This document shows positions 1 through 64,000 of a stretch of DNA of 64,000 nt, in pieces. The position numbers were made by a program, and so were the translations under genes. The DNA is from Gemmatimonadales bacterium (GTDB taxonomy: Bacteria > Gemmatimonadota > Gemmatimonadetes > Gemmatimonadales > GWC2-71-9). How positions within the stretch are numbered: position 1 is the stretch's first letter; each line of letters opens with the position of its first letter. The notes under the pieces were generated by a model. It ran no database searches. It saw only the letters and a list, made by a program, of their open reading frames with translations, and was not told the origin of the DNA. The DNA is taken from NCBI GenBank assembly GCA_052389555.1, contig JBQTHV010000015.1, positions 1,492-65,491 on the forward strand, read 5' to 3'.

Positions 1-135
1 TGGACGATTTCCCGGATATCGGGGGCGACCTCGACGACCGCCACCACCAGTACGTTGCTCACCCCTCCTTCGGAGGGGCAGCCTAACGTCGAGACCGCCG
101 CGACCAACGCGGCGAGGGGAGCGCGGAGCTTCATC
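1..135 (-). CDS. putative lipoprotein, N-terminal part only (gene runs off the left edge)
   Basis: ATG at 135-133 on minus strand. Translation MKLRAPLAALVAAVSTLGCPSEGG... has a signal peptide with a lipobox-like LGC. Too short for the ORF track. Confidence 0.3.
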
Positions 136-159
136 GAATACCGCGAAGGAACCTGCGCC

Positions 160-708
160 CTATAGACCGAACCCAAGTCCGGCCCGGATCATCGCGTAGC
201 CGGAAGGGAGATCACCGCGAACCTCAAAGTACTGTCCTCCTAGATCGGCGCTGAGACGGCTGCTCAACCGAAACAGCACGCCGCCGCCGCCGCCGTAGCC
301 GATACTGGTCTTCTCGAGATTGAAATCGGGCGAGCCACTGGTCAGCTTGCCGGCCCCGAACCGCCCCGCCACATAGAACGCCATCCCGCTTCCGGCCGCC
401 ACCACGAACCTTGGCTCCACGAACGCGAAGTTCAGCGCCAGCGTGGGCGGCGGGTCGCCCTCGGTGAAGGCAAAGACGCTGCTGCGCTGGAAGCCGCCTC
501 CCACCGACAACCGCCCGAACGTGTACCGCGCTTGCACCTCCCAGCCGAGCCGGCGCTTCGAGTTGTAAATCGGGTCGTCGCGCGTGGCGAAGAGCATCGC
601 GCCGGAGCCCTGCAGGGAAATCCGTTGGAGGGACTGGGCGGCCAGCGCCCCACCCGGGATGCCACCGAGGAGTGAAAGGGCAAGGATGAGCCGTGCGGGC
701 CTCTGCAT
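160..708 (-). CDS. small outer-membrane beta-barrel protein (OmpW/OmpA-like fold guess)
   Basis: 182-aa ORF with signal peptide MQRPARLILALSLLGGIPGGALA. Gly/Tyr/Phe-rich alternating strands and hydrophobic C-terminal end GLGFGL. Confidence 0.55.
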   Translation of the reverse strand: MQRPARLILALSLLGGIPGGALAAQSLQRISLQGSGAMLFATRDDPIYNSKRRLGWEVQARYTFGRLSVGGGFQRSSVFAFTEGDPPPTLALNFAFVEPRFVVAAGSGMAFYVAGRFGAGKLTSGSPDFNLEKTSIGYGGGGGVLFRLSSRLSADLGGQYFEVRGDLPSGYAMIRAGLGFGL

Positions 709-733
709 CTGGTTGATCGGGTCGATCCTCCCC

Positions 734-830
734 GGCTATTGGTTATTGGCCATTGGCTATGGAAAAAGCTCTGCGGGTTAGGCCGTTCAACCAATAGCCA
801 ATAGCCAATAGCCCTCAATAGCCAATAGCC
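734..830. repeat. heptamer-periodic inverted repeat (CTATTGG arm / CCAATAG arm)
   Basis: ggctattggttattggccattggctatgg (734-762) faces ccaatagccaatagccaatagccctcaatagccaatagcc (791-830). It abuts the stop of the upstream minus-strand gene. Confidence 0.85.
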
Positions 831-831
831 T

Positions 832-2268
832 CTACGGTACCGCTGTCAGCAATCTCGCTCCCTCGAACCGCCACCCCGCAGGGTCGCGGCGCAGCAAGCC
901 GACGAACTGGCCGGTCTTCCCCCTTTGCACGCCGAAGTCCCCGCGCCAGGCGAACTGCACCGAGAATCTCGCCTCTCCGCGGTCACCAGCAAGGGTCGTA
1001 CCCTCGAGGGCCCCCAGGGTAGCGCGAGGCGAATACTCCCGAACCAGTTTCATGAACTTCTCCCGCCGCTCCAGGTCACCGGCGATGCCTTCGGGCATGA
1101 GCCGCGCGACCTCGACCGCCTGCCTGCCGTTGATCGCCTGCACCAATCGGCCCGCCGCCTGGCCCACCGCCTCTGCCGCCATGGCCCGTTCCGCCTCAGG
1201 ATCCCGCGGCGGCGGTGACGGCTCTGGAGCCGGTGGCGGCGCGGGAACCGGTGCCGGCAACGAGGCAACTGGGGGTTGTACGCTCTCCCCCACCGGGGCG
1301 CTGATCACCGGTGTCCGATTGGCTGCCTGGAACGGGTTTTCGACCGGTGAGGCCGCTCGCCCGGCGGTGTCGCGCCGGAGGCCGGTGGGAACCGCAGGCG
1401 GATTGCTCGCCATCAGGCGAAGCAGGGAATCGAGGGTCGCCTGCACCAGCGCGGTGTCCGGCCCGGTCTGCCGGGCCACCGGTACCGGGCTGTCCTCCGC
1501 CTCGATGAAGATGAAGGCGGGCACCTGCGCCACCGCCGGCTGGGTGACCAGCACCCAGGCTGCGCTGGCACCGCTGAACCCGAAGGACCCTAACACGGCC
1601 TGAAAGAGATTGCGCTTCCGCTTGCGAAGCTGGTCGCGCTGAGCCTCGTCGGCCTCTTCGAGCTCGGGCGAGTACTTGAGGGGCACCGGTCCCCCTCCCC
1701 CCGACTGCCCGGTCGGCAACGCGAGTGTCTTCCCGTAGGGACCTGCCTCGGGCAGGAGCCAGAGCGGTGGGGTGAGCTTGTAGCGGCGCTCGGCCAGCGC
1801 CGCTTTGATCAGCAGCACGACCAGGACGACGAAACTCGCGAGCGACAAGGCGACGAGGGCGATCGGCAGCGCGGGCCGCTGGCCGAGCCGGGTCTGCTCG
1901 ATCTCGTCGAGGAGCAACATGCCGTCGGCCGGCTGCTGGGGCGCCTTGCGGGCCCGCACTTTGAGCGCGCCGCCGTCTCGGGGAAGCCGACCGGTGCGAA
2001 TCAGCAATCCCTCGGGATCGCTCGCGTCGATAATGCGGTAGAATCCGGAGCGCGCGCTCGGCGAGGTCGAACGGTAGTCGACGACATCACCTTCGAGGCG
2101 GACCTCGGCGGTACCCAGTGCTTCCCGCTTTGCCTTGAGATCCGCGATCCAGGACCGCTGCTTGGTGACCGGCGCACTCTGCAGCAGAACAGCCGCGGAA
2201 AGGAGGGACCACACCGGCAACGGCATCAAGGAAAGATAATCTCCCGGCTCGGGCTGCTTGAACACCAA
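832..2268 (-). CDS. hypothetical membrane protein with Pro-rich linker and C-terminal NTF2/SnoaL-like-looking module
   Basis: 478-aa ORF with hydrophobic segments (LVALSLASFVVLVVLLI) and the tract PAPVPAPPPAPEPSPPP. No recognisable catalytic motif. Confidence 0.55.
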   Translation of the reverse strand: MVFKQPEPGDYLSLMPLPVWSLLSAAVLLQSAPVTKQRSWIADLKAKREALGTAEVRLEGDVVDYRSTSPSARSGFYRIIDASDPEGLLIRTGRLPRDGGALKVRARKAPQQPADGMLLLDEIEQTRLGQRPALPIALVALSLASFVVLVVLLIKAALAERRYKLTPPLWLLPEAGPYGKTLALPTGQSGGGGPVPLKYSPELEEADEAQRDQLRKRKRNLFQAVLGSFGFSGASAAWVLVTQPAVAQVPAFIFIEAEDSPVPVARQTGPDTALVQATLDSLLRLMASNPPAVPTGLRRDTAGRAASPVENPFQAANRTPVISAPVGESVQPPVASLPAPVPAPPPAPEPSPPPRDPEAERAMAAEAVGQAAGRLVQAINGRQAVEVARLMPEGIAGDLERREKFMKLVREYSPRATLGALEGTTLAGDRGEARFSVQFAWRGDFGVQRGKTGQFVGLLRRDPAGWRFEGARLLTAVP

Positions 2269-2322
2269 GGAGACGACGGCTAAGTTTCAGCGTTGCACTT
2301 GGTTAGCTCACTCAACCCGACG

Positions 2323-2652
2323 ATGCCAACCTACGAATATCTCTGCCCCAAAGGGCACGAGTTCGATCGCTTCCAGAAGATCACGGATTCGGCGCGAGTC
2401 CGCTGCCCCACGTGTGGCCGGATTGCATCACGGCGGATCTCGGCCGGCGCCGGTCTCATTTTCAAAGGTTCCGGATTCTACATCACCGACTACGGCAAGG
2501 ACGGGAAAGGTCCCCGGAAGCCGGACCCGGACTCCAAAGCTGCCGAGCCCGGCACCGACCGGTCGACCACCCCGAAGAGCGAGGCCAAGACCGGCGACGG
2601 GAAGACCGGCAAGGCCGACTCCAAGTCTCACCGCAAGAAAGCCGCCTCGTGA
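2323..2652 (+). CDS. FmdB-family zinc-ribbon putative regulatory protein
   Basis: MPTYEYLCPKGHEF...VRCPTCG is the typical FmdB N-terminus, followed by a Lys/Pro/Asp-rich tail. The internal ATG at 2323 is preferred over the track start at 2293. Confidence 0.7.
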   Translation: MPTYEYLCPKGHEFDRFQKITDSARVRCPTCGRIASRRISAGAGLIFKGSGFYITDYGKDGKGPRKPDPDSKAAEPGTDRSTTPKSEAKTGDGKTGKADSKSHRKKAAS

Positions 2653-4283
2653 GCGAGGTAATCCGGGAGGCGCTCGCCCGCGTGGCTTCCGCGATGGGCG
2701 CGCCGGGTGCTGCGTTCATCCTGGAGCGCCCCCGGGAATCCGGCCATGGCGATCTCGCCACCAACCTCGCCATGGTGCTCGCGAGAGCCCGCAAGACTAA
2801 CCCGCGCAACGTTGCCGACGAGATCGTCGCGACCATCGATCTTCCTGAGGGCGTGGTGGCGCGTACCGAGATCGCCGGGCCAGGGTTCATCAATTTCTGG
2901 CTGGCCGAGGCCGAGCTGGCGGCGGCGCTCGCAACCATCATTGCGGCAGCGGATGGCTACGGCCGAGCCGACTTCGGGCGAGGCCTGCGGGTGAACGTGG
3001 AGTTCGTGTCTGCCAATCCTACCGGACCGCTTCACGTGGGACACGGTCGGGGGGCGGCCATCGGCGATGCCGTCGCCGATTTGCTGGCGTGGACCGGGCA
3101 CCCGGTAACCCGCGAGTTCTATATCAACGACGCGGGCGCGCAGATCGACCGGCTGGTCGAAAGCTTGTGGGCCCGGATCCAGCAGCTCCGCGGGATCCCC
3201 ACCGAGCTGCCCGAGGGTGGCTATCACGGCGAGTACTTGATCGAGGCGGCCGAGCGGGCCTTGCGCGCGCACGGCACCCGGATCGGCCCGGTGCGGGAGC
3301 AGGCCGCGCCGGTGCTCCGGCAGTTCATACTCAAGCTGCAGCGCCAGGAGCAGGATGAGCTGCTCAGGGACTTCGGGGTGCGGTTCGATCGGATCAGCTC
3401 CGAGCAGGCGCTCTACGACGAGAGCCGGGTTGCCGCCACCCTGGATGAGCTGGCGGACAAGGGACTCACCTACGAGCGAGACGAGGCGCTTTGGCTTCGG
3501 ACCGAGCTTCACGGCGATGACAAGGATCGGGTGCTCAGGAAGCGCGACGGCACGCTGACCTATCTGGTTCCCGATCTGGCCTATCACCGTGATAAGCATG
3601 AGCGCGGATTCGACCGGGTCATCGACGTGTGGGGCGCCGATCATCACGGCTACATTCCGCGCATGCGGGCGGCCCTGCGCGCGCTGGGCTACCCGGACGA
3701 TTTCTTCGAGGTCGTGCTGGTCCAGCTCGTCAAGGTGACCCGGGGCGGCGAAGAGGTGCGGATGTCGAAGCGGGCCGGCGATTACGTCACTTTGCGCGAT
3801 CTGCTCGACTGGGTCGGGGTGGATGCAGCGCGCTACTTCTTCCTGATGCGAAGGAGCGAAGCCCCCTTCGTGTTCGACGTGGATCTCGCGCGCCGGCAGT
3901 CCGAGGAGAACCCGGTCTTCTACGTGCAGATGGCCCACGCGCGGATGAGCGGAATCTTTCGGGTCGCCGGCCTGGTGCCCGAGGCAGCCGGCACCTCGGC
4001 CTCCCTCGACGCGCTCCCGGCCGCCGAGGACACCGCGGTGCTCAAACTGCTCACCCGCTTTCCCGAAACCGTCGCTGGGGCGGCCCGGGCCCGCGAGCCC
4101 CATCGCATCACCGGGTATCTGGAGGATCTGGCCCAGGCGGCGCACGCCTGGTACCATCGCTGCCGCGTGTTAGGAGAGCCGCGGCCGATCGAGCAGGCCC
4201 GCCTGGTGCTGGCCCGGGCCACCCGGCAGGTGATTGGCAACGGCCTCCGCCTGCTCGGGATCTCGGCCCCCGACCGGATGTGA
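2649..4283 (+). CDS. argS: arginine--tRNA ligase
   Basis: HIGH-type motif PTGPLHVGHGRGAAIGD and KMSKS-type MSKRAG. GTG start overlaps the upstream stop (GTGA). The track ORF 2412.. is 5'-extended. Confidence 0.95.
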   Translation: MSEVIREALARVASAMGAPGAAFILERPRESGHGDLATNLAMVLARARKTNPRNVADEIVATIDLPEGVVARTEIAGPGFINFWLAEAELAAALATIIAAADGYGRADFGRGLRVNVEFVSANPTGPLHVGHGRGAAIGDAVADLLAWTGHPVTREFYINDAGAQIDRLVESLWARIQQLRGIPTELPEGGYHGEYLIEAAERALRAHGTRIGPVREQAAPVLRQFILKLQRQEQDELLRDFGVRFDRISSEQALYDESRVAATLDELADKGLTYERDEALWLRTELHGDDKDRVLRKRDGTLTYLVPDLAYHRDKHERGFDRVIDVWGADHHGYIPRMRAALRALGYPDDFFEVVLVQLVKVTRGGEEVRMSKRAGDYVTLRDLLDWVGVDAARYFFLMRRSEAPFVFDVDLARRQSEENPVFYVQMAHARMSGIFRVAGLVPEAAGTSASLDALPAAEDTAVLKLLTRFPETVAGAARAREPHRITGYLEDLAQAAHAWYHRCRVLGEPRPIEQARLVLARATRQVIGNGLRLLGISAPDRM

Positions 4284-4287
4284 GCCC

Positions 4288-5208
4288 GTGAGTCTGCTCG
4301 TGGTCGGGAGCGTGGCCCTCGATTCGGTCTTCACGCCCTTCGGGGAAACCGCCGATGCGCTGGGCGGGTCGGCGGTCTACTTCAGCGTCGCGGCGTCCTA
4401 CCTCCATCCGGTGCGGGTCGTCGGGGTGGTCGGGGAGGACTATCCCGTCGAAGCGCTCGACCTGCTCGCGCCTCGGGGGATTGACTGGTCGGGCGTGGAA
4501 CGCGCGGGAGGGGAGAGTTTTCGCTGGAAGGGGAAGTACTCCTACGATCTCCAGCACCGGGAGACGCTCGAGACCCGGCTCGGTGTGTTCGCCTCGTTCG
4601 AGCCCAAGCTGCCGCCCGGCTGGCGCGACGCCAAGTATCTCTTCCTCGGCAACATCGATCCGTTGCTGCAGCTCCGGGTGCTGGAGCAGGTGACCACGCC
4701 CAGGCTGGTGGTGTGCGACACCATGAACTACTGGATCAAGAGCCAGAAGCCCGATCTGCTCACGCTGCTCCGGCGGGTGGACATTCTCCTGTTGAACGAC
4801 AGCGAGGCGCGCGAGCTCTCCGGCGACTGGAACATCCACCGGGCGGGCCGCTGGATCCTCGCTCGCGGTCCCAAGCGGCTGGTGGTCAAGCAGGGGGAAT
4901 ACGGCGCGCTGCTGATCGAGCCCGAGCGCACCTTCTACGTGCCGGCCTATCCGCTCGAGGAAGTCTTCGATCCCACCGGGGCGGGCGACGCCTTTGCCGG
5001 CGGGTTCGTCGGCTATCTCGCGCGGATGGACTCGGTCGAGCCGCGGCAGCTCCGGCGCGCGATGGTCTATGGGGCCGCCATGGGGGGATTCGCCGTGCAG
5101 GGCTTCGGGCTCAAGGGATTCGAAGGGCTCGACGCCGCCGCGGTCGAGCAGCGGGTGCAGGCGTTTGTCGACCTCACGCACGTCCCCGAAGCGGAACCGC
5201 TTCCGTGA
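4288..5208 (+). CDS. PfkB-family carbohydrate/nucleoside kinase
   Basis: Ribokinase-family signature DPTGAGDAFAGGF near the C-terminus. GTG start lies 5 nt after the argS stop. Confidence 0.85.
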   Translation: MSLLVVGSVALDSVFTPFGETADALGGSAVYFSVAASYLHPVRVVGVVGEDYPVEALDLLAPRGIDWSGVERAGGESFRWKGKYSYDLQHRETLETRLGVFASFEPKLPPGWRDAKYLFLGNIDPLLQLRVLEQVTTPRLVVCDTMNYWIKSQKPDLLTLLRRVDILLLNDSEARELSGDWNIHRAGRWILARGPKRLVVKQGEYGALLIEPERTFYVPAYPLEEVFDPTGAGDAFAGGFVGYLARMDSVEPRQLRRAMVYGAAMGGFAVQGFGLKGFEGLDAAAVEQRVQAFVDLTHVPEAEPLP

Positions 5209-6227
5209 GCGAGAACCGGTACGCCCGTGCGGGCGTCGATCTCGCCTGGGCCGACGCGGCCAAGGACCGAATCGCGGCGATGATCGCGCGGCAGCGGAGT
5301 CCGGCGGCGCTCGGCAAGGTGGGCGGGTTCGGCGGAATGGTGCGGATGCCGGAGGGGTACCAGTCGCCCATTCTGGTGATGAGCACCGACGGGGTGGGCA
5401 CCAAGGTCCTGGTCGCGCGCGCGGCGGGAGACTACTCCACCGTCGGCGAGGATCTCGTCAACCACTCGGTCAATGACATCCTTGTCCATGGCGCTCGGCC
5501 GCTGGCGTTCATGGACTACATCGCCGGCGCGGGACTCAGCGTCGAGCAGATCGAGGCCCTGGTCGCGGGTGTGCTGCGGGGCTCTCGCGCTCACGACATG
5601 GAGCTCGCGGGCGGCGAAACCGCGCAAATGCCGGATCTCTATCGCGCCGGGGAGTTCGACCTCGCCGGCACGATTGTCGGCGTCGTTGAGGAGGCGAAGG
5701 CAATCCATGGGAGCAGGATCGAGCCCGGCGATGTGCTGGTAGGCTATGAGTCCAGCGGGTTACACACCAATGGCTACTCCCTGGCGCGGAAGATTGTCTT
5801 CGAGGACCGGCACCTCGGCATCGATGACCCGCTGGGAGACACCGGCCAGACCGTGCGAGCAGCCCTGCTCGCCGTGCATCGGAGTTATTACCCCGCCGTG
5901 GCGCCGGTGCTGCACCTGGTGTCGGGCCTGGCTCATATCACCGGCGGGGGAATCCCCGGCAATCTCGTGCGGGTGCTGCCGGCAGGCTGCCAGGCCGTCG
6001 TCGAAGCGAACCGCTGGGAATGGCCGCCGCTCTTCCGTTTCCTCCAGGAAACCGGCCACGTCCCCGAGACCGAGATGCGAATGGTCTTCAACTTGGGGAT
6101 CGGATTCATCGCGGTGGCGCCGGCTCAGCGAGTGAACGCCGTTCAGGAGAGCGCGGCACGGTCCGGGATGGGGACTCGAGTGATCGGCGAGATCCGGCGC
6201 GGTGAGCGAGGCGTGCGGTTTGTCTGA
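5205..6227 (+). CDS. purM: phosphoribosylformylglycinamidine cyclo-ligase (AIR synthetase)
   Basis: N-terminus YARAGVDL..., STDGVGTK and GGGIPGNL motifs. GTGA overlap with the upstream gene. Confidence 0.95.
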   Translation: MSENRYARAGVDLAWADAAKDRIAAMIARQRSPAALGKVGGFGGMVRMPEGYQSPILVMSTDGVGTKVLVARAAGDYSTVGEDLVNHSVNDILVHGARPLAFMDYIAGAGLSVEQIEALVAGVLRGSRAHDMELAGGETAQMPDLYRAGEFDLAGTIVGVVEEAKAIHGSRIEPGDVLVGYESSGLHTNGYSLARKIVFEDRHLGIDDPLGDTGQTVRAALLAVHRSYYPAVAPVLHLVSGLAHITGGGIPGNLVRVLPAGCQAVVEANRWEWPPLFRFLQETGHVPETEMRMVFNLGIGFIAVAPAQRVNAVQESAARSGMGTRVIGEIRRGERGVRFV

Positions 6228-6643
6228 TGCCGCTTAGGCCGGAGACCCGGGCCCGGGCCCGCGCGCTTCAGCTGCTCTACGCTTGGGAAACCGCCGGCCA
6301 TCCGCCCCCTGAGCGCATGCTGCAGCGGCTCCATCGTCTTGCCGGGAACGATCCCCAGGTCCGCCGGCTTACCGATGAGCTGTTCAGCGGCGTCGTGGGG
6401 GAATGGCAGCGGCTCGACGCCACCATCGCGGAGGCCGCCGAGCACTGGCGCCTCGAGCGGCTCGCGCGGGTCGATCGCAACATCCTCCGGCTGGCGGTCC
6501 ATGAGCTGCTCCACCAGCGGGTCCCTCCCAAGGTGGCCATCGATGAGGCGCTCTGGCTCGCGCATCGGTTCGGCGGCGGGCAGAGCCCCGGGTTCGTGAA
6601 CGGCGTTCTCGATCGCATCGCCCGCTCGCTCGGACAACTGTGA
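6227..6643 (+). CDS. nusB: transcription antitermination factor NusB
   Basis: 138 aa with the RARALQLLYAWE... and NGVLDRIAR motifs typical of NusB. Confidence 0.9.
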   Translation: MPLRPETRARARALQLLYAWETAGHPPPERMLQRLHRLAGNDPQVRRLTDELFSGVVGEWQRLDATIAEAAEHWRLERLARVDRNILRLAVHELLHQRVPPKVAIDEALWLAHRFGGGQSPGFVNGVLDRIARSLGQL

Positions 6644-7770
6644 GAATCCTGCTGGTGAACTGGCAGGATCCGGAGAATCCGCATGCGGGGGGCGCGGAGC
6701 TGCATCTCATCGAGCTGTTCTCGCGACTGGCCGCCCTGGGTCACACGGTTCATCTCGTCTGTTCCGGATGGCCGGGCGCCGCGGCAGAGGCCGGCATCCG
6801 CGGCCTCACGGTCGAGCGGCACGGCGGGCGGCACAGCTTTGCGCTGGTCGCCCGGGGCGCGGTGCGGCGCGCCCTTGCGGCGCGATCCTGGGACATTGTG
6901 GTGGAGGACATCAACAAGCTGCCGCTCTTTCTGCCGCTGCTCACCGCCTTGCCGTTCTGCGCCATCGTGCCGCATCTCTTCGGCACCACCGCATTCCAGG
7001 AGGCGTCGTGGCCGATGGCCGCCGTCGTCAACCTGGCGGAGCGGCCGATTCCGCGCGTCTATCGCCGGGCGGCGTTCCACGCGATCAGCGAAAGCACCCG
7101 GGATGATCTGGTCGCACGGGGAGTCCGGGCCGAGCAGATTCAGGTGATTCACCCCGGCATCGATGCGGTGCACTACGCTCCGGCTCCCGGGCTTGACCGG
7201 ACCCGCGAGCCGACCTTCTTATACGTCGGCCGGCTGCGGCGGTACAAGGGCGTCGAGGTTGCGCTTCGCGCCCTTGCCCGGGCTCGGCGGCAGCGTCCGG
7301 ACCTGGTCCTGGAGATTGCGGGAACCGGTACCGATGAGGCTCGCTTGCGCCGGCTGGCGGACCGGTTGGGACTGCGGGGCGCGGTGCAGTTTCGCGGTTA
7401 CGTGGATGAGCCGCGGAAAGTCGAGTTGTTTCGCACCGCGTGGGCGAACCTGTTTCCGTCGCCCAAAGAAGGCTGGGGACTGACGGTGATGGAAGCCGCT
7501 GCCTGCGGAACGCCGTCGCTCGCGTCGGACAGTCCCGGCCTGCGCGATTCGGTTCAGCATGGCCGCACCGGATTCCTGGTGCCGCACGGCGACCCGGAGG
7601 CCATGGCCGCGCGCATGCTCGAGCTCGCCGCCGATCGGGAACTGGTGGAGCGGCTGGGCCGGGAGGCGCGCCGGCTGGCCCAGGCCTGGAGCTGGGATGA
7701 CGCCGCGGCCGCCACCGAGCGACAGCTCGTCGAGGCGACCGCCGGCCAGCACGAGGGGAGAAGGGGATGA
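6640..7770 (+). CDS. GT4-family glycosyltransferase
   Basis: GT-B fold pattern. C-terminal EGWGLTVMEAAACGTP (E-x7-E region). Confidence 0.85.
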   Translation: MRILLVNWQDPENPHAGGAELHLIELFSRLAALGHTVHLVCSGWPGAAAEAGIRGLTVERHGGRHSFALVARGAVRRALAARSWDIVVEDINKLPLFLPLLTALPFCAIVPHLFGTTAFQEASWPMAAVVNLAERPIPRVYRRAAFHAISESTRDDLVARGVRAEQIQVIHPGIDAVHYAPAPGLDRTREPTFLYVGRLRRYKGVEVALRALARARRQRPDLVLEIAGTGTDEARLRRLADRLGLRGAVQFRGYVDEPRKVELFRTAWANLFPSPKEGWGLTVMEAAACGTPSLASDSPGLRDSVQHGRTGFLVPHGDPEAMAARMLELAADRELVERLGREARRLAQAWSWDDAAAATERQLVEATAGQHEGRRG

Positions 7771-8096
7771 TGCGGACGACGATCACGGCCCGGCATTGTG
7801 AAGTGAGTGACGCGCTGCGCGCGCGAACCCGGAAGGTGGCCGCCCGGCTGGCTCAGCTTTCGCCTCACGCGCTCGAGGCGACCTTCGTGTTCGATGTCGC
7901 GCCGCTCTTCCATTCGGTGGAGATCCGCCTGCATGTCCGGGGCAAGCGGATGCTGATGGGCGTGGGCAAGGGACCCGACCATCGCACCGCGCTGGACCGC
8001 GCCGAGGAAAAGCTCCGCCCGCAACTGGTGAAATCGGCCGAGGTGCGCCAGCGGGCCCGGGGCCTGGGGGTACGAAAGGTCCGGCGATCCCCGTGA
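7767..8096 (+). CDS. hpf: ribosome hibernation promoting factor / RaiA family
   Basis: 109 aa, N-terminus ITARHCEVSDALRARTRKV. Sits immediately upstream of hprK, as in many rpoN-PTS regulatory loci. Confidence 0.75.
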   Translation: MMRTTITARHCEVSDALRARTRKVAARLAQLSPHALEATFVFDVAPLFHSVEIRLHVRGKRMLMGVGKGPDHRTALDRAEEKLRPQLVKSAEVRQRARGLGVRKVRRSP

Positions 8097-9058
8097 CCCT
8101 ACGCCCTCGCGATCTCCTCTCGCGCCGGGGAGATCCGCTCCAGCTCGAATCGCTCACCGGAGAGCAGGGGCTCGACCGTCCGCTCGCCAACCAGGATGTG
8201 GCGAATCCGGGGCTCGTCCTCGCGGGTTATGCCGACCGGTTCGTGCCCGACCGGGTGCACGTGTTAGGCGAAACCGAGATCGGCTACCTCCAGTCAATCG
8301 GCGAGGACGGGATCAAGCGTGCGCTGGAGCACTTCCTGGGGTTTGACCCGCCCTGCATCTTCGTGACCAAGGGACAGGAGGTGCCGCCGCTCCTGGTCAC
8401 CATGGCCAAGCTGCGCGGCATCCCGGTGCTCCGGAGCCGGCTCAAGACCGGCGAGTTCTACCGCCGGATCAAGCCGATCCTGGAGGATTCGTTCGCGCCG
8501 CGCACCACGGTGCACGGGTCGCTCGCTGACGTGTACGGGGTGGGGCTGCTCTTCACCGGGCGGTCCGGGATCGGGAAGAGCGAATGCGTGCTCGATCTGG
8601 TGGAGCGGGGCCACCGCCTGGTGGCCGACGACGTGGTGCTGATTACCCGCAAAGGGCAGGACGTCCTGATCGGCCAGGGCCATGAGCTCGCGGCGCACCA
8701 CATGGAGATCCGCGGCATCGGGCTGATCGACGTGAAGGCCCTGTTCGGGATTCGCGCGGTGCGGGCCCAGAAGCGGATCGAGGTGGTGGTCCAGCTGGAG
8801 GACTGGGAAAAGGCCCGCGACGCCGACCGGACCGGCCTAACCCGCCAGGAGGCCACCATCCTCGAGATCAAGATCCCCAAGGTGATCGTGGGCCTCAATC
8901 CGGGCAAGAACCTGACGGTGATTTCCGAAGTGGTGGCGATGGCCCACCTGCTCCGGATGACCGGGGTCGATATCGCCACCGCGTTCAACGACCGGTTGAT
9001 CCGGCGGATGATGGAGCAGCGGGGGCTGCGCGAGTACCTCCAGGAAGACTACGAATGA
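8093..9058 (+). CDS. hprK: HPr kinase/phosphorylase
   Basis: Walker A GRSGIGKSE followed by LVERGHRLVADD and the EIRGIG signature. Confidence 0.9.
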   Translation: MTLRPRDLLSRRGDPLQLESLTGEQGLDRPLANQDVANPGLVLAGYADRFVPDRVHVLGETEIGYLQSIGEDGIKRALEHFLGFDPPCIFVTKGQEVPPLLVTMAKLRGIPVLRSRLKTGEFYRRIKPILEDSFAPRTTVHGSLADVYGVGLLFTGRSGIGKSECVLDLVERGHRLVADDVVLITRKGQDVLIGQGHELAAHHMEIRGIGLIDVKALFGIRAVRAQKRIEVVVQLEDWEKARDADRTGLTRQEATILEIKIPKVIVGLNPGKNLTVISEVVAMAHLLRMTGVDIATAFNDRLIRRMMEQRGLREYLQEDYE

Positions 9059-9429
9059 GCGACCCCCTTCGGGGTGTGGTGGTGGCCCACGGCGATGTGG
9101 CCCGGGCCCTGGTGGGGGCCGCGGAGGAGATCAGCGGGCTGCGGGGGGCCCTCTCCGCCGTGTCGAACAGCGGGTTAGGGCGGGCCGAGCTGGAGCAGCG
9201 GGTTATGGAAGCGGTGGACGGGCATCCGGCCATCGTGTTCGTGGATCTGCCCAGCGGGAGCTGTCTCTTCGCGGCCATGCGGCGGGTGGCGGCGTTGCCG
9301 GTGGTGCGGGTGGTGACCGGCGTGAACTTGGTGATGCTGCTCGAATTCCTGTTTCATCGCGGCGAGCCCATCGACGAGGTGGTTCGGCGGACCGCCGAGA
9401 GCGGAGCCAAAGGCATCGGCGCGCGCTGA
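9055..9429 (+). CDS. PTS EIIA component, mannose/fructose family
   Basis: 124 aa, N-terminal VVVAHGD.. pattern with a conserved His region. Sits between hprK and EIIB. Confidence 0.8.
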   Translation: MSDPLRGVVVAHGDVARALVGAAEEISGLRGALSAVSNSGLGRAELEQRVMEAVDGHPAIVFVDLPSGSCLFAAMRRVAALPVVRVVTGVNLVMLLEFLFHRGEPIDEVVRRTAESGAKGIGAR

Positions 9430-9917
9430 TGTCCATCGTGCTCACCCGGGTCGATGACCGCCTGGTGCACGGCCAGGTGGTGATCGGGTGGGGCCGACCG
9501 CTGAGCCTCGAGCGCATCGTGCTGGTTGATCCGGAAGTGCGGGCGAGCTCTTGGGAGCAGGACCTCTATCGGATGGCGGCGCCGCCCGAAATTGCGCTGG
9601 AGTTTCTGAGCCCCGCCGAAGCGGCGCCCCGGATTCGGGGCTGGCAGGCCGGGCGGGAGCGCGTGATGGTCCTGTTGGGGTCGGTCGCCGCCGCGGCGGA
9701 GCTGGTGCGGCTTTCCTCGCCCGGAAGCGAGGGCGGCATTCGCCGCCTGAACCTGGGCGGCATCCACGCCGGCGCGGGCCGCACCGAGCGGTTGCGATAT
9801 CTCCACCTGTCCGAGGAGGAAACCGCCACGCTCGCGGACCTCGAACGCCGCGGTCTCCAAATCACCGCGCAGGATGTACCGACCTCGCGGCCGATCCCGC
9901 TTCGGGAGCTCGGATGA
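9429..9917 (+). CDS. PTS EIIB component, mannose/sorbose family
   Basis: N-terminus IVLTRVDDRLVHGQVV is the phospho-His signature of sorbose-type IIB. Confidence 0.85.
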   Translation: MSIVLTRVDDRLVHGQVVIGWGRPLSLERIVLVDPEVRASSWEQDLYRMAAPPEIALEFLSPAEAAPRIRGWQAGRERVMVLLGSVAAAAELVRLSSPGSEGGIRRLNLGGIHAGAGRTERLRYLHLSEEETATLADLERRGLQITAQDVPTSRPIPLRELG

Positions 9918-10585
9918 CGGAGATCGCGGTGGTTCCCCTGCTCGTATGGGCGACCCTCGCCGGCCTTGATCTCGCCAGCGTGCTGCAGGGTCTGCTCAAC
10001 CGGCCGCTGGTAGCGGGCGGGATTGCCGGCGCGATCATCGGGGACCCGGCGACCGGGCTGGTGGTCGGCGGCGCGCTGGAGCTCTACGCGCTCGACGTGC
10101 TGCCGGTCGGCTCGGCGCGGTATCCCGACTACGGCGCGGCCTCGGTGGCCGCGGTGGTGTACGGGGCGGGCCAGCCGTGGGCCAGCGGGTTAGGCCCCGC
10201 CGTGCTGCTCGGCCTGGTGCTCGGGCAGATCGGCGGCTGGGGCGTAGTCCAGCATCGGCGCGCCAACGCCGCCTCCCTGGCGCGACGCCTGGCAGCGCTC
10301 GACCGAGGCGACCGCGGCGTCGCCCCGAGGCTGCACCGGCTCGGGCTGGTGCACGATCTGATCCGGAGTCTCGGGCTGGCCCTCCTCGGAATCGGGGCGG
10401 CGGCGTTCCTCGGCCGGGTGCCGCGGATCGATCCGGACACGGGATACCTTCTCACGCTGGTGGCGGTGGGGGGCGGGGTATTCGCCGCGATCGGCGGCGC
10501 GCTGCACCGGGCCGGCACCCCGAGGCGGATAGCCTGGCTGGGCGGCGGCTTGGCGCTTGGGGTGCTGCTGGTGGAGTTCCGATGA
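9914..10585 (+). CDS. PTS EIIC component, mannose family
   Basis: Polytopic hydrophobic protein starting MTEIAVVPLLVWATLAGLD. ATGA overlap with IIB. The track ORF 9551.. is 5'-extended. Confidence 0.7.
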   Translation: MTEIAVVPLLVWATLAGLDLASVLQGLLNRPLVAGGIAGAIIGDPATGLVVGGALELYALDVLPVGSARYPDYGAASVAAVVYGAGQPWASGLGPAVLLGLVLGQIGGWGVVQHRRANAASLARRLAALDRGDRGVAPRLHRLGLVHDLIRSLGLALLGIGAAAFLGRVPRIDPDTGYLLTLVAVGGGVFAAIGGALHRAGTPRRIAWLGGGLALGVLLVEFR

Positions 10586-11319
10586 AGGCCCGCCTCCGCG
10601 CCCTGATTCGACTGTTTACCCTGCAGGCCTCGTACACCTATGAGCGCTTGCAGGGAACCGGCATCGCCGTGGCGCAGGAGCCGCTGCTCGAACCCCTGGG
10701 CAAGGACTCGGAACGAGCCGCCGCGGCGCGGGCTCGCTCCGCGCAGTACTTCAACGCCCATCCCTTTCTCGCCGGGATTGCGGTCGGCGCGCTCTCCCGC
10801 GCCGAACTCGCCGGGGAGGAGGGCAACCGGATCCTGCGGCTCCGCACCGCGCTGTCCGGGCCGCTCGGCGCGTTGGGTGATCAGTTGTTCTGGGCCGGTA
10901 TCGTGCCGGCCATCATGGCGCTGGCGCTGCTGGCGGCGACCGTCGGATGGGGTACCGAGGCGCTGATCGGCGTGGTCATCGGATACAACGTGTGCCGGTT
11001 CCTCATCACGGATTGGGGACTGCGGTTGGGGCTGACCTATGGCAGCGCGGTGGCCGGTGAGCTGAGTCATTCCCGGCTCCGGGACGTCGCCAATGGGGCC
11101 GGTGCGGTGGCCGCCCTCGGGATCGGACTTGCGGTGCCGGGAGTGGCCCAGTGGCTGCTGACGGGCAGCCGGGGGGCCGGATCGCTGACGGGCCTGCTGC
11201 TCCTGCTTGCCGGGGCGGCCGGGTTCGGTGTCCTAACCCGCAAGCGCCACCTGCCGATCCCCCTGCTCGTGATGATCGTGAGCGTCGTGATCCTCCTGCT
11301 GAAGCGGAGCGTGGCATGA
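10582..11319 (+). CDS. PTS EIID component, mannose family
   Basis: N-terminus LIRLFTLQASYTYERLQGTG is typical of IID, followed by hydrophobic segments. ATGA overlap with IIC. Confidence 0.75.
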   Translation: MKARLRALIRLFTLQASYTYERLQGTGIAVAQEPLLEPLGKDSERAAAARARSAQYFNAHPFLAGIAVGALSRAELAGEEGNRILRLRTALSGPLGALGDQLFWAGIVPAIMALALLAATVGWGTEALIGVVIGYNVCRFLITDWGLRLGLTYGSAVAGELSHSRLRDVANGAGAVAALGIGLAVPGVAQWLLTGSRGAGSLTGLLLLLAGAAGFGVLTRKRHLPIPLLVMIVSVVILLLKRSVA

Positions 11320-11582
11320 CCGAAGTCACCGCCACGATCGTCAATCCGCTGGGGCTCCATGCCCGTCCGGCAGCGCAGTTTGTGAAACTGGCCAATACCT
11401 TCCAGAGTGACATCGAGATGCTCAAGGAAGGAGTCCCGGTCAACGGCAAGAGTATCATGGGGGTGATGGTCCTGGCCGCGGAGTGCGGGAGTACGATCAC
11501 CATTCGGGCGAACGGTGCCGACGAGGACGCCGCGGTGCAGGCGCTCGCCGGGCTGGTGCGCTCGGGATTCGGGGAAGCATGA
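11316..11582 (+). CDS. ptsH: phosphocarrier protein HPr
   Basis: His-15 region NPLGLHARPAA and Ser-46 region GKSIMGVM. Start derived from the ORF-track frame. Confidence 0.9.
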   Translation: MTEVTATIVNPLGLHARPAAQFVKLANTFQSDIEMLKEGVPVNGKSIMGVMVLAAECGSTITIRANGADEDAAVQALAGLVRSGFGEA

Positions 11583-13405
11583 GTGACGAGCGGGTGCTGC
11601 GCGGCGTGGGGGTGTCGCCCGGGCTGGCCTATGCGCCGGCGATCGTGCTGCACTGGCGGTTCCCCGACGTGCCGGACCGCGCGGTGGAGCCGGGCGAAGT
11701 GGAGGGGGAGGTCCGCCGCCTCCACGAGGCGGTCGCCGCCGTGGTCGCGAGCCTCAACCGGCTCCGGGAGCGGGTGCTCGAGCGCGCGGGTTATGAGGAA
11801 AGCCAGATCTTCGAAGCGCAGATCATGATGGCGCAGGACCCCGAATTCTTCGCCGGGGTCGAGCAGCTGATCCGCAAGAACAACCTGAGCGCCGAAACCG
11901 CCTACGAGTTCAAGGCGCTGGAGCTCCGCGCCGCGTGGGGCAGCGCGGGGACCCGGCTCCGGGAACGGCTCGCCGATCTCCTGGCGACCCAGATCCGGGT
12001 GCTGCGCCATCTCATGGGGGAGCGGGAGGACGAGGTCTTCGGCATCAAGGACCACCGCCACGTCATCATCGTGGCGCACGAGCTCTATCCCGGCCTGACC
12101 GTGCAGCTCGACCGGGAGCAGCTCCTCGGCCTGCTCGCCGAGGAAGGCACCCGGACCTCCCACGCCGCGATTCTGGCTCACTCCCTCGGCATTCCCTGCG
12201 TGATGGGTGCTCCCGGAGCGGCCTCCCGAATCAAGTCGGGCACTATGATCCTGCTCGATGGGACGACCGGCACCGTTCTCATCGAGCCCACCATTGCCGA
12301 GCTCGAGGCGGCCCAGGCCACCGCGGCCCGCCGCCACCGGATGGAGCTCGAGCTCGAGGCCCAGACCCGCGAGCCCGCGACCACACCCGATGGAGTCCGG
12401 ATGACGCTGATGGGGAACGTCGATCTCCCGGATGAGATCGAGGTGGCGGTACGTCATGGCGCCGAGGGGGTAGGCCTGTTGCGAACCGAGTTCCTGGTGG
12501 CCGGCCGCGCCCATCTCCCGAGCGAGGACGAGCAGTTCCAGTATTTCCGCCGGGTGGCGGCTTCCTTCGGGGATGCCCTGGTCGTTGTCCGCACCTACGA
12601 CCTCGGGGGGGACAAGTTTCCAGCGGCGTTCGCAGCGCCGCCGGAGACCAACCCGTTCCTCGGCTGGCGCTCGATTCGGGTTTGCCTCGATCAACCCGAG
12701 ATCTTCCGGCCCCAGCTGCGTGCGATTCTCCGGGCCGCGGCGGACCGCAAGCTCCAGGTGATGCTCCCGCTCGTCACCCGGGTCCATGAGGTGGTGGAGG
12801 CTCGCAAACTGCTCGCGGAGGAAGCCGAGAAGCTGCTCCAAGAAGGCGTGCGGGCCGCCCCCGGCGTACCGATGGGCGTGATGGTCGAGACGCCGGCCGC
12901 AGTGGCCATTGCCGACCGGCTCGCGGAGGTGAGCGCGTTCTTCAGCATCGGGACCAATGACCTGACCCAGTACGCGCTCGCGGTCGATCGCGGCAACGCG
13001 CATCTCGCTTCCCGCTTCACGCCGCATGATCCCGCGATCATTCGGATGCTGCGCGATGTCCTGGCCGCCGGAACCGCGAGAGGGATTCCGGTGAGCGTCT
13101 GTGGGGAGATGGCTTCTGAGCCGCTCTTCGCGCTGCTCCTCATGGGGCTCGGCTTTACCACGCTGTCGGTCGCTCCCCCGGTCCTGCCGCTCCTCAAGTG
13201 GTTGGTGCGTTCGGTGCCCGCTGAGGCGGCCCGGGAGGCCGCCGACGCCGCGATCGAGGCAGACAGTCCGGAGGAGATCAGCATGATTCTCCGTTCGACC
13301 CTGAGCCGGTACGTGGATCTGCGCCTCATGGCTCCCGAGAGCGCATTGCCGGGGCGGATCAGTGGTGCTAGGTTCACCCCAACCCGCGTGAACGGTGACC
13401 AGTGA
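11579..13405 (+). CDS. ptsI: phosphoenolpyruvate--protein phosphotransferase (Enzyme I)
   Basis: Active-site GTRTSHAAILA and PEP-utiliser C-terminal TIM-barrel motifs (FFSIGTNDLTQY). ATGA overlap with ptsH. Confidence 0.95.
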   Translation: MSDERVLRGVGVSPGLAYAPAIVLHWRFPDVPDRAVEPGEVEGEVRRLHEAVAAVVASLNRLRERVLERAGYEESQIFEAQIMMAQDPEFFAGVEQLIRKNNLSAETAYEFKALELRAAWGSAGTRLRERLADLLATQIRVLRHLMGEREDEVFGIKDHRHVIIVAHELYPGLTVQLDREQLLGLLAEEGTRTSHAAILAHSLGIPCVMGAPGAASRIKSGTMILLDGTTGTVLIEPTIAELEAAQATAARRHRMELELEAQTREPATTPDGVRMTLMGNVDLPDEIEVAVRHGAEGVGLLRTEFLVAGRAHLPSEDEQFQYFRRVAASFGDALVVVRTYDLGGDKFPAAFAAPPETNPFLGWRSIRVCLDQPEIFRPQLRAILRAAADRKLQVMLPLVTRVHEVVEARKLLAEEAEKLLQEGVRAAPGVPMGVMVETPAAVAIADRLAEVSAFFSIGTNDLTQYALAVDRGNAHLASRFTPHDPAIIRMLRDVLAAGTARGIPVSVCGEMASEPLFALLLMGLGFTTLSVAPPVLPLLKWLVRSVPAEAAREAADAAIEADSPEEISMILRSTLSRYVDLRLMAPESALPGRISGARFTPTRVNGDQ

Positions 13406-13529
13406 ACCGGGGTAAGCGGGCCGCCTCACGATAGCAGCGCACGCCGCCCAAGCTCCCTGGCTCGCCGTTTGCATTCACACTTCGCCGTTCGGCTTTCACC
13501 CTTCACTTTTCACTTTCCAATCCTTCACT
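13388..13529. repeat. heptad-periodic repeat pair (GTGAACN x3 ... TTCNNNN x7)
   Basis: gtgaacg gtgacca gtgaacc (13388-13408) overlaps the ptsI stop. ttcacac ttcgccg ttcggct ttcaccc ttcactt ttcactt tccaatc cttcact (13474-13529) ends just before metK. Confidence 0.6.
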
Positions 13530-13533
13530 GTTG

Positions 13534-14757
<1,224 letters not shown>

Positions 14758-14777
14758 CGCAACGGGAGAGGAGTGTC

Positions 14778-15269
14778 ATGGTTCGGATGCGGGTGGCCCA
14801 CCTGGGGCTGGATCGTGCGACCAACACCCCGGTCGTCGTGCTTCGCGAGGAAGACGGCGAGCGGACCCTCCCCATCTGGATCGGGGCTTCCGAGGCCAAC
14901 GCCATCGCGCTGGAACTCCAGGGTGTCAAGCCCGAGCGGCCGCTCACCCACGACTTGATGAAGCGACTCGTATCCGGGCTGGGTGGCGAGCTTCGCCGGG
15001 TGCTGATCGCCGGGCTGCGCGAGAATACCTACCTCGCGCAGCTGCTGATCTATCGGGGGACCGAGGTGTTCGAGGTTGATGCCCGGCCGTCGGATAGCAT
15101 TGCCCTCGCGCTCCGGATGAACGCGCCGATCTTTTCCGAAGAAGATTTGCTCGACCGCACCGCACGCAGCTCGGACGCCTCCCCTCAGCAGCCCGGCGGC
15201 GATCCCGAGGCGCTGAAGCGGTTCCTCGAAGGACTCGATCCCCAGGATCTCGGACGATTCCAACCCTAG
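14778..15269 (+). CDS. bifunctional nuclease family protein (DUF151/BFN)
   Basis: VVVLREEDGERTLPIWIGASEANAIA..RPLTHDL is the family signature. Confidence 0.8.
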   Translation: MVRMRVAHLGLDRATNTPVVVLREEDGERTLPIWIGASEANAIALELQGVKPERPLTHDLMKRLVSGLGGELRRVLIAGLRENTYLAQLLIYRGTEVFEVDARPSDSIALALRMNAPIFSEEDLLDRTARSSDASPQQPGGDPEALKRFLEGLDPQDLGRFQP

Positions 15270-15333
15270 CAAGACGGCAGGGCGGCAGGACGGCAGGACG
15301 GCTCGGCCGCTGGACGGTTGGACGGCTGGTTCT
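15270..15333. repeat. octamer tandem repeat (CAGGACGG-like, 8 units)
   Basis: caagacgg cagggcgg caggacgg caggacgg ctcggccg ctggacgg ttggacgg ctggttct. It starts directly after the stop at 15267-15269. Confidence 0.8.
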
Positions 15334-15349
15334 GCTCGTTACCGTCCTC

Positions 15350-16435
15350 ATGCCTAACCTGCTGCTTGCTCAAAGCCGCGCCGGTGGGCGGGTGGTCAGA
15401 CTCGCCGAGGGCGATACCCTGCCGGTGGGACGGGTGGCGGTCGTGCTTCACCGCGTGGGCGCTTCCGCGCAAGGTCCGATCGACACGGTCACCAGCGATG
15501 CCCGCGGCCGGTTTGCCGTCCGGTTCCGCGCCGACTCTGGCGCGATCTACCTCCTCAGTGTCCGGTATCGGGACATCGAGTACTTCTCGCAGCCGGTGAG
15601 CCCGGACCCCGGCCGACCCGACACGGGCCTGGTGCTGGTGGTCGCGGACACCTCGAGCGCGGCGCTCATCCGGGTTCCGGAACGCACTATCCTGGTCGCG
15701 AGGCCGGACCAGTCGGGTAGCCGTACCGTGATCGACTGGATCGTCCTCGCGAATCCGGGTGAGCGCACCCGGGTGCCCGCCGACAGCGTTCCCTCGTGGG
15801 GGATGCCGCTCCCACCGGAGGCGCAGAACGTGGAACTGGCCGAAGCCCATCTCAGCCAGTTCTCGCCCGACGCCCTGGAGTTCCGCCGGGACAGCGTGCT
15901 TGTCTTCGCGCCGCTCTCGCCGGGCCGGAAAGAGCTGGTCCTCCAGTATCGGGTCCCGGCCGGCGAGCGCGCGCTCACGATTCCTCTGCCGGCGAGCGAC
16001 TCGGTCTTCCTCCTGCTGGAGGAATCGGACGCCAGCGTGGTGGGACCCGGCCTAACCCGCGGCACCCCGCAGCGGGTGGAGGATCGGGTCTTCCAGCGTT
16101 GGGCCGGAGCCGGCGCCGGCGACCCCGCCGAACCGATCGAGGTCCGGTTTCCCTCCCCGGGGCTCGCCCGGGGGACCGTGCTGGCATTGGTGCTCGTCGC
16201 GGCCGGGTTGGGGTTCGCGGCACTCGCCATCGTGCAGCTCCGGGGTCGCGGCCCCGGCCTCGCGCCGGAACTCCATCCGGTTGCCCTGGCCGATGCGATC
16301 GCACGACTGGACACGCATTACCTCGCACCCGGCGCAAGCTTTCCCTCCGACGAGCTCGAGCGCTATCGCATGCAGCGCGCCGCGCTCAAGCAGCGGCTCG
16401 AGCGCGCTCTTGCCAGCGCCCGGCGGGGCTCCTAA
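15350..16435 (+). CDS. hypothetical exported/membrane-anchored protein
   Basis: 361-aa ORF with a C-terminal TM helix (VLALVLVAAGLGFAALAIV). The hydrophobic stretch encoded upstream of the ATG suggests the true N-terminus is uncertain. Confidence 0.55.
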   Translation: MPNLLLAQSRAGGRVVRLAEGDTLPVGRVAVVLHRVGASAQGPIDTVTSDARGRFAVRFRADSGAIYLLSVRYRDIEYFSQPVSPDPGRPDTGLVLVVADTSSAALIRVPERTILVARPDQSGSRTVIDWIVLANPGERTRVPADSVPSWGMPLPPEAQNVELAEAHLSQFSPDALEFRRDSVLVFAPLSPGRKELVLQYRVPAGERALTIPLPASDSVFLLLEESDASVVGPGLTRGTPQRVEDRVFQRWAGAGAGDPAEPIEVRFPSPGLARGTVLALVLVAAGLGFAALAIVQLRGRGPGLAPELHPVALADAIARLDTHYLAPGASFPSDELERYRMQRAALKQRLERALASARRGS

Positions 16436-16450
16436 GTTCGCCGATACCAT

Positions 16451-16622
16451 CACGACGCGGACGCTCGGAAGCCGGTGCGATGCCGGCGCGGCCCCGCCAC
16501 TGTGAGGGGCGCAGCAACCCCTGCTCACCCGCCACTGGGCAACTGGGAAGGCGAGCGGGAGCCCCAAGCCAGGAGACCTCCTGCGTCGTGTCACCCGCAG
16601 TTCCCTCGGGGGAGGGGTCAGG
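16451..16622 (+). promoter_or_regulatory. cobalamin (B12) riboswitch
   Basis: P1 helix cacgacgc (16451-58) pairs with gcgtcgtg (16583-90). Core ggaagccggtgcgatgccggcgcggccccgccactgt. B12 box aagccaggagacctcctgc. Downstream ccctc/gaggg helix can mask the SD before the GTG at 16623. Confidence 0.85.
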
Positions 16623-17495
16623 GTGCCTCGGCTCCACCGCAGTCTCACGCTCGTCCTGCTGATCGGCTGCCGCCAGCCGGTGTCTTCGGCCGGTACGGTC
16701 ACCGATGATGCCGGCGTTTCAGTCAGCGTCCCCGGCACGGTCGAGCGGATCGTCTCGCTGATTCCCGCCACCACCGAGCTCGTCTTTGCGCTGGGTGCCG
16801 GCGACCGGCTGGTCGGCCGCACTCGCTACTGCGACTTCCCGCCCGAGGCGGCCCGGGTCCCCGATCTGGGCAACGGCATCGATCCCAGTGTCGAGGCGGT
16901 CGTGGCGGCCCGGCCAGATCTGGTCCTGCTCTACCGCTCGAGCGCCAATACCCCGGCCGCGGAACGGCTGCGTGCGCTCCGGCTGCCGGTGCTCGAGCTC
17001 ATCACCGACCGCATTGCCGACCAGGCGCGCATCGCCCGGCTCCTGGGACCCGTATTAGGCGTCGCGGCCCGGGCGGAGTCGCTGGTCGCCGCGGTTGACC
17101 GCCAGATCGCCGATGCTACCCAGCCGCCTGGCCGTCTGGCCGTCCGGCCATCCGTCTTCCTGCTGGCCTGGAACCGCCCGCCCTTGACCCTCGGGCGGGG
17201 CAGTTTCCTCTCCGAGATTGTGGAGCGCGCCGGCGCGCGCAACATCTTTGACGATCTCGCCGCGCCCTCCGCGCCGGTGTCGATCGAGGCGGTAGCCGTC
17301 CGGGATCCCGATTTCATTCTGACCTCGGCGGTGGATCTCCCCGCGATCGCGGAGCTCCCGGAATGGCAGGTCGTCCGCGCGGTGCGGGAGCGCCGGTTCT
17401 TGCGGGTTAGGGGGAGCGAGTTCAACCGGCCCAGTCCCCGGATCGGCAGCGCGATCCGGACGCTGTCCGCCGCACTCGATTCGGCCCGGCGATGA
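16623..17495 (+). CDS. btuF: ABC-transporter periplasmic binding protein, cobalamin/siderophore (BtuF-like) type
   Basis: Helical-backbone metal receptor pattern (RIVSLIPATTELVFALGAGDRLVG). Sits directly after the B12 riboswitch. Confidence 0.8.
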   Translation: MPRLHRSLTLVLLIGCRQPVSSAGTVTDDAGVSVSVPGTVERIVSLIPATTELVFALGAGDRLVGRTRYCDFPPEAARVPDLGNGIDPSVEAVVAARPDLVLLYRSSANTPAAERLRALRLPVLELITDRIADQARIARLLGPVLGVAARAESLVAAVDRQIADATQPPGRLAVRPSVFLLAWNRPPLTLGRGSFLSEIVERAGARNIFDDLAAPSAPVSIEAVAVRDPDFILTSAVDLPAIAELPEWQVVRAVRERRFLRVRGSEFNRPSPRIGSAIRTLSAALDSARR

Positions 17496-18460
17496 AAGCC
17501 GTCCTCCGGCTCGCCGGGGTGGCCGTGGTGGTGCTCGCGGTGGGGCTGGTGGCTGGGGCGGTTCCGCTCGCTCCCGTCGAAGTGCTTCGAGGGCTGGTTT
17601 CCCCCGACGCGCCCAGTGCCCCGATCATTCGGGAGATCCGGCTCCCCCGGGTCCTGCTGGCGTTCCTCGTGGGTGGCGGGTTAGGTATCTCCGGCGCGGC
17701 CCTGCAGGCGCTGGTTCGGAATCCCCTCGCCGACCCGTTCCTGCTCGGCATTTCCGGCGGAGCCGGCCTGGCCGCGGTCCTGGCGATGGGCCTCGGCGTC
17801 ACGGGCCCCTGGGGGGTACCCCTGGCGGCATTCGGGGGCGGGTTAGGAGCGGTGGCCCTGGTCTATCGGCTGAGCACGGTGGCGGGCCGCCCGCTCGACC
17901 CGCGCGTGCTGGTGCTCGCCGGCGTGGTGACCAGCGCGTTTACCGGTTCCCTGATGACGGCCGTGCTCACCCTGTCCACCGCCGAGGCCCTGCGCAACGC
18001 GTTCCTGTGGCTGCTGGGGGGATTCTCCGCCGCCTCGTGGCACACTGCCGGTGTCTTTGCCGCCTACGCGGCGATTCCGGTGGTCGCCCTGCACGGGCTG
18101 GCCCGCGCGCTCGATCTCCTCTCGCTGGGGGAAGAGCCGGCCCAGGCCCTCGGTCTCGACGCGGCCCGCGCCCGGCGCACCGTCTACCTCGCGACGTCGT
18201 TCCTCACCGCGGCAAGCGTGGCCGTATGCGGGGTAGTGGGGTTCGTCGGGCTGGTCGCCCCGCACGCGCTGCGAGGGATCCTGGGGCCCGGCCATCGCCG
18301 GCTCCTTCCCGCGGTGTTCCTCGGCAGCGGCAGTTTCCTGGTGCTCGCCGACGCGGCGGCGCGAACCGTCGCCCGCCCGCTCGAGCTGCCGGTAGGCGTG
18401 GTCACGGCGCTGGTGGGTGTTCCGCTTTTCGCGATGCTGCTGCGTCGCTCGCTCCGATGA
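17492..18460 (+). CDS. btuC: FecCD/BtuC-family ABC permease
   Basis: Polytopic 322 aa with family motifs (LPRVLLAFLVGGGLGISGAALQ, VGVVTALVGVPLF). Confidence 0.9.
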   Translation: MKAVLRLAGVAVVVLAVGLVAGAVPLAPVEVLRGLVSPDAPSAPIIREIRLPRVLLAFLVGGGLGISGAALQALVRNPLADPFLLGISGGAGLAAVLAMGLGVTGPWGVPLAAFGGGLGAVALVYRLSTVAGRPLDPRVLVLAGVVTSAFTGSLMTAVLTLSTAEALRNAFLWLLGGFSAASWHTAGVFAAYAAIPVVALHGLARALDLLSLGEEPAQALGLDAARARRTVYLATSFLTAASVAVCGVVGFVGLVAPHALRGILGPGHRRLLPAVFLGSGSFLVLADAAARTVARPLELPVGVVTALVGVPLFAMLLRRSLR

Positions 18461-19311
18461 TTCGAGGTCCGAGGGGCGAGGGGCGAGGGGCGACGCCACC
18501 GGCCGAGCCGGAGACCGCCAGCGAGGTGGGTGTGCTCCAGGCTCGGGATCTCGTTGTTCGCTACCCGGGTGCCGCCCTCGCGGCGCTCACCCAAGTGGAT
18601 CTCCATCTCGACGCCGGCGAGCTCCTGGCGGTGGTCGGGCCGAATGGCTCGGGCAAGACGACGCTGCTCCGGGCGTTGCTTGGCCTTGTCTCGCTTCAAG
18701 CCGGCGAGGTCCGCATTGCCGGCACACCCCTCCCATCCTGGCGCCGCGCCGCCCTCGCCCGGTTTGTCGCGCTGGTGCCGCAGCGAGAAGAGACGCCGTT
18801 CTCCTGGCGAGTAGACGAGATGGTAGGCTTCGGCCGGTACGCTCGCCTGGGACCGCTGAGCCCCATGGGCCCCGAAGACCAGGCCGCCGTGGACCGCGCG
18901 CTTTTGCGTGCCGACCTCGCCGAGTTTCGCCACCGGCGAGTCGAGACGCTCTCCGGTGGGGAATGGCAGCGGGTGCGGATTGCGCGGGCGCTCGCGCAGG
19001 AGCCGCAGCTCCTGTGTCTCGATGAGCCAACGGTCTCCCTCGATCTCGGTCACGAGATGGCGTTGTTCGAGCTGGTGCGTCGCCTGGTCGCGGACGGTCT
19101 TGCGGCGCTCGTGGTGACCCATCACTTGAACCTCGCCGCGCGGTTTGCGGATCGGATGCTTCTGCTCGACGCGGGACGCACCGCGGCCGTCGGCACTCCG
19201 TCCGAGGTGATGGAAGCGGAGCGACTTTCCCGGATCTTCCGGTGGCCGGTCACGATCATTCCCCTGGAGGACGGAACCCCGCAGTTTGTGCCGCGTCGCG
19301 ATTATTCTTGA
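18457..19311 (+). CDS. btuD: ABC-transporter ATP-binding protein (BtuD/FepC-like)
   Basis: Walker A GPNGSGKTT, signature LSGGEWQR and Walker B LLCLDEP. The N-terminal about 25 aa are encoded by a GAGGGGC repeat, so the true start may be further downstream. Confidence 0.9.
   Translation: MIRGPRGEGRGATPPAEPETASEVGVLQARDLVVRYPGAALAALTQVDLHLDAGELLAVVGPNGSGKTTLLRALLGLVSLQAGEVRIAGTPLPSWRRAALARFVALVPQREETPFSWRVDEMVGFGRYARLGPLSPMGPEDQAAVDRALLRADLAEFRHRRVETLSGGEWQRVRIARALAQEPQLLCLDEPTVSLDLGHEMALFELVRRLVADGLAALVVTHHLNLAARFADRMLLLDAGRTAAVGTPSEVMEAERLSRIFRWPVTIIPLEDGTPQFVPRRDYS
18464..18491. repeat. heptamer tandem repeat GAGGNNC (4 units)
   Basis: gaggtcc gaggggc gaggggc gaggggc at the btuC/btuD junction. 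Same unit family as 40724-40758. Confidence 0.65.
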
Positions 19312-19314
19312 AGG

Positions 19315-20367
19315 ATGAAGCAGGTTCGGATGGCTGGGCTGGGGGCTGCCCTCGCGCTGGGGTGTGCGGCCACGACGCCCACCCCGCCCCCGCCGCGCGA
19401 CGTTCTCGTCGTTCTCAATGCCGGCGATTCCACCCTGAGTCTGGTGCCGGTACCCGGTGGCGGACCACCGGTGACCGTCCGGTTGGGCAACATCGGCGGA
19501 GTCCCCCGAGGACTCGCGGCCCGAGGGAGCCAGCTGCTGGTGACCACCGGAGGCGGCACGCTCGCGCGGCTGGATCTGGCGACCGGGCTCTCGCCGGTGG
19601 TCTATGGTCTTCCTCCCGAAGCGGGCGCCGGCGGAGCCGCCTTCGTCGATGACACGCTGGCCTATGTGACCAACCCCGGCACCGGGCGGGTGACCCGCTT
19701 CAACTTCCGAACCGGCGACACCGTGAGCGTGGCGGCGGGACAGGTTCCGGTGGCGGTCGCGCTCGCCCGAGGGCGGCTCTTCGTGGCCAATGCGAATACC
19801 GATCTCGGGTGCCCCTTTGCCGATCCCTGCCTGCTGGGACCGAGCTGGCTCACCGTCCTTGATCCCATCGCGAACACGGGGCTCGACTCGGTCCCCTTGG
19901 TCGGACCGGGCAATGCGATCGCGATGGAGGTCGGCGGCGACGGCTTGCTCTATGTGCTGAACGCGGGCGCGCGGGACGGGGCGAGCACCAGCGGCCGGGT
20001 GAGCATCGTGGATCCCATAACCCGCACCGAGCTGGGGAGCTTTGCCGGCTTCGGCGAGCTGCCGAACGGCCTGGCCTCGGACCGGCGCGAACGCCTCTTC
20101 ATCACGTCGGAAGAAGAAGGGCTCATGGAATTCAACACCCGGACCCGCCGCCTGGTCCGGGGAGCCGGGGCGGGCATTCCGCTTCAGGGCGCGGTCGCCG
20201 CCGCGGTGGACGGCACCGGTCTCATCTACACGGTGGAAGCGGGCTCGTGCTCCAATGTGTCCCCTGGGCGGGTCCGCATCTTCCGACCGGACCTCACCGA
20301 GCTGCGGGTGGTGCTCACCGGGTCGTGCTCGATCGCCGCGACGCTGGTCAAGCTTCCGCCGGAATGA
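19315..20367 (+). CDS. lipoprotein with YVTN-type beta-propeller repeats
   Basis: Lipobox LALGCAA. Repeated ..YVTN/FVAN/YVLN.. blades (AYVTNPGTGRV, LFVANANTD, LYVLNAGARD). Confidence 0.7.
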   Translation: MKQVRMAGLGAALALGCAATTPTPPPPRDVLVVLNAGDSTLSLVPVPGGGPPVTVRLGNIGGVPRGLAARGSQLLVTTGGGTLARLDLATGLSPVVYGLPPEAGAGGAAFVDDTLAYVTNPGTGRVTRFNFRTGDTVSVAAGQVPVAVALARGRLFVANANTDLGCPFADPCLLGPSWLTVLDPIANTGLDSVPLVGPGNAIAMEVGGDGLLYVLNAGARDGASTSGRVSIVDPITRTELGSFAGFGELPNGLASDRRERLFITSEEEGLMEFNTRTRRLVRGAGAGIPLQGAVAAAVDGTGLIYTVEAGSCSNVSPGRVRIFRPDLTELRVVLTGSCSIAATLVKLPPE

Positions 20368-20376
20368 TGCCGGGCG

Positions 20377-21135
20377 ATGCCGCCCATCACCACGACTGCC
20401 GTCATCCTGGGCGCGATTCCCTATCGCGAAACGTCTCGCATCGTGCGGCTGGCGACCCGCGACCTGGGCGTCCAGAGCGCGATCGCCAAGGGAGCCCTGC
20501 GGCCCCATAGCCGGTTTGGCCATTCGCTCCAGCCGCTGACCGAAGGGACCGCGATGCTCCACCTGGCGCGGAGCAGCGATCTCCACCTGCTCATCCAATT
20601 CGACGCCGACCGAATCCGCATCGGGTTGGCGGACCGCCTGGACCGCTACTCGGCCGCGGTAGTGCTCGCCGAGCTGATGATTCGGTTCGCCCCCGCGTCG
20701 CGACACCAATCGAGCTTCGAGCTGCTCCGCGATGCGCTCGCGATTCTCGAGGTGGCTCCCGCAGCCGCGGTCGAGCCGCTCGCGCTCCGCTCGCTCTGGC
20801 GACTGGTCGCCGTGCTCGGCTTTGCGCCGGCCCTCGAGATCTGCGTCCGGTGCGGAGCGCCGGTCGGCTCGAGCGGCATCTGCTTCTCGGCCCAGGATGG
20901 CGGCGTGTTATGCCAGCGCTGTGCCCGCGGAATCGCCGGGGCGCAACTCCGGCTCAGTGATCGAGCCGCCCTGGGCGCGTTCCTGGACCCGGAGGCCGAA
21001 TTGCCGGTCCTCGACGAGCGGCATCTCGCCGCCCACCGCCGGCTGCTGGAACGCTACATCCGGTACCACCTGGCTGAGGGGGCGGCGCTTCCGGCCCTGG
21101 CCTTCTGGGCCGAGCGAAGCTGGCTCGCGGCATGA
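20377..21135 (+). CDS. recO: DNA repair protein RecO
   Basis: N-terminal OB-fold pattern AVILGAIPYRETSRIV and Zn-finger CVRCG...CQRC. Confidence 0.9.
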   Translation: MPPITTTAVILGAIPYRETSRIVRLATRDLGVQSAIAKGALRPHSRFGHSLQPLTEGTAMLHLARSSDLHLLIQFDADRIRIGLADRLDRYSAAVVLAELMIRFAPASRHQSSFELLRDALAILEVAPAAAVEPLALRSLWRLVAVLGFAPALEICVRCGAPVGSSGICFSAQDGGVLCQRCARGIAGAQLRLSDRAALGAFLDPEAELPVLDERHLAAHRRLLERYIRYHLAEGAALPALAFWAERSWLAA

Positions 21136-22976
21136 TCATCGGCACCGCCGGCCACATCGACCATGGGAAGTCCGCTCTGGTGACCGCCCTCACCGGCCGG
21201 CGAATGGACCGCCTGGTCGAAGAGCAGCGTCGCGGAATCACCATCGACCTCAACTTCGCGCCGCTCGGTTTCCCCGGGCTTCCTCCGGCCGGCATTGTGG
21301 ACGTACCGGGCCATGAGGACTTCGTGCGCACCATGGTCGCCGGCGCGTCGGGGATCGATTTGGTGCTGCTGGTGGTGGACGCGGCGCAGGGTCCCCAGCC
21401 CCAGACCTGGGAGCATCTGGCCATCGTCGAGCAGCTCGGCGTCCGGCGGGGGATTCCGGTCATCACCAAGGCGGATCTCGCCGAGCCGGAGTGGATCGAG
21501 CTGGTCCGGGAGGAGCTGGGCGACCGCCTGGCCGGGTCGACGGTAGCGTTCGAGCCGGCTGCGGTCGTGTCGGCCCTAACCCGCCAGGGGATCCCGGAGC
21601 TCGCCGACCGATTGCGGGTTATGATCGAGACGGCCGCTGCGCCCCCGGCCGAGCTCGTCCAGGATGCGTTCCGGATGCCGGTCGATCGGGCGTTCTCGGT
21701 GGCCGGGGTGGGTACGGTCGTGACCGGCACACCCTGGTCCGGCTCGCTTCGGGTAGGGGATGCCGTGACGCTCCTGCCGGCCGGACGGTCGGGACGGGTG
21801 CGCTCGATCGAAGCCTACGGGGCCCCGGTGGAGCAAGCCCGGCCGGGCCAGCGTACCGCCGTGGGGATCGCGGGCCTCGAGCGGAGTGCCATCCGGCGGG
21901 GCGAGACCCTGGTGCAGAGCGGGGCAAACGGGAAGCTGGCCTGGCAGCCCACGACGGCGCTCGATGGGGAGCTCCGGCTGCTGCCCGCGGTTACCGCCGT
22001 CCGGCGCCAGGCGCGGGTTAGGGTTCACCTGGGGACGGCCGAAGTGCTGGCCCGAGTCTATCCGCGCGGCGAAGCCCGGTCGGGGACTCTCCTGGCCCGC
22101 CTGGCACTCGAGAGCCCGCTGGTGGCTCGCGGCGGCGATCGGTTCGTGCTGCGGAGCTACTCCCCGGTGACCACCATTGGCGGGGGCTGCGTGCTGGACC
22201 CGCTGCCTCCCCGTCGGGCAATCTGGCCCGCAGGCCTCGCCGCCGAGCCGATTGCCCGGCTCGAGGCCCTGGTGGTACGTCGTGCCGCAGGGGCCGCCAT
22301 CGACGAGTTGCCGCTCCTGCTCGGCTTGTCCCCCGCGAAGTGTCGCGAGGTTGTGAAGGGGTCTGCCACCGTTGCCACCATTGGGACGCGGGTCGTGAGT
22401 TCGGCCGCAGCCGGGGACCTGCGGGCCCAGGCTTTGGTTCTCGTAAAGGAGTATCACACTCGTCACCCGGACCTCCCCGGCCTTTCCCTGGAAACCCTCC
22501 GCCGCTCGCTTCGGGGGCCGGCACCGCTCATTGATGACGTGATCGATGGCTTGGTGCAAAGCGGTGAAGCGACCCTCCGCGATGGGGTCGTCTCGCTGCC
22601 AGGATTTCGTTCCCAGCTTACCCAAGATTCGGACCTGATCGCCCAGGTTCTGGCGAGAGTCGAAGCGGGTGGTCTGGCCCCACCGAGTGTCGAGGAGCTC
22701 GAGCAAGGGCTCGGTCGCCCGAACCTCGTCCCGGTGCTCCGTCACCTGGCTTCGGAGGGCCGAATCAAGGCCGTGGACGATGGCCGATACTTTTCCACAA
22801 AAGCTCTGGATGAGTTTGTTGAGGCGATTCGACAAGTCGCTCAAAAAGAACCAGTTACGCCAGCTCGTCTGAGAGATTACCTAGGGGTCAGCCGGAAGTA
22901 CCTTATTCCCCTCCTGGAATGGGCTGACCGCTCCGGCGTCACCAGGAGAGTGGGTGACAGTAGAGTCGTAATCTGA
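21132..22976 (+). CDS. selB: selenocysteine-specific elongation factor SelB
   Basis: GTPase motifs GHIDHGKS, DVPGHE and TKADL, plus a long C-terminal winged-helix extension (614 aa). Confidence 0.9.
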   Translation: MIIGTAGHIDHGKSALVTALTGRRMDRLVEEQRRGITIDLNFAPLGFPGLPPAGIVDVPGHEDFVRTMVAGASGIDLVLLVVDAAQGPQPQTWEHLAIVEQLGVRRGIPVITKADLAEPEWIELVREELGDRLAGSTVAFEPAAVVSALTRQGIPELADRLRVMIETAAAPPAELVQDAFRMPVDRAFSVAGVGTVVTGTPWSGSLRVGDAVTLLPAGRSGRVRSIEAYGAPVEQARPGQRTAVGIAGLERSAIRRGETLVQSGANGKLAWQPTTALDGELRLLPAVTAVRRQARVRVHLGTAEVLARVYPRGEARSGTLLARLALESPLVARGGDRFVLRSYSPVTTIGGGCVLDPLPPRRAIWPAGLAAEPIARLEALVVRRAAGAAIDELPLLLGLSPAKCREVVKGSATVATIGTRVVSSAAAGDLRAQALVLVKEYHTRHPDLPGLSLETLRRSLRGPAPLIDDVIDGLVQSGEATLRDGVVSLPGFRSQLTQDSDLIAQVLARVEAGGLAPPSVEELEQGLGRPNLVPVLRHLASEGRIKAVDDGRYFSTKALDEFVEAIRQVAQKEPVTPARLRDYLGVSRKYLIPLLEWADRSGVTRRVGDSRVVI

Positions 22977-23028
22977 GCCGAACGGACATGGGGATCTGCC
23001 GGGATGGCTGGGTTGGGAGGCATGGAAT

Positions 23029-23135
23029 GAGCTATCAGCTAACAGCTATCAGCTATCAGCTAGCCGAACTGTACCGTCCAAGGGACGAGCTGATAGCTGA
23101 AGACTGATAGCTGATAGCTGTTAGCTGATAGCTCG
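23029..23135. repeat. heptamer-periodic hairpin (AGCTATC / CTGATAG arms)
   Basis: 23029-23058 is the exact reverse complement of 23105-23134, a 30-bp stem. It lies 16 nt upstream of the clpB ATG. Confidence 0.9.
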
Positions 23136-23150
23136 TAGAGAGAACCGACC

Positions 23151-25787
23151 ATGATCAACCCCGATCGCCTCACCATCAAAGCCCAGGAGGCCTTCCGCGA
23201 CGCGACTATCCTGGCCACGGAGCGGCGCAATCCGGTCGTGAACGACGCTCACCTGTTCGGGGCGCTGCTGGCTCAGCCCGAGGGCATCGTCCAGCCGCTC
23301 CTCCAGAAGGCCGGGTTCAACGTGACGGCTCTCCGCGAGGCGACCAACCGCGAAATCGCGAAGCTGCCGGTTCAGGAGGGTGGACTGGGCCAGCCCAGCT
23401 ACAGCCGGGAGCTCAACCGCGTCTTCGACCGCGCCGATCGGGAAGCCAAGCAGCTCGGCGACGCCTACATCTCCACCGAACACCTCTTGATCGGCCTCGT
23501 GGAAGAGAAGGGAACCGCGGCTCGCGAGATCCTGAGCCCGCACGAGATCTCGGCGGATGACCTCCGGCAGGCGCTTCAGGCGGTGCGGGGAGCCCACCGG
23601 GTCACCGACCAGTCTCCCGAGGAGCAGTACCGGGCGCTCGAGCGGTTTACCCGGAACCTGACCCAGCAGGCCCGGGCCGGGAAGCTGGATCCGGTCATCG
23701 GGCGCGACGAGGAGGTGCGGCGGGTTATGCAGGTGCTCTCCCGCCGGACCAAGAACAACCCGGTGCTGATCGGTGAGCCGGGCGTCGGCAAGACCGCGAT
23801 CGTCGAAGGTCTGGCTCAGCGGATCGTGAGCGGGGACGTGCCCGAATCACTCCGCGATAAGGAGATCGTGGCGCTCGACATCGGTCAGCTGGTGGCCGGC
23901 ACCAAGTATCGCGGTGAGTTCGAGGAGCGGCTCAAGGCGGTGCTCAAGGAGCTCACCGCTGCGGAGGGCCGCTTCATCGTGTTCATCGACGAGCTCCACA
24001 CCATCGTGGGGGCGGGCGCCGCGGAGGGCGCCGTGGATGCCAGCAACATGCTCAAGCCCGCGCTGGCTCGGGGCGAGCTGCACGTGGTGGGCGCGACGAC
24101 GCTCGACGAATACCGGAAGCACGTGGAGAAGGACGCGGCGCTGGAGCGGCGGTTCCAGCCCGTCTATGTGGGCGCTCCGAGTGTCGCCGACACGATCGCT
24201 ATTCTCCGCGGGCTCAAGGAGCGCTACGAAGTCCACCACGGGGTGCGGATCACCGACGATGCGCTGATTGCCGCGGCCCAGCTCTCCGACCGGTACATCG
24301 GTGACCGCTTCCTTCCCGACAAGGCGATCGATCTGGTGGACGAAGCGGCCAGCCGGCTCCGGATCGAGATCGATTCGCTGCCGCAAGAGATCGACGAGGT
24401 GGAGCGCCGGATTCTCCAGCTTGAGATTCAGCGCCAGGCCCTGCTCAAGGAAAAGGACCGGGCCGGTCGCGAGCGCCTGGCGGCGGTCGAGGCCGAAATT
24501 GCCGAGCTCAAGGAAAAGTCCGGGGCGATGAAGGCGCAGTGGCAGGCGGAGAAAGCGGCCATTCACTCGCTGCAGGAGAAGAAGGCCCAGGTGGAGCAGT
24601 TGCGGCAAGAGGTGGAACAAGCTTCTCGCCGGGGCGACCTCCAGCGGGCCGCCGAGCTCCGCTATGGTACGGTGCCCGAGCTGGAGCAGGCGATCGCGAA
24701 GGAGGAGGCCCGGCTTGGCGAGATCCAGCAGCGCGCCCGGTACCTCAAGGAAGAGGTGGATGCCGAAGACATCGCCGAGATCGTGGCCAAGTGGACCGGG
24801 ATCCCAGTGGCGCGGATGCTGGAGTCGGAGCGCGAGCGCCTAACCCGCCTGGAGGACGAGCTGGGCCGCCGCGTGGTGGGCCAGCGGGAAGCGGTCGCCG
24901 CCGTGGCCAACGCGGTGCGGCGCAGCCGGGCCGGCCTCCAGGACCCGCACCGGCCGACGGGCTCGTTCATCTTCCTGGGTCCCACCGGCGTCGGCAAGAC
25001 CGAGACCGCGCGGGCTCTGGCCGACTTCCTGTTCGACGACGAGCGGGCAATGGTGCGGCTCGATATGTCGGAATACATGGAGAAACACTCGGTGGCCCGG
25101 ATGATCGGGGCGCCGCCGGGTTATGTAGGGTACGAGGAGGGCGGCCAGCTGACCGAGGCGATCCGCCGGCGGCCCTATAGCGTGGTGCTGTTCGACGAGA
25201 TCGAGAAGGCGCATCCCGACGTCTTCAATGTCCTGCTACAGATTCTGGACGACGGGCGGCTCACCGATGGTCAGGGCCGGGTAGTGGATTTCCGGAACAC
25301 CGTGCTCATCATGACCTCCAATATCGGGAGCCAGTTCATCGTGGATGCCGGCAACGTGGCTTCCACCGAGGCCTGGCGCGCCATCGAGGAGCGCGTGCGC
25401 GGCGAGCTGCGCAACTACTTCCGCCCTGAGTTTCTCAACCGGGTGGACGACATCGTGGTGTTCCGGCCGCTCTCGCGGCAGGATCTCGACCGCATTGTGG
25501 AATTGCAGATTCGGAGGCTCGATCAGCTTCTGGCCGAACGCCAGCTGGTGCTCGAGCTCACGTCCGAAGCGCAGCAGCTTCTGGCCGAGCGGGGCTACGA
25601 TCCCGTCTATGGGGCGCGGCCGCTCAAGCGGGTGATCCAGCAGCTGCTCCAGAATCCGCTCGCGATGGCGGTGCTCGACGGGAAGTTCGGTCCGGGTGAC
25701 CGGATCGTGGCGGACCGCGAGGGGGATCACCTCCGGTTCGAGCGCCAGCCGGCTCCGGTGCCCGCGGAAGCAGTCCCGAGTGCCTAG
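23151..25787 (+). CDS. clpB: ATP-dependent chaperone ClpB
   Basis: Clp N-repeat, two AAA+ modules ([16 protein letters not shown]) and a coiled-coil middle domain. 878 aa. Confidence 0.97.
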
Positions 25788-25818
25788 TCCCCCGCCGTCC
25801 CCGGAGGACCTGGCGGGA

Positions 25819-26247
25819 ATGCGGGCTGCGCTCGAGCTGGCCCGCCGCGGGGGTGAGCTCGGCGAGATTCCGGTGGGGGCAGTGGTGATGGGGGACGGGA
25901 CCGTGTTAGGCGAGGCGCACAATGAGTGCGTGGAACGGAAGGACCCTACCGCCCATGCGGAGTTGGTCGCCCTCCAGCGGGCTCTGGCGCGCACCGGGGC
26001 CGGACGCCTGACCGATGCAACCCTCTACGTCACGCTGGAGCCCTGCGCGCAATGCGCCGGGGCCATGGTGCTCACGAAGGTCGGCCGGGTGGTCTACGGG
26101 GCCACCGATCCGAAGGCCGGCATGGCGGGCTCGGTCGGCGAATTGCTCCGCCACCCCGCGCTCAACCATCGGGCCGAGGTGATCGGCGGGGTTCTGGCGG
26201 ACGAGTGCGGCGCCTTGCTCCTGACCTTCTTTGCGGGGCGCCGGTAG
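25819..26247 (+). CDS. tadA: tRNA adenosine(34) deaminase
   Basis: HAELVAL ... PCAQCAGA zinc-binding deaminase motifs. Internal ATG chosen; the track ORF overlaps clpB. Confidence 0.9.
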   Translation: MRAALELARRGGELGEIPVGAVVMGDGTVLGEAHNECVERKDPTAHAELVALQRALARTGAGRLTDATLYVTLEPCAQCAGAMVLTKVGRVVYGATDPKAGMAGSVGELLRHPALNHRAEVIGGVLADECGALLLTFFAGRR

Positions 26248-26313
26248 GGACCGTATCTTCTCCGGCCCCGATCCCATTCCGGATGTCGGGCTCTCTCTCC
26301 CGGAGCACTTCCC

Positions 26314-27132
26314 ATGTTCTCCCGACTCGCAACGTCCGCGGGCATGGTGGCGCTATTCACCGCACCCCTGGCTGCCCAACCGATGCCGGCCAGCCAGCCA
26401 ACCATCATCAGCATCGTTCGGGAAATCGAGAAACCTGGACATTTCGGCCCCCATCAAGAGACTGAGGCCCGGTGGGCCGACCTCAACCGCCGGAACAATT
26501 ACCCAACCACCTATCTCGCTCTGGTTGCCGTGAGCGGCGTTCCGGAGGTCTGGTGGGTCTCGGCGTACGATGGCCTGGCTTCGTTCGGGAAGGCGCAGGC
26601 TTTCGGGGCCGACAACTCGGCCTATTCCCAGGCCTTGAGCAAGATCGCCGTCGAGGACGCAAACCACATCAATAACGTGATCTTCACCCAGGCCCAGGCG
26701 GTTCCCGATGCCAGCTACGGGGCGTTTCCCGATCTCTCCAAGATGCGAGTGTTCTCGGTGTTCACCGTGCAGATGCGGCCGGGCATGGAGCCGATGTTCA
26801 CCCAAATCGCCCGGCAGTACGCTGCCATAATGAAGGCCAAGAATGTGCCGGCCAGCTGGCGGTCGTACGAGGTGATCGCCGGCGCGCCGGGGGGCACCTT
26901 TCTGGTGTTCTCGTCCTACCCGTCCTGGGATGCGGTCGAAGCCGAGCGCAAGGCCTCCATGGAAGCCTTTGCGGGCGCGAACCCTACCGATCTCGAGGGA
27001 ATGATGAAGGCCTCCCGCGAGGCGGTGGCGAGCACCAACGGCCGCTACTTCACCGTTAATCCGCGGATGAGCCTGGTTTCTAAGGAATTAGAAGCGGACC
27101 CGTTCTGGGCGCCGAAGAAGCCTACGCCGTAG
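26314..27132 (+). CDS. hypothetical secreted protein
   Basis: Signal peptide MFSRLATSAGMVALFTAPLAAQP. 272 aa, apparently two similar halves of about 110 aa. No motif recognised. Confidence 0.6.
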   Translation: MFSRLATSAGMVALFTAPLAAQPMPASQPTIISIVREIEKPGHFGPHQETEARWADLNRRNNYPTTYLALVAVSGVPEVWWVSAYDGLASFGKAQAFGADNSAYSQALSKIAVEDANHINNVIFTQAQAVPDASYGAFPDLSKMRVFSVFTVQMRPGMEPMFTQIARQYAAIMKAKNVPASWRSYEVIAGAPGGTFLVFSSYPSWDAVEAERKASMEAFAGANPTDLEGMMKASREAVASTNGRYFTVNPRMSLVSKELEADPFWAPKKPTP

Positions 27133-27139
27133 GACGAGG

Positions 27140-28573
27140 TTATCGCCGGTAGTCCAGCGGCGGCGGCCGGTCTCCCACGAGCGACACGTAGCGGAAGTCC
27201 GGCCCGCGTCGCTTCTCGAATTCCGCCCGGGCATCGGCGATCAGCTTCGGGATCGTGAAGAGATCTACCGCCGTCATCGCCAGCGTCTTGGCCGCGATCA
27301 CCATGCCCTTGGTGCCGATGCTCATCCCGCCCGCGGCGATGGCCTGCCAGGAGTGCGCGGGGGTTCCCGGCGCCCAGGTCGCGGCGCGCATGCCTTCGGT
27401 CGGCACGACCCAGCTCACGTCACCCACGTCCGTCGAGCCGGTGCCTTCGCGCTCGAACCCGAACGGCTCGATCCGGCCAGCGGCTTCGAGCGGCGGCAGA
27501 TTCGATCCCAGGGTGGTACGGACCCGCTCCGCGAACAGGCGTTCCTCCGGGGTATACTGCACCCCGCCGACCCGCTCCAGGTTGGCGTGCAACGCCCGCG
27601 CGAGGGTCTCGTTGGGAAGCAGGGCGTAAACCCCGTTGATCACCTCGTGCTCCACCTGCGTGTCCGTTCCGACGGCAGCCCCTTCCGACGCCTTCACGAC
27701 CCGGTTCCAGATCTCTCGGGCGGCTTCCGGGTTAGGATGCCTCACGTAGTAATAAACCTCGGCGAAGTCCGGCACCACGTTGGGTGCTTCGCCGCCCTTG
27801 GTGATGACATAATGGATGCGGGTTTCCTGGGGAACGTGCTCGCGCATCAGGTTGACCATGTGATTCATCGCCTCGACGCCGTCGAGGGCCGAACGGCCTC
27901 GATGGGGTGCCGCGGCGGCGTGGGCCGAGAGGCCATGGAAGCGGAACTTGCCCGAGATATTGGCGAGCGAGGCTCCCGGGCTCGCCATGTTGCGGTCGCC
28001 GGCGTGCCAGTGCAGTACGATGTCGACGTCCTCGAACAACCCGGCCCGCACCATGTACACTTTGCCGCCGCCACCTTCCTCGGCGGGAGTTCCGTAGACG
28101 CGGATCGTGCCGGCCCGGCCCGAGCTTTCCAGCCAGCGCTTGACCGCGATGCCCGCGGCCACTGAACCGGTCCCGAACAGATGGTGACCGCAGGCATGCC
28201 CGGCGGGCTTGTCCGGAATCGGATTCCGCTCGGGAGACGCCGCCTGGGTGATGCCGGGCAGCGCATCAAACTCGGCGAGGATCACGACCACGGGCTTGCC
28301 GCGGCCCGCAGTTGCGACGAACGCGGTTGGAATTCCCGCTACTCCGGCCTGCATTTCGAACCCGGCCTGCTTGAGGTGTTGTTGCAGGAGGGCTGAGCTC
28401 TCGCGCTCTTGATAGCCTACCTCGGCGAGGTCCCAGATCCGGAGCGCGGTGCGAGCGAACTCTCCCTGCTGACTGTCAATCCAGGCCGCGACTTGCTCCT
28501 TGCCCGATTGGGCAGCGGCATTGGATATCGCGAGCCCGGCGAACCAGAGTGTGACGAAGTGGCGGCGAGCCAT
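27140..28573 (-). CDS. M20-family amidohydrolase (AbgB/hippurate-hydrolase-like), exported
   Basis: Signal peptide, metal-binding GHACGHH motif and M20D dimerisation-domain pattern. 477 aa. Confidence 0.85.
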   Translation of the reverse strand: MARRHFVTLWFAGLAISNAAAQSGKEQVAAWIDSQQGEFARTALRIWDLAEVGYQERESSALLQQHLKQAGFEMQAGVAGIPTAFVATAGRGKPVVVILAEFDALPGITQAASPERNPIPDKPAGHACGHHLFGTGSVAAGIAVKRWLESSGRAGTIRVYGTPAEEGGGGKVYMVRAGLFEDVDIVLHWHAGDRNMASPGASLANISGKFRFHGLSAHAAAAPHRGRSALDGVEAMNHMVNLMREHVPQETRIHYVITKGGEAPNVVPDFAEVYYYVRHPNPEAAREIWNRVVKASEGAAVGTDTQVEHEVINGVYALLPNETLARALHANLERVGGVQYTPEERLFAERVRTTLGSNLPPLEAAGRIEPFGFEREGTGSTDVGDVSWVVPTEGMRAATWAPGTPAHSWQAIAAGGMSIGTKGMVIAAKTLAMTAVDLFTIPKLIADARAEFEKRRGPDFRYVSLVGDRPPPLDYRR

Positions 28574-28669
28574 GGGGGAAACTCCGGGAGTCGAATGGGG
28601 ACTGGCAAACCCCGGAGAATCTAGTACGGGCGAGCAGGGCGAGCAGGAGGAACGGGGCGAACAGGGATC

Positions 28670-28948
28670 TCAGGTCAGGTTGGTTCCGTCCGTCTCGATC
28701 GCCCGGTTCGTCTCGATCGCCTTATTCGCCTCGATCTCGCGCGCTCCCCAGATCGTGTGGGCCAGCGAGACCAGGAAGGTCACGGCGAACACGGCCACCA
28801 CAAAACCCAGGGCGGCTCGGATCGTCGGCGCGAATTCGCCTTGAGCGATGAATCCGGCGAGGCCGGCCGTCATCAGCACGAGAAGGGCAGGCCCGACTCG
28901 CCGTCGGCCGGATCGGGTCGCTTCGGTCATGTCGGAAGTCTCCTTCAT
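28670..28948 (-). CDS. small hypothetical membrane protein
   Basis: Two hydrophobic helices (PALLVLMTAGLAGFI, LGFVVAVFAVTFLVSLA). Internal ATG chosen. C-terminal IEANKAIETNRAIETDG repeat. Confidence 0.4.
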   Translation of the reverse strand: MKETSDMTEATRSGRRRVGPALLVLMTAGLAGFIAQGEFAPTIRAALGFVVAVFAVTFLVSLAHTIWGAREIEANKAIETNRAIETDGTNLT

Positions 28949-29244
28949 ACCCGATTCCAGAAAACACAAAAGGCGCAATCGAACATTCGATCGCGCCTTC
29001 GTCTCGCGGGCCAGAAGCGCCCCCGCGACAAGGTGGCGGCGTGTCCGCCATTTGATCACACGATAGCGACCGGTCGGGAGACGCGCAAGGGGGTGCGGGT
29101 ATGCACGGCCAGAAGCGTTTCATAAGGAGGAGGGCCGAGGCGATCGGGGTCGAGCTCCTGGCCGCGGAAGCGCCGGAGCGACTGACGGCGGCCTCGGCGC
29201 GGCGGCCGACAGGAACCCGGGCTCATGCCCGAAGGAGCGCGTAA

Positions 29245-29820
29245 GTGGCCCTGCGCGAGTATCGCCGGAAGCGCCACTTTGGCATAACCCGCGAGCCCAG
29301 TGGGGCCAAGCAACCCCGGAGGGGCCCCCGCCGGATCTTCGTCATCCACCATCACTTCGCCAGCCGCGAGCATTACGATCTTCGCCTCGAGCACCGCGGG
29401 GTCCTCAAGAGCTGGGCGGTGCCGAAGGAACCTGCCACGGAACCGGGAGAAAAGCGTCTGGCGGTCCAGGTCGAGGATCATCCGCTCGAGTACGCGTCAT
29501 TCCGAGGGACCATTCCGGAGGGGCAGTACGGCGCGGGGAAGGTGATGATCTGGGATCGGGGCACCTGGGAACCCGAGGGTAATCCGGGGGAGGGGCTCGA
29601 CCGCGGCAGGCTTTCGTTTCGACTCTCCGGCCGGAAGCTCAAGGGGAATTGGACCCTGGTTCGCATGCGGGGAGACCCCAAGTCAGCGAAGCAGAACTGG
29701 CTTCTGATCAAGCGTGCGGATGAACCTTCAACGGGTAGGACTCGTGCGATCGCCCGACCCCGGGACCCACCCCGGCGCCGCGGCACACGAGTGAAGACAG
29801 GTCGTGCCCGCGCGCGCTAG
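29245..29820 (+). CDS. ligD: LigD 3'-phosphoesterase (PE) domain protein
   Basis: YRRKRHFGITREP, FVIHHHFASREHYDLRLE and WAVPKEP are canonical PE motifs. GTG start. Confidence 0.85.
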   Translation: MALREYRRKRHFGITREPSGAKQPRRGPRRIFVIHHHFASREHYDLRLEHRGVLKSWAVPKEPATEPGEKRLAVQVEDHPLEYASFRGTIPEGQYGAGKVMIWDRGTWEPEGNPGEGLDRGRLSFRLSGRKLKGNWTLVRMRGDPKSAKQNWLLIKRADEPSTGRTRAIARPRDPPRRRGTRVKTGRARAR

Positions 29821-30772
29821 TGCCGCGGGGTTCATCGCCCCGCAGCTGGCGACGCTGGTTCCGGAAGTCCCTCCTGGCCCCGAGTGGCTGCACGAGATCA
29901 AGTTCGACGGATACCGGTTGGAGGGCGTGTTGCGGGACGGGAGAGCCCGGCTCCTGACCCGTCGCGGCCTCGACTGGACCGGCCGGTTTCCGGCGGTGGC
30001 AGAGGCCTGCGCGACGCTTCCGGCGCGGCAGGCTGTGATCGACGGAGAGCTGGTCGCGCTCCTGCCCGACGGGCGTTCCTCGTTTCAGGCCCTTCAACAG
30101 GTGATGATGGGGAAGAAGCCCCGGCGCGTCATCTACTACGTGTTCGATTTGCTCCGCCTCGACGGCAAGGACCTCCGCTCCCTTCCGCTGCTCGAGCGCA
30201 AGCGACGGCTGGCCAGGCTGCTGCGGAAGCGCCGGGGACCAGGCTCGAGAAGGGTGCGCTATTCGGCGCACTTCACGGGTCGCGGTGAGACGGTGCTCCA
30301 GAAGGCCTGCGCCATGGGACTCGAAGGAATCATCGCCAAACGGCGCGACTCGCCCTACCAGAGCCAGCGCACCCGAACCTGGCTCAAGGTCAAGTGCGTC
30401 AACCGGCAGGAATTCGTCGTCCTGGGGTTCACCGAACCGAAGGGCAGCCGCACCGGCCTGGGGGCCCTTCTGCTCGGTGTCTATACTCCCCGGGGGAGAC
30501 TCGAGTACACCGGGAAAGTCGGCACCGGCATGGGCGTGGCGCTGCTCAATCAACTGCGAAGGCGACTGGAGCCGCTGACTCGGGAAGACTCGCCGGTGCC
30601 GGGACCGGTCGAGCGCGGGCTCAAAGGCGTGACCTGGGTAGACCCCAAGCTGGTCGTGGAGGTCGCCTTCACCGAATGGACCGAGGATGGCCGGTTGCGA
30701 CATCCCTCGCTGGTCGGACTGCGCGAGGACAAGCCCGCACGGGAAGTGCGGCGGGAGAAGCCCGCCCGATGA
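29804..30772 (+). CDS. ligD: ATP-dependent DNA ligase (LigD ligase domain)
   Basis: Adenylation motif I EIKFDGYR, GLEGIIAKR and the OB domain. Overlaps the PE ORF by 17 nt in another frame. Confidence 0.9.
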   Translation: MPARASAAGFIAPQLATLVPEVPPGPEWLHEIKFDGYRLEGVLRDGRARLLTRRGLDWTGRFPAVAEACATLPARQAVIDGELVALLPDGRSSFQALQQVMMGKKPRRVIYYVFDLLRLDGKDLRSLPLLERKRRLARLLRKRRGPGSRRVRYSAHFTGRGETVLQKACAMGLEGIIAKRRDSPYQSQRTRTWLKVKCVNRQEFVVLGFTEPKGSRTGLGALLLGVYTPRGRLEYTGKVGTGMGVALLNQLRRRLEPLTREDSPVPGPVERGLKGVTWVDPKLVVEVAFTEWTEDGRLRHPSLVGLREDKPAREVRREKPAR

Positions 30773-31662
30773 CGGCGGTCGCAGGGATCCGGCTCACCAA
30801 TCCGGAACGCGTAGTGTACCCCGAACAGGGGCTCACCAAGCATGATGTGGCCAGCTACTACGAAGCGATCGGGGAATGGATGCTTCCCCACGTCGAGAGG
30901 CGGCCCTTCTCGCTGGTTCGCTGTCCCGCAGGCCGCAAGAAGACCTGTTTCTACCAAAAGCACTGGACCGGCCGGCTCCCCGACGTGGTCAAGATGGTCA
31001 CGATCAAGGAGGCCAGCGGTAGGAGCCGAGACTACACCTACGTCGAGGACGTCTCCGGCCTGGTGGCTCTGGTCCAGAACGGGGTGCTCGAGTTCCACGT
31101 GTGGGGTGCCCGGACTGACCGGATCGAGCAGCCCGATCGGATAGTATTTGATCTCGATCCGTCGCCCGAGGTGAGCTGGATCCGGGTGAAACAGGCGGCC
31201 CGTGAGCTACGGGGTCTCCTGCGCGAGGTTGGCCTCGAGAGCTGGGTCAAGACCACCGGTGGAAAGGGGCTTCACCTCGTCATCCCGCTCACCCGTCAGG
31301 CAAGCTGGAAGCAAGTCGCCGGTTTCGCTCGGCTGGTGGCGTACCGAATGGAACGCCAGGACCCGGAGCACTATATCGCAAAAGCGAGCAAGGCGGCCCG
31401 GCGGGGGAAGATCTTCGTTGACTGGCTTCGCAACACCCGAGGGGCCACCTTCATCGCCCCCTGGTCCACCCGGGCTCGGCCGGGCGCGCCGGTATCTGCG
31501 CCGATCTCATGGGAAGAGCTGTCGCGGCTTAGGACGGGGGATCAGTTCCGGGTGGAGAATGCGGTCTCCCTGGCCCAACGGCGGAAGACTGATCCCTGGG
31601 ACTCGCTCCTCACGGCTCGTCAGCGGCTTCCCCGAGTTTCGAGGAGTCAGGGCGAGGAGTAA
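30769..31662 (+). CDS. ligD: LigD polymerase/primase domain protein
   Basis: LTNPERVVYPE..TKHDVASYY, DRIVFDLDP and KGLHLVIPL (AEP primase-polymerase motifs). ATGA overlap with the ligase ORF. Confidence 0.9.
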   Translation: MTAVAGIRLTNPERVVYPEQGLTKHDVASYYEAIGEWMLPHVERRPFSLVRCPAGRKKTCFYQKHWTGRLPDVVKMVTIKEASGRSRDYTYVEDVSGLVALVQNGVLEFHVWGARTDRIEQPDRIVFDLDPSPEVSWIRVKQAARELRGLLREVGLESWVKTTGGKGLHLVIPLTRQASWKQVAGFARLVAYRMERQDPEHYIAKASKAARRGKIFVDWLRNTRGATFIAPWSTRARPGAPVSAPISWEELSRLRTGDQFRVENAVSLAQRRKTDPWDSLLTARQRLPRVSRSQGEE

Positions 31663-32041
31663 CTCGAGGTTGTACCGGGGTTCCCGGAAGTCGCGCTGAT
31701 TTGTCGTCAGTTCGTCTCTACCACCGCAACTTCATCCGGCTTTTGCAATCAGCAGCCCGCAGACCAGACAGGCGGCTGGGTCCGTGGGATTGGGGATCGG
31801 GAAAATACAGCCACAGGTGTCGCCGTGGACTCTCATAAGCACACCTCCTCGAAGGATTCGTCCATGGCGACTTCCAGAAGCCCCGGCGATACCGACCATC
31901 CAACCAATCGCTTGCTGGTCGGGGGTGGTGAGCCGTCGCCCACCTTCCCCTCGCCGAAGGCTCGCTCCTTCGGGCGGGAGATTATACCGGAAATTTCGAG
32001 GTTCCGCGCCTAGGGGGGGTACCGGTCACTTATATTCTCCC

Positions 32042-32140
32042 GGGGAATCGGGAGTAGGGAACGGGGAATGGGGAATGGGACCTCGCCTTCCCCCATGATC
32101 GCGATTCCCCAAGCCCCATTCCCTATACCCCGGCTTTTTT
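32042..32140. repeat. heptamer-periodic imperfect hairpin (GGGGAAT/CGGGAGT arm vs TTCCCCA/TTCCCTA arm) followed by a T-tract
   Basis: ggggaat cgggagt agggaac ggggaat ggggaat ... attcccca agcccca ttcccta tacccc, then ggctttttt. It ends at the first base of tRNA-Ser. Confidence 0.7.
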
Positions 32141-32227
32141 GGACAGGTGTCCGAGTGGCTGAAGGAGCCGGTCTCGAAAACCGGTATACCCGCAAGGGTA
32201 TCGTGGGTTCGAATCCCACCCTGTCCG
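32141..32227 (+). tRNA. tRNA-Ser (anticodon CGA)
   Basis: Hand-folded cloverleaf. Acceptor ggacagg/cctgtcc, anticodon loop cuCGAaa, long variable arm, T-arm gtggg-ttcgaat-cccac. No encoded CCA. Confidence 0.93.
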
Positions 32228-32230
32228 TCG

Positions 32231-32464
32231 TCACATCCGGTCGCGCAGTCCGGCCAGTCCGAACTCCGCGGCACAATGCGCCGAGCAGAAGAAGTTATTG
32301 TCTGCTTCGGTGCCGTGGCCGATGATCCGCACGCCGCAGTGGGCGCACGCCGGCGCCAGCACGTGGATGGCGCACTCGAAGCAGTCGAACGTATAACGCT
32401 TCCCACCCAGCTGGATCTCGAAGCTCTTGTCGTAGTCGTTACCGCAGCCAGTGCAGACGCCCAT
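32231..32464 (-). CDS. small cysteine-rich (putative metal-binding) protein
   Basis: 77 aa with CxxC...CxxC...CxxC...C patterns (CTGCG, CFEC, CAHCG, CSAHC). Strong SD gaaaggag 7 nt upstream of the ATG. Confidence 0.7.
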   Translation of the reverse strand: MGVCTGCGNDYDKSFEIQLGGKRYTFDCFECAIHVLAPACAHCGVRIIGHGTEADNNFFCSAHCAAEFGLAGLRDRM

Positions 32465-32782
32465 AATCGGTCTCCTTTCTGTCCCGAGGGACGACGCCGG
32501 CGGTGGTCAGCGCACAGACCAAGAGCGCCTGCGGCCCTTCCGGCGCGCTGCTTGCGTCGCGGTGGCGCTGGACCGGTGCTCCGGCCGCTCCTGCCGGTGG
32601 CGTTTCGCGAAAAAAGGCTTGTGGTTGCGGAATTCGGGTTGTGGCTCCGGGTTGCCGGACGCCACGTTCGCGGGGGTCAGATTTGACAGCCGGGCCGGCA
32701 AGATGGTACTAGTTGGCCCGGTCGCGAAGGGTTTCCCGAGCCGGAGATCCTTCGCGTTGCGTTTCCGATCCAAAGGAGATTC

Positions 32783-35380
32783 ATGGGCTCGTTGGTGATT
32801 GTCGAATCGCCGACCAAGGCACGCACGATCAAGGAGTTCCTGCCCCGCGGCTACAAGGTGGCCGCGTCGATGGGGCACGTGCGCGATCTGCCCGACAAGG
32901 CCGCGGACATCCCGCCTCGCTACAAGGGCCAGGAGTGGGCCCGGCTGGGGGTAAACGTCGCGAAAGACTTCGAGCCCCTCTACGTCATCCCGGCGGACAA
33001 GAAGAAGGTCGTGAAGGAGCTCAAGGAGGCCCTCAAGAATGCCGACGAGCTGCTCCTCGCCACCGATGAGGACCGCGAGGGCGAGAGCATCTCGTGGCAC
33101 CTCAGTCAGGTGCTCGCCCCCAAAGTCCCGGTGCGCCGGATGGTGTTCCACGAGATCACCCGCGAGGCCATCCGCGAGGCGCTGGGATCGCCCCGCAAGC
33201 TCGATCAGAAGCTGGTGCGCGCCCAGGAAACCCGGCGAATTCTGGATCGCCTCTATGGCTACACCCTCTCCCCGCTGCTTTGGAAGAAGATCGCGTACGG
33301 TCTCTCGGCGGGACGGGTGCAATCGGTCGCGGTGCGCTTGCTGGTGCAACGGGAACGAGAGCGGCGCGCGTTTCACGCCGCTACCTACTGGGATCTGCGC
33401 GCGCATCTTCGCCACGATGAGCAGGGTTTCGATGCCGACCTGGTCGCGGTCCAGGGCGTCAGGGTAGCGAGCGGAAAGGACTTTGACGAGCGGACCGGCA
33501 AGCTGGCCGACCCGAGGAAGGTGGTGCTGCTCGATGAGGCCAGGGCTCAGGACCTTCGCAAGCGGCTCCTCAAGCTGGCGTGGACGGTCGCCTCGAGCGA
33601 AGAGAAGCCGGGGATCCGGCGCCCCGCGGCACCGTTCACGACCTCCACGCTGCAGCAGGAGGCCAATCGCAAACTCCGGCTCTCGGCGCGCGAAACGATG
33701 TCCGTCGCGCAGAGCCTCTACGAGCATGGCTATATCACCTACATGCGGACCGATTCGGTCAATCTGTCGTCGCAGGCAATTGCCGCTGCACGCGAATCGA
33801 TCCAGCGGTTATACGGGAAAGAGTTTCTTCCTCCCAAGCCGCGCCACTACACCGCCAAGAACGTCCACGTGCAGGAGGCCCACGAGGCGATTCGCCCGGC
33901 CGGTTCGTCTTTCCGGCGTCCCGAGGAAACCAAGCTCAAGGGCCGGGAGCGCGGTCTCTACGACCTGATCTGGAAACGGACCGTCGCGTCCCAGATGACC
34001 GACGCGAGAATCACCAGCCTGGTGGTGACCCTGGAGGTGGGAGATGCCACGTTCCGGGCCACCGGAAAGCGGATCGACTTTCCCGGGTTCCTCCGCGCGT
34101 ACGTGGAGGGCAGCGACGACCCCGAAGCCGCGCTGGAAGATCAGGAGGTCCTGATCCCGCATCTCGAAGTCGGCGATCGCCCCACCTGCACCGGCATCGA
34201 GGCGCTGTCTCACCAGACCCAGCCCCCGCCGCGCTTTACCGAAGCGAGCCTGGTGCGCGAGCTCGAGGCCGATGGCGTCGGGCGGCCGAGTACCTATGCC
34301 AGCATCATCGGCACGATCATCGAGCGCGGGTATGTGCAGAAGCAGGGTCAGGCACTGGTGCCGACCTTCACGGCCTTCGCGGTCACCGCGCTGCTGGAGC
34401 ACCATTTCCCGAAGCTCGTGGATCTCAAGTTCACCGCCCGGATGGAGCAGAGTCTCGACGACATCGCGGAAGGCCACGCGGAGTGGCTCCCTTACTTGCG
34501 CAAGTTCTACCTCGGTAAGGAGGGGCTCCGCAGCCAAGTGGCGCACCGGGACAAGGGGATTGATCCGGTCGAGGCCCGTGCGGTCGCGATGAACGGCCTG
34601 CCTGACACCACGATTCGCATTGGGCGGTTCGGGCCCTACGTCGAAGTCCAGGAGGATGGAGAGGTGCTTCGCGCTTCACTTCCGAAAGATGCCGCCCCTG
34701 CCGACCTCACGACCGAGCAGATCGAGGAGATTCTTCGCCAGAAGCAGGAAGGCCCCGACGTGCTGGGCCATCATCCCGAGACCCGCGAGCCGATTCTGCT
34801 GCTGAGTGGGCAGTATGGTCCCTACGTCCAGCTCGGTCAGGTCACCGACGACAACCCCAAGCCGAAACGGGCCAGTATTCCCAAGGGCATGAAACCGGAG
34901 GAGGTCACCCTTCCGGTCGCGTTGGGGTTGTTATCGCTGCCGCGGTTGCTCGGCGCCCATCCCGACGGGGGAAAGGTGTACGCGGGGCAGGGCCGATTCG
35001 GCCCCTACCTCGTCCATCACCGTCCGGCGGCCGCGGGCGGCGGGAAAGAGTATCGCTCCCTCAAAGGCGACGACCATGTCCTCGCGATCAAGCTGGCCCG
35101 CGCCCTGGAGCTCCTGGCGCAGCCCAAGCAGGCTCGAGGCCGGCGGCCTGGCCCCGCGCCACTTCGGGAGATCGGTCCTCACCCCGCCGACCAAAAGCCG
35201 GTTGCGATCTATACCGGTGTGTATGGGCCCTACCTGAAGCACGGCACGGTGAGCGCGTCGATTCCGAAGGGACGCGACCCTAACACGGTAACCTTGGCGG
35301 AGGCAGTCGAGCTGCTCGCGGCTCGTCGAGCCAGGACCCCGGCCCGCCGCCGCGCGCGACCGGCCCGGGCCACGAGGTAG
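32783..35380 (+). CDS. topA: DNA topoisomerase I
   Basis: Toprim N-terminus [10 protein letters not shown], active-site [10 protein letters not shown] and a Lys/Arg-rich C-terminal domain. SD aaaggag. Confidence 0.97.
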
Positions 35381-35382
35381 GC

Positions 35383-38034
35383 ATGGGCACGTTGGTCCAG
35401 TGGATCAACGACTCCTTCCGGCGGAGAATCGCGGTCGTCCTGTCCGGACTCTCGCTGGGCCTGGGCGCCGGCATCCTCATCATCTCGTATTTCCAGGTCG
35501 TCGGGATCATCCGGGGACTCGCGTCGCAGCGACTCCGCCTGATGGGCCAGCAGTTGGCTCCCCTGCTGGCCCGCGGGCCGCAGGAGGTCAAGACGCGGGT
35601 TGCCCGGGTCGCGAGAGATTCGGCCCTCGTGCGATTTGTCGCCAGCAAGGGCGAGACGGGCCATTCCATGGTGGCCCGCCTGCTCCGGCAGGAATTTCCG
35701 CCGGAGGATCGCATCGCGCTGGCTATCCTGGATGCTGAGGGCGTGCTGCTCTTCGGCCGGCAGGGCGATAAGGTCGGCGGATGGATCGGTCCCCCGCCGT
35801 CGGTGACGGATGCCAGTCCCGATTCGGCGACCATCGGCCCGTACTTCAAGCTCAACGACACGACGCTCTATTACGAGACGCGCGCCCCGATCCGCCAGGG
35901 AGAGGAAGTGGCTGGGTATCTAGTGCGGCGCCAGCGAAACGCCCTTACCCAGAGTGCCCGTGCCATGGTGGCGGTGCTCCTCGGTGAGGGAACCGACTTC
36001 ATGGTGGGAAGCCCGGCGACGGAGGTGTGGACGGATCTGGCGCGCATCGTTCCGGCTCCGCCCCGCGCACTCAAGCTCGGCGAGACCACCTGGTACCCGT
36101 GGGGAGATCAGAAGGTCCTCGCCCTCGCCGCACCACTCGCCGGAACGCCACTCGTCCAAGTCGTCCGAGTCGCCGAACCGACGATGCTCGCGCCGGCCCG
36201 CCAGTACCTGCGTCGCGGGATGTTCATCGCTGGCATGGTCGTCCTGGTCGGCACCGTGAGCGGAATCGCGTTGGGCCGGACGCTGGCGCGACCGATCCAG
36301 CACGTGACGTCCATCACCGAGCAAATCGCGACCGCCGAGGATCCTTCCCGGGTCAGCGAGGAAGCTCCGGGGGAAGTCGGCCGCCTGGCGCACGCGTTCA
36401 ACGCGATGGTCGACCGGGTAGCCTCCTCGACGCGCCGGCTGCGCGACAATGAGGCGAGCTATCGGGCGTTCGTCGCCCACGCCCCCGAAGGAATCTGGCG
36501 GGTGGAGTTCGTCCCCGCGGCGCCGGTGGGGTTGGCGCCTTCGGTGCAGGTCGACTCCTGGTACCGGCTCGCGCCCCTGGCGGAGTGCAATGCGGCGCTC
36601 GCCCGGATGTGCGGCCTCGAGGTCACCGGCGAAGTTATGATGGTTCCGCTCCAGCAACTCTTTCCCAGAGAAGACCCGGCGGTCCAGCGGGTCCTCCGCG
36701 ACTTCGTGGCGGGTGGGTATCGCGCCACCGGCGGCGTCGAGCTCAGCTTGGTGCAGGACGAGAGCCACCGGATCTTCGTGAACAGCCTGATCGGGATTGT
36801 CGAAGGGGGCGGGTTACGGCGCATCTGGGGCACCCGCCGCGACATCACGATCGAGCGGCTGCTCGACGAACGGCTGGCCCAGACCGATCGGATGGAAGCG
36901 ATCGGGCGGCTCGCCGGCGGCATCGCTCACGATTTCAATAATCTGCTCACCGCCATCCTGGGTTACGCGGAATCGCTGCAGGAACGCCACGGGGCCGACC
37001 CGGCCGCCCAGGAAGACGTGAACGAGATCAGCCGGATCTCCCTGCGCGCGTCGGAGTTAACCCGCCAGCTCCTGGCGTTCAGCCGCGGTCAGGTGCTGCG
37101 GCCCATTCTGATCGACCTCAACGCCGTCGTGCGCTCCGCCGAGGGACTCTTGCGCCGGGTAATCGGCGAAGACATCGACCTCCGGCTCCAGCTTGCCGAG
37201 GCGCTGGACGCGATCGAAGCCGACCCGGGGCAGATCGAGCGCGTACTCATGAATCTCGTCGTCAACGCCCGCGACGCGATGCCCGACGGCGGCGTGCTGG
37301 AGCTGCGCACCGCTCCGGCTGCCATCGACAAAGACCACGCCGGCACTCGGCCGGGACTGTCGCCCGGGTCGTACGTCACGCTCGCGGTCAGCGATTCCGG
37401 CGTGGGCATGCCTCCCGGAGTGCGCGAGCGCATCTTCGAGCCGTTTTTCTCCACCAAGCCGAAGGGGAAGGGAACCGGGCTCGGACTCTCCACCGTCTAT
37501 GGTATCGTGCGGCAGAGTGGGGGCGACATTTCGGTGTACAGCGAGCTCGGACAGGGGACCACCTTCCGCATCTACCTGCCGGTGAAAGGCAAAGTGGCCC
37601 CCGGGCCGGAGCATGTGGAGGGTGGTCCGGTCACCGGCCTCCACACCGGCGGGGGCGGGAACGAAACCATTCTGGTCGTGGAAGACGAAGCGCCGGTGCG
37701 CGAGGTCACTCGCCGCGCCCTGGCCGGCGTGGGCTACTCGGTGATCGTGGCGCGGGACGGCAAGGAAGCCTTGGAGATCGAGTCCCGGCAGTCGCATCCA
37801 ATCGATCTCGTGCTCACCGACATGATCTTGCCGGGAATGAGCGGACGGGATCTCGCCGCGGAGCTGCGGCGCCGCCGTCCCGAGATCCGGCTCATCGTGA
37901 TGTCCGGATACACCGGCGACAACTACCCCGCCTTCGAAGGCCTGCCGGTTGAGGTGGGCTATCTGGAGAAGCCGTTCTCGCTCGTGGACCTGAGGACGAA
38001 GGTTCGGGAAGTGCTGGACCGCCCCGCGGCCTAA
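35383..38034 (+). CDS. hybrid sensor histidine kinase/response regulator
   Basis: TM plus sensor region, HAMP and PAS. H-box GGIAHDFNNLL, N/G boxes (NLVVNARDAM, GTGLGLS) and C-terminal REC (DLVLTDMILPGMSG). Confidence 0.9.
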   Translation: MGTLVQWINDSFRRRIAVVLSGLSLGLGAGILIISYFQVVGIIRGLASQRLRLMGQQLAPLLARGPQEVKTRVARVARDSALVRFVASKGETGHSMVARLLRQEFPPEDRIALAILDAEGVLLFGRQGDKVGGWIGPPPSVTDASPDSATIGPYFKLNDTTLYYETRAPIRQGEEVAGYLVRRQRNALTQSARAMVAVLLGEGTDFMVGSPATEVWTDLARIVPAPPRALKLGETTWYPWGDQKVLALAAPLAGTPLVQVVRVAEPTMLAPARQYLRRGMFIAGMVVLVGTVSGIALGRTLARPIQHVTSITEQIATAEDPSRVSEEAPGEVGRLAHAFNAMVDRVASSTRRLRDNEASYRAFVAHAPEGIWRVEFVPAAPVGLAPSVQVDSWYRLAPLAECNAALARMCGLEVTGEVMMVPLQQLFPREDPAVQRVLRDFVAGGYRATGGVELSLVQDESHRIFVNSLIGIVEGGGLRRIWGTRRDITIERLLDERLAQTDRMEAIGRLAGGIAHDFNNLLTAILGYAESLQERHGADPAAQEDVNEISRISLRASELTRQLLAFSRGQVLRPILIDLNAVVRSAEGLLRRVIGEDIDLRLQLAEALDAIEADPGQIERVLMNLVVNARDAMPDGGVLELRTAPAAIDKDHAGTRPGLSPGSYVTLAVSDSGVGMPPGVRERIFEPFFSTKPKGKGTGLGLSTVYGIVRQSGGDISVYSELGQGTTFRIYLPVKGKVAPGPEHVEGGPVTGLHTGGGGNETILVVEDEAPVREVTRRALAGVGYSVIVARDGKEALEIESRQSHPIDLVLTDMILPGMSGRDLAAELRRRRPEIRLIVMSGYTGDNYPAFEGLPVEVGYLEKPFSLVDLRTKVREVLDRPAA

Positions 38035-39434
38035 AGCAGGGTTCCTCGCAGAAGCATCGCGGCGATACTGAAGTAGATCACGACCCCGGCCACGTCCACC
38101 AGCGTGGCCACGAACGGAGCCGACGCGCTCGCGGGATCGAATCCCATTCGCTTGAGCGCAAATGGCAGCATCGAGCCCGCGATCGAGCCGAAGGTGACCA
38201 CGCCGAGCAACGTAGTCCCGATGGTGATGGCGAGCGGTACCCAGTAGGGCCCGAAGTCGTACCAGCCGAACACCTGCCACACCACGACGCGGAGTACTCC
38301 GATCAGCCCGAGGATTGCCCCCAACGCCGCTCCGGTGGGGAGCTCGCGCATCGCGACCCGCCACCAGTCCTTGAGCGTCACTTCCTCCAGGGCGATGGCT
38401 CGAATCATGAGTGAGGTTGCTTGAGAGCCGGAGTTGCCTCCCGAGCTGATGATCAGGGGGATGAACAGGGCCAGCACGACCGCCGTCGCGAGCTCGTCCT
38501 GGAAGCGCGACATGGCCGTGGCCGTGAGCATTTCCCCGAGGAACAGCACGGAGAGCCAGCCGACCCGTTTCTTCACCATCGCCCCAAGGGCGGTCTCCTT
38601 GTACGGGAGCTCGATCGCCGCCATGCCGCCGAACTTCTGCACGTCCTCGGTTTCTTCCTGCACGATCGCGTCGATCACGTCGTCGACGGTCACGATGCCG
38701 AGGAGCTGGTTCCGGTCATCCACCACCGGAATCGCGAGCAGGTTGTATTTGCTGATGAGCCGCGCCACCTCCTCGCGATCCACGTGCGGTCCGACGCTCA
38801 ATACCCGGCGGCTGGTACCGACCTGGCCCACCGGCGTTGCCGGATCGGCCATCACGAGCTCCCGGAGGCTCACGACATGGATCAACTCTTTGGTGGCCGG
38901 ATCGGTCACGTACATCGCATAGACCGTCTCTTTACGGCCTCCGACCTGGCGCACGTGGGCCAGGGTCTGCCCGGCGGTCCAGTCGGCCGGAACGCTGACC
39001 AGCTCGGTGGTCATGATGCCGCCGGCAGTTTCCGGCTCATACTGCAGCAGGAGCCGGAGGGATTCCCGGGTTTCGCGGGTTAGGGCGGAAAGCAGCCGGG
39101 AGCGGTCAGCCAGGGCCAGCTCGCGAAACAGGTCGGCCTGCTGGTCGGCGGACATCGCATCGATGAGATCGGCGGCGTCGCGATCCGCCAGCTTCGCGAT
39201 GATGGCGGCCCGGTCGCCCACCAGCTCGGGCTCGTCGAAGATCTGGACTGCGAGATCGAAGGGCAGGGCAGCCATGACCTTGGCCGCCGCGGCCGGCTCG
39301 AGCTCGCGCAATGCCTCGGCCACGTCGGCCGGCTGCATGTCCTTGAGCACCGCGGCCAACTCCACGGGATCCCCGCAGAGGAGGTACAACAGCTCGGGGG
39401 TCGGTTTGACGTTCTCGTCGAGGCTCGGCGTCAT
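38031..39434 (-). CDS. mgtE: magnesium transporter MgtE
   Basis: MgtE N-domain, tandem CBS and a C-terminal 5-TM domain (GGNSGSQ). Convergent 4-nt overlap with the kinase gene. Confidence 0.95.
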   Translation of the reverse strand: MTPSLDENVKPTPELLYLLCGDPVELAAVLKDMQPADVAEALRELEPAAAAKVMAALPFDLAVQIFDEPELVGDRAAIIAKLADRDAADLIDAMSADQQADLFRELALADRSRLLSALTRETRESLRLLLQYEPETAGGIMTTELVSVPADWTAGQTLAHVRQVGGRKETVYAMYVTDPATKELIHVVSLRELVMADPATPVGQVGTSRRVLSVGPHVDREEVARLISKYNLLAIPVVDDRNQLLGIVTVDDVIDAIVQEETEDVQKFGGMAAIELPYKETALGAMVKKRVGWLSVLFLGEMLTATAMSRFQDELATAVVLALFIPLIISSGGNSGSQATSLMIRAIALEEVTLKDWWRVAMRELPTGAALGAILGLIGVLRVVVWQVFGWYDFGPYWVPLAITIGTTLLGVVTFGSIAGSMLPFALKRMGFDPASASAPFVATLVDVAGVVIYFSIAAMLLRGTLL

Positions 39435-39536
39435 GGCACCTCCCTAGACCGGCGCCCGAAAGTACAACGTCATCTGCCTCAAGGTCAGTCCCCGCGCGTT
39501 GCCCGAGCGCTGCTGGCTGCCTAACTTGCCCCTCAA

Positions 39537-39624
39537 GGACAGATGGCCGAGCGGCTTAAGGCGCACGCCTGGAGAGCGTGTATACCTCAAAAGGGTGTCG
39601 AGGGTTCGAATCCCTCTCTGTCCG
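39537..39624 (+). tRNA. tRNA-Ser (anticodon GGA)
   Basis: Hand-folded. Acceptor ggacaga/tctgtcc, anticodon loop cuGGAga, long variable arm, T-arm gaggg-ttcgaat-ccctc. Confidence 0.93.
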
Positions 39625-39636
39625 TGGGGCAGGAGC

Positions 39637-39792
39637 AGCTATCAGCTATCAGTCTTCAGTCTCAAGTCTTCAGTCATGAGTCAGCGGTAGGCAACTTGAG
39701 ACTGACGACTGACGACTGATAGCCGATAGCCGATAGCCGATAGCCGATAGCTGATACCTGATAGCGAAGAGGTATCTGATAGCTGATAGCTG
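39637..39792. repeat. compound heptamer-periodic hairpin array (AGCTATC/AGTCTTC arm vs CTGACGA/CCGATAG/CTGATAG arm)
   Basis: About 22 heptads in near-continuous 7-nt register between tRNA-Ser(GGA) and the msrP ATG (39802). Confidence 0.9.
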
Positions 39793-39801
39793 GGAGTCAC
39801 C

Positions 39802-40725
39802 ATGCTGATCCGCCGACGGCCCGACATCCCGAGTTCCGAAATCACCGACGAGAAGCTCTACTGGTCACGGCGGGAGTGGTTGACTGCGGCCGGGTTTGGG
39901 CTCGCGGTTCCGCTCGGGGGCGGTCGGGCGGTTGGGCGGTTGGGTGTTTGGGCTTCCGGCCAGAAGGACGGGCTCAAGCCGACGCCGTACGACCTCATTA
40001 CCAGCTACAACAACTTCTACGAGTTCGGCACCGGCAAAGACGACCCGAAGGCCAATGCGCACACCTTGCGGCCGCGCCCCTGGAGCATCGCGGTGGAGGG
40101 CCAGGTCAAACGGCCGGCGGTCTACGACCTCGACGAGTTCTTCAAGGGGATGGCGCCCGAGGAGCGGATCTATCGCCACCGCTGTGTCGAGACCTGGTCG
40201 ATGGTGGCGCCGTGGCTCGGCTATCCTTTGGGGGACCTCATCAAGCGGCTGGAGCCCACCGGCCGTGCCAAGTACGTGGAGTTCATCACGCTGCTCGATC
40301 CGGTGCAAATGCCGGGGCAACGGCGTCGAGTGCTCGACTGGCCCTACCTGGAGGGGTTGCGGATGGACGAGGCCATGCATCCGCTCACCCTCCTCACCGT
40401 GGGCGTCTATGGGAAGCCGCTGCCGAATCAGAACGGGGCGCCGGTCCGGCTGATCGTGCCGTGGAAGTACGGCTTCAAGGGCGGCAAATCGATCGTCAAG
40501 ATCCGGTTCGTGGAGAAGCAGCCACGGAATACCTGGAACATCGCGGCCCCCCACGAGTACGGCTTCTACGCCAACGTCAACCCGGCGGTGGACCATCCGC
40601 GCTGGAGCCAGGCGCGGGAACGTCCGCTGGGGCAGTTCTTCATGAAGCCCACCCTGCTGTTCAACGGCTACGTGGACCAGGTCGCGTCGCTCTACGCCGG
40701 GATGGACCTCCGGGTCAACTACTGA
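39802..40725 (+). CDS. msrP: protein-methionine-sulfoxide reductase catalytic subunit MsrP (YedY)
   Basis: Tat-like N-terminus [13 protein letters not shown] and family hallmark [17 protein letters not shown]. Confidence 0.9.
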
Positions 40726-40758
40726 GGTCCGAGGTGCGAGGGGCGAGGTCCGAGATAG
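40724..40758. repeat. heptamer tandem repeat GAGNNNN (5 units)
   Basis: gaggtcc gaggtgc gaggggc gaggtcc gagatag. It starts inside the msrP stop codon. Confidence 0.6.
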
Positions 40759-40774
40759 CGGACCAGGCGGACGC

Positions 40775-41416
40775 GTGACCGAAGCCCAGGCCATCCGTAG
40801 AGTGGTGAAGCCCGTCCTGTGGGCCGTGGGCGTAACCCCGCTGGCCTGGCAGGTGTGGGCGTTCTTCACGGGGCACCTCGAGGCCGAGCCGGTGAAGGGG
40901 ATGCAGCATTTCACCGGCCGCACCGCGCTGGTCATTCTGTTCATCACCCTCTCGGTGACCCCGCTGCGCCGGCTGACCGGCTGGAACCCGATCATCAAGG
41001 TACGGCGCCTGATCGGGTTGTTCGCCTTCTTCTACGCGCTGGTCCACTTCGGGATCTTCCTGGTATTCGACCTGGAGCTGTCGTTCGGGGACCTAACCCG
41101 CGAGGTGGTCAAGCGGCCCTGGATCACCGTGGGGTTCACCGCCCTGGTCCTGCTGGCCGTCCTCGCGGCGACCTCGCCCCAGGCCATGGTCCGCAAGCTG
41201 GGCAAGCGCTGGCGCACCCTGCACCGGCTGATCTATCCGGCTGCCGCGCTCGGAGTGCTGCACTTCCTCTGGGCCCAGAAGAAGGACATCCGGCTCCCCG
41301 TGATCTACGCGATCGTGCTGGCCGCGATTCTCGCGCTCCGCCTGGTTCCGGTGGCGTGGAGGCAGCCTCGCTTCCGGCCTTCGCCCAAGCCGAAACCAAT
41401 AGCCAATAGCCAATAG
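40775..41416 (+). CDS. msrQ: MsrQ (YedZ) heme-binding membrane subunit
   Basis: Ferric-reductase-like 6-TM pattern with conserved His (LVHFGIF, LHFLW). Sits downstream of msrP. Confidence 0.85.
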   Translation: MTEAQAIRRVVKPVLWAVGVTPLAWQVWAFFTGHLEAEPVKGMQHFTGRTALVILFITLSVTPLRRLTGWNPIIKVRRLIGLFAFFYALVHFGIFLVFDLELSFGDLTREVVKRPWITVGFTALVLLAVLAATSPQAMVRKLGKRWRTLHRLIYPAAALGVLHFLWAQKKDIRLPVIYAIVLAAILALRLVPVAWRQPRFRPSPKPKPIANSQ

Positions 41417-41437
41417 CCAATAGCCGATAGCCGGTTG
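41396..41437. repeat. heptamer tandem repeat CCAATAG x4 then CCGATAG, CCGGTTG
   Basis: It overlaps the last 6 codons and the TAG stop of msrQ. Same unit as 791-830. Confidence 0.8.
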
Positions 41438-41474
41438 CGGGGGGTCGGGGGTCGGGCTACCTTCCCGGCCCGCG

Positions 41475-42020
41475 ATGCCCTCGGCCGTCCGGCTCCTCGA
41501 TGCCACCGCCATGACAGAGATCCTCTCGCGCATGGCCGGCGAGATCGTCGAGCGCTGCGGATCGGCCGAGGGCATCGTGTTGGTAGGGATCCAGCGGCGC
41601 GGCGTGGAGCTGGCCCATCGTCTCGCGCGACGGATCGATGCGGTCCAGCACACCAGCATCCCCCTCGGCAAGCTCGACATCACCCTCTATCGCGACGACC
41701 TCTCCGCGGTCGGCCCGCGGCCCCGGGTTGGCCATACCGACTTGCCGGTGGAGATCGAGGGCCGGGTCGTAGTGCTCGTGGATGACGTCCTCTATACTGG
41801 CCGTACCGTGCGCGCCGCGCTCGATGAGCTCGCCGACTTCGGCCGCCCCCGCCGCATTCTGCTCGCGGTGCTGATCGACCGTGGCGGCCGCGAGCTCCCC
41901 ATTCAGGCCGACGTCATCGGGCAGACCGTGGCCACCACGGGGCAAGATCGAGTGGACGTGGCCGTAAGCGAGCTGGATGGACACGACTCGGTCGAGTTGG
42001 TCAAGGAGCGTGGAGCGTGA
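41475..42020 (+). CDS. pyrR: bifunctional pyr operon regulator / uracil phosphoribosyltransferase PyrR
   Basis: PRTase motif [14 protein letters not shown]. 181 aa, sits upstream of pyrB. Confidence 0.9.
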
Positions 42021-42967
42021 ATCTCGGCAAGGACCTCGTTGGTCTCGAGTACTTGAGTGCCGACCAGATCCGCCTCATCCTGGATACCGCCGAGCCGTTC
42101 AAAGAGGTGAGCGAGCGGCCCATCAAAAAGGTCCCGGCGCTCCGCGGCAAGACCATCGTGAATCTGTTCTACGAGCCCTCGACCCGCACCCGGATCTCCT
42201 TCGAGTTCGCTGAGAAACGCCTGTCGGCGGACACGGTGAACGTGGCGACCGACGTTTCCTCCGTCTCCAAGGGCGAGAACCTGGTCGATACCGCGCGGAA
42301 TCTCGAGGCGATGCGGATCGACATGGTGGTCATCCGCCATCCCTCGAGCGGCGCCGCGCAGTTCCTGGCGTCCCGGATTCGCTCCAACGTGATCAACGCG
42401 GGCGACGGCAAGCATGAGCATCCCACCCAAGGGCTGTTGGATCTCCTCACTCTGCGCGACCGATTCGGTCGGATCGAAGGGCTCAAGGTCGCGATTTGCG
42501 GGGACGTGATGCACAGCCGGGTGGCCCGGAGCAACATCTGGGGCCTCCTCAAGCTCGGTGCCGAGGTGGCGGTGTGCGGCCCGGCGACCCTGATCCCGCG
42601 CGAGCTGGCCCAGCTCGGGGTGCAGATCCTTCCGCGCATCGAGGACGCGATCGGCTGGGCCGATGCGCTCAACGTGCTGCGGCTCCAGCTCGAGCGCATG
42701 GAAGCGGGTTATGTCCCGTCGCTGCGCGAATACAACCGCGTCTTCGGTGTCACGCGGGATCGGCTGGCCCGCGCCCCGAGGGACCTCGTCATCCTGCATC
42801 CAGGCCCGATGAATCGCGGGGTCGAGATCGATAGTGACGTGGCGGACGGCCCCCACAGCGTCATCCTTCCCCAGGTCACCAATGGGGTCGCGGTGCGGAT
42901 GGCGGTGCTCTACCTCCTCGCCGGCGGCGGCCCCGACTGGCGGGCGCCCGCCGGAGACGAGCGGTGA
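42017..42967 (+). CDS. pyrB: aspartate carbamoyltransferase catalytic subunit
   Basis: [11 protein letters not shown] and [10 protein letters not shown] signatures. Confidence 0.95.
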
Positions 42968-44313
42968 ATCCCCTGCTGATCCGCGGGGGACGGGTCATCG
43001 ACCCTTCGCGCGACTTCGATGCACCCGCCGACCTGCTCATCAAGGGCGGCCGGATCGAAGCAGTCGGCCGCAACCTCCCGCTCGAGCCGGGAACGGAAAC
43101 GATCGACGCCTCGGGGAAAGTGGTCGCGCCGGGCCTGATCGATCTCCACGTCCATCTGCGCGAACCGGGGTTCGAGCACGCCGAAACGATCGCGAGCGGC
43201 GCCGCGGCCGCCGTGGCGGGCGGGTTCACCACCGTGTGCGCGATGCCTAACACGGACCCGGTGACCGACAGTCCGGCCTCGGTCGGCTTCGTGCTGCGCC
43301 AGGCGATTCGCGCCGGGCTCGCGCGCGTGTATCCCATCGGGGCGGTCTCCCTCGCTCAGAAAGGCGAGCAGCTGACCGAGTTCGGCGAGCTGGTCCAGGC
43401 GGGCGCCGTCGCGGTCAGTGACGACGGCAATCCGGTGCGCACCAGCCATCTCATGCGCACGGCACTCGAATACGCGAAGACCTTCGGTATCCCCGTGGCC
43501 GACCACTGCGAGGATCTCTCCCTCTCGCAAGGTGGATCCATGCACGAGGGGATCGTCTCGGTGCGGCTGGGCCTCAAGGGCATCCCCGCGGCGGCGGAGG
43601 AGATCATCGTGGCGCGAGACATTCTCCTGGCCGGGCTGACCGGAGGTCACGTTCACCTCTGCCACATTTCTACTCGAGGATCGGTCGGACTCATCCGCCG
43701 GGCCAAGGAGCAAGGCATCCCGGTCACTGCCGAGGCGACACCCCATCACTTCACCCTCACGCACGAGCGGTGTGATGGGTATGACACCAACGCCAAAATG
43801 AATCCGCCGCTTCGTGAGGCCGCCGACCGCGACGCGATTCGTGAAGGCCTCCGCGATGGAACCATCGACTGCATCGCGACCGACCACGCGCCGCACCACT
43901 ACGACGCCAAAGAGCGGGAGTTCGACGAGGCCCCGAACGGCATCATTGGGCTCGAGACTGCCCTTGGCCTGGGAATTCGAGAGCTGGTGGAGCCCGGCCA
44001 CCTGTCCTTGCCCGAGCTGATTGGCCGCATGAGCACGATTCCGGCCCGGGTCTTTCAGCTCGGCGGGGGCACCCTGGCCATCGGTGCGCCCGCGGACGTG
44101 GTGGTTTTTGATCCAAGCCGGCGGTGGGTGTTCCGCAAGGAAGCGCTCCGATCCCTGAGCGCTAACTCCCCCTTTCTGGGGGAGACCATGGTGGGACAGG
44201 TGGACCTGACGCTGGTGGGCGGGAGGATTGTGTTCGACATCCGGGCCGTCAGGTTAGTGGCACCAATATACTTGACACACCACGGCCCTGATGGTATCTT
44301 GGGGTATGCTTAA
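42964..44313 (+). CDS. pyrC: dihydroorotase (C-terminal tail rewritten by IS insertion)
   Basis: Metal-binding [10 protein letters not shown] and the DHAPH motif. The last 17 codons read into the IS left end (see findings). Confidence 0.9.
44251..44258. repeat. target-site duplication, left copy (AGGTTAGT)
   Basis: An identical 8-mer directly flanks the outer ends of both terminal IRs. Confidence 0.75.
44259..44285. repeat. IS terminal inverted repeat, left (IR-L)
   Basis: ggcaccaatatacttgacacaccacgg. Confidence 0.8.
44272..44300 (+). promoter_or_regulatory. putative sigma70-type promoter of the transposase gene
   Basis: TTGACA (44272-77), 17 nt, TATCTT (44295-300). The ATG lies only 5 nt further on, so the mRNA would be leaderless or near-leaderless. 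Confidence 0.4.
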
Positions 44314-45280
44314 GTTTCCTCATACTCCCGTCACCCTGGCCGACGCCATTACTTACTTCGCGGACCAGGACAACGCGCTCCGGTTTCTGGCCGAATTGCG
44401 CTGGCCAGACGGCGTGAAATGCCCCCATTGCGGGGCCGATGATCCCGGCTTCCTGGCCTCCCGACGCATCTGGAAGTGCCGGGCGAAGGAATGCCGGAAA
44501 CAGTTCTCCATCAAAGTGGGGACGATCTTCGAGGATTCCCCGCTCGGGCTCGACAAGTGGCTCCCGGCCCTCTGGCTGCTCGCCAACAGCAAGAACGGCA
44601 TTTCGAGTTACGAGCTGGCCCGCGCCCTCGACGTGACCCAAAAGACTGCGTGGTTCATGCTCGGGCGCATCCGGGCGGCGATGGCGACCCGGACCTTTGC
44701 GCGATTCGAGGGCGAGATTGAGATGGACGAGGCATTCTTCGGCGGGCTTTACAAGAACATGCACCAGTCGAAGCGGAAGCGGCTCGGCTCCGGGCAGGGT
44801 CAGCGGAACAAGATCGGTGTCTTGGGCGTTCTCCAGCGGCCCAAGACTCGGAGCCATGTGAGCCAATTCCAGGGCTCGGTGATCGGCCCCGACCGGGAGA
44901 TGAAGCATCTCGGGCTCCGGGTGCGCTCGCTGGTGCAGGAAGGGAGCCGCCTCTATACCGACGAGGACAAACACTACCAACTGCTCCAGCAGCGCTACAT
45001 CCGAGAGATCATCAATCACGCTCGGGAGTACGTCCGCGGGAAGGTCCACACCAATGGCGTTGAGAACTTCTGGAGCCTGTTGAAGCGCACCATTAAAGGC
45101 ACCTACGTGAGCGTGGACCCGTTCCATTTCTTCCGCTACCTCGATGAGCAGGTGTTCCGGTTCAATAACCGGCGAGCCAGCGACGGAGACCGCTTCGTGG
45201 CGATGGTAGATTCCCTGCTCGGCACTCGGCTGACCTGGAAGGGACTCACCGGCAAGGACATGAGTCCGGCTACGACGTGA
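44306..45280 (+). CDS. IS1595-family transposase (ISXO2-like)
   Basis: N-terminal transposase zinc ribbon (LRWPDGVKCPHCG...WKCRAKECRKQFS), then ISXO2-like DDE region (EMDEAFFGG.., LYTDEDKHY, HTNGVENFWSLLKR). Confidence 0.9.
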   Translation: MLKFPHTPVTLADAITYFADQDNALRFLAELRWPDGVKCPHCGADDPGFLASRRIWKCRAKECRKQFSIKVGTIFEDSPLGLDKWLPALWLLANSKNGISSYELARALDVTQKTAWFMLGRIRAAMATRTFARFEGEIEMDEAFFGGLYKNMHQSKRKRLGSGQGQRNKIGVLGVLQRPKTRSHVSQFQGSVIGPDREMKHLGLRVRSLVQEGSRLYTDEDKHYQLLQQRYIREIINHAREYVRGKVHTNGVENFWSLLKRTIKGTYVSVDPFHFFRYLDEQVFRFNNRRASDGDRFVAMVDSLLGTRLTWKGLTGKDMSPATT

Positions 45281-45331
45281 CGCGGCCCGCAAGCCTCAAC
45301 TGAGACGGGGGCCACGACGAAAGAGGAAGCC

Positions 45332-45478
45332 ATGAAACCGACTCACAAGGCTCCGGCGGAAACGCCGGGGCCGTCGGCCTTTGAGCGGATGCGAGAACTG
45401 ACGCGACGGATCATCAATGTCCCGAAGTCTGAGATTCCTCCCAAACCAAAAGCCAAACAAAAGAGGCGACGAGCCTAG
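45332..45478 (+). CDS. possible 48-aa basic protein inside the IS
   Basis: SD gaaagaggaag 3 nt before the ATG. MKPTHKAPAETPGPSAFERMRELTRRIINVPKSEIPPKPKAKQKRRRA. The 3' end overlaps the RelA/SpoT stop by 4 nt, convergently. Too short for the ORF track. Confidence 0.35.
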   Translation: MKPTHKAPAETPGPSAFERMRELTRRIINVPKSEIPPKPKAKQKRRRA

Positions 45479-46605
45479 GCAAGAGCCTCCCGCAATTCGG
45501 CCATAAAGGCGGTCGTATCAGCGTAGAAACTCGGGTAAGCCTGCCTTAGAGCGCGTATTGAGGCCACCGATACCAATACGGCGTGTCTTTGCGGATCGCG
45601 GATGATCTGCTTTTCAATCTCGGCATAATCAGTCTCCGCCTTCTGTTGCGCGTCCAATGTGTACTGATGCCAGAACAATTCGCCCTTCGCAATATCAAGC
45701 GTTAGCAGGAAGGTGCGGGCCCCTGAAATCTTCTCGGGCCGCGATTCAGTAACGATCATGCTCCAGGCAGAGAATCGCTTCTCAACCTGCAAGGCCCCCG
45801 CAATCTGACGTAGCTCTTTCTTAATAGCCGTCACCCGCAGGGGAAGGCCTGGCGGAACTGGTCGCCGCTCTTTGAGGGCGAACACTCCGCCCATCAATAA
45901 GAAAAAACGCTTCCACGGCTCTTCCCCCACGCTCGATTTCAACGCCTGAGTAGTGAATAGATCCACCGTCTCAACTGCCGTTGCCCATTCGTGCTGGAGG
46001 CGAGATCGAAGCTGCACTTCAACTCTCAAGCCGTGGAACTTGTCGTATTTCGCGTATTGGGTATGATATTTGGAGACTAGGTGGATTCCTCGGTATCCGT
46101 CAGCTTTGGGATTCTTGATGTAATCGTATCTTTCAATCAACTCCGATTGGTGCTTCTGGCGACGTTCGGAAGCCCGACGATAGGCTTCATCTAGACGTTC
46201 GACCATTTGATTGGTTCGGAGAACGGCTCGGCAACCACCAATATCCTGCATCTGGGCAAGTTTCATCCTGCGAAAACGTCGCAGTTTTGTTAGTATGGCG
46301 ATCATCCTCTTGAGCCGTTGGGAAATGAGAGCTTCCCTGTCAACCTTCCTCGCACGGTCCATCAATGTGATGCGAGCTGAAAGCAGCGGCCAACTATGGG
46401 ATGAGCGCCAATTGCTGATGATCTTGAATGCCTCATCTGTCTTGCCTAGGAACTGGTGGAACTCATCTTTGCTATCAAAACCTGGGGGACGACTCTCCAG
46501 CTCGTGAGCCAAGTAATCGCCCGCTGCGTCAACCTTGGTACGGGAGAATTGCGGAGTGACCCAAGCCACCTCAGACAGCCTCGGACGAGGGGGAGCGATC
46601 AACAT
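45475..46605 (-). CDS. RelA/SpoT-domain nucleotide pyrophosphokinase (small alarmone synthetase / toxSAS-like) with about 160-aa C-terminal domain of unknown function
   Basis: Synthetase motifs RLKRMIAILTKL, MQDIGGCRAV, ADGYRGIHLV and EVQLRSRLQHEWA. No hydrolase (HD) domain. About half G+C by eye. Confidence 0.85.
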   Translation of the reverse strand: MLIAPPRPRLSEVAWVTPQFSRTKVDAAGDYLAHELESRPPGFDSKDEFHQFLGKTDEAFKIISNWRSSHSWPLLSARITLMDRARKVDREALISQRLKRMIAILTKLRRFRRMKLAQMQDIGGCRAVLRTNQMVERLDEAYRRASERRQKHQSELIERYDYIKNPKADGYRGIHLVSKYHTQYAKYDKFHGLRVEVQLRSRLQHEWATAVETVDLFTTQALKSSVGEEPWKRFFLLMGGVFALKERRPVPPGLPLRVTAIKKELRQIAGALQVEKRFSAWSMIVTESRPEKISGARTFLLTLDIAKGELFWHQYTLDAQQKAETDYAEIEKQIIRDPQRHAVLVSVASIRALRQAYPSFYADTTAFMAELREALA

Positions 46606-46615
46606 AACCCCTCAG

Positions 46616-46642
46616 CCCTGGTGTGTCTAGTAAGTTGGTGCC
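46616..46642. repeat. IS terminal inverted repeat, right (IR-R)
   Basis: ccctggtgtgtctagtaagttggtgcc. Its reverse complement, ggcaccaacttactagacacaccaggg, matches IR-L. Confidence 0.8.
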
Positions 46643-46650
46643 AGGTTAGT
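46643..46650. repeat. target-site duplication, right copy (AGGTTAGT)
   Basis: Identical to 44251-44258. Confidence 0.75.
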
Positions 46651-46745
46651 TGACGGCTTGGATCTGAACAGGTTTCGCGCAGGCCGATAGGCATTAGATT
46701 GAATTGACTTAGCCCGCCCAGCCGGCTGCTCCCAGAGGGAAGGCA

Positions 46746-47681
46746 ATGAAGGACTCGAAGTCACACGACTTGTCCGACATCGAGAGTTTGCTGGCCGGCC
46801 GCCAGCAGTTGACCGAGTGGCTCGAGCGCCTGGAGGAGGCTGGGTCGCGAGCGCCCGAATCGGTGCGTACCAAGGTACGGGCCGACTACCAGGGACGTCT
46901 GGCCCAGGTGGTGAACCAGCTCGGCGCTCATCGGGACGTGATCAACACGACCCTCGAGGGGCTGCGAGCGCAATCTCAAGAAACCAACCAGCTTCGGCGG
47001 GAGCAGCTCGAAGTCCGGGCTGAAGCAGAGCTTCGCCACGCAGTCGGCGAATACAGCGACGATCAGTGGCAACTGATTGATCTGGAGACGACCGGGCGAA
47101 TCAATGGCCTGGAGCACGAGCTGGAGAAGCTCGCCGAGGAAATCCGGCGGCTCGCTGAAGTTTATGCGCTGATCGCGCCGCCGCAGCCGGAGCAGCGCCC
47201 CGCTGCCTCCGTCGAGCGCCGGACGCCGAGCGGCGACTTACCGAGCGCGGAGCGCCGAGCGCCGAGTGTCGAGCCGCGAGTCTCCGAACCCGAGTCGCCG
47301 CCGGTCCCCACCGGTCCCCGACTGGTGAGCGACGATGGGCTGACTCCGGCTCCGCGTCCCGAGGCGCCACGATTTGTGCCTCGTGGGGCTGTCCCGGCAG
47401 CTCGGGAGCCCGCTCAGCCACGCGCCCCGCGAGTTACCCCGATGCCGGCGCCTGCCAGTCAGGGCGCCGACGACGAGCTCGCGTTTCTGCGCTCGGTGAA
47501 TGTCGAAATCGAAGCGTCCCCTCACCCGGCCGCCACGAATCAGGAGGGGAGCGGGCAGGAAACGGAAGTGCGGAAGGGCCCCACGGCCGCCAAGACCCTG
47601 AAGTGCGGCGAGTGCGGTTCGCTCAACCGGCCGACCGAATGGTACTGCGAGCGGTGTGGGGCGGAGCTGGCCGCGGTCTGA
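46746..47681 (+). CDS. coiled-coil / low-complexity protein with C-terminal zinc ribbon
   Basis: N-terminal heptad-rich helices, a Pro/Arg/Glu-rich middle and C-terminal KCGECGSLNRPTEWYCERCG. Confidence 0.7.
   Translation: MKDSKSHDLSDIESLLAGRQQLTEWLERLEEAGSRAPESVRTKVRADYQGRLAQVVNQLGAHRDVINTTLEGLRAQSQETNQLRREQLEVRAEAELRHAVGEYSDDQWQLIDLETTGRINGLEHELEKLAEEIRRLAEVYALIAPPQPEQRPAASVERRTPSGDLPSAERRAPSVEPRVSEPESPPVPTGPRLVSDDGLTPAPRPEAPRFVPRGAVPAAREPAQPRAPRVTPMPAPASQGADDELAFLRSVNVEIEASPHPAATNQEGSGQETEVRKGPTAAKTLKCGECGSLNRPTEWYCERCGAELAAV
47212..47296. repeat. heptamer-periodic CCGAGNN tract inside the coding region
   Basis: tcgagcg ccggacg ccgagcg ... ccgagcg ccgagtg tcgagcc gcgagtc. Encodes SVERRTPSGDLPSAERRAPSVEPRVSEPES. 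Confidence 0.6.
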
Positions 47682-47689
47682 CTTGAAGG

Positions 47690-47735
47690 GGAGGTAGTAA
47701 GCAGGAGGTAGTAAGCAGGAGGTAGTGAGCAGGGA
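47690..47735. repeat. 14-mer tandem repeat (GGAGGTAGTAAGCA x3), left arm of a split hairpin
   Basis: 47704-47735 pairs 30/32 with 48203-48234. Confidence 0.85.
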
Positions 47736-47823
47736 CCTCGACTGCGATGATCTGGACCAGCTAGAGGGTTCTTTGCGTTAGAACGGTTACTCATCCGCCC
47801 TGGCCGCGCAGTAGCTTGGCTGC

Positions 47824-48191
47824 ATGGCCACCCTGATTCGAACCTACCAAGATTTAATCGTCTGGCAAAAATCGATGGATCTTGCCCTGATAGTGCTCAG
47901 GTTGGCTGCACGCTTGAAGGGTGCGCGCTCTTATGTGCTTGCTGATCAGCTCGAGCGCTCGGCCATCTCCATCCCTTCAAATCTGGCGGAAGGTCATGGA
48001 CGAAGATCTCGTGCCGAGTTTCGGCGATATGTCGCCGTTGCGAATGCTTCCCTGCGGGAGTTGGAAACCCAGCTGAGCTCCTGAGGCGGTACTGCCCGCG
48101 GGTGGCCCAAAGAGTCAGTCGGATTCTCGTGGGCACTGATGAGATAGGACGGATGCTCAATACCCTGCATCACCGCCTGGGGACTTCATAA
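47824..48191 (+). pseudogene. four-helix-bundle protein gene (23S rRNA intervening-sequence protein family), frameshifted
   Basis: Frame 1 gives YQDLIVWQKSMDL...IPSNLAEGHGR...ASLRELETQL, then a stop. The family C-terminus (..ILVGTDEIGRMLNTLHHRL) continues in frame 3 to TAA at 48189-48191. Confidence 0.8.
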
Positions 48192-48202
48192 CGCCCTCGA
48201 AG

Positions 48203-48234
48203 TCCCTTCTCACTACCTCCTGCTTACTAACTCC
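48203..48234. repeat. right arm of the split GGAGGTAGTAAGCA hairpin
   Basis: tcccttctcactacctcctgcttactaactcc is the reverse complement of the left arm with 2 mismatches. Confidence 0.85.
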
Positions 48235-48240
48235 TAGTCG

Positions 48241-48489
48241 CTAGCCCCCACGCTTCCGCGAGATCCGACTCTTGAGACGCGCCGCCGTGTTAGGGTGGAT
48301 CAACCGTTTCCGAGCGGCGCGGTCGAGCAGGCTTCCGAGTCCGCGCAGGGCGGCCCCCTGCTCCCGGGCGCCGACCGAGGCGCGAGCCTTCTTCAGGGCG
48401 GTGCGCAGCGCGCTCCGCTGACTCTTGTTTCGCGCCGTACGCGCCCGGGTCTGGCGCATCGCCTTTTTCGCAGATTTCGTCCTCGGCAC
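48241..48489 (-). CDS. rpsT: 30S ribosomal protein S20
   Basis: MPRTKSAKKAMRQTRARTARNKSQRSALRT.. GTG start with SD gaaagg. Confidence 0.95.
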   Translation of the reverse strand: MPRTKSAKKAMRQTRARTARNKSQRSALRTALKKARASVGAREQGAALRGLGSLLDRAARKRLIHPNTAARLKSRISRKRGG

Positions 48490-48508
48490 TTGGCAGCCTT
48501 TCGGTTGG

Positions 48509-48598
48509 GAGCTAACAGCTATCAGCTATCAGCTATCAGTCGTCAGTCATCAGTTCTACTGCCAAGCTGATAGCTGATAGCTCATAGCTGATAGCTAC
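48509..48598. repeat. heptamer-periodic hairpin (AGCTATC / CTGATAG arms)
   Basis: gagctaacagctatcagctatcagctatcagtcgtcagtcatcag ... agctgatagctgatagctcatagctgatagctac. It lies 20 nt upstream of the rpsT start. Confidence 0.9.
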
Positions 48599-48715
48599 TA
48601 ACGGCGGCTAAGTTTAGTCACCGCAATACGTTGACGCAAGGGAACCGGCCCCCTTAAACTTGAGTCTCTCCCCACTCGGGATCCCGACCTGACCGACTTC
48701 ATTCTCGCCCTCCCG

Positions 48716-49378
48716 GTGCTGGTCTTTTCCCTGGTGGCCCATGAATACGCCCACGGGTATGCCGCCCTCCGACAAGGCGACGATACCGCCCTTCAGCAGG
48801 GACGCCTCAACCTTAACCCGCTGGTCCACATCGATCCCTGGCTTACCCTCATCATGCCCGCACTCCTGTGGTTCGCGAGCAAGGGAGCCTTCACGTTCGG
48901 TGGGGCGCGTCCGGTCCAGGTTCGTCCCGACAAGTATCGCCACTACGTGCGCGGTGACATCATTGTCTCGTCCGCCGGCGTCATCACGAACCTGGTCCTC
49001 AGCCTCATCGCCGCGGGGCTGTTTGTCCTCCTCGGCCTGGTCGCTCGCGGTGCACCCAGCCTCGACTCCGCGATCGGGAGCGCTCAGCGGATGCTGACCT
49101 GGGCGGTCTGGCTCAATCTGATGCTGGCGTCGTTCAACATTCTTCCGATTCCCCCGCTCGATGGCTCCCACATCTTCAACCACCTGCTTCCCCGGAGCTT
49201 GCAGCGCCGGTACCAGAGCTTCCAGCGGCTCGGTTTCCTCCCCTTGCTCGCCCTGATGCTCCTGGTGCCGGGCGCCATCCGCTGGCTGCTGAGCCCGGCC
49301 ATCCTCGGGATGCGGTTCTTTGTCCGGTGGGCCGCCCCCTACGCGGCGGGGCCTCACTGGAACATCTTTCCGTCATGA
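48716..49378 (+). CDS. site-2 protease family (M50) membrane metalloprotease
   Basis: HEYAHG (HExxH) in the first TM and NLLPIPPLDG further on. The in-frame upstream sequence looks coding, so the start is uncertain. Confidence 0.8.
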   Translation: MLVFSLVAHEYAHGYAALRQGDDTALQQGRLNLNPLVHIDPWLTLIMPALLWFASKGAFTFGGARPVQVRPDKYRHYVRGDIIVSSAGVITNLVLSLIAAGLFVLLGLVARGAPSLDSAIGSAQRMLTWAVWLNLMLASFNILPIPPLDGSHIFNHLLPRSLQRRYQSFQRLGFLPLLALMLLVPGAIRWLLSPAILGMRFFVRWAAPYAAGPHWNIFPS

Positions 49379-50196
49379 CCACGCCGGTCCCCGCCGCCTC
49401 GACGACCTCGACGACTCCGGCCGACGCCATGGTCCCGGGGCTCGGGCCGATCGTGCTCCCGGCCGGCCCGCCGATCGAAACCGGGCGGGGCGGTGAAGGG
49501 TTTGTCGTAGAGCTGGAGACATTCTCCGGCCCGCTGGACCTGCTGCTCCACCTGCTTCGCGAAGAGCAGATCGAGATCGCCGACATTCCCGTCGCCCGGA
49601 TTGCAGACCAGTTCCTTGCCGCGATTCACGACCTCGGACTCAACCAGGCGGCGGATTACCTCGAGATGGCGAGCCGGCTGGTTCGACTCAAAGCGCAGAT
49701 GCTTCTCCCCCGCGGCGAGGGTGAAACCTGGGAAGATCCCCGGGCCGAACTGGTTCGCCGGCTGCTCGAGTACCAGCAAATCCGGGAGATTGCCCACTGG
49801 ATGCAATGCGCGGCCGAACGGCGGGCGCTCCGATTGGCGCGCGGCTATCTCCCGCCACCACCGGAAATTCCGCCGCCGCCCCTCACGATCGACCTGGCGG
49901 ACCTGCTGGCCGCGGTGGAACGAGTCCTCGCCGGGATTCTGCACCCGGTGCTGCACCGGGTAGTGGCGCGCCCGCTCGACGTGGAAGGGGCGACCCGCGC
50001 GGCCCTTGCCTTGCTCGACGCGCGCGAGGAATTCCCATGGAGCGAGGCGTTGCCTCCGCGTCCTACGATCAGTGAGGTGCTCTCACTTCTCTTGGCCTTG
50101 CTGGAGCTAGCCCGGCGAGGCGCCTGTCGAATCCTTCAGCCCGCGGTCTTCGGACCGCTCGTGGTGCGCCGTGAATTCTCTCAGCCAGCTCATTGA
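49375..50196 (+). CDS. scpA: segregation and condensation protein A
   Basis: FSGPLDLLLHLLREEQIEIADIPVARI is the ScpA hallmark. Confidence 0.9.
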   Translation: MTTPVPAASTTSTTPADAMVPGLGPIVLPAGPPIETGRGGEGFVVELETFSGPLDLLLHLLREEQIEIADIPVARIADQFLAAIHDLGLNQAADYLEMASRLVRLKAQMLLPRGEGETWEDPRAELVRRLLEYQQIREIAHWMQCAAERRALRLARGYLPPPPEIPPPPLTIDLADLLAAVERVLAGILHPVLHRVVARPLDVEGATRAALALLDAREEFPWSEALPPRPTISEVLSLLLALLELARRGACRILQPAVFGPLVVRREFSQPAH

Positions 50197-50755
50197 GGCC
50201 GCGCTGTTCGCCGCTTCCCGGCCGGTGACCGCCGAGGAATTGGTCACCCTCGATCCCGACGCCACGCTCGACGACGTGCGCGCCGCCCTGGAGCAACTGC
50301 GGGAGCATTACGAGTTCGACGGCCACGGGGTCGAGCTCGGCGAGCTGGCGGGTGGGTATCAGATCCTAACCCGGGCCGCCTACGCCGCGGCGATCGAGCG
50401 GGCCCAGCTCAGCGCGCGGCAGCCCCGGCTGACCGCCGCCATGCTGGAGACGCTGGCGGTCATCGCCTATCGCCAGCCGGTCGGCCGGGCCGAGATCGAA
50501 GAGATCCGGGGGGTGTCGGCGAGCGGCGTGTTACGGGCCCTCCAGGAACGTGGGTTGATCGAGGTCACCGGCCGGAGCGAAGGCCTGGGGCGGCCGCTGC
50601 TCTACGGCACCACGCCGCTGTTCCTCGAGCTGCTCGGCATGCAGGACGTGCAGCAGCTGCCCCGCGCGGAGGAGCTCTCGATCGCGCTGGAGCCGCCCCG
50701 GCCGGCGGCGGTGGGACCGGATGACGCCGCCGCCTATGTCCCAGCGGATCAATGA
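50171..50755 (+). CDS. scpB: segregation and condensation protein B
   Basis: IEAALFAASRPVT.. and ETLAVIAYRQPV..EIEEIRGV winged-helix motifs. Confidence 0.9.
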   Translation: MNSLSQLIEAALFAASRPVTAEELVTLDPDATLDDVRAALEQLREHYEFDGHGVELGELAGGYQILTRAAYAAAIERAQLSARQPRLTAAMLETLAVIAYRQPVGRAEIEEIRGVSASGVLRALQERGLIEVTGRSEGLGRPLLYGTTPLFLELLGMQDVQQLPRAEELSIALEPPRPAAVGPDDAAAYVPADQ

Positions 50756-51488
50756 AGATGCGGCTCCAGCGCGCCCTGGCGAGAGCCGGGGTGGCTTCCC
50801 GGCGCGCGGCGGAGCGGCTGATTGAGGCCGGGGTGGTTCGCGTCGATGGCCAGGCGGCGACGGTGGGCATGAGCGTCGATCCCGACCGGCAGGCCGTCAC
50901 GGTCCGGGGGCGGCGGGTTAGGCTCAAGCCGCGCCGGTGGATCGCCTTGCACAAGCCGCTCGGCGTGGTGACCAGTGCCCAGGACGAGGAGGGCCGCCGG
51001 ACCATCTATGACATCGTGCCGCGGGGCGAAGGGCTCACCTATGTCGGCCGGCTCGACATCATGACGACCGGCCTCCTCTTGCTCACGACCGACGGCGAGG
51101 CGGCGCACCGGCTTACCCATCCGCGCTACCGGATCCCGCGGCGATACACGGCGCTCGTGCACGGGCTTCCGACCGAGGAGATTGCGAAAGCGGTCCATCG
51201 CCGGGTGGTGATCGATGCACGTCCGGTCGAGCCGCTGGCGGTGCGGGTGCGGCCCGGTGTGGCCGGCCGCAGCATCCTCGACGTCACCCTCGCCGAGGGG
51301 CGGAAGAATATCGTGCGACGGTGGGCGGCAGAGCTGGGACTCAAGGTGGACCGGCTCGCCCGGCTCTCGTACGGGCCGGTCCGGCTGGGCGAGCTGCCGC
51401 CCGGCCACTGGCGTCCCCTGACCCCGGGCGAAGAGCAGGCCCTCTACCGGGCGATTCGCCTAACCCGCATGCCGGAGCCGGGAACCGC

Positions 51489-51492
<4 letters not shown>
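50752..51492 (+). CDS. RsuA/RluB-family pseudouridine synthase
   Basis: S4 domain (RLQRALARAGVASRR) and catalytic GRLDIMTTGLLLLTTDG. Confidence 0.85.
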
Positions 51493-52523
<1,031 letters not shown>

Positions 52524-52527
52524 AGCA

Positions 52528-53424
52528 GTGACTGTCCCTCCCGAAATCCTCAAACAAGTCAAAGGCATTGCCCTCCGTACCCGCGGCGTGGTGGACTCCC
52601 TGTTTTCCGGCGAGTTCCGTTCCGTCTTTCGCGGCCAGGGCATGGAGTTCGCCGAGGTGCGGGCCTACGAAATGGGCGACGACTATCGCGCCATCGACTG
52701 GAATGTCTCGGCCCGGCTGGGCGCGCCTTACGTCAAGACCTACACCGAAGAGCGCGAGCTCACCCTGCTGCTCATCGTGGACCAGTCGGCCTCTACTCGA
52801 GTGGGGACCCCGATTACCAAAGCGGCGCGGTCGATCGAGGTCGCGGCGGTGCTGGCGCTCGCGGGAGCGCGCGAGCAGGACCGGGTCGGCGCGATTCTCT
52901 TCAGCGACCGGATCGAGCACGTGGTTCCCCCGGCCAAAGGACGCCGGCATGCGCTCCGGCTCATTCGCGATCTCCTGGCCTTCGCGAGCCAGCGTCGCGG
53001 CACCAACCTGGTGAAGGCGATCCACTACGCTTCCAACGTGCTGACCCATCGCAGCGTCGTCATCATCCTCTCCGACTTTCTCGCGGAGGGCTGGGAGCGG
53101 GCCCTGCGCGAGCTCGCGGTGCGACATCAGGTCATCGCGATCACCGTCGATGATCCGCGGGAAGAGGACCCACCCGCGGCGGGATGGGTGGAGATGGCCG
53201 ACGCCGAATCGGGCCGCCGGGTCCTGGTGAATACCGGAAGCGGGGCGGCCCGGCGGCGGTGGCGGGTCGCGGCGGAAGCGCGCCGCGCCCGGCGCGCCGA
53301 GCGGTTGCGGAGCGCCGGAGTCGAGCACATCAAGCTGGACCTCACGACTGATTACGGGCTGGTGCTGCGGCGCGCCTTCGCGAAGCGACTCCGGCGCCGC
53401 GCCGCCACCCGGCGCCGCCGATGA
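52528..53424 (+). CDS. DUF58-domain protein (vWA-like, MoxR partner)
   Basis: EFAEVRAYEMGDDYRAIDWNVSARL signature. Confidence 0.85.
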   Translation: MTVPPEILKQVKGIALRTRGVVDSLFSGEFRSVFRGQGMEFAEVRAYEMGDDYRAIDWNVSARLGAPYVKTYTEERELTLLLIVDQSASTRVGTPITKAARSIEVAAVLALAGAREQDRVGAILFSDRIEHVVPPAKGRRHALRLIRDLLAFASQRRGTNLVKAIHYASNVLTHRSVVIILSDFLAEGWERALRELAVRHQVIAITVDDPREEDPPAAGWVEMADAESGRRVLVNTGSGAARRRWRVAAEARRARRAERLRSAGVEHIKLDLTTDYGLVLRRAFAKRLRRRAATRRRR

Positions 53425-54167
53425 TCGCGCTGTTCGCGCTGCTGCTCCAGACTGCTCCGGCAGGGCCGTCGGTGGGCGACACGGTTTGGATCGAGCGCGC
53501 GCTCGGTCCGATGCCCCGGGTGGTCGTGCGGCCGCAGGCCTGGCCGCTCCAGCCGATCGGCAACCAGCTCGGTCCCGCCGAGGTGAGCTACCACGTATTG
53601 GGTGCCGTGGTCCGCTATCCGGTGGTGCTCTGGTATCCGGGCGATCGCGTGTTAACCATGCCAGGTCCCGTCGTGGTGCGGCCCGACGGGACCTCCGACA
53701 CTCTGCCGCCCTCGACCCATCGGGTGCGGCTGAGCAGCGTGCTGCCCTCAGGCGCCGTCAAGAGCCGGTTGCCCCCGCGTCCCCCCACGACGCCGGTCGC
53801 CCTCGGCGCGCGGAGCCCGGTTCCTCTGCTCGTGCTCCTGGTTGCCGTGCTTCTGGGTGCCTCGGGCGCGGCCCTGCTCTGGCGCCGGCGTGGAACGGTC
53901 CCGCCCACGCCTGAGATACCCCTCGGGCCGGAGCCTAACCCGGAGATGCTCCGGCGCTGGGTCGCGGCCGGCGAGTATCGCACCGCGCTGGCTGCGTGGG
54001 CCTACCGGATTGCCTACCGCCTGAGACAGAGCGACGATCTTGCGGAGATGGCCGAGCTTCAGCGGGTCGGGGATGCGATCGCCTCCCTGGAGTTCGCGCC
54101 GGCGCGGCCGGGTCACCTCGCGGCCCTGGCGGCGCGGGTTATGACGCTCGAGGGAGGGGCGCGGTGA
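53421..54167 (+). CDS. hypothetical membrane protein of the Bat-type operon
   Basis: 248 aa with a central TM helix (PLLVLLVAVLLGASGAALLW). Sits between the DUF58 and BatA genes. Confidence 0.55.
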   Translation: MIALFALLLQTAPAGPSVGDTVWIERALGPMPRVVVRPQAWPLQPIGNQLGPAEVSYHVLGAVVRYPVVLWYPGDRVLTMPGPVVVRPDGTSDTLPPSTHRVRLSSVLPSGAVKSRLPPRPPTTPVALGARSPVPLLVLLVAVLLGASGAALLWRRRGTVPPTPEIPLGPEPNPEMLRRWVAAGEYRTALAAWAYRIAYRLRQSDDLAEMAELQRVGDAIASLEFAPARPGHLAALAARVMTLEGGAR

Positions 54168-55129
54168 GCGTCGCGCGGCCGGTGATGCTGGTCCTGCTGC
54201 TGGTCCCGCTGTGGCTCCTCTGGCGGGCCCGGAAGCGATCGGCGGTGACGATCGGTGATAGCGGGCTGGCCGCCGCGGCGGCCCGCCGCGCGTGGCTGCC
54301 CTGGATTCCGCCCGGTTTGCGGGCGCTTGGCCTCGCGGCACTCGCCCTGGCCGCCGCGGGGCCCCGGCTCGAAAGCGGGGGCGCGATCCGCCAGGAAGGT
54401 ATCAATATCGTGATTACGGTCGACATCTCGAGCAGCATGCTGGCCGAGGACTTTGCGCCCTCCAATCGGCTGGAGGTAGCCAAGCGCCAGGCGATCGCGT
54501 TTGTGCGAGGACGGCCCAACGACCGGATCGGGCTGGTCTCCTTCGCCGGCGAGGCACTGACTTCCATTCCGGTGACCCTCGATCATGCGGTGCTGGTCGC
54601 GGCCATCGGCGGGTTACGTGCGGGGGCGCTCGAGGACGGGACCGCGATCGGGAGCGGGCTCGCCACCGCGGTGAACCGGCTGCGGCGCCTGCCCGGCAGC
54701 TCGAAAGTCGCGCTGCTGCTCACCGACGGAGTCAACAACCGCGGGGCGATCGATCCGGCCACCGCGGCGGATCTCGCCGCCACGTTCGGGGTTCGGGTCT
54801 ACCCGATCGGCATCGGGACCCGCGGGCAGGCCCGGATGCCCACCGGCCGCGGGCTCACCGGGTATCGCTACGAAACCCTGCCGGTCGAGATCGATGAAGA
54901 CCTGCTGCGGTCGGTCGCGGCCAAGACCGGGGGGGAATACTACCGGGCGACCGATGCGGGTTCGCTGGGGCGGATCTTCCAGCAGATCGACCAGCTCGAG
55001 CGGGTCAGGCTGGAGGGCCGGCGGCCGCCCCGGCTGGACGAGCAGCCGGCCCCCTTTCTCATTGCCGGGTTAGGCGCGCTCGCGCTGGCCCTGGCCCTGA
55101 GCGGAACCCTGGTGGTCCGCGCCCCATGA
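54164..55129 (+). CDS. BatA-like vWA-domain membrane protein
   Basis: N-terminal TM, MIDAS VDISSSM and a C-terminal TM. Confidence 0.85.
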   Translation: MSVARPVMLVLLLVPLWLLWRARKRSAVTIGDSGLAAAAARRAWLPWIPPGLRALGLAALALAAAGPRLESGGAIRQEGINIVITVDISSSMLAEDFAPSNRLEVAKRQAIAFVRGRPNDRIGLVSFAGEALTSIPVTLDHAVLVAAIGGLRAGALEDGTAIGSGLATAVNRLRRLPGSSKVALLLTDGVNNRGAIDPATAADLAATFGVRVYPIGIGTRGQARMPTGRGLTGYRYETLPVEIDEDLLRSVAAKTGGEYYRATDAGSLGRIFQQIDQLERVRLEGRRPPRLDEQPAPFLIAGLGALALALALSGTLVVRAP

Positions 55130-56724
55130 CCTTCGACTCGCCGCTCCTGCTGCTGCTCGCACCGCTCATGGGCGGCGTGTTAGGAGGGCTTGGCTGGCTC
55201 GCCCGGCGGGCCCGGCTCCGGGCCACCGCGATCTGGTCGCCTGCGAGCGCGGCCCCGGTACTCCGAACCGGGCGGGCCGGACCCTGGCTCCTGGGCGCCG
55301 CCGGCCTGCTCGGTGGGATTGGACTGGCCGGGCCGCGCTGGGGCCGAAGTGTGACCGAGCGAGAGGGCCGCGCCCTCAATCTCGCGATCGGAGTGGACAT
55401 CAGCCGCTCGATGCTGGCCGAGGACGTCGCGCCAAACCGGCTCCAGCGCGCGGTGGGCGAAGCGCAGCGGCTCGTGCAGGACGCGCGGGGTGATCGCCTC
55501 GCGCTGCTCGGGTTTTCCAGCCGGAGCTACATCCTGACGCCGCTCACGCTCGATGACGGCGCTGTGACCCTGCAGCTCGATGCCCTCGATCCCGAGATCG
55601 CGAGCGAAGGCGGCACCGACCTCGAAGCGGTCCTGGTGCAGGGCGGCGAGTTGCTCAACGCGGCCGCCGAGCGAGGCGCTCGGGTCCTGGTGCTCTTCAC
55701 CGATGGAGAAACCCACGGCTCGATCGACGCCGCGCAGGCTGCCGCCCGGGCGCTCCGCGACGCCGGCATCACCCTGGTCATGGTGGGAGAGGGGGACACC
55801 CTGCTGGCGCGGATTCCGATTCGCGACGAGCAAGGCAGACTCACCGGCTACCAGACCGATGAGGTCGACGAGATCGTGCACACCTGGCGGCGCGACGATG
55901 TGCTCCGGAGTCTGGCCGATGCGGCGGGCGGAGTCCTGATCTCCGCCACCGATGCCGATCAGGCCGGCGGCATTCGCCGGGTGCTGGAGGGACTGGAGCG
56001 CAGCGCGACGCGCGAGGAGCGGCGCGAGGAAATGCCCCCGCGCGGGTGGCTGTTCGGTTTCTTCGCCCTCGCCCTGGTCGCCCTGCAAGCGGCCTGGCGC
56101 CGCGGGCCGGCCATTGCGGGGGTGCTCCTCACTCTCGGGTCGCTCGGGACCGGGTCGGCTCAGCGCCCCTCGGCGGGAAGCCGGCTGCTCGAACGGCATG
56201 ACACGACCCGCGCGGCGGCCGCGTTCGCGGAAGAGGCCGCGCGCGGGCGGGTGAGTCCGGATACCGCATACTTCAATGCCGGCACCGCGGCGCTCGCCCG
56301 AGCCCGGTTTGCCGAGGCGCGGCGCTGGCTCGGGCTGGCGGCCCGTTCCCTCGATCCGGAGCTCCGATTCCGGGCGCTTTACAATCTCGGTCTGGTCGCG
56401 TTCCACGAAGCGCTGCGCAACCCGGAACGAAAGACCGAGCTGCACCAGGAAGCCGCGGCGCGATTCCGCGAGGCCCTGTTGCTCGAGCCGGAATCCTTCG
56501 ACGCCAAGTGGAACCTCGAGTTGGTGCAGACGCTTCCCCCGCCGGGCGGGGGCGGCGCTGCAGCGCAGTCGCGCGCACCGCCAGCCACCCGGCCCGCCGG
56601 GGCGGTAGCGCTGACCGATGCCGAGCAGATTCTCAATTCGGTCGAACGGTCGGAACGCGAAGTGCTTGCGGAACAAGCCCGCCGCCGCCGCGCGACCCAG
56701 GTCACTCCCCGTAAAGACTGGTGA
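55126..56724 (+). CDS. BatB/BatC-like fusion: vWA domain plus TPR region
   Basis: MIDAS VDISRSM, a central TM, then TPR-like repeats (AYFNAGTAALARARFAEA.., ALYNLGLVAF). Confidence 0.8.
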   Translation: MTFDSPLLLLLAPLMGGVLGGLGWLARRARLRATAIWSPASAAPVLRTGRAGPWLLGAAGLLGGIGLAGPRWGRSVTEREGRALNLAIGVDISRSMLAEDVAPNRLQRAVGEAQRLVQDARGDRLALLGFSSRSYILTPLTLDDGAVTLQLDALDPEIASEGGTDLEAVLVQGGELLNAAAERGARVLVLFTDGETHGSIDAAQAAARALRDAGITLVMVGEGDTLLARIPIRDEQGRLTGYQTDEVDEIVHTWRRDDVLRSLADAAGGVLISATDADQAGGIRRVLEGLERSATREERREEMPPRGWLFGFFALALVALQAAWRRGPAIAGVLLTLGSLGTGSAQRPSAGSRLLERHDTTRAAAAFAEEAARGRVSPDTAYFNAGTAALARARFAEARRWLGLAARSLDPELRFRALYNLGLVAFHEALRNPERKTELHQEAAARFREALLLEPESFDAKWNLELVQTLPPPGGGGAAAQSRAPPATRPAGAVALTDAEQILNSVERSEREVLAEQARRRRATQVTPRKDW

Positions 56725-58709
56725 AATCGCTTCTCGTTCTGACCCTTCTGCAACCGGCCCAGGGTGGGCTCGAGTCGGACATTGCCGCGCTCATCGCGCG
56801 AGTGCCCCCGCCGGCGCGGCGGGGCGCCCCGTCGGTCGTGAATGTGGTCTCGAGCGATCGGGTCTTCGCGGGCGATCAACTGAACGTCCTCACCGCCGCG
56901 TGGTTACCGCGCTCGCTCCGGCTTAGGCTTCGCCAGGCCCCCACCCTGACGCCACCGGCGCTTACCGGCGTATGGTCCATTCCGCGCCGTCCCATTTCGG
57001 GTGCCGTCGCGGTCTACGAAGGGGAGACCGAGAGCTATGACCTCTTTGTCGGCGCGCAGACGGTGTATCCCCTCAACCCCGGTCTGCTGACGATTCCACC
57101 GGCTCGCCTGAGCTGGGTGCAGCCGCGGGCCGGAGGAGAAGAGCGATCCCAGGCGGTCGAGAGCCCATCGCTGCTGGTGCAGGTGCGCGAGCTGCCGGCT
57201 GCCGGTCAACCGTCGCAGCTGCCCGGACCACCTCCCATCGCACGCGACCTGCGCATTGAGTATCGGCTGGGCGCTGGAGCGGGCCGCGCCGGCGCCGTCC
57301 TTCCGGTTGAGGTTGCGCTGAGCGGGGCCGGCGGCATTCCGCTGTGGCCCGCTCCCGAATTGAGCTGGCCCTCCGGCGTGCGCGCCTACGATCAGGGAGC
57401 GGAAACCGAGTTCCAGCCTCGCGGCTCCCGGCTCTTCGGGACTCGCCGGTTTCGATTCTCTCTGGTGCCCGACTCGGCCGGCGGGCTGTCACTGCCGCCG
57501 ATCGAGTATCCCCACTTCGATCCGGTGACCGCCGGCTACCGGACCGCGCGCACCCCGGGCATCGTGGTTCCCATTCTGGAAGCAGCACCGGTCACCGATC
57601 AGCGATTTCCTCTGCCGTTGCTGGTCCCGAGGTCTCCGACGCTCGCGGAGCGGCTGCTTCGAATGCCGGGTTATGTGCTCTGGATCCTGGCGCTCCTGCC
57701 GGTGGGCTTGATCGGCGTGGTCGCGGCGTGGAAACGCCGGCGCCGCCAGCCCAAGCCCGCGGCGCTGCCGAGCCCTGCCGAGGAACTCGAATTGCTGTTC
57801 CAGTCGCTCCCTGCGCCGCGCGCCGGTGCGAGGCGGAGCGCGCTGATTGCCGCGCTGCGGGACGCCGGACTCGAGCGCGCCGCCGCCGGCCGGCTGGTCC
57901 ATCTGCATCTTGCCGTTGAGGCGTCCCGGTACGGTCCACCCGACGTGACTGCCGGTGCGTCTCCCCGGGAGCCGGAGATCGCCGCCGCGCTCGACCAGGT
58001 GCCTGGTCGGATCCGCGGTGCCAAGGTTGGCGCGCTTCTGGTCCTGGGCTGGCTCGGGGCCCTGGCCCGGCCCGGTGCGGCGCAAACCGGTCTCGACTTG
58101 TACCAGCGCCAGCAGTATGCGGCGGCAGCCGGGGCCCTGCGCGCGGAAGCGGAGCGCGACCCTAACCCGGCGCGCTGGTACAATCTCGCCGCGGCGGAGT
58201 ATCTGAGCCGGCGCGACGCGCATGCCGCGGCGGCGTTGCTGCGCGCGCGGGCCCAGGCGCCGCGGAATCCCCGCATGGCCGCGTTGTGGAACGAGCTGGC
58301 CCGCGCCTATCCCGCCTTGCGCGCCGCCGAGCCATCTTCTCCGCTTCCGCTCTCGGCCGATGAGTGGTTTGCGCTGGCGATCCTCGGTGCCTGGGTCGGG
58401 TTCGCCTGGTATCTCTGGCCGGGACCCCGCCTCAAGCTTTGGGTGCTGGCCCTGGTTCTCGCTCTGGGGCTGGCGCTCTTGGGTGCGATCCGGCAGGCCG
58501 AAGAGCCGGGCGAGCGCGCGGTGCTGATGGGCGGGGCGAGTCTCCGGGTTTCGCCCCATGGCCTCGCGCCGGCGGTGAGCAGCATTCCGGCCTTCAGCGT
58601 CGTGGAGCCGCTCCGAGCCCAAGGCGAGTGGTGGCTGGTACGCTCTTCGGGCGGTGAGGGTTGGATACCCTCGGATATCCTCGCACTGTCTTCAGGCGGT
58701 AGTAAGTAG
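56721..58709 (+). CDS. BatD-like protein fused to TPR and SH3-like C-terminus
   Basis: BatD-type N-terminal Ig-like region, TM helices, TPR-like segment and C-terminal GEWWLVRSSGGEGWIPSDIL. Confidence 0.7.
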   Translation: MKSLLVLTLLQPAQGGLESDIAALIARVPPPARRGAPSVVNVVSSDRVFAGDQLNVLTAAWLPRSLRLRLRQAPTLTPPALTGVWSIPRRPISGAVAVYEGETESYDLFVGAQTVYPLNPGLLTIPPARLSWVQPRAGGEERSQAVESPSLLVQVRELPAAGQPSQLPGPPPIARDLRIEYRLGAGAGRAGAVLPVEVALSGAGGIPLWPAPELSWPSGVRAYDQGAETEFQPRGSRLFGTRRFRFSLVPDSAGGLSLPPIEYPHFDPVTAGYRTARTPGIVVPILEAAPVTDQRFPLPLLVPRSPTLAERLLRMPGYVLWILALLPVGLIGVVAAWKRRRRQPKPAALPSPAEELELLFQSLPAPRAGARRSALIAALRDAGLERAAAGRLVHLHLAVEASRYGPPDVTAGASPREPEIAAALDQVPGRIRGAKVGALLVLGWLGALARPGAAQTGLDLYQRQQYAAAAGALRAEAERDPNPARWYNLAAAEYLSRRDAHAAAALLRARAQAPRNPRMAALWNELARAYPALRAAEPSSPLPLSADEWFALAILGAWVGFAWYLWPGPRLKLWVLALVLALGLALLGAIRQAEEPGERAVLMGGASLRVSPHGLAPAVSSIPAFSVVEPLRAQGEWWLVRSSGGEGWIPSDILALSSGGSK

Positions 58710-58742
58710 GAGGCTATCTCCGGTTCATCTAGATTCCTCGCA

Positions 58743-60431
58743 ATGCGCATAACAATCCTGCCGGATTCAGTCGCAAACCAGATCGCTGCCGGCGAAGTCG
58801 TGGAGCGGCCTGCCTCGGTCGTGAAAGAGCTGATCGAGAACGCGCTCGATGCCGGCGCGCGGCACCTGCGAGTCGAGCTGGAGCAGGGCGGCAAGACCCT
58901 CATCGCGGTGAGCGATGACGGGTGCGGCATGGATCCTCAGGACGCGGTCCTGGCCCTCGATCGACACGCCACGAGCAAGATCGCGCGCGCGAGCGACCTG
59001 ATCGGCGTGCGCACGTTCGGGTTTCGAGGCGAAGCCCTTCCCGCTATCGCGTCGGTCTCGCGCTTCACGATGACGACTTCCGACGGCGGTGAAGCGACCG
59101 AGGTCATGGTGACCGGAGGCCGCCTGGAGCGGGTGGAGCGGGCGGTGCGCCAGCGCGGAACCACCGTGATGGTGCGGGGGCTCTTCTTCAACACGCCGGC
59201 CCGCCGCAAGTTCCTGCGCTCGGTGCCGTCCGAGAACCGCGCGGCGACCGAAGCGGTGACGGTGCTGGCCCTGGCCCATCCCGAAACGGGATTCGAGCTC
59301 ATCGTTGACGGGGCCACCCGGCTCGCGGTTCCCCCGGATCAGGATGAGCCCGCACGGCTCGTCGGGGCGTGGGGCGACCACCTGGCCGGCACCCTGGTAC
59401 CGGTACGCTATGCCGCCGGTGCGGTGCAGGTCGCGGGTTATGTGCAGCGGCCGGGCGACGCCGCACCCACCGGCCGGCGGGTCCAACTCTTCGTCAACGG
59501 CCGGCCCTTCCGCGATCCGTTCCTGATCCGTGCGGCCGAAGCGGGTTATCGCTCCGCCATTCACCCGGGGGACCGGCCCAGTCTCCTCCTGCATCTCTCG
59601 GTGGATCCGTCCGAGGTGGATGTGAACGTTCACCCTGCCAAACTCGAAGTCCGGTTCCGGGACCGGATCGCGGTCGAGCGCACCGTCGAGGAAGCGGTGC
59701 GGGATGCGCTGGGCCAACTCGAAGCGGCGGTGCCGGTGGGTGAGTGGAGACCGGCTCCTCGGGAATCGGGAATCGGGAGTCGGGAATCGGGAACGGAAGG
59801 GGCGACCCTCGACTTCCCGACTCCCGACCCCCGACTCCCGACTTCCGATGAGAGCCGCTTCGAGCCTCGGGTGACCCAGCTTTTCTCGAGCTATCTCACC
59901 TTCGAGGGCCCCGAGGGCCTCGTCATCGTGGATCAGCACTCCGCCCACGAGCGGGTGCTCTTCGAAGAGGTGATGCGGCACCTCACTAACGGGGGGATCG
60001 CCGCGAGCCAGCGGCTCTTGTTTCCCGAAACCGTGGAGCTCACCGACGAAGAGCTCGAGGCGGTCGAGCGGCATCGCGAGGCGCTGGAAGCGGTCGGGTA
60101 CCAGGTCGCGCCGTTCGGCGGCCGGACCGTCGTGATCCACGCGGTGCCGGCACCGCACCCGCGGTTCGAGGCGGTCGCGTGTTTTCGCGAGCTGGTCGCC
60201 GATCTCGCGCGGGGCCGCTTCGGGGGATGGGCCAACCGGCTCGAGCGGTTCGCGGCGACCTACGCGTGCCGGGCCGCGGTAAAGGCCGGGACGCCGCTGT
60301 CCGATTCGGAGATGCGGGCGCTGCTCTTGCGTCTCTTCGAAACCAAGTTGCCGCCGCACGACGTGCACGGCCGGAGCACCATCGTCCAACTTCCCCGGGT
60401 GGAGCTGGAGCGCCGGTTTGGGCGACAATAA
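58743..60431 (+). CDS. mutL: DNA mismatch repair protein MutL
   Basis: GHKL ATPase motifs AAGEVVERPASVVKELIENALDAG, DDGCGM and GFRGEAL, plus the C-terminal dimerisation domain. Confidence 0.95.
   Translation: MRITILPDSVANQIAAGEVVERPASVVKELIENALDAGARHLRVELEQGGKTLIAVSDDGCGMDPQDAVLALDRHATSKIARASDLIGVRTFGFRGEALPAIASVSRFTMTTSDGGEATEVMVTGGRLERVERAVRQRGTTVMVRGLFFNTPARRKFLRSVPSENRAATEAVTVLALAHPETGFELIVDGATRLAVPPDQDEPARLVGAWGDHLAGTLVPVRYAAGAVQVAGYVQRPGDAAPTGRRVQLFVNGRPFRDPFLIRAAEAGYRSAIHPGDRPSLLLHLSVDPSEVDVNVHPAKLEVRFRDRIAVERTVEEAVRDALGQLEAAVPVGEWRPAPRESGIGSRESGTEGATLDFPTPDPRLPTSDESRFEPRVTQLFSSYLTFEGPEGLVIVDQHSAHERVLFEEVMRHLTNGGIAASQRLLFPETVELTDEELEAVERHREALEAVGYQVAPFGGRTVVIHAVPAPHPRFEAVACFRELVADLARGRFGGWANRLERFAATYACRAAVKAGTPLSDSEMRALLLRLFETKLPPHDVHGRSTIVQLPRVELERRFGRQ
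59759..59848. repeat. heptamer-periodic hairpin (CGGGAAT arm / TTCCCGA arm) in frame inside mutL
   Basis: tcgggaatcgggaatcgggagtcgggaatcgggaac ... cttcccgactcccgacccccgactcccgacttccga. Encodes RESGIGSRESGTEGATLDFPTPDPRLPTSD. Confidence 0.85.
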
Positions 60432-61347
60432 GGTCCCGATCATCGTGGGACCGACCGCCATCGGCAAGACCGCCGTGGCGCTGGCGCTCGCGGCCCACCT
60501 GCCCATCGAGGTCATCTCGGCCGACTCGCGCCAGATCTATCGCCGCCTCGACATCGGCACCGCGAAACCCACTCGCCGTGAGCGCCAACGGGTGCCGCAC
60601 CATGGGATCGATCTGGTCGAGCCGGGCACGCGGTACAGCGCGGGTCACTTCGCGCGCGAAGCAGCGGGATGGATCGCCGAAGCAAGACGCCGGGGCCGGT
60701 TGCCGGTCGTGGTTGGGGGTACCGGACTCTATATTCGCGCACTGGCTGAAGGTCTGTTCGAGGAACCCCCGCTCGACCCCGACCGACGCCGGGCGCTGGA
60801 ACACTGGATCGGAAGCCTGGAGCCGGCCGATCTCGTGCGCTGGGCGGGCCGGCTCGATCCCGGTTTCGCGGGTGGGGGGCGCCAGCGTGCCGTGCGGGCG
60901 ATCGAGATCGCGCTGCTCACGGGCCGACCCCTCTCGGGATGGCACCGGCGGACTCCGGCCGCGGCGACACTCACGCCGTGGTACCTGCGGCTCGCCGCGC
61001 CGCGAGCGGTGCTGGCGCAGCGCATCCGCACCCGCACAGAGGAGATGTTGCGCCGCGGGTTAATCGAGGAAGTCGCTGCGGTGCTGAGCGAAGGGCTTCC
61101 GGCTGACGCGCCGGGCCTCACCGGCGTCGGGATTCGCCAGGCGGTCGACTATCTCCACGGCCGGCTCTCCCGCGAGCGGGTGGCCGATGCGATCGTCACC
61201 GCGACGCGCCAGTACGCCAAGCGGCAGGAAACCTGGTTTCGGCACCAGCTTCGCGGTGCCAGGCTGACGCTCGACGCGACTCAACCGGTCGAGGATCTCG
61301 CCCGGTCTATTGCGGATGCATGGAAGGAGGTAGTAAGCAGGAGGTAG
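60418..61347 (+). CDS. miaA: tRNA dimethylallyltransferase
   Basis: P-loop GPTAIGKT plus SADSRQIYR..DIGTAKP. TTG start overlaps the mutL 3' end. Confidence 0.93.
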   Translation: MGDNKVPIIVGPTAIGKTAVALALAAHLPIEVISADSRQIYRRLDIGTAKPTRRERQRVPHHGIDLVEPGTRYSAGHFAREAAGWIAEARRRGRLPVVVGGTGLYIRALAEGLFEEPPLDPDRRRALEHWIGSLEPADLVRWAGRLDPGFAGGGRQRAVRAIEIALLTGRPLSGWHRRTPAAATLTPWYLRLAAPRAVLAQRIRTRTEEMLRRGLIEEVAAVLSEGLPADAPGLTGVGIRQAVDYLHGRLSRERVADAIVTATRQYAKRQETWFRHQLRGARLTLDATQPVEDLARSIADAWKEVVSRR

Positions 61348-61435
61348 TAAGTAGGGAAGTCGAGGAGCCAGCCCGCCCTCGTGAGCAAGCTGGGCTCGGT
61401 TTGTCCCTACTCACTACCTCCTGCTTACTACCTCC
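61326..61435. repeat. hairpin of GGAGGTAGTAAGCA units (32-bp stem, 1 mismatch, 46-nt loop)
   Basis: 61326-61357 ggaggtagtaagcaggaggtagtaagtaggga pairs with 61404-61435 tcccctactcactacctcctgcttactacctcc-type arm. The left arm supplies the miaA stop. Confidence 0.9.
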
Positions 61436-61447
61436 TAAAGAGACGAT

Positions 61448-62572
61448 ATGAAGATCGGCATAACCTGCTACCCCACCTACGGCGGCTCCGGCGCCCTCGC
61501 GACGGAGCTGGGGCTTGATCTCGCCCGGCGGGGGCACGAGGTGCACTTCATCACCTACGCGATGCCGTTCCGGCTCCGGGGCTACGTCGAGCGGGTCTAT
61601 TTCCACGAGGTGGACACCGTCTCGGGGCGCTACCCTCTCTTCGAGCATTATCCCTATACCCTCGCGCTCGCCTCCAAGCAGCACGAAGTGGCCCTGCGGG
61701 AAAAACTCGACGTGCTGCACGTGCATTACGCGATCCCCCACGCCACCACGGCCTGGATCGCGCGGCAGATGCTCGGTGCGCAGCATCCGATCAAAGTCAT
61801 TACGACGCTACATGGCACCGACATTACCCTGGTGGGGCAGGAAGAGAGCTTTCACGCGATTACCAAGTTCTCGATCGAGCAGTCCGATGCGGTTACCGCG
61901 GTCTCCGAGTTCCTCAAGGAGGAGACCCTCCGCGCTTTCGGCTGCCGCGAGTGCCGGATCGCGGTGATTCCCAACTTCGTGAAGCTCGACGAGTACTTCC
62001 CGGCGCCCGCCAAGGAAAGGGACGGCCTGTGCCCCGCCGGGTGCAAGCTGCTGATCCATGTCTCCAACTTCCGCGAGGTGAAGCGGGTTAGGGACGTGGT
62101 GCGGATCTTCGCGCGGGTGCGCCGGACCATGCCCTCGGTCCTGCTCATGATCGGTGACGGCCCCGAGCGTGCCGACGCCGAGCGGGAGAGCCGCGAGCTC
62201 GGCGTGGACGGCGACGTCCGCTTCCTGGGACGGATCGATACCGTGGCGCCGCTGCTCCAGCAGAGCGATCTCTTCCTGCTGCCGAGTCAGAGCGAGTCGT
62301 TCGGGCTCGCCGCGCTCGAGGCCATGGCGTGTGGCGTTCCGGTGGTGGCGAGCCGGGCCGGCGGCCTGCCGGAGCTGATTCTCGACGGTGAAACGGGCGT
62401 CCTCGAGCCGCCCGGTTCCGTTGAAGCGATGGCGCGCCGTGCCGCCGAGCTGCTCCGCGACACGGCGCGCCACCGCGCGATGAGCGAAGCGGCGGCGGCG
62501 CGCGCGTTGGCATTTGCGGCGGACCGCATCGTTCCCCGCTACGAGGCCCTCTATCAACAGGTGGCGGGTTGA
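61448..62572 (+). CDS. bshA: N-acetyl-alpha-D-glucosaminyl L-malate synthase (bacillithiol biosynthesis GT4)
   Basis: N-terminus [37 protein letters not shown] closely matches the BshA hallmark. GT4 E-x7-E region [16 protein letters not shown]. Confidence 0.72.
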
Positions 62573-63450
62573 CCCTGACCGGCTGGGATGGCTTGCTCAT
62601 CGGGCTGGTCCAGGGTCTTACCGAGTTCCTTCCGATTTCGAGCTCGGGCCACCTGGTGCTCGCGGAACGGCTGGTGGGCTACGAGCCACGCGGGGTGTTC
62701 GTCGAGGTGGCGGTTCACGTCGCCACGCTGCTCTCGGTGGTCATCGCCTATCGGGGAAGGATTGCCGAGTTGCTCGGCGATCTGCTTACCAGGAGGCGCG
62801 GCGGGTGGCGCTACATCGGGCTCCTGCTCCTCGCCTCCGTTCCGGCCGGGATAGCCGGCATCCTGGGGCGTGACTACTTCGAGCGGACCTTCCATTCGCT
62901 GCCCGCGTTAGGCTGGAACTTCCTGATCACGGCCGGCTTGCTCTGGAGTACCCGCTATATCCCTCGGCGCTCGGCGCTCGGCGCTCGTGGCTCGGCGCTT
63001 GGCGCTCGAGAGCCGAGGGCCGAGAACCGAGAGCCGAGTACCGACGTGCCGAGTGCCGAGAGCCGAGCGCCGAGCCACGTTCCGACCATCCGCCAAGCGC
63101 TCATCATCGGCCTCGCCCAAGCCGTCGCCATTCTGCCCGGGGTATCCCGCTCGGGTGCCACCATCACCGCCGGGTTATGGACCGGACTTGCTCCAGCCCA
63201 GGCCGCCGAGTTCTCGTTCCTCATGTCGATCATCGTGATCGCGGGATCGGGCTTGCTCGAAGCCCGCCACCTGGTCCAGGGCACCCAGGACGTGTCGTTC
63301 GGACTCGCCGTCGCATTCGTCGCCGCATTGCTCGCCGGGATCGCCGCGATCAAGCTGCTCGTGCTGCTCCTTCGGCGCGGCCGGTTTCACGTCTTCGCGC
63401 CGTATGTCGCAGTGCTCGGCGTGCTGTGCTTGCTGTGGTTTGCGTTCTGA
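62569..63450 (+). CDS. uppP: undecaprenyl-diphosphate phosphatase
   Basis: [14 protein letters not shown] and [12 protein letters not shown] motifs. Contains a repeat-derived insertion of about 38 aa. Confidence 0.9.
62963..63076. repeat. heptamer-periodic hairpin (CTCGGCG arm / CCGAGNN arm, centre CTCGAG) in frame inside uppP
   Basis: ctcggcg x3 ctcgtgg ctcggcg cttggcg ctcgag agccgag ggccgag aaccgag agccgag ... Encodes [37 protein letters not shown]. Confidence 0.85.
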
Positions 63451-63576
63451 AGGGAGTAGGGAATAGGGAGTAGGGAATCGGTATGGACAGCGAAGATCGG
63501 GTATTTGGGGATCTGGGTTCGGCTGCCGGGAGTGCGCCCGTCAGCCCTACCCCCTACTCCCTATCCCCTACTCCCT
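63451..63576. repeat. heptamer-periodic hairpin (GGGAGTA/GGGAATA arm vs CCCTACT/CCCTATC arm)
   Basis: 63451-63478 pairs 25/28 with 63549-63576. The loop of about 66 nt contains the candidate birA ATG. Confidence 0.85.
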
Positions 63577-64000
63577 GCGTCACCTGGCACGACTCTCTCC
63601 CGTCGACCCAAGACGAATCCCACCGCCTCGCCGCGGCTGGGGCGGTGCACGGAACCGCCGTCGTCGCGCGGGTACAGACGGCGGGGCGGGGAACCCGGGG
63701 CCGAACCTGGCACTCGGAGCCCGGCGGGTTATGGCTCAGCGTCATCGGCAGGCCCGAGCTGCATCCCGCCGTCGAGATTCTGGGCGTTCGAGTCGGGCTC
63801 GCCCTCCTGGCCTACCTCGAGACGCTGCTTCCCCGTCCCTCGCCGCTCGCGCTCAAGTGGCCCAACGACCTGATGCTGGGAAACGGAAAAGTCGGCGGGA
63901 TCCTGGCGGAGGCCCGCTGGCAGGGCGACCGGCTCGGATGGGTGGCCGTCGGCATCGGTCTGAACTTGCATAACCCGCTCGTCGCGGAGGGATTCCCGCC
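63483..64000 (+). CDS. birA: biotin--[acetyl-CoA-carboxylase] ligase (partial, runs off the right edge)
   Basis: The open frame gives WHDSLPSTQDE.., biotin loop QTAGRGTRGRTWHS and LKWPNDL. Not in the ORF track because it has no stop in the window. Start at ATG 63483 is tentative. Confidence 0.8.
   Translation, partial: MDSEDRVFGDLGSAAGSAPVSPTPYSLSPTPCVTWHDSLPSTQDESHRLAAAGAVHGTAVVARVQTAGRGTRGRTWHSEPGGLWLSVIGRPELHPAVEILGVRVGLALLAYLETLLPRPSPLALKWPNDLMLGNGKVGGILAEARWQGDRLGWVAVGIGLNLHNPLVAEGFP

Follow-up and report, generated by a model that had tools for sequence, protein, structure and literature searches.

The question raised by the 64,000-nucleotide stretch of DNA analysed here (the window) is what kind of element, if any, is represented by the many arrays of tandem 7-nt units that it contains. 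The window derives from a soil bacterium of the Gemmatimonadales.

Heptad arrays and hairpins in the window

TRF identified 27 period-7 rows in the window as compared with a mean of about 3.2 in 30 dinucleotide-preserving shuffles, an approximately 8-fold excess, and five period-14 rows as compared with a mean of about 0.9. A previous sequence-only reading had described a dense set of such arrays. The shuffle comparison bears out their frequency, and TRF together with reading of the sequence recovered every listed locus, either exactly or a few bases off (Table 1). Heptad periodicity is present in nearly all of the longest inverted repeats of the window.

It had also been proposed that each array usually faces its complement. 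This holds for about 10 to 11 of the 18 loci, which comprise nine strong hairpins, one pair of distant arms and one weak hairpin, but not for the remaining seven or so, which are one-sided. The arms of the strong hairpins are periodic and complementary (22-33 nt, 81-100% complementarity), and RNA folding gave minimum free energies of -46 to -85 kcal/mol, with z-scores of -5.6 to -13.5 relative to shuffles. The supposed hairpin E02 is only weakly hairpin-like; E03 (15270-15333), E04 (18464-18491) and E08 to E11 are direct, one-sided arrays; and E14, previously taken for an array, is the remnant of one unit. Neither an inverted-repeat search nor folding found a complementary partner for E03. Among the stem mismatches, read on the sense strand, A:C (52) outnumbered G:T (23), which is opposite to the prediction of selection for sense-strand RNA pairing.

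Table 1. Heptad elements and the associated gene in the window (dG in kcal/mol; z, folding score relative to shuffles).
Feature	Position	Strand	Type	Context	Evidence
E01	730-834	.	strong hairpin, GGCTATT / CCAATAG	123-nt gap separating two minus-strand genes	TRF, fold; arms 734-756/791-813, 21/23 paired; dG -45.8, z -6.7
E02	13385-13530	.	weak GTGAAC / TTCAC arrays	between ptsI-like gene and metK	TRF 13494-13516; z -1.0
E03	15269-15333	+	one-sided 8-mer array GCAGGACG	80-nt intergenic gap	TRF
E04	18464-18493	+	one-sided CGAGGGG x3.4	FecCD/ABC-ATPase gene junction	TRF
E05	23025-23138	.	strong hairpin, AGCTATC	between selB and clpB, ending 16 nt upstream of clpB start codon	arms 31 nt, 100% complementary; dG -70.6, z -13.5
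E06	32040-32134	.	strong hairpin, GGGAATC-type	directly 5' of tRNA-Ser(CGA)	TRF, fold
E07	39634-39796	.	strong composite hairpin, AGCTATC / AGTCTTC, plus CCGATAG array	between tRNA-Ser(GGA) and msrP-like gene	TRF, fold
E08	39918-39953	+	8-mer array GGGCGGTT	N-terminal region of msrP-like ORF	TRF
E09	40724-40758	+	one-sided GAGGTCC array	msrP/msrQ gap	TRF
E10	41396-41437	+	one-sided CCAATAG x5.3	3' end of msrQ	TRF
E11	47212-47296	+	direct array, CCGAGCG-type	in frame in Pro-rich linker of 311-aa zinc-ribbon protein (ORF 46746-47681)	TRF, ORF translation
E12	47686-48240	+	cargo-carrying element		arm alignment with E16
Four-helix-bundle protein gene	47824-48180	+	PF05635 / TIGR02436, S23p family; frameshifted near 48080	within E12
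E13	48500-48606	.	strong hairpin, AGCTATC / AGTCGTC	between rpsT and M50 peptidase gene	dG -54.9, z -9.9
E14	58696-58713	+	single-unit remnant, GGTAGTAAG family	3' end of gene preceding mutL	alignment
E15	59755-59852	+	strong hairpin, TCGGGAA	translated in frame, disordered MutL linker
E16	61322-61440	.	strong ORF-less hairpin, family of E12	provides miaA stop codon; ends 11 nt 5' of glycosyltransferase start	alignment, fold; arms 33 nt, 97% complementary; z -11.4
E17	62960-63080	+	strong hairpin, CTCGGCG	in frame in uppP	z -7.2
E18	63448-63580	.	strong hairpin, AGGGAGT/AGGGAAT	begins right behind uppP stop codon	arms 25 nt, 96% complementary; z -5.6

Kinship among the elements

One explanation for the arrays is that they are ordinary long simple-sequence repeats (SSRs) produced by slipped-strand events, of local and independent origins and with no common function, some of which turned into hairpins either fortuitously or through a local duplication in inverted orientation. 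In many bacteria, some of high G+C among them, long SSRs most commonly have heptanucleotide units (Mrazek 2007, as summarised in PMC4679880), and the one-sided arrays of the window, as well as the differing units found at a single orthologous slot among genomes (see below), would agree with such an origin. However, the two arms of E05 carry a mirrored variant unit, AGCTAAC/GTTAGCT, and arms reach full complementarity. Alignment further showed that the arms of E12 and E16 are homologous, including a non-periodic inner stem segment that is thus common to unlinked loci, and that E05, E07 and E13 have a common unit order. Identical units also occur across genomes and phyla: AGCTATC and AGGGAGT were found again in other genomes, and the AGGGAGT/AGGGAAT unit of E18 also flanks genes for four-helix-bundle proteins in L090 and Nostoc edaphicum. 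These features, which uphold the earlier view of a dispersed system rather than isolated slippage, together with the close link to a single gene family described below, have already weakened the SSR explanation, which we regard as improbable.

Placement relative to genes and orthologous sites

Intergenic DNA contains 61% of the array bases, though it makes up 8.4% of the window. Both tRNA-Ser genes adjoin an element, and the MutL and UppP ORFs are intact through their arrays. The placement at gene boundaries, beside tRNA-Ser genes and in frame that had been noted is borne out. Of the 24 intergenic gaps that measure 40 nt or more, 11 contain an array. Of 46 heptad hairpins in Gemmatimonadales DNA including that of relatives, 40 lie between genes, and the 5' arm begins within a few nucleotides of the upstream stop codon.

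The loci compared in 80 syntenic relatives amount to 1.16 Mb. Period 7 was seen in 43 of 129 long hairpins in 1.23 Mb of Gemmatimonadales DNA, with any other period accounting for seven or fewer. The orthologous junctions in these relatives (miaA/glycosyltransferase and the MutL linker) were either empty or occupied by heptad hairpins of unrelated units. At the miaA/GT4 junction, the two genes overlap by 4 nt in roughly half of the relatives, and about 16 others have heptad hairpins of 65-195 nt there, with differing units. The MutL linker contains a heptad hairpin not only in the window but also in five relatives, its unit being different in each. Protein alignment and DNA comparison showed that the UppP of the window has a 32-residue in-frame hairpin insertion that is absent in eight relatives. 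Filled and empty orthologous sites, which had been suggested as something to look for, thus both exist.

The elements might be host-selected intercistronic stem-loops, which would act as terminators or 3'-exonuclease barriers and set the stability of operon segments, like E. coli REP. In co-directional operons they directly follow a stop codon and precede a start codon, which fits this idea, as does the T-run that follows the stem of E06. That T-run, however, is the only one among the nine hairpins, some elements lie inside ORFs, and the orthologous junction is often empty, down to the 4-nt overlap, which indicates that the stems are dispensable. We consider such a host function very unlikely.

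Alternatively, the presence/absence at orthologous sites and the dispersal of same-unit families could reflect MITE-like non-autonomous transposons, mobilised in trans by a transposase such as that of the IS1595 copy in the window (44306-45280), with the arms as terminal inverted repeats. In-frame insertion into ORFs, as in Rickettsia palindromic elements, would be in keeping with this. On the other hand, the arms differ in length by integral numbers of units, conserved termini are lacking, the families differ entirely in their units, and the one cargo gene does not encode a transposase. The uppP DNA comparison yielded neither a target-site duplication nor an exact insertion junction, and the window has no RAYT gene and no transposase besides that of IS1595. 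We doubt strongly that the elements move in this way.

An element carrying a four-helix-bundle gene

E12 consists of a left arm at 47690-47735, which is (GGAGGTAGTAAGCA)x3, a leader, a gene for a four-helix-bundle protein, and a complementary right arm at 48203-48234, such that the arms pair across 467 nt. The long loop encodes a frameshifted member of PF05635, the 23S-rRNA-intervening-sequence protein; it matches TIGR02436 (E = 2e-23) over profile positions 1-72 of 109, and its C-terminus runs on in another frame, matching P0002.

We sampled 28 contexts of this gene family from five phyla, with 400 genes as controls. Arrays of 7/8-nt units were found upstream in 27 of the 28 and downstream in 24. 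Both sides carry an array in 24 contexts, as compared with 13 of the 400 control genes. The arms are inverted in 23 contexts, and two have direct-orientation arrays that are unable to form stems. The Azospirillum context is a genuine 23S rRNA intervening sequence (IVS), located inside the 23S rRNA gene and equipped with heptad arms. Matches in a plasmid collection came mostly from the Nostocales, the classical STRR lineage. The link to the four-helix-bundle/intervening-sequence gene, which the sequence-only reading overlooked, is the most informative clue to the nature of the elements. None of the loci in the 80 relatives (1.16 Mb) contains the gene, so that most hairpins have no copy of it in their vicinity.

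One interpretation of this link is a two-component system, in which a pentamer of the four-helix-bundle protein (S23p/Avd-like) binds heptad-repeat DNA or RNA, with hairpins and one-sided arrays as its cis sites, and the protein rather than RNase III accounts for the maintenance, spread or function of the arrays. Arrays are near-universal beside the gene in five phyla; the fact that direct as well as inverted arrays adjoin it fits a double-stranded-DNA binder better than a stem; the plasmid matches point to the STRR lineage; and Avd of diversity-generating retroelements is a homologue that binds nucleic acid (PMC10053308). Nevertheless, a single sequence-specific binder is hard to picture when units vary so widely within one genome, hairpins greatly outnumber the genes, the window copy is frameshifted, and the Coxiella IVS protein is apparently not produced (PMC4990558). 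We think that this interpretation is possible but rather unlikely.

Discussion

The interpretation that we favor, with moderate confidence, places the arrays in one class with IVS stems and STRR, as palindromic insertion elements whose transcribed stems would be substrates of RNase III. Each element has two complementary arms of 7-nt (sometimes 8- or 14-nt) units around a loop, which is short in most copies and, in the presumed full form represented by E12, carries the S23p/PF05635 gene.

The Coxiella 23S rRNA IVS has a stem and a leader with tandem heptameric repeats of variable copy number, and its stem is cut by RNase III (PMC4990558). This cleavage has been demonstrated only for the Coxiella IVS; by analogy, the 22-33-bp stems of the window would be cut when transcribed, which might insulate the insert from the host transcript, or remove it, and so make it tolerable in operon junctions. 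Unit slippage may lengthen the arms and turn them over, with their matching kept by arm-to-arm copying or by selection, and recombination between arms of the same unit could spread or exchange copies between loci. Purifying selection would then leave survivors at gene boundaries and in disordered linkers, and selection might favor the polarity in which a purine-rich 5' arm supplies stop codons. Counting against the favored interpretation are the excess of A:C mismatches, the seven one-sided arrays that cannot form stems, the frameshift in the E12 gene, the lack of a target-site duplication, and the lack of the four-helix-bundle gene in the relatives' loci.

E12 resembles the IVS with S23p ORFs of Leptospira, Coxiella, Brucella and Xanthomonas in its layout, in which long terminal inverted repeats form a stem and the loop holds a PF05635 ORF. 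Unlike those IVS, which lie in rRNA, the window elements are located in mRNA junctions, by tRNA genes and inside protein-coding genes, and all but one are without an ORF.

STRR, the analogue proposed previously, proved apt. Plasmids of Nostoc, Calothrix and Anabaena carry STRR-type heptamers as inverted arrays able to form hairpins, one of them with the identical unit AGGGAGT, and STRR resemble the window elements in that tandem 7-nt units are scattered over the genome, chiefly between genes, with many unit families in any one genome. In RNase P RNA, STRR arrays reportedly form a hairpin that lengthens helix P12. The window differs in its host phylum (Gemmatimonadota, 67% G+C) and has no tandem occurrences of the canonical STRR1-3 units, and the classical description of STRR includes neither hairpins nor insertions in frame within ORFs, nor a connection with the four-helix-bundle gene.

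The elements are not REP- or BIME-like, as had been recognized: their arms are modular repeats, whereas REP are non-periodic, conserved in sequence family-wide and RAYT-dependent. What they do share with REP/REPIN is their abundance as extragenic palindromes that lie at the boundaries of genes in operons. Rickettsia palindromic elements, which form consensus-sequence families of about 100-150 bp and are not heptad-periodic arrays, resemble E17 in UppP and E15 in MutL in that their in-frame insertion into a coding sequence need not destroy the gene. Mycobacterial MIRU likewise occupy intercistronic operon junctions, where the stop codon of one flanking gene and the start codon of the other fall within them; instead of 7-nt hairpins, they consist of direct repeats of 40-100 bp that contain small ORFs.

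Heptad arrays had been thought to be undescribed at high G+C outside cyanobacteria. This does not hold, since heptanucleotide arrays are known in high-G+C Burkholderia, Xanthomonas and Actinobacteria, according to the summary of Mrazek 2007 in PMC4679880. The TAACTGA heptamers of Beggiatoaceae, Cyanobacteria and Bacteroidetes differ from the window elements in having one unit sequence, almost always direct and in 2-6 copies, with no hairpins or associated gene reported in PMC4679880; they are similar in their patchy distribution across phyla and in forming intergenic arrays that end a few nucleotides before start codons (PMC4679880).

Heptad arrays and hairpins in the window

TRF analysis of the 64-kb window gave 27 period-7 and 5 period-14 rows, as compared with means of 3.2 and 0.9, respectively, in 30 dinucleotide-preserving shuffles; heptad arrays are thus enriched, and the observation of the sequence-only reading is confirmed. 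Each of the loci named in that reading was read and is present at the position assigned to it. The window has a G+C content of 67%, and its plus strand carries almost all of the genes. Intergenic DNA constitutes 8.4% of the window, yet it holds 61% of the array bases of the 18 repeat loci (E01 to E18, numbered along the window), and of the 24 gaps that measure 40 nt or more, 11 contain an array. No rRNA was detected in the window with Rfam; the elements occur in or between protein-coding genes or adjoin tRNA genes.

Nearly all of the longest inverted repeats in the window are heptad-periodic. Long stems, with z values of −5.6 to −13.5 against shuffled sequence, are found at nine loci (E01, E05, E06, E07, E13, E15, E16, E17 and E18), and the arms are 22–33 nt long and 81–100% complementary. 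In the best hairpin, E05, the complementarity of the 31-nt arms reaches 100%, and even the variant unit AGCTAAC is mirrored as GTTAGCT in the opposite arm. The arms of E12 are separated by 467 nt. The earlier statement that an array usually faces a complementary one holds for approximately 10–11 of the 18 loci. The hairpin character of E02 is weak, and seven loci (E03, E04, E08, E09, E10, E11 and E14) are one-sided direct arrays or remnants. A Rho-independent terminator would combine a G+C-rich stem with a U-tract; among the nine hairpins, a T-run follows the stem in E06 alone and is missing from the other eight, so that E06 is the sole element that looks like an intrinsic terminator.

Could the arrays have arisen independently by local slippage? 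The arms of E12 and E16 align across their 14-nt units and then into a common non-periodic inner stem (AGGGA..TCGAG). Outer AGCTATC units are common to E05, E07 and E13, the latter two of which also show the same switch to AGTCNTC units toward the loop, and the units AGCTATC and AGGGAGT are both found again in L090, another genome of high G+C content. Because of this homology of arms and inner stems between loci, and because units recur in L090, local slippage alone is insufficient, and the proposal of a dispersed repeat system stands. When metagenomes were scanned for the 20-mer GGTAGTAAGCAGGAGGTAGT, taken from the arms of E12/E16, there were four matches only, all in unrelated low-G+C coding sequence. 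We also considered an assembly artefact. This was ruled out, since many assemblies that are independent of one another show such structures, finished plasmids of cultured strains among them, and it is contradicted as well by reading frames that are kept open through the arrays.

Filled and empty sites in related genomes

MiaA of the window matched proteins of Gemmatimonadales/Gemmatimonadota genomes only, with identities of no more than 78%. The gene order 662-aa protein, MutL, MiaA, glycosyltransferase (GT4), UppP and lipoate/biotin-ligase-like protein was kept in all 80 loci retrieved from relatives (L001 to L080). One of these, L015 (JBLMWC010000103.1), is labelled a 'Bacillota bacterium' MAG; it shows full synteny with the Gemmatimonadales loci, its MiaA is 71% identical and its G+C content is 72%, and it is probably a mis-binned contig. 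In the 80 loci (1.16 Mb), the commonest tandem-repeat period is 7, with 97 rows versus 72 for period 12. Array density is uneven, ranging from 0 to 0.8 per kb, and the window, at 0.39 per kb, exceeds the average about fivefold. The window and the 80 loci together hold 129 inverted repeats whose arms measure 18 nt or more; period 7 is found in the arms of 43 of these, and any other period accounts for at most 7 cases. In the same set, 40 of 46 hairpins of period 7 or 14 are intergenic; inverted repeats other than heptad lie inside ORFs in 58 of 83 cases and are probably due to chance.

The junction between miaA and GT4 was examined as an orthologous site. In about half of the relatives the two genes overlap by 4 nt or are spaced by less than 30 nt, and in about 16 relatives they are separated by 65–195 nt consisting wholly of a heptad (occasionally octad) hairpin. 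The slot is thus either empty or filled with a hairpin, the presence/absence pattern that the sequence-only reading had proposed to look for. The units vary by lineage (GGTGAGC, GTGACCA, GAGCTGG, GGTCGTG, AGCTATG, GGGTACT and others); two loci, L069 and L074, carry AGGGAGT/AGGTAGT units similar to those of the window. Typically, miaA takes its stop codon from the hairpin, which extends to the GT4 start codon or to just short of it. Empty and filled sites with differing units are not what would be expected of conserved regulatory stems.

The occurrence of elements in frame within ORFs was likewise upheld. UppP of the window contains an in-frame insertion of 32 residues that corresponds to E17; none of the eight closest relatives has it. 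A heptad hairpin encodes the MutL linker both in the window and in L011, L034, L054, L060 and L072, and the unit is different in each. Arms within ORFs are free of stop codons, with a single exception in L011. The elements add residues to real proteins, namely to UppP, to MutL and, at the C-terminus, to the products of upstream genes. Sites that are either filled or empty, together with the in-frame insertions, are marks of insertion elements filtered by selection.

In some relatives the miaA/GT4 gap is longer (~550–690 nt), and we suspected cargo-carrying elements; the gap, however, holds an ankyrin-repeat gene. This gene (~170 aa) lies between miaA and GT4 in a subclade comprising L018, L034, L036, L041, L045, L049, L054, L058, L060 and L072, and heptad arrays are found at one or both of the new junctions.

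A four-helix-bundle gene between heptad arrays

The 467 nt between the arms of E12 encode a four-helix-bundle protein (TIGR02436, E value 2e-23; Pfam PF05635, '23S rRNA intervening sequence protein'). A frameshift affects the gene near 48080, toward its 3′ end, and the C-terminal motif TDEIGRMLN.LH runs on in another frame; the frameshift reflects either a pseudogene or a sequencing error. E12 is the only hairpin of the window that has a PF05635 ORF in its loop, the others having short ORF-less loops, and tblastn gave no match to the gene in the 80 relatives' loci. The closest homologues of the protein come from contigs of high G+C content and represent at least five further genomic contexts, each of them flanked by inverted arrays of 7, 8 or 14 nt. 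In one of these, L091 (10001–10393), the slot is syntenic with that of the window (rpsT, zinc-ribbon protein, M50 peptidase) and the orientation of the four-helix-bundle gene with respect to its neighbours is reversed, an outcome that recombination between inverted arms would yield.

The family was then sampled more widely, from a Gemmatirosa megaplasmid, 17 cyanobacterial plasmid loci, Azospirillum, Riemerella, a Bacteroidales metagenomic contig and a Eubacterium MAG; the Azospirillum copy sits inside a 23S rRNA gene, as judged by an Rfam LSU match. Each side of a gene was scored for a TRF array of period 7 or 8 (or a multiple) within 200 nt. Of 28 contexts, 27 had an array upstream and 24 had one downstream; arrays stood on both sides in 24. 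The corresponding numbers among 400 random genes of Gemmatimonadales loci were 63, 56 and 13. The arms are inverted in 23 of the 28 contexts, direct in two and undecided in three. A typical context consists of a purine-rich array, a leader of ~15–100 nt, the ORF, and a stop codon that abuts the complementary pyrimidine-rich array. The unit at the Nostoc edaphicum gene, AGGGAGT, is that of E18 in the window. In L094 (9844–10388), L093, L118 and L120 (Gemmatirosa, a Gemmatimonadaceae MAG, Tolypothrix and Oscillatoria), the units around the gene are 8 nt instead of 7 nt. In 120 kb of the Gemmatirosa plasmid there are almost no heptad arrays besides the 8-mer arrays at its four-helix-bundle gene; high array density is therefore not a phylum-wide trait. 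No homologue was found in a phage collection at an E value of 1e-6.

In plasmids of Anabaena sp. 90, Picosynechococcus and Pseudanabaena (L097, L102 and L105), four-helix-bundle genes lie between cas6 and cas4 or between cmr2 and cmr3, with heptamer arrays on either side. PF05635 genes inside cas operons were noticed earlier and proposed to be cas-associated (PMC3936711). This status may be due to insertion at operon junctions and not to a function in CRISPR, and inferences about operons and 'cas-associated' genes can be misled by such arrays.

Relation to known repeats

STRR heptamers have been used in fingerprinting of cyanobacteria since about 1990. To our knowledge, their origin and function are unexplained, as are those of the intervening sequence (IVS) of 23S rRNA and its S23p ORF. 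STRR proved an apt analogue, in that both systems comprise tandem 7-nt units at many dispersed, mainly intergenic loci. Unlike STRR, which reside in heterocystous cyanobacteria, the window belongs to the Gemmatimonadales by MiaA and synteny, and it contains no tandem of any rotation of the canonical units STRR1–3 (CCCCAGT, TTGGTCA and CAACAGT). S23p-type IVS have terminal inverted repeats with a stem of at least ~20 bp, which the window arms match in length, but they sit in a 23S rRNA helix, whereas the window elements do not. The Coxiella IVS is a 23S rRNA stem-loop with a 28-bp terminal stem, an S23p ORF and two to three tandem GACAGAT heptamers, the number of which is strain-variable (PMC4990558).

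Other repeat classes were compared as well. A REP/REPIN family shares one conserved palindrome, whereas the arms here fall into at least eight mutually unrelated unit families within the window, with dozens of further ones among relatives. No RAYT (Y1 transposase) was found among the window ORFs scanned with Pfam, and no transposase was found in the window apart from one IS1595 copy. MITEs combine terminal inverted repeats with a target-site duplication; inverted arms are present here, and no duplication is recognisable at the UppP site, where the divergence of the relatives obscures the exact junction. The arrays qualify as long simple-sequence repeats (LSSR; tandem 5–11-nt units longer than chance), the definition of which does not extend to inverted pairing. 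The statement that no such repeats had been described in a high-G+C non-cyanobacterial genome was overstated: according to Mrazek (2007), as relayed in PMC4679880, no class of long simple-sequence repeat is commoner than the heptanucleotides in many bacteria, high-G+C Burkholderia, Xanthomonas and Actinobacteria among them. Direct repeats of TAACTGA are known from Beggiatoaceae, Cyanobacteria and Bacteroidetes, and the text describing them mentions neither S23p nor IVS (PMC4679880). Our full-text literature search yielded neither a description of heptad hairpins in Gemmatimonadota nor a paper that links four-helix-bundle genes with heptamer arrays in general; either may have been described earlier, for example in older papers.

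The window elements are best filed as IVS/STRR-class heptad palindromes of the Gemmatimonadales, which are abundant at operon junctions and tolerated in frame in genes. The same architecture is now seen in a third, unrelated, high-G+C phylum, and STRR, the 23S IVS and the window hairpins are tied together by one gene family and one stem design. As far as we have checked, the embedding of PF05635 genes in 7/8-nt arrays across phyla has not been described in general form, and we consider it the part most worth pursuing. A tentative and rather doubtful extension is that arrays and PF05635 gene form one ancient, cross-phylum, two-part element comprising STRR, the 23S IVS and these hairpins, in which the protein would spread, maintain or process the repeats and the ORF-less hairpins would be non-autonomous. 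The elements probably also fragment short-read assemblies of such genomes.

Polarity and a possible mechanism

Beyond what was observed (the anatomy of the elements, how the families are related, sites filled or empty, insertions in frame and the association with the gene), we infer the following mechanism. By analogy with the Coxiella IVS, the heptamer-based stem of which is cut internally by RNase III (PMC4990558), the transcribed 22–33-bp stems of the window would be RNase III substrates, and cleavage would render an insert harmless in operons, as in rRNA. The arms might expand and turn over through slippage, and arms of the same unit might permit recombination, by which cargo would be moved or inverted and copies homogenised. 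A 'repeat of unknown function' thereby becomes testable, through RNase III cleavage, binding of the four-helix-bundle protein and recombination between same-unit arms.

Of 39 intergenic hairpins that could be scored, 30 have the purine-rich (G-rich) arm on the 5′ side (p ~0.001), and the inverted four-helix-bundle contexts that were read show this order too; the polarity of a palindrome is identical on either strand. A stop codon is present in 28 of 40 intergenic 5′ arms versus 16 of 40 3′ arms. A simple explanation would be selection, in that TAG, TGA or TAA in purine-rich units would end upstream ORFs within a few codons, from either side. Selection for maximal pairing of the sense RNA was tested through the balance of G:U and A:C mismatches, and the outcome had the opposite sign to that predicted: in the sense-strand stems of the 46 heptad hairpins, which include related genomes so that the counts are not independent, A:C or C:A occurs 52 times and G:T or T:G 23 times. 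These stems would pair better on the antisense strand, and the excess of A:C over G:T argues against such selection. For the one-sided arrays and the two direct-repeat four-helix-bundle contexts, a stem role is impossible; recognition of the repeats themselves by the four-helix-bundle protein is a better fit to these cases.

Other features of the window

The two gaps listed in the table yielded no gene with a simple G+C-third-position caller and are without heptad arrays.

Coordinates of genes and other features in the window
Feature	Position	Strand	Remark
cobalamin riboswitch	16467-16577		Rfam RF00174, 68 bits; upstream of the operon in the next row
periplasmic-binding-protein / FecCD / ABC-ATPase operon	16623-19311
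selB	21132-22976
gap	26248-26529		282 nt
gap	28574-29803		1230 nt
ATP-dependent DNA ligase gene and LigD primase-polymerase domain gene	29804-31662		side by side, 4-nt overlap
low-G+C island	44306-46605		~60% vs 67% G+C; between pyrC and zinc-ribbon protein gene
IS1595-family transposase	44306-45280		in low-G+C island
RelA/SpoT-domain gene	45475-46605	minus	in low-G+C island
four-helix-bundle gene of E12	47824-48180
miaA	60418-61347

The low-G+C island looks like a recent insertion because it is missing from the syntenic contexts of P0012 and L091. The operon downstream of the riboswitch is probably a B12 uptake system, and the presence of selB implies selenoprotein synthesis. The ligase and primase-polymerase pair resembles a LigD divided between two genes, which would serve non-homologous end joining.

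Follow-up and report, generated by a model that had tools for sequence, protein, structure and literature searches.

The analysed stretch of 64,000 nucleotides (the window) from a Gemmatimonadales bacterium carries a complete 2384-bp insertion sequence (IS) in the tail of pyrC, with a transposase gene, a 48-codon open reading frame (ORF) and, on the opposite strand, a CapRel-like cargo gene enclosed by inverted repeats (IRs) and a target duplication (Table 1). A sequence-only reading had described the locus as an IS1595-family transporter IS with 23 of 27 matching IR positions, identical 8-bp flanks, a zinc-ribbon/DDE transposase, a 48-codon ORF, a minus-strand RelA_SpoT-domain ORF and a fall in G+C toward the cargo. 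The IR sequences and their match are exactly as first noted, the flanks are AGGTTAGT at both ends, profile matches bear out the gene content, and G+C declines from 0.65-0.70 in the flanks through ~0.62 in the transposase to 0.50-0.54 in the cargo. IS1595-family elements make 8-bp duplications and some subgroups carry passenger genes; the transposase profiles, IRs and duplication found here are all compatible with that family. The 23-nt IR core occurs at only two sites in the 64-kb window, both of them element ends (0 matches in 100 shuffles), and a repeat finder extends the IR pairing to 44 nt at 75%. Identity across the junctions spans 9 nt (CAGGTTAGT) and leaves two registers for the duplication, AGGTTAGT and CAGGTTAG: the former makes the ends symmetric (GG...CC), as they are in every relative, and the latter is a better fit to the target consensus of the clade.

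Table 1 Features of the insertion sequence and its pyrC target, in window positions
Feature	Positions	Strand	Details
pyrC (dihydroorotase) with IS-encoded C-terminal tail	42964-44313	+	Dihydroorotase profiles end at residues 423-428
Left 8-bp target duplication, AGGTTAGT	44251-44258	.	Alternative register CAGGTTAG at 44250-44257
Complete transporter IS, IS1595 family	44259-46642	+	2384 bp; IRs, duplication, gene content
IR-L, GGCACCAATATACTTGACACACCACGG	44259-44285	+	Matches IR-R at 23/27; unique in window; clade consensus GGcAAtAAtATACTTGACtCAcCa
P_L, predicted inward promoter	44272-44300	+	TTGACA 44272-44277, 17-nt spacer, TATCTT 44295-44300
Transposase, 324 aa	44306-45280	+	Zn ribbon and ISXO2-like DDE domain (Pfam, NCBIfam)
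Small ORF, 48 aa	45332-45478	+	Motif AFE+MRELTRRII.VPKSE, basic tail; conserved in L006 and L002
Cargo, CapRel-like fused toxin-antitoxin toxSAS (PADLOC PDC-S33)	45475-46569	-	364 aa from GTG 46569
P_R, predicted inward promoter	46601-46629	-	TAGACA 46629-46624, 17-nt spacer, TATGTT 46606-46601
IR-R, reverse complement GGCACCAACTTACTAGACACACCAGGG	46616-46642	-	Same basis as IR-L
Right 8-bp target duplication, AGGTTAGT	46643-46650	.	Alternative register at 46642-46649
Putative displaced original pyrC 3' end (…DGLDLNRFRAGR)	46651-46690	+	Frame followed across junction; stop TAG 46688-46690

The insertion does not truncate the pyrC domain; the last 12 non-conserved codons are exchanged for 17 IS-encoded ones, codons 430-432 (RLV) being the left duplication and the following 17 IR-L. 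Beyond the element, the stop of the displaced 3' end lies 55 nt upstream of the next gene (ATG 46746). The rebuilt tail has 20 residues after ..IVF and exceeds those of all 80 relatives, where pyrC stops 0-17 residues past the conserved ..VVF; the exact ancestral 3' end is therefore tentative. The expectation that relatives would preserve an empty site held between species, as no transposase, small ORF or cargo lies beside pyrC in any of 80 Gemmatimonadota relatives (80/80), but a strain-level empty site was looked for and not found. A gene for a 311-aa zinc-ribbon protein directly follows pyrC in 76 of the 80, at a distance of ~95 nt in the two closest.

The transposase matches Zn_ribbon_IS1595 (PF12760, 1.1e-12) and DDE_Tnp_IS1595 (PF12762, 2.5e-33), both above the Pfam gathering score, as well as the NCBIfam IS1595 model (NF033547; 2.8e-50, 171 bits vs. 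a cut-off of 75). Its start, MLKFPH, agrees with homologues. Residues C39, C42, C58 and C63 of the Zn ribbon, together with D141, D219, E253 and K260, are shared without exception by 20 relatives, and E281 and R285 are likewise invariant in the relatives' alignment. Annotations of the best plasmid relatives (≤39% identity) go no further than 'IS1595 family transposase'. The likeliest candidate subgroup is ISNwi1/ISNwi1+, which ISfinder reportedly describes by ends of the form ggnnatTAT and the signature DDEK+ER4. The clade ends (GGyAAyAAT/GGnnATTAT) and the E281…R285 pair after D141/D219/E253/K260 resemble this description, L070 and L076 having exactly GGnnATTAT, whereas the ends of the window element (GGCACCAAT) deviate from it. 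The small ORF has no match in Pfam, NCBIfam or PADLOC; its motif is present in 43 of 83 transposase loci, and it is a conserved backbone gene of the element.

Relatives sharing these IRs, with the same or a different cargo, had been named as the telling comparison, and both kinds were found. The window element belongs to a widespread group. Our comparison set comprises 37 related elements from metagenomes, which have common termini, exact 8-bp duplications (36 plus L191) and a palindromic target preference for the short AT-rich sequence C-T/A-A-A-T-T-A/T-G. In L006-L008 the transposase is 84% identical and the GGCACCAACTTACT termini are the same, but the duplication (ACAGTTTG) is their own and the cargo is another; homology to L006 ends at element position 1182 and restarts at 2361. 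L002, on the other hand, has the same order of transposase, small ORF and cargo (proteins 68% and 64% identical) and is collinear with the window element over positions 66-2310 at 68% nucleotide identity. CapRel-like cargo occurs in at least five further elements. Three of the elements with CapRel cargo, L035, L076 and L191, are complete and have their own exact 8-bp duplications, L177 has IR, cargo and small ORF, and in L001, L002 and L003 the IR-R end also still precedes the cargo homologue, in the last as a degenerate remnant. The PADLOC profile PDC-S33 matches L035 at 5e-115 and also a second non-MTase cargo ORF, presumably that of L076. Across the clade the slot is occupied mainly by defence or toxin-antitoxin genes, with type II R-M, Mrr, GmrSD, NucC-like, TIR/SIR2, PIN, HEPN, Panacea, DUF3800 and, at least six times, CapRel among them. 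GC3 was 0.68-0.84 in the transposase and 0.53-0.62 in the cargo in all six elements checked. An unannotated 270-aa cargo family is present in L006, L011, L012 and L061.

A promoter scanner recovered both hexamer pairs that had been read from the IRs at identical spacing, TTGACA-17-TATCTT and TAGACA-17-TATGTT, and reported three sites in the region vs. 0.9 expected. The transposase mRNA would probably be leaderless because P_L ends 5 nt before its ATG, and a P_R transcript predicted to start near 46594 would have a leader of ~25 nt to GTG 46569. This GTG is probably the cargo start, since the MAW..PQ beginning is conserved in homologues, rather than the in-frame ATG 46605 that would make the protein 376 aa long; the overlap of the IR-R -10 with the start codon noted earlier thus holds for the annotated ATG but not for the probable GTG, which has no clash with the hexamer. 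The proposal that each end drives one gene gains from positional conservation in the 37 related elements. At the transposase end, 28 of them have a -10-like hexamer at position 37 (background 0-3, except for a secondary peak at position 32, with 8), and at the cargo end 22 have one at positions 37-38 (background 0-4). We infer from this pattern that both IRs act as predicted inward promoters, each for one gene. It is unlikely, in our view, that the hexamers are transposase-binding sequence only, with transcription coming from elsewhere (pyrC read-through or internal promoters). TTGAC does lie within the most conserved part of both IRs, as expected of a protein-binding site, the -35 of IR-R is imperfect (TAGACA, not TTGACA) and its -10 (TATGTT) weak, and the element sits directly downstream of pyrC with the transposase on the same strand. 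However, read-through from pyrC cannot serve the cargo, which is on the opposite strand, the -10-like hexamer peaks at one position despite lying outside the IR core in otherwise variable sequence, and in many related elements the start codon comes a short fixed distance after it.

The cargo gene, whose stop overlaps that of the small ORF inside CTAG 45475-45478, had been taken as a putative toxin or defence gene with a RelA/SpoT domain; sequence and fold now make this more specific. PDC-S33 matches it at 2e-105 (residues 14-375, profile positions 2-342 of 349), and phmmer aligns residues 55-367 of the 376 with CapRel (7ZTB/9ERV) at 4e-36, reaching residue 362 of 373 in 7ZTB. Equivalents of CapRel R79, R116, the G-loop Y155, V338, L339, A351 and Y352 (residue roles from PMC9712102) are conserved; the motifs SQRLKR, GGCRA and DGYRGIH, aligned with R79, R116 and Y155, do not vary among 50 homologues. 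In its C-terminal ~150 residues the protein aligns with the sensor/anchor region of CapRel, including AVL.S…AYP.[YF][YF], and the YXXY region reads Y-P-S-F-Y, with the first Y kept, F at the second position and then Y; homologues have Y or F at both last positions. CapRel is the best and sole full-length PDB match of the AlphaFold model (pLDDT 93.4; Foldseek E 1.7e-23, TM 0.65/0.68, 374 columns), whereas for housekeeping SAS enzymes the match is confined to the catalytic core (TM 0.3-0.4 on query). The rmsd of the CapRel match is high, ~10 Å, as would be expected if model and crystal differ in domain arrangement.

CapRel^SJ46 (7ZTB, 9ERV) is a fused toxin-antitoxin tRNA pyrophosphokinase from a Salmonella/E. 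coli prophage (PMC9712102, PMC11578894). The window cargo resembles it in length (364 vs. 372-373 aa), in the full-length sequence and fold match, and in the arginines, G-loop tyrosine and C-terminal anchor motif; it differs in the motif itself (YPNY there, YPSF-Y here), in an identity of only ~28-30%, and in its location, a prophage there and an insertion sequence of a Gemmatimonadales chromosome here. PDC-S33, a computational candidate, lacks a description in its library and is covered by no paper in the literature searched; its apparent CapRel-like nature is a link drawn in the present analysis. The low identity could also fit an ordinary small alarmone synthetase or a toxSAS of other chemistry that, like FaRel, makes (pp)pApp and depletes ATP, as could the generic Pfam hit (RelA_SpoT, 3.6e-13) and a best NCBIfam match, to YjbM-type GTP diphosphokinase, of 44.6 bits, far under the cut-off of 320. 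We regard this as rather improbable: the full-length match is to CapRel alone (YjbM reaches only 1.7e-06 by sequence), the structural scores and the C-terminal region agree with it, and the gene rides on a mobile element of a clade that carries defence genes. A one-protein anti-phage toxin-antitoxin of CapRel type is the probable identity of the cargo, and its substrate could be tRNA or else, as for toxSAS that make (pp)pApp, ATP/ADP.

Mobilisation of cargo and transposase as a single 2.4-kb unit, also suggested by the sequence-only reading, is favoured by the collinear L002 and by the CapRel elements with their own duplications; a second identical copy was found neither in the window nor in the sequence records, and the records show no other exact copy of the transposase. 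As neither that second copy nor a strain-level empty site was found, present-day mobility is only putative. The element might accordingly be an immobile relic, a single insertion that is now a fixed gene pair and whose link to the cargo reflects shared ancestry rather than ongoing mobilisation, and the four of 27 differing IR positions would suit that reading. Several observations make it quite doubtful, however. The duplication is perfect, the transposase is full-length with all family-invariant residues, and none of the related species has the insertion. In a short-read assembly of the same strain the sequence breaks off at both element ends, 9 nt inside IR-L and 1 nt beyond IR-R, a pattern typical of elements that are repeated or polymorphic, and complete relatives with their own duplications occur in unrelated contexts, including a viral contig.

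On mobile DNA, toxin-antitoxin pairs classically have selfish maintenance as one of their roles, and the cargo has toxin-antitoxin ancestry. That it is an addiction module penalising loss of the IS, in the service of the element rather than of phage defence, is nevertheless very improbable, as the differential decay required for addiction is unavailable when toxin and antitoxin are one polypeptide, characterised CapRel members are phage sensors (PMC9712102), and in sister elements this slot is filled by restriction, NucC, TIR/SIR2 and further defence genes.

The locus is thus best explained, with high confidence, as an intact IS1595 transporter IS that transposed whole into the end of pyrC, a modular element with predicted promoters in its IRs and CapRel-type cargo. 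The 2384-bp unit jumped into the last non-conserved pyrC codons, duplicating 8 bp of target, and its modules run from IR-L with its predicted promoter through the transposase, the 48-aa ORF and a replaceable cargo slot to the predicted promoter inside IR-R. The N-terminal toxSAS domain would be the pyrophosphokinase, which in CapRel^SJ46 pyrophosphorylates tRNA and so stops translation, and the C-terminal sensor/antitoxin domain would hold the toxin shut until a phage protein binds. With immunity and toxin in one polypeptide and a promoter inside the IR, the cargo would be self-sufficient wherever the IS lands.

Transporter ISs of the IS1595 family (Siguier, Gagnevin & Chandler 2009, as cited in PMC3129680) and CapRel are both already known. 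Like the former, the window element combines a Zn-ribbon and ISXO2-like DDE transposase, IRs, an 8-bp duplication and a passenger within 2-5 kb, its CapRel-like gene (45475-46569) being unrelated to transposition and enclosed by IRs and duplication. Our literature search on the IS1595 family found no description of a CapRel/toxSAS passenger or a predominantly defence-type cargo repertoire, nor of a conserved ~46-aa ORF and promoter-bearing IRs at both ends. Defence cargo is also carried by Tn7-like and other transposons, as reportedly described by Benler et al. in 2021. These share with the present elements a transposon backbone and a variable slot enriched in defence systems, but the latter are much smaller, at 2-5 kb, and have one DDE transposase, no targeting proteins, no attachment site and a short palindromic target.

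The related elements have a -35 inside the IR and a -10 at 37-38 of their ends, and a slot between small ORF and IR-R. Whether they constitute a large, apparently undescribed clade of minimal 'defence shuttles' is, to us, evenly balanced; such elements would be IS1595/ISNwi1-like and 2-5.6 kb long, with two near-identical promoter-cassette ends, a conserved ~46-aa basic protein, a palindromic target and a swapped, mostly defence-related slot. A defence-shuttling clade would be a more interesting by-product than the window element itself and, if the proposal is true, the cargo slot could serve as bait for new single-gene defence systems, for example the 270-aa family.

The element in the 3′ tail of pyrC is bounded by inverted repeats that, as the sequence-only reading had it, are identical at 23 of 27 positions when IR-L is set against the reverse complement of IR-R, and the same 8 bp, AGGTTAGT, lie directly outside each of them. 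With a repeat finder the pair reaches 44 nt (75% identity), and the 23-nt IR core has no further site with three or fewer mismatches in the 64-kb window (0 matches in 100 shuffles). Identity at the window junctions spans 9 nt (CAGGTTAGT), so that two registers of the duplication exist: CAGGTTAG is the better match to the target consensus of the clade, and AGGTTAGT retains the symmetric GG…CC ends present in all relatives. The genes proposed for the interior were all recovered, i.e., a plus-strand transposase (324/329 aa) matching Zn_ribbon_IS1595 (1.1e-12), DDE_Tnp_IS1595 (2.5e-33) and NCBIfam IS1595 (2.8e-50), a 48-codon ORF on the same strand, and a 376-codon minus-strand ORF with a RelA_SpoT domain (3.6e-13). 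The drop in G+C seen by eye is also borne out, from 0.65–0.70 in the flanks and ~0.62 in the transposase to 0.50–0.54 in the cargo. The ends and a DDEK+ER4-like signature may place the element in the ISNwi1/ISNwi1+ subgroup of ISfinder.

Positions of features in the window and in loci retrieved from the databases
Locus	Feature	Positions	Strand or remark
Window	IS1595-family element	44259-46642	2384 bp
Window	IR-L	44259-44285	
Window	IR-R	46616-46642	
Window	Transposase	44306-45280	+
Window	Small ORF (~46 aa)	45332-45478	+, conserved in sequence
L006	Small ORF (~46 aa)	3122-3262	conserved in sequence
L002	Small ORF (~46 aa)	1186-1326	conserved in sequence
Window	CapRel-like cargo	45475-46569	-
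L003	Remnant with CapRel-like cargo	3380-4950	
L011	Element in target caagcgCTTGTTAGgcg	2153-4763	
L012	Element in target caagcgCTTGTTAGgcg	140-2569	opposite orientation
L015 (= L016)	Element in target caagcgCTTGTTAGgcg	4843-6975	
L006	Gene between IR-L and transposase	1582-1899	
L068	Gene between IR-L and transposase	4271-4921	
L078	Gene between IR-L and transposase		
L024	Gene between IR-L and transposase	3992-4918	DUF6602 protein
L039	Gene between IR-L and transposase	3979-4920	DUF6602 protein
L071	Gene between IR-L and transposase	4169-4990	proteasome-like protein
Window	PF05635 ORF (86 aa)	47824-48084	+

The transposase closest to that of the window (84% identity) belongs to a 2679-bp element at loci L006-L008; this related element shares the GGCACCAACTTACT termini, is flanked by an 8-bp duplication of its own (ACAGTTTG) and carries other passenger genes. 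Homology between L006 and the window element is confined to the two IRs and positions 66-1182 (81% nucleotide identity), which hold the transposase and most of the small ORF, while positions 1183-2360 are replaced; this break marks out a cargo slot reaching from the small ORF to the inner edge of IR-R. Locus L002, whose contig begins exactly at the IR, has a transposase 68% identical to that of the window, the small ORF and a cargo 64% identical in the same convergent layout, and it is collinear with the window element from position 66 to 2310, which supports the earlier proposal of a single mobile unit. In L003 a cargo gene with 67% identity is preceded by a conserved leader and a degenerate IR-R, and neither transposase nor small ORF accompanies it. 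Synteny of L003 with the window was rejected, as the amidohydrolase gene next to its cargo gene matches pyrC at 39% identity over no more than 82 residues and is a different gene, and its other neighbour is unrelated. It is an independent site with only cargo and degenerate IR-R retained, and it looks like a cargo gene that outlasted the rest of a decayed element.

A scan of JGI metagenomes added 80 loci (L010-L089) with transposases 49–61% identical to that of the window. By script we delimited 38 elements, the condition being inverted termini adjoined by an exact 8-bp direct repeat, and of these 37 are non-redundant (L015 = L016; the window element included) and measure 1.9–5.6 kb. Both ends share the terminus consensus GGcAAtAAtATACTTGACtCAcCa. 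The duplications of these 37 elements are 69% A+T, also in GC-rich hosts, and display a palindromic target preference, C-T/A-A-A-T-T-A/T-G, with C at position 1 in 28 and G at position 8 in 29. The same target, caagcgCTTGTTAGgcg, was hit by three elements with different cargo, suggesting that the site is a recurrent hot spot or is itself repeated. Every delimited element contains at least ~0.9 kb of non-transposase DNA, mostly downstream and sometimes upstream of the transposase, and in some of them extra genes lie between IR-L and the transposase, indicating that a second cargo position exists. GC3 is 0.68–0.84 in the transposases vs. 0.53–0.62 in the cargos and 0.60–0.64 in the small ORFs, in all six elements compared (window, L002, L006, L035, L076, L191) and whatever the G+C of the host, a contrast between transposase and cargo that agrees with modular assembly.

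Conservation across elements with unrelated cargo shows that the small ORF is real. A tblastn search recovered its motif, FE+F..L.RRL..VPK.E and then a basic tail, at 43 of 83 transposase loci, in either orientation and mostly directly downstream of the transposase; the ORF matched nothing in Pfam, NCBIfam or PADLOC. In the window (CTAG, 45475-45478) and in L002, its stop codon overlaps convergently with that of the cargo.

Both inward-facing promoter-like hexamer pairs reported earlier were recovered by a scanner (three sites in the region vs. 0.9 expected). At the transposase end, at least five of the six bases of TTGACA occupy positions 14-19 in 34 of 37 elements. With a -10-like hexamer defined as having A second, T sixth and no fewer than 3/6 matches, 28 of 37 elements have one beginning at position 37; counts elsewhere are 0–3, apart from position 32, which forms a secondary peak with 8. 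At the cargo end the -35 is found in 25/37 and a -10-like hexamer from position 37 or 38 in 22/37 (background 0–4). Since the conserved IR core does not include the -10, transposase binding alone can hardly explain why this hexamer keeps a fixed position; we infer that both ends may function as promoters. The predicted promoter at the transposase end, P_L, stops 5 nt upstream of ATG 44306, which predicts a leaderless transposase mRNA and speaks against the upstream ATG 44291. The -10 of the cargo end frequently reads yATGaT, which accounts for the recurrence of an ATG at position 38 with unrelated cargo. In the window the ATG at 46605 was rejected as cargo start, since an ATG at position 38 of unrelated cargo ends belongs only to the -10-like yATGaT and cargo homologues begin at a conserved MAW..PQ, whose equivalent is GTG 46569. 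Starting there, the protein has 364 aa, the same as database gene call P0001; with the predicted transcription start at ~46594 the leader would be ~25 nt long, and GAGG stands 9 nt upstream of the GTG. The IR-R hexamers are as the sequence-only reading quoted them; the -10, which it saw overlapping the annotated cargo ATG, does not overlap the likely start, the GTG. A motif, GTGACAGGCCGG, recurs just past the predicted start of P_R, the cargo-end promoter, ~46–64 positions from the cargo-side end, in L032, L037, L038, L047, L064 and L067 and, by eye, in L086 and L089. It opens no conserved ORF, no gene starts there in the elements carrying it, and it is absent from the window element.

The description of the cargo as a putative toxin or defence gene can be made more specific, as PADLOC, PDB sequence and fold matches all identify it as CapRel-like. 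The PADLOC candidate family PDC-S33 matches it end to end (2e-105), and its best PDB sequence matches are 7ZTB and 9ERV (4.1e-36, residues 55-367 vs. 35-362), whereas housekeeping small alarmone synthetases match only ~120 residues (1e-6). 7ZTB is CapRel^SJ46, a fused toxin-antitoxin in which binding of a phage capsid protein to the C-terminal pseudo-zinc-finger domain leads the N-terminal toxSYNTH domain to pyrophosphorylate tRNA (PMC9712102). The window protein keeps the ATP-coordinating R79 and R116, the G-loop Y155 and the interface residues V338, L339, A351 and Y352; the equivalent of Y355 is F, followed by Y, within the family pattern AYP.[YF][YF]. An AlphaFold model built from 50 homologues (pLDDT 93.4, pTM 0.90) has only CapRel chains as full-length structural neighbours (E 1.7e-23, TM 0.65–0.68), SAS1 and RelP aligning with its core only. 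We conclude that the cargo is a CapRel-type fused toxSAS (toxic small alarmone synthetase), and we infer that it would act as a phage-triggered translation inhibitor.

On the basis of L010-L089 (36 delimited elements), the whole transposase clade consists of cargo carriers, with cargo that is overwhelmingly defence or toxin-antitoxin-like. The 64 cargo ORFs with a length of 120 aa or more were compared with Pfam and PADLOC. Pfam matches comprised N6_N4_Mtase (6), DUF3800 (4), Mrr_cat (4), NA-iREase1 (3), DUF6602, GmrSD_N, SocA_Panacea and RelA_SpoT (2 each), and single cases of TIR, BglII endonuclease, MTaX1, DUF4145, PIN, HNH, NYN, HEPN and Schlafen/AlbA_2. PADLOC matches included type II MTases (6), PDC-S33 (2), PD_DExK (2), NucC-like proteins (2), type II REase, NsnA and SIR2/TIR modules, together with the candidates PD-T4-2, PD-T4-10, PD-T7-4 and PDC-S45. 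No resistance family and none that is plainly metabolic is among the cargo families listed for the 64 ORFs, and several families are without any annotation. An unannotated family of ~270 aa occurs in L006, L011, L012 and L061; for L006, a 267-aa plus-strand ORF was rejected as cargo, given that the overlapping 276-aa minus-strand ORF is the one with homologues in the other three.

CapRel-like cargo is found in the window element and L002, in L035 and L076 (transposases 52–53% identical to that of the window), in L191, a complete 2856-bp element on an IMG/VR contig with duplication CAGTGATG, in L177 (IR, cargo and small ORF, ended by the contig edge) and in the remnant L003. Among 80 viral or prophage loci with a gene homologous to the cargo, only two or three carry it on an IS. 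Descent of the CapRel carriers as one lineage was rejected, as their nearest transposase neighbours with known cargo carry other genes: L006 in the case of the window and L002, L053 for L076, and L038 and L027 for L035. Since the carriers are not transposase neighbours and their cargos, the window/L002 pair excepted, are only 36–45% identical, either the slot was filled repeatedly with members of the CapRel family or cassettes were exchanged from one element to another.

By its pyrC relatives the window belongs to Gemmatimonadales, the best species representatives being 80–81% identical. The IS is absent from relatives: by tblastn, none of 80 Gemmatimonadota pyrC loci has the transposase, small ORF or cargo nearby. 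A homologue of the downstream 311-aa zinc-ribbon protein follows pyrC in 76 of these 80, and the gap between the two genes is ~95 nt in the two closest relatives. Dihydroorotase profile matches stop at residues 423-428 of the window protein and the IS follows codon 429, which places the insertion in the non-conserved C-terminal tail. With the IS in place, this tail consists of RLV and 17 residues encoded by the IS, ending at 44313. When the IS and one copy of the duplication are removed in silico, pyrC reads …RLVDGLDLNRFRAGR and stops at 46688-46690, 55 nt upstream of the ATG of the next gene; the restored tail of 20 residues past ..IVF is longer than that of any relative (0–17). This reconstruction presumably gives the exact ancestral 3′ sequence of pyrC, and the IS-free junction is predicted to read …GCCGTCAGGTTAGTTGACGG….

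For a strain-level empty site, an exact look-up of the downstream-gene protein returned nothing, and that of pyrB gave one contig, of the same strain, running into the IS. Two Logan contigs of sample SRR34758880 are from the same strain as the window. L170, from this sample, stops 9 nt into IR-L, its last base being C where the window has T (44267). C is also found at this position in IR-R and in IR-L of L006, and the difference may reflect a polymorphism, a further copy or an error of assembly. The Logan contig L001 is 100% identical to window 44663-46643 and stops 1 nt beyond IR-R; contig breaks at both IS ends fit a repeated or polymorphic element but are only suggestive. Rfam gave no match within 44000-48300, and terminator-like sites are at chance level. 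About 1.2 kb from the IS, and unrelated to it, an ORF of the 23S rRNA-intervening-sequence protein family (PF05635, 1.5e-25) lies in a local G+C dip (0.55–0.59); it is probably truncated, as it covers only profile positions 1-76 of 106.

The element is real, and the interpretation first placed on it is essentially right. The IS1595 family served to define transporter ISs (Siguier et al. 2009, cited in PMC3129680), so this kind of element is already known, and CapRel is an already characterised defence protein. In the literature covered, with most subscription journals outside its scope, we found no link between IS1595-type elements and CapRel or defence cargo, nor the small ORF or promoter-bearing IRs tied to such elements; nothing useful was found on PDC-S33 or ISNwi1. 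The most interesting outcome is the pattern across the clade, which appears to comprise small transposons with promoters of their own and a slot for interchangeable defence genes. Here a transposon of the smallest kind would carry a complete, self-regulated immune gene, with a predicted promoter built into the inverted repeat. On the comparative data, transcription is predicted to start at two points, the transposase mRNA to be leaderless, and the element to have a bordered cargo slot and a conserved small protein; the data also suggest that a search of this IS clade could bring out unknown defence genes. Such elements would offer CapRel-like single-protein defence a simple route, seen here in an uncultivated soil phylum, by which to spread beyond prophages and defence islands.

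Follow-up and report, generated by a model that had tools for sequence, protein, structure and literature searches.

A fused CapRel-family toxin-antitoxin gene carried by an IS1595-family insertion sequence in a Gemmatimonadales chromosome

The gene at 45475..46569 on the minus strand of the Gemmatimonadales DNA analyzed here (a single stretch of 64 kb, hereafter the window) almost certainly encodes a member of the CapRel family of fused toxSAS toxin-antitoxins, and is carried as a passenger by an insertion sequence (IS) of the IS1595 family. It adds a member to a fused family that has already been characterized and does not represent a novel type of sensor. What is modestly new is the occurrence of a CapRel as cargo in a small insertion sequence, an arrangement that is shared by related elements. 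Taken as a whole, the locus is likely to be best explained as an IS1595-borne fused CapRel whose mechanism, by homology, would follow that of CapRelSJ46 from Salmonella phage SJ46 (PDB 7ZTB and 9ERV; Zhang et al. 2022, PMC9712102).

The longest open reading frame (ORF) at the locus begins at an ATG (46605) and runs to 45475 on the minus strand, encoding 376 residues (numbering below refers to this product unless stated otherwise). It is present as given in a preliminary description of this DNA, and every synthetase motif quoted there (RLKRMIAILTKL, DIGGCR, YRGIHLV and EVQLRS..QHEWA) can be found in the translation, which ends in ..LRQAYPSFYADTTAFMAELREALA. The sole Pfam domain in the product is RelA_SpoT (PF04607, residues 96-209, E 3.6e-13), and the same search finds no HD, TGS or ACT domain, as had been stated. 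This nucleotidyltransferase core corresponds to positions 45979..46320 (minus strand) and includes R97, R126 and the G-loop tyrosine Y171. The most likely start of the gene is not the ATG but the GTG at codon 13 (46569), which gives a protein of 364 residues. This start, already suspected in the preliminary description, is favored because a promoter-like site within the right inverted repeat of the IS (IR-R) overlaps the ATG (46605-46603). It is also shared by the database gene call (P0001, 364 aa) and by the N-termini of the homologues, and the PADLOC profile described below begins at residue 14. The G+C content of the gene is 0.531, compared with 0.573 for the IS and 0.665 and 0.688 for the two flanks, which bears out the low value noted earlier. 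Likewise, there is no conserved same-strand neighbor at the locus that could act as a separate cognate antitoxin.

The assignment to the CapRel family is based on sequence, profile and fold comparisons. In a phmmer search of the PDB, residues 55-367 align to residues 35-362 of CapRelSJ46 (7ZTB/9ERV; E 4e-36, 128 bits), with an overall identity of 34.5%. The PADLOC model PDC-S33 (HMM PDLC04999) matches residues 14-375 over positions 2-342 of its 349 (E 2e-105, 351 bits), and CapRelSJ46 matches the same model (7e-87, 290 bits); this PADLOC 'candidate', on which nothing relevant was found in the literature searched, is shown here to be the CapRel family. The protein is also matched by phrog_4773 (E 1e-85). 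An AlphaFold2 (AF2) model of the 364-residue protein (pLDDT 93.5, pTM 0.90) has 7ztb_B, 7ztb_A and 9erv_A as its best Foldseek matches (E 1e-22 to 2.5e-21, TM 0.64-0.68), whereas RelQ and RelP reach a TMq of only about 0.35. In both the phmmer and the Foldseek comparisons, a large score gap separates CapRelSJ46 from every other RelA/SpoT homologue of solved structure. The earlier proposal of a fused, CapRel-like toxSAS module on an IS is thus strongly supported by the full-length matches to CapRelSJ46 and PDC-S33, by the 7ZTB fold and by the conserved residues discussed next. Two parts of that proposal have to be revised. The C-terminal region of about 160 residues, described as uncharacterized, is homologous to the antitoxin/sensor domain of CapRel in sequence, profile and fold, and the sensor domain that was expected to be new is the known CapRel pseudo-zinc-finger domain (pseudo-ZFD) with its anchor helices and YXX(Y/F) motif.

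The residues that define a fused CapRel, as taken from PMC9712102, are R79, R116 and Y155, the YXXY motif (Y352/Y355) and the interface residues A77, V338, L339, A341 and A351. In the alignment with CapRelSJ46, the catalytic residues correspond to R97, R126 and Y171 of the window protein, and all three are invariant in the 116 relatives compared (116/116). The autoinhibition residues V338, L339, A351 and Y352 are conserved as V343, L344, A356 and Y357. Two interface alanines are replaced by serine (A77 by S95, A341 by S346), and at the latter position serine is the majority residue among the 116 relatives. The counterpart of the autoinhibitory YXXY motif is YPSF (residues 357-360; 45526..45537, minus strand), in which the first tyrosine is retained as Y357 and the second is F360, followed by Y361. 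Such variation is present across the family: among the same relatives, the first position is Tyr in 103 and Phe in 13, and the fourth is Tyr in 92 and Phe in 24. Every residue that is invariant in these relatives is conserved in the window protein.

In the AF2 model, the C-terminal region has the features of the CapRel pseudo-zinc-finger domain, with the cysteine ligands absent. The predicted sensor/antitoxin subdomain (residues 298-346; 45568..45714, minus strand) has the beta-beta-alpha-beta topology, which, with 7ZTB as top structural match over the whole chain, agrees with the comparison that the preliminary description had suggested. Its elements, in the numbering of the 364-residue protein, are strands 286-292 and 297-303, helix 305-324 and strand 328-334; the predicted anchor helices comprise residues 246-272 before the subdomain and 338-363 after it. 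The translation has no cysteine in residues 258-376. The pseudo-ZFD stretch is only 22.6% identical to its counterpart in CapRelSJ46 and shows the lowest conservation of any part of the protein among the 116 relatives. In particular, the SJ46 residues L280 and L307, which contact the trigger, are Arg and Thr in the window protein, and the SJ46 trigger is therefore not transferable to it.

The IS1595-family element that carries the gene is 2,384 bp long (44259-46642) and contains three genes: a transposase, a small ORF and the convergent CapRel passenger. The IS-borne nature of the gene, which had been claimed earlier, is evident from inverted repeats, a perfect 8-bp target-site duplication, the IS1595 transposase and a relative in which the site is unoccupied. 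The target-site duplication AGGTTAGT is found at 44251..44258 and 46643..46650; the two copies are identical (8/8), and an exact match is obtained at one choice of boundaries only. The left inverted repeat (IR-L, 44259..44301) begins GGCACCAATATACTTGACACACCA and fits the consensus of sister elements, GGCAAnAAnATACTTGAC; its partner IR-R lies at 46600..46642, and the two are 75% complementary over 44 nt. Each repeat includes an inward-facing promoter-like site. The one in IR-L (TTGACA-17-TATCTT, 10/12 matches; 44272..44300, plus strand), a putative promoter, has its -35 box in the conserved TTGAC of the repeat, and the one in IR-R (TAGACA-17-TATGTT, 9/12 matches; 46601..46629, minus strand) is directed toward the CapRel gene. 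The transposase is a DDE enzyme of 329 residues (44291..45280, plus strand), although translation may in fact begin at an ATG at 44306. It matches the full Pfam profile DDE_Tnp_IS1595 (2.5e-33) and, in its N-terminal zinc ribbon, Zn_ribbon_IS1595 (1.1e-12), as well as the NCBIfam model transpos_IS1595 (171 bits, cutoff 75). A syntenic Gemmatimonadales contig (L125) aligns across the junction and has the empty site with a single copy of AGGTTAGT. The insertion point of the element is the very 3' end of pyrC on the chromosome of the uncultured host, and the window contains one copy of the element.

The small ORF of the element (45332..45478, plus strand) encodes a conserved protein of 48 residues, MKPTHKAP..FERMRELTRRIINVPKSEI.., with a basic tail, and belongs to the backbone of this IS lineage. 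It matches no Pfam, PHROG or PADLOC family. Its own family has 1,845 members, and in all four cases looked up (4/4) the gene adjoins an IS1595 transposase, with variable cargo. A role as a CapRel-specific antitoxin was considered and rejected, as the small ORF is found with unrelated cargo and always next to IS1595 transposases, in either orientation.

At least nine other loci share the CapRel / small ORF / transposase layout, and homologues of the small ORF are found between the two genes in at least 12 elements. In seven other elements, inverted repeats and perfect 8-bp target-site duplications enclose both CapRel and transposase. In metagenomic data, a transposase adjoins CapRel in 13 of 80 loci; of the 34 whose flanks each extend for 1.3 kb or more, 8 have it (about a quarter). 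Among genomic loci, from GTDB representative genomes, the figure is only one in 30 (L004). In a sibling element (L128), the transposase is 69%, the CapRel 64% and the small ORF 61% identical to those of the window. Across 13 elements, CapRel and transposase identities show no significant covariation (Mantel r 0.18, p 0.21), with the CapRel identities compressed into a range of 39-62%; the two genes may have been inherited together over a long time, or CapRel may have been captured or exchanged repeatedly. Synteny with the locus of the closest homologue (L001), which has an adjoining amidohydrolase gene, was rejected because the neighboring genes are unrelated to those of the window. No description of CapRel cargo on IS1595 elements was found in the literature searched. 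The other cargo genes of this IS lineage have no PADLOC, PHROG or significant PDB match, and the only Pfam match is DUF3800, for one of them. A more far-reaching and rather doubtful reading of these data is that a widespread IS1595 'shuttle' lineage exists. Its backbone would comprise inverted repeats with inward promoters, the transposase and the basic protein of about 50 residues, and a slot in it would exchange single-gene toxin or immunity cargo, which is CapRel here and DUF3800 or one of several unknown proteins elsewhere. The unknown cargos might then be new defense genes, the small ORF a new IS accessory or regulatory factor, and the trigger of this CapRel unrelated to the known ones.

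CapRelSJ46 pyrophosphorylates tRNA, and CapRel is a translation-inhibiting subfamily (PMC9712102). By analogy, the window protein is most probably a tRNA-pyrophosphorylating enzyme that acts after its autoinhibition has been relieved by a phage protein. In the uninfected cell, the C-terminal pseudo-ZFD would be docked onto the active site, with the YPSF turn (Y357/F360) blocking the adenine pocket. On infection, a protein made by the phage may bind the variable pseudo-ZFD and hold the enzyme open; the ensuing tRNA pyrophosphorylation, if the homology to CapRelSJ46 extends this far, would stop translation and abort the infection. Phage defense is reported in PMC9712102 for each of the three fused CapRels assayed there. 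Even close CapRels differ in their known triggers: CapRelSJ46 responds to the major capsid protein and to Gp54, CapRelEbc to Gp0.4-FtsZ. The full mechanism, including the tRNA target and the phage-protein trigger, seems to us fairly likely on this analogy. The gene is probably transcribed from the putative promoter inside IR-R, and such a promoter would keep CapRel expressed at any site of insertion.

The classical role of toxin-antitoxin genes on mobile elements is stabilization. The passenger could accordingly serve the IS itself, either as a selfish module for stabilization or addiction or by modulating transposition, and be a CapRel homologue without a meaningful part in phage defense in this host. 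The gene is indeed integral to a mobile element with promoter-like sites embedded in its inverted repeats, and the same IS lineage carries several other cargos of unknown function that match no defense model. We nevertheless regard this reading as unlikely, given the phage defense conferred by each of the three fused CapRels assayed in PMC9712102, the frequent occurrence of the family on prophages and the concentration of variability in the sensor subdomain, as expected for a host-virus conflict. In addition, the fused single polypeptide has no separately degradable antitoxin, and classical post-segregational killing is therefore hard to envisage. A different question is whether the enzyme might not be a tRNA pyrophosphokinase but a nucleotide-directed toxSAS, depleting ATP by (pp)pApp synthesis in the manner of FaRel or Tas1. 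The acceptor substrate is not assignable from sequence alone, and both kinds of toxSAS share one fold (PMC9712102, PMC11782079). Yet the closest characterized relative, by a wide margin, is the tRNA-pyrophosphorylating CapRelSJ46, and no FaRel- or Tas1-type structure is among the PDB sequence matches at E <= 1, so that we give a (pp)pApp synthetase little probability.

Placement among the housekeeping small alarmone synthetases (RelQ/RelP/RelV type), which make (p)ppGpp for stress signaling, had been named in the preliminary description as the outcome that would count against a CapRel, and is effectively refuted. The RelA_SpoT domain with its conserved catalytic motifs and a weak match to the NCBIfam YjbM model are all that such a placement could draw on. 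That match (NF053588) reaches 44.6 bits where the cutoff is 320, and RelQ and RelP score about 30 bits over residues 93-213 of the core only, compared with 128 bits for CapRel. Moreover, the match to CapRel is full-length and takes in the additional N- and C-terminal regions, and the gene lies within an IS, is low in G+C and is missing in the syntenic relative. It is also very improbable that the gene is an inactive relic on a dead IS. Such decay is known among the relatives, three of which (L001, L122 and L123) are degenerate elements with no intact transposase, and the single copy of the IS in the window and the limited complementarity of its repeats (75% over 44 nt) might be read in the same way. 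However, the CapRel ORF is intact and keeps all invariant family residues, the transposase matches its Pfam and NCBIfam profiles in full, and the target-site duplication is perfect and therefore indicates a recent insertion; the element may still be mobile. The IS-borne fused CapRel, with an enzyme that is probably active and autoinhibited, is thus the reading we retain.

For the gene itself, the main outcome is a correct annotation, as a divergent CapRel from Gemmatimonadota. The family, studied only in enterobacterial prophages, is now extended to soil phyla. If the proposed reading is true, an IS of 2.4 kb with its own promoter and a phage-sensing gene would be among the smallest self-mobile defense units, and carriage by an IS could account for the spread of such single-gene systems inside a genome and from one genome to another with no need of prophages or defense islands. 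The unannotated cargos on the same IS backbone provide a short list of defense or toxin candidates.

Compared with known systems, the window protein resembles the fused CapRels (CapRelSJ46, CapRelEbc and CapRelKp) in being encoded by a single ORF of about 365-375 residues, in which a toxSYNTH domain at the N-terminus is followed by a pseudo-ZFD with anchor helices at the C-terminus. The ATP-binding arginines, the G-loop tyrosine, the V-L interface pair and the A-Y-P-x-(Y/F) motif are kept, and the variable sensor subdomain is a family trait that it has in common with them. It differs from CapRelSJ46 in sharing only about 23% identity in the pseudo-ZFD and in having Phe as the second Tyr of YXXY. 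Its host is a soil-type Gemmatimonadales rather than an enterobacterium, and its carrier an IS1595-family IS rather than a prophage. In the bicistronic toxSAS pairs, such as PhRel/ATphRel of mycobacteriophage Phrann and FaRel2/ATfaRel2, a toxin of the RelA/SpoT fold inhibits translation by tRNA pyrophosphorylation and a small domain blocks the ATP site (PMC9712102), but toxin and antitoxin are separate proteins, whereas they are fused here. The PDB and phage searches gave no significant direct sequence match between pairs of the PhRel/FaRel2 type and the window protein. With RelQ and RelP (PDB 5DEC and 6EWZ) it shares the nucleotidyltransferase core (residues ~93-213), but these lack the pseudo-ZFD and are encoded by chromosomal housekeeping genes, not by IS cargo.

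IS1595-family elements with passenger genes are known as 'transporter IS' and are found in the ISPna2 and ISNwi1 '+' subgroups of ISfinder. The element described here is like them in its DDE_Tnp_IS1595 transposase with a zinc ribbon, its 8-bp target duplication and its terminal inverted repeats starting with GGC. It is also similar in size (2.3-3.7 kb), a size that is due to the cargo carried. What sets it apart from these passenger elements is the cargo itself, which consists of a CapRel defense-type gene together with the conserved ORF of about 50 residues.

The CapRel-family open reading frame at 45475..46605 (minus strand) encodes 376 aa, and RelA_SpoT (residues 96-209, E 3.6e-13) is the sole domain that Pfam recognizes there; HD, TGS and ACT domains are absent. 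The frame, the synthetase motifs and this domain content are all as the preliminary description gave them, and its classification of the protein as a fused, CapRel-like module also proves correct. In a phmmer search of all PDB sequences, residues 55-367 align with residues 35-362 of the 373-aa chain of 7ZTB and 9ERV (E 4e-36); 7ZTB is the structure of CapRel^SJ46, a fused toxin-antitoxin encoded by Salmonella phage SJ46. Its match to PDC-S33, a PADLOC model for a phage defence candidate, likewise runs the full length (2e-105, 351 bits), and the protein hits phrog_4773 as well (1e-85). Since CapRel^SJ46 itself matches PDC-S33 (7e-87, 290 bits), this model is the fused-CapRel family, with the window protein as a typical member.

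The predicted structure points the same way. The AlphaFold2 model (116 homologues; pLDDT 93.5, pTM 0.90) retrieves three CapRel^SJ46 chains as its top Foldseek matches in the PDB (E 1e-22 to 2.5e-21, TM 0.64-0.68, about 375 columns). Despite the good TM-score, the rmsd from the crystal structure is about 10 Å, which would fit an inter-domain arrangement in the model that differs from the open crystal form. The predicted C-terminal order is two anchor helices, a beta-beta-alpha-beta unit, short helices and a terminal helix, the same topology as published for the pseudo-zinc-finger antitoxin domain (pseudo-ZFD; PMC9712102). The C-terminal 160 aa, taken at first to be uncharacterised, are instead the known CapRel sensor/antitoxin domain. 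The protein is a divergent new CapRel of a family already in PADLOC, and its novelty had been overestimated.

The CapRel gene is the cargo of an IS1595-family insertion sequence of 2,384 bp. The element encodes a complete transposase (44291-45280, plus strand) with DDE_Tnp_IS1595 and Zn_ribbon_IS1595 domains, scoring above the NCBIfam IS1595 cutoff, and is bounded by imperfect terminal inverted repeats (GGCACCAATATACTTGACACACCA...; IR-L, 44259-44301 and IR-R, 46600-46642). The flanking 8-bp direct repeat, AGGTTAGT, is perfect under a single boundary choice. The host is an uncultured member of the Gemmatimonadales: ClpB, TopA, SelB and ArgS are all encoded in the window, and TopA is 78-84% identical to proteins from Gemmatimonadales metagenome-assembled genomes (MAGs). 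A relative's contig (L125) has the syntenic order SelB-ClpB-TopA-MgtE-PyrR-PyrB-PyrC-293-aa protein-S20-M50 without the element, and the window is collinear with it over the junction (70.2%, 698 nt) once 44259-46650 is removed in silico. The earlier claim that the gene is IS-borne is thus upheld by the transposase, the repeats, the perfect target-site duplication (TSD) and this empty site. The element entered the very 3' terminus of pyrC, replacing about 16 non-conserved terminal codons; the original C-terminal end is reconstructed as ...VRLVDGLDLNRFRAGR before the stop, and the dihydroorotase frame (42964-44313, plus strand) now extends into IR-L. The effect on dihydroorotase is probably small. 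Further downstream, between a 311-aa zinc-ribbon protein and rpsT, lies an 86-aa '23S rRNA intervening sequence protein' (47824-48084, plus strand; PF05635, 1.5e-25) that is missing from syntenic L125 and is therefore probably a separate small insertion.

Both inverted repeats contain inward-facing sigma-70-like sites (44272-44300, plus strand; 46601-46629, minus strand), whose -35 box coincides with the TTGAC that sister elements conserve in their repeat consensus, and each overlaps the first ATG of the downstream frame. For the transposase, this overlap makes a later start possible, which may be the ATG at 44306. For CapRel, the site in IR-R (TAGACA-17-TATGTT, last base 46601) overlaps the annotated ATG, and the proposal that translation really begins at the GTG of codon 13 is supported by the 364-aa database call of the gene, by the PADLOC alignment, which begins at residue 14, and by the closest homologue, which starts at the equivalent position. 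The low G+C content noted before is likewise evident (gene 0.531, element 0.573, flanks 0.665/0.688).

Between the transposase and CapRel is a 48-aa ORF (45332-45478, plus strand) with a good Shine-Dalgarno sequence. Homologues occur, in either orientation, in at least 12 CapRel-carrying elements, and share the motif F-E/D-x-F...(V/A)-P-(K/R/H)-x-E-(I/L), in short FExF...VPKsEI, followed by a basic tail. A profile search recovers 1,845 proteins, each 50-65 aa long and none of them annotated, and in all four members that were looked up the neighbour is an IS1595 transposase, the small ORF standing between it and the cargo. That cargo varies from case to case: on this same backbone, with a convergent transposase, we find an unannotated 310-aa protein seen on many contigs (L113:1000-1932), a DUF3800 protein (L118:2717-3532) and unannotated proteins of 217 aa (L122:2836-3489) and 190 aa (L123:2817-3389). 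None of the four matches PADLOC, PHROGs or PDB structures, which makes them candidate new toxins or defence genes. The small ORF is thus a gene of the IS backbone, possibly an accessory or regulatory protein, and a role as CapRel antitoxin is ruled out; the single-gene, fused reading stands.

The linkage recurs. Among 80 metagenomic loci with CapRel relatives (39-47% identity), an IS1595-type transposase adjoins the gene in 13, and in 8 of the 34 whose flanks each extend 1.3 kb or more. Inverted repeats (consensus GGCAAnAAnATACTTGAC) and perfect 8-bp TSDs enclose CapRel and transposase in seven elements of 2.3-3.7 kb (L004, from a Deltaproteobacteria MAG, L035, L042, L046, L064, L069 and L094); in L068 the TSD matches at 6/8 positions. 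The second-closest homologue (P0003) lies in a sibling element whose contig (L128) starts exactly at the repeat (transposase 69%, CapRel 64% and small ORF 61% identical). The closest (P0002, 67% identity) has IR-R-like DNA upstream (L001:3380-3500) but neither a transposase nor IR-L in the vicinity, and seems to be a remnant that has decayed or lost its mobility. The larger sister elements of 3.0-3.7 kb (L042, 1561-4724; L094, 1672-5342; L035, 3885-6845) carry extra ORFs in the interval that separates CapRel from the small ORF or transposase, such as a 194-aa (L042) and a 182-aa (L094) protein, neither matching PADLOC and the former also without a Pfam match. In L059:2737-5062 and L088:2734-5053, the transposase precedes CapRel and is read in the same direction as it rather than convergently, with no convincing IR/TSD pair; these may be rearranged variants. 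The wider CapRel family is frequent on viral or prophage contigs (141 matches), with IS linkage in only about 3 of 80 retrieved loci of that set. Pairwise identities in the main group are 47-69% for transposases versus 39-62% for CapRel, and the two matrices are not significantly correlated (Mantel r 0.18, p 0.21); the history may be one of ancient co-inheritance with fast cargo evolution, or of cargo exchange. Defence genes are in general expected on mobile elements, so the overall interest is modest. The one aspect for which we found no prior description is the recurrent IS1595-family element itself, with its CapRel cargo, putative promoters in its repeats and conserved small backbone ORF; the literature searched yielded no account of such elements, and Zhang et al. 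2022 (PMC9712102) do not mention transposons or insertion sequences.

In CapRel^SJ46, adenine is coordinated by R79 and R116, the G-loop Y155 is catalytic, the YXXY motif comprises Y352 and Y355, and the interface residues are A77, V338, L339, A341 and A351 (Zhang et al., PMC9712102). The aligned residues of the window protein are, in the same order, R97 and R126, Y171, Y357 and F360, and S95, V343, L344, S346 and A356. R97, R126, G170, Y171, V343 and L344 are invariant in the 116 relatives and A356 is kept in 114, and it is very improbable that the gene is an inactive relic. Position 357 is Y in 103 and F in 13; position 360 is Y in 92 and F in 24, so YPSF, the putative counterpart of YXXY, is a common family variant. 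A housekeeping small alarmone synthetase, which would share the synthetase domain, is effectively refuted and retains almost no probability: in the phmmer search RelQ, RelP and YjbM do no better than about 30 bits, over residues 93-213, and RelQ and RelP rank behind the CapRel^SJ46 chains in Foldseek (TMq about 0.35).

[quoted passage not shown] In the tRNA-modifying reading, the pseudo-ZFD and the YPSF turn would autoinhibit toxSYNTH, a phage protein on the variable pseudo-ZFD would lift this autoinhibition, and the resulting translation arrest would abort infection. The putative promoter embedded in the repeat would keep the cargo expressed wherever the element inserts. A cargo carried by an insertion sequence could also serve the element selfishly by stabilising it, which we regard as unlikely.

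Conservation among the 116 relatives is lowest at residues 283-342 or so, the pseudo-ZFD, in agreement with the published view of the sensor subdomain as the fast-evolving part of CapRel; identity to CapRel^SJ46 is 22.6% there versus 37% in toxSYNTH. The trigger-contact residues L280 and L307 are replaced by R289 and T316, and the trigger of CapRel^SJ46 is therefore not transferable to the window protein. Even the characterised CapRels respond to unrelated proteins, namely the major capsid protein, Bas11 Gp54, and T7 Gp0.4 with FtsZ.

Follow-up and report, generated by a model that had tools for sequence, protein, structure and literature searches.

Does the four-helix-bundle (4HB) gene that is known from intervening sequences (IVSs) of 23S rRNA also exist as a gene-in-stem-loop package outside rRNA, and do the heptamer hairpins found around it belong to the same kind of element? 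This question is raised by positions 47689-48249 of the window (the whole 64-kb stretch of DNA analysed here), where tandem heptamers form the two arms of a long hairpin whose loop contains a 4HB gene. ORF-bearing 23S IVSs are already known, as are the heptamer repeats of Xanthomonas, Beggiatoaceae, and cyanobacteria; the cyanobacterial STRR are tandem heptamer repeats. To our knowledge, the role of the ORF in 23S rRNA IVSs has been open since 1993, and the heptamer repeats that abound in cyanobacteria, in Xanthomonas, and elsewhere among bacteria are not known to have an accepted role. A preliminary description of this DNA read the locus as an IVS-like gene-in-stem-loop cassette outside rRNA and left three options: the gene moves within a cassette whose ends are the arms, the hairpin loops are insertion targets for it, or the hairpin family as a whole is related to IVS stem-loops. 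The central reading is upheld by the comparisons given below, in which the arrangement proves to be typical of the gene family as a whole.

Arms and stem of the cassette

As described previously, the segment 47704-47735 matches the reverse complement of 48203-48234 at 30 of 32 positions. An inverted-repeat search extends the pairing to 58 nt (47689-47746 with 48192-48249, 81% complementarity, 445 nt in between). Inward, the extension consists of the non-repeat segment GGGACCTCGACTGCG (47732-47746), which pairs with CGCCCTCGAAGTCCC (48192-48206), and outward it consists of a decayed third unit (48235-48249 in the right arm), which overlaps the stop codon of rpsT. The 14-mer GGAGGTAGTAAGCA, composed of the two heptamers GTAGTAA and GCAGGAG, starts at 47690, 47704, and 47718 in the left arm (span 47690-47733), and the two reverse-complement units of the right arm occupy 48207-48234 (Table 1). 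Both the MFE and the centroid RNA folds of 47680-48255 close the terminal stem (-249 kcal/mol, z = -5.9).

The cassette occupies the spacer between the Zn-ribbon gene and rpsT, with 7-8 nt to spare on the left and an overlap with rpsT on the right. A scan found no consensus promoter or terminator in the leader or in the whole cassette, and there is no target-site duplication at its outer flanks (CTTGAAGG and TAGTCGCT). Rfam detects no rRNA within the 64-kb window, and the E. coli 23S rRNA has no similarity to it. Placement inside helix 9, 25 or 45 of a 23S rRNA was considered and rejected; the cassette sits between a protein gene and rpsT.

Table 1. Features of the cassette, its neighbours, and the heptamer hairpins of the window
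Feature	Positions	Strand	Remarks
Upstream host gene	46746-47681	+	311-aa protein, C-terminal zinc ribbon; stop 7-8 nt before left arm
Left (5') arm	47689-47746	+	three 14-mers GGAGGTAGTAAGCA and inner non-repeat stem segment
Leader, left arm to start codon	47747-47823	+	77-88 nt; family median 23 nt
4HB gene, N-terminal part	47824-48084	+	84 codons, frame 1; premature TGA 48082-48084
4HB gene, C-terminal part	48076-48191	+	37 codons, shifted frame (LLRRYCPRV...HHRLGTS); TAA 48189-48191
Right (3') arm	48192-48249	+	inner stem CGCCCTCGAAGTCCC, two units, and decayed third
rpsT (ribosomal protein S20)	48241-48489	-	convergent with the Zn-ribbon gene; last codons overlap outer end of right arm
Gene-less hairpin, GGCTATT / CCAATAG	734-830	.	
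Gene-less hairpin, unit AGCTATC	23029-23134	.	31-nt arms, 100% complementary
Gene-less hairpin, unit GGGGAAT	32042-32130	.	directly upstream of tRNA-Ser
Gene-less hairpin/array, units CAGCTAT, CAGTCTT, CTGATAG	39636-39792	.	directly following tRNA-Ser
Gene-less hairpin, unit AGCTATC	48504-48602	.	between rpsT start and divergent gene at 48716
Gene-less hairpin, unit TCGGGAA/GGGAGTC	59759-59848	.	GGGAAGTCGAGG motif at inner end
Gene-less sibling hairpin	61325-61436	.	cassette-type 14-mer arms, inner GGGAAGTCGAGG, 46-nt loop
Heptamer hairpin, CTCGGCG / CGAGAGC	62963-63075	.	
Gene-less hairpin, unit AGGGAGT/AGGGAAT	63451-63576	.	96% complementary

Gene in the loop

The gene in the loop is a member of PF05635. 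After repair of the frame, its product scores 101.1 bits (E = 5e-29, profile positions 1-105 of 106; cut-off 33.8) and reaches 97.5 bits against TIGR02436 (cut-off 24). Of the earlier statement that a 4HB gene (47824-48191) almost entirely occupies the loop, the family assignment holds, but the break in the frame had been missed: the span is 368 nt, which is not divisible by 3, the frame 1 ORF from 47824 encodes 86 aa, and an intact ORF of about 120 aa is absent. When the two parts are joined at 48075/48076, they give a 122-aa protein that aligns without gaps with 12 homologs and retains the PSNxAEG motif; the frameshift between 48075 and 48076 looks like a 1-nt deletion. Because of the premature stop in frame 1 and the 1-nt shift, the gene is either a pseudogene or the product of a 1-nt assembly error near 48075. 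The public protein collection contains the 86-aa product only (P0001, on a 70.5-kb contig), and there is no second copy of a 4HB gene within the 64-kb window.

Among solved structures, the best match is 2GSC (XCC0516 of Xanthomonas campestris, E = 1.8e-15), followed closely by 2RLD; both entries were deposited with five chains. PF22296 (bAvd) is annotated on more distant homologs. The gene was also considered as the DGR protein Avd, and this assignment was rejected (NF033474, 19.9 bits against a cut-off of 80; E = 7e-4); no reverse transcriptase or template/variable repeats are found beside it, its neighbours being the genes for the Zn-ribbon protein, S20, and a RelA/SpoT-like protein. The PADLOC defence models gave no match.

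Inverted heptamer arrays in the gene family

Sampling of one genome per species yielded 80 further 4HB loci (38-52% identity), from Acidobacteriota, Planctomycetota, Bacteroidota, Clostridia, Proteobacteria, Chloroflexota, Verrucomicrobiota, Cyanobacteria, Patescibacteria, Spirochaetota, and Gemmatimonadota. At each locus, the 250 nt upstream of the gene were aligned to the reverse-complemented 200 nt that follow it, and the gene was called bracketed when the score was at least 28. By this measure, 56 of the 80 4HB genes are bracketed, compared with 2 of 432 position-shifted controls at the same loci and 5 of 249 other ORFs of the same loci and the window. On viral contigs, 26 of 40 4HB genes are bracketed, and the viral loci that have no arms are not clearly DGRs. 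About 30% of the family members have no detectable arms under the flank definition used. The preliminary description had considered that other copies might lack flanking arms, with the present locus as the only instance; these counts contradict that.

The period of the flanking arrays is 7 nearly always and 8 in a few cases, never 6 or 9. By the medians, an arm is 30 nt long, the left arm ends 23 nt before the start codon, and the right arm begins 4 nt after the stop codon. The units differ between loci, even inside one genome, and have in common a weak consensus, (T)YAGKDRT; YAG is present in 43 of 64 units (mean of 18.5 and maximum of 27 in shuffles). The arrays are also polar: 52 of the 62 upstream units place the G-rich arm 5', 36 of the 43 downstream units place a C-rich arm 3', and in gene-less hairpins the G-rich arm is the 5' one in 18 of 21 cases. 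The mismatches between arms comprise 68 of the G.U type and 82 of the A/C type, that is, there is no excess of G.U on the sense strand, and therefore no specific signature of selection for a sense-RNA stem. A count of stop codons in all frames, which was aimed at explaining why the array period is not a multiple of 3, found no enrichment in the 5' arms (27 of 62, 26 expected) and an enrichment in the 3' arms (22 of 43, 8.7 expected) that may just mirror the T-YAG core.

None of the 83 4HB loci L001-L083 lies in 23S rRNA, as judged from similarity to the E. coli 23S rRNA; thus, the rRNA location that gave the family its name is the exception. The roughly 130 relatives show the arm-gene-arm package to be, as far as genome comparison can tell, the usual and portable form of the 4HB family.

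Inheritance of the arms together with the gene

Between non-syntenic pairs of loci, nucleotide homology extends from the outer end of the upstream array to the downstream array, and the flanks are unrelated. L023 (2429-2882) and L054 (2423-2888) are 76.7% identical over arms and gene, the homology block of L006 (2454-2893) and L023 (2454-2890) again consists of arms and gene, and homology likewise ends at the arms in the pairs L027/L044 and L066/L067. Since homology in these pairs reaches no further than the outer limits of the arms, the arms travel with the gene. The same is seen with the window. The closest homolog of the loop protein (P0002 at L001, 67% identical, with GGAGGTAGCGAGGA-type arms) is encoded at an unrelated site, between the genes for an ABC-transporter ATPase and a sigma54 regulator; the arms are 76% identical (47689-47734 and 1815-1859), the gene is 68% identical, and nothing matches outside. 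Travel as an arm-bounded cassette is accordingly the best supported of the three options that had been proposed.

Syntenic sets inherit the cassette vertically with its arms (L001/L002/L004 and ten P0020 contigs, L034/L064, and L038/L079), and closer 4HB proteins have more similar arms. The number of units varies: among contigs that encode the identical protein P0020 in the same flanking sequence, the upstream GGGAGGA-type units account for length differences of 14, 28, and 56 nt, with a constant downstream arm. The two arrays of a locus can be very unequal, as in L215, where at least 15 CTCACCA units are present on the downstream side alone. Gene-less arrays in the same genomes often reuse the unit of the cassette arms (L021, L022, L043, L044, and L049).

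Recent transposition, searched for as an identical protein in several contexts, was rejected, with P0020 and P0071 each found in one conserved context. An assignment of the cassette to MITEs or TIR transposons was rejected as well, given the lack of a target-site duplication and the variation of arm sequences among loci and even within a genome (L031 and L033; five unit types in the window). The neighbours seen around the cassettes are not transposases; they include an ABC ATPase, a sigma54 regulator, PglZ, BrxL, a Zn-ribbon protein, and S20. Next to the cassettes examined, there was no recombinase, no target duplication, and nothing else that could account for movement.

Orthologous spacer in relatives

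A metagenome scan with the zinc-ribbon protein found 80 loci (33-52% identity), of which 68 had enough sequence. In all 68, a convergent rpsT follows the Zn-ribbon gene, with a spacer of 0-239 nt as compared with 559 nt in the window, and none of these loci contains a 4HB gene; the relatives with hairpins have none in 330 kb. The gene at this spacer is, judging from these relatives, a gain of the window's lineage.

A GC-rich stem with runs of A and T at its sides, similar in appearance to a bidirectional terminator, is present in the spacers of the relatives. In about 20 of the 68 (14 in a strict scan), this stem is wrapped in inverted heptamer arrays, so that a gene-less heptamer hairpin is common at this spacer. 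The units are CAGTGGT, CAGTAGG, TAGGGAG, TAGTCGT, CAGTCCT, CAGAGGT, CAGGGAG, GCTATCG, and others, and the arms are complementary in each case despite the differing unit. Two one-armed arrays with no conserved pairing in relatives, which the preliminary description had mentioned, would not produce this: pairing is kept and the unit sequence changes. The loop in the window is without the terminator core of the relatives, and no convincing intrinsic terminator (a short GC-rich stem with a T run) is present in the cassette.

Gene-less heptamer hairpins in the window

In total, about 11 heptamer hairpins or arrays are present in the window, which has about 54 genes. They are found in tandem, convergent, and divergent spacers, and both tRNA-Ser genes are adjoined by one. 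At least five unit types are present (AGCTATC, GGCTATT, GGGAATC-like, CTCGGCG, and the 14-mer), and none of the hairpins has an Rfam family. The cassette has the features of tandem heptamer arrays elsewhere, namely, 7-nt units, an intergenic position, many loci, and common inverted pairs; among the inverted repeats of the window, it is the sole heptamer-type hairpin with a long loop, the loops of the others being 19-76 nt.

The hairpin at 61325-61436, which ends 11 nt short of the next gene, has arms (61325-61357 and 61404-61436) that are 97% complementary. Its two arms and those of the cassette share 33 near-invariant columns and the inner motif GGGAnnTCGAGG, which confirms the earlier remark that the cassette arms are built like this compact hairpin (given as 61326-61435 with a 46-nt loop). 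Exact copies of GGGAnnTCGAGG in the window are located solely at the inner ends of three hairpins (48195, 59807, and 61354). A shared insertion scar, for which a comparison of 61358-61403 with the cassette interior had been suggested, did not emerge: only GGGAnnTCGAGG / CGCCCTCG is common to the two, with no clean deletion junction.

Possible origin and function of the cassette

On balance, we consider it somewhat probable that 47689-48249 represents a portable 4HB cassette of the IVS type outside rRNA, in a copy that is decaying, and that it is tied to the genome-wide heptamer hairpins. Such a cassette would begin with a G-rich tandem-heptamer arm, continue with a short leader and the PF05635 gene, and close with a C-rich heptamer arm complementary to the first. 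The whole unit, including the arms, would have arrived in the spacer that separates the convergent Zn-ribbon and rpsT genes of the window's lineage, by whatever mode such a unit may move. In any transcript that crosses the cassette, the arms would be expected to form a 40-58-bp stem that has the ORF as its loop. If formed in vivo, this stem would, on the analogy of IVSs, let the cassette be excised from, or insulated from, the host RNA, and processing of the RNase III type, as in the Coxiella IVS, can be envisaged. Because the start codon adjoins the stem, the stem may also gate expression or translation of the 4HB protein. The arms would act like simple-sequence repeats in gaining and losing whole 7-nt units, and the gene-less heptamer hairpins, among them 61325-61436 with its cassette-identical arms, would be the same kind of element minus the gene. 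However, the strongly unequal arrays on the two sides of some genes are odd for selection on pairing only, and the (T)YAGKDRT consensus and the fixed polarity with the G-rich arm 5' are unexplained by an RNase III substrate. The polarity, the YAG core, and the unequal arrays seem to point to more than generic double-stranded RNA.

One alternative is that the arrays are binding sites of the 4HB protein, which would be an oligomeric nucleic-acid-binding relative of Avd, autoregulating its gene through the flanking arrays and acting in trans on the gene-less hairpins. This proposal is compatible with the portable cassette, and we regard it as possible rather than likely. The association with arms is specific to the 4HB family (70%, compared with 2% of other ORFs), the arrays have a weak consensus with fixed polarity, the unit of the cassette is often reused in gene-less arrays, and a GGGAATC array of Xanthomonas overlaps the start codon of XCC0516, a crystallised member of the family. 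The similarity of arms among closer proteins fits as well, but such co-variation is equally expected under co-inheritance. Moreover, the units are diverse within one genome, the window having at least five types and one broken gene, and the relatives with hairpins have no 4HB gene in 330 kb. The arms can also be viewed at the DNA level: they may matter as a palindrome, in the form of a cruciform or a single-strand hairpin that is recognised or produced by a host recombination or replication process, as with integron attC sites or REP/RAYT, with the RNA stem being incidental. The lack of G.U bias in the mismatches, the change of arrays by whole units as in replication slippage, the complementarity of arms with differing units in the same spacer, which fits a concerted, templated change, and the GTAG/YAG in the units, which recalls REP elements, all agree with this. 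However, no recombinase gene or target duplication is seen beside any cassette and the tight fit of the ORF between the arms is left unexplained, and we find this explanation quite improbable.

Another possibility, which seems to us rather unlikely, is that the gene alone moved, into the loop of a heptamer hairpin already present between the Zn-ribbon gene and rpsT, such loops being preferred landing sites. Gene-less hairpins stand in this same spacer in relatives, they are far more numerous than gene-bearing ones (by a factor of about 10 in the window), and rRNA IVSs take the place of hairpin tetraloops (PMC4990558). However, the arms in the window resemble those of L001 and of hairpin 61325 and not any hairpin of the orthologous site, homology between non-syntenic copies in other lineages takes in the arms, and the GC-rich terminator in the loops of relatives is missing. 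Finally, two independent one-armed arrays may have come to lie around an unrelated small gene by coincidence in a genome where heptamer arrays are common. The comparative data already refute this reading, with the arrangement recurring in 56/80 and 26/40 relatives; the match of the arms at 30/32 positions, their common 14-mer, their inner non-repeat stem, and a bracket score of 24.7 sd over 30 shuffles leave it practically no chance.

Returning to the portable cassette, we may ask how far it extends. A bold proposal, to be taken as tentative, is that a single widespread, undescribed system has the PF05635 proteins as one half and the tandem-heptamer hairpins of bacteria as the other. The gene-bearing copies would be its autonomous forms, the gene-less ones (STRR, the GGGAATC pairs of Xanthomonas, and the hairpins of the window) would be non-autonomous or target forms, the 23S IVSs would be cassettes that landed in rRNA, and the protein would bind or propagate the 7-nt arrays. 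The family-wide regularity of 4HB genes and heptamer arms seems to be undescribed, and a search of open-access full text found no paper that ties the PF05635 gene family to heptamer repeats. It is a simple and strongly supported regularity, which joins the question of the IVS ORF with that of the heptamer repeats and makes the former experimentally testable. Packaging between inverted heptamer arrays is usual across Acidobacteriota, Bacteroidota, Clostridia, Proteobacteria, Planctomycetota, Verrucomicrobiota, Cyanobacteria, Patescibacteria, Gemmatimonadota, and phage contigs, and the arrays move with the gene. For annotation, when a 4HB protein gene with 30-nt repeats on both sides occurs in the spacer of an operon, it is better regarded as an inserted cassette than as a member of the operon.

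Comparison with known systems

An integron cassette has one attC at its 3' end and depends on an integrase and an attI platform. The present cassette is similar in having a small, apparently promoterless ORF with an imperfect inverted-repeat hairpin and in being portable across contexts; however, its ORF is enclosed by two complementary arrays, and an integrase is lacking. MITEs with their autonomous elements, and REP/BIME with RAYT, also combine many short palindromic intergenic copies with a longer gene-bearing version that has the same ends. In contrast to these, no transposase is among the neighbours of the cassette, no target-site duplication is seen, and the copies conserve solely the 7-nt period, the weak YAG core, and the polarity. 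With Avd, the DGR accessory protein, the loop protein has a distantly related four-helix-bundle fold in common.

The ORF-bearing 23S IVSs of Leptospira and Coxiella burnetii share with the cassette the PF05635 family and a long terminal inverted-repeat stem whose loop is filled by the ORF. [quoted passage not shown] Like IVSs, it has terminal inverted repeats that enclose an ORF, and both have a sporadic, horizontal-looking distribution, the cassette being absent at the orthologous spacer of 68/68 relatives. The differences are that the cassette lies outside rRNA between convergent protein genes, that its arms are heptamer/14-mer arrays of 44-58 nt, and that its gene is frameshifted. Thus, the third option of the preliminary description, a relation between the hairpin family and IVS stem-loops, agrees with the anatomy of the Coxiella IVS, but no rRNA is involved here.

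Among heptamer repeats, the GGGAATC arrays of Xanthomonas form 70-75 convergent inverted pairs (PMC4692102), and the repeat of Beggiatoaceae is TAACTGA (PMC4679880); the unit CAGTTAT of locus L022 is the reverse complement of a rotated TAACTGA. In their searchable text, both papers view the repeats as G-quadruplex or regulatory motifs and make no link to the 4HB family. The supplement of the former lists Xcc array #15, which overlaps the start codon of XCC0516; the paper makes no comment on this overlap. The heptamers of STRR, Xanthomonas, and Beggiatoaceae are like those of the window in being 7-nt intergenic units in many copies, with inverted pairs capable of forming stem-loops; the repeats of the window, in contrast, form the arms of a gene cassette.

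Variation in the arms of the cassettes

In contigs L205-L214, which encode the same four-helix-bundle (4HB) protein, P0020, and have the same flanks, the upstream array of GGGAGGA, GGGACTA and GGGAAGA units varies by 14, 28 or 56 nt (for example, L205:1861-2000), and the downstream arm is constant. These differences in the upstream array are gains or losses of whole heptamer units at the strain level. A period of 8 instead of 7 was found in a minority of the arms, namely those of loci L038, L056, L061, L072, L075, L079, L093 and L117, and the arms of L061 are composite, with a length of approximately 130 nt. In no 4HB locus did the arms have a period of 6 or 9.

Of 43 units from the C-rich 3' arms of 4HB loci, 22 carry a sense-strand stop triplet (as CTGA or CTAA), compared with 8.7 expected; no comparable excess was found in the 5' arm units. 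Because a unit with such a triplet recurs with a 7-nt period, stops are provided in all three frames past the 4HB gene. In the window, the end of the 4HB gene itself can form a local hairpin across its stop codon (see the table), and thus the inner right stem of the cassette has two possible partners, the end of the 4HB gene or the left inner stem.

Heptamer hairpins without the 4HB gene

Both tRNA-Ser genes of the window are immediately adjoined by a heptamer hairpin, one upstream and the other downstream. The AGCTATC hairpin near rpsT occupies a leader or promoter region rather than a terminator site. Two hairpins are not intergenic on our crude ORF map; their placement within long ORFs may only reflect spurious ORF predictions, given the genome's G+C content of 67%. 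As for the neighborhood of the cassette, the PF04607 gene immediately precedes the zinc-ribbon gene on its upstream side, and a degenerate repeat falls within the zinc-ribbon coding sequence.

Features of the window and their surroundings
Feature	Position	Score	Remark
Cobalamin riboswitch (Rfam RF00174)	16467-16577	68 bits	
Heptamer hairpin	32042-32130		directly upstream of tRNA-Ser 32140-32229
Heptamer hairpin	39636-39792		directly downstream of tRNA-Ser 39537-39624
RelA/SpoT synthetase-type domain protein (PF04607)	45475-46605 (- strand)	E = 3.6e-13	376 aa
Degenerate repeat, period 7 and 29	47211-47278	66-70% matches (TRF)	
Local 8-bp hairpin, GGGACTTC...GAAGTCCC	48180-48206		spans 4HB stop codon
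AGCTATC heptamer hairpin	48504-48602		divergent spacer, rpsT start codon to gene at 48716
Heptamer hairpin	59759-59848		within long ORF on crude map
Heptamer hairpin	62963-63075		within long ORF on crude map

4HB genes in unusual settings

In two viral contigs (L170:1489-1851 and L172:1489-1860), the 4HB ORF is nested within an ORF of approximately 825 aa for an Eco57I-type (PglX-like) methylase, on the same strand and in a different frame. The methylase ORF continues uninterrupted through the 4HB stretch, and the heptamer arms are weak or absent. A 4HB cassette is also found in a BREX locus, with pglZ on one side and brxL on the other (L215:2001-2396, also L216-L224). Here, the arms directly adjoin the start and stop codons of the 4HB gene, and the downstream CTCACCA array is enlarged to approximately 15 or more units.
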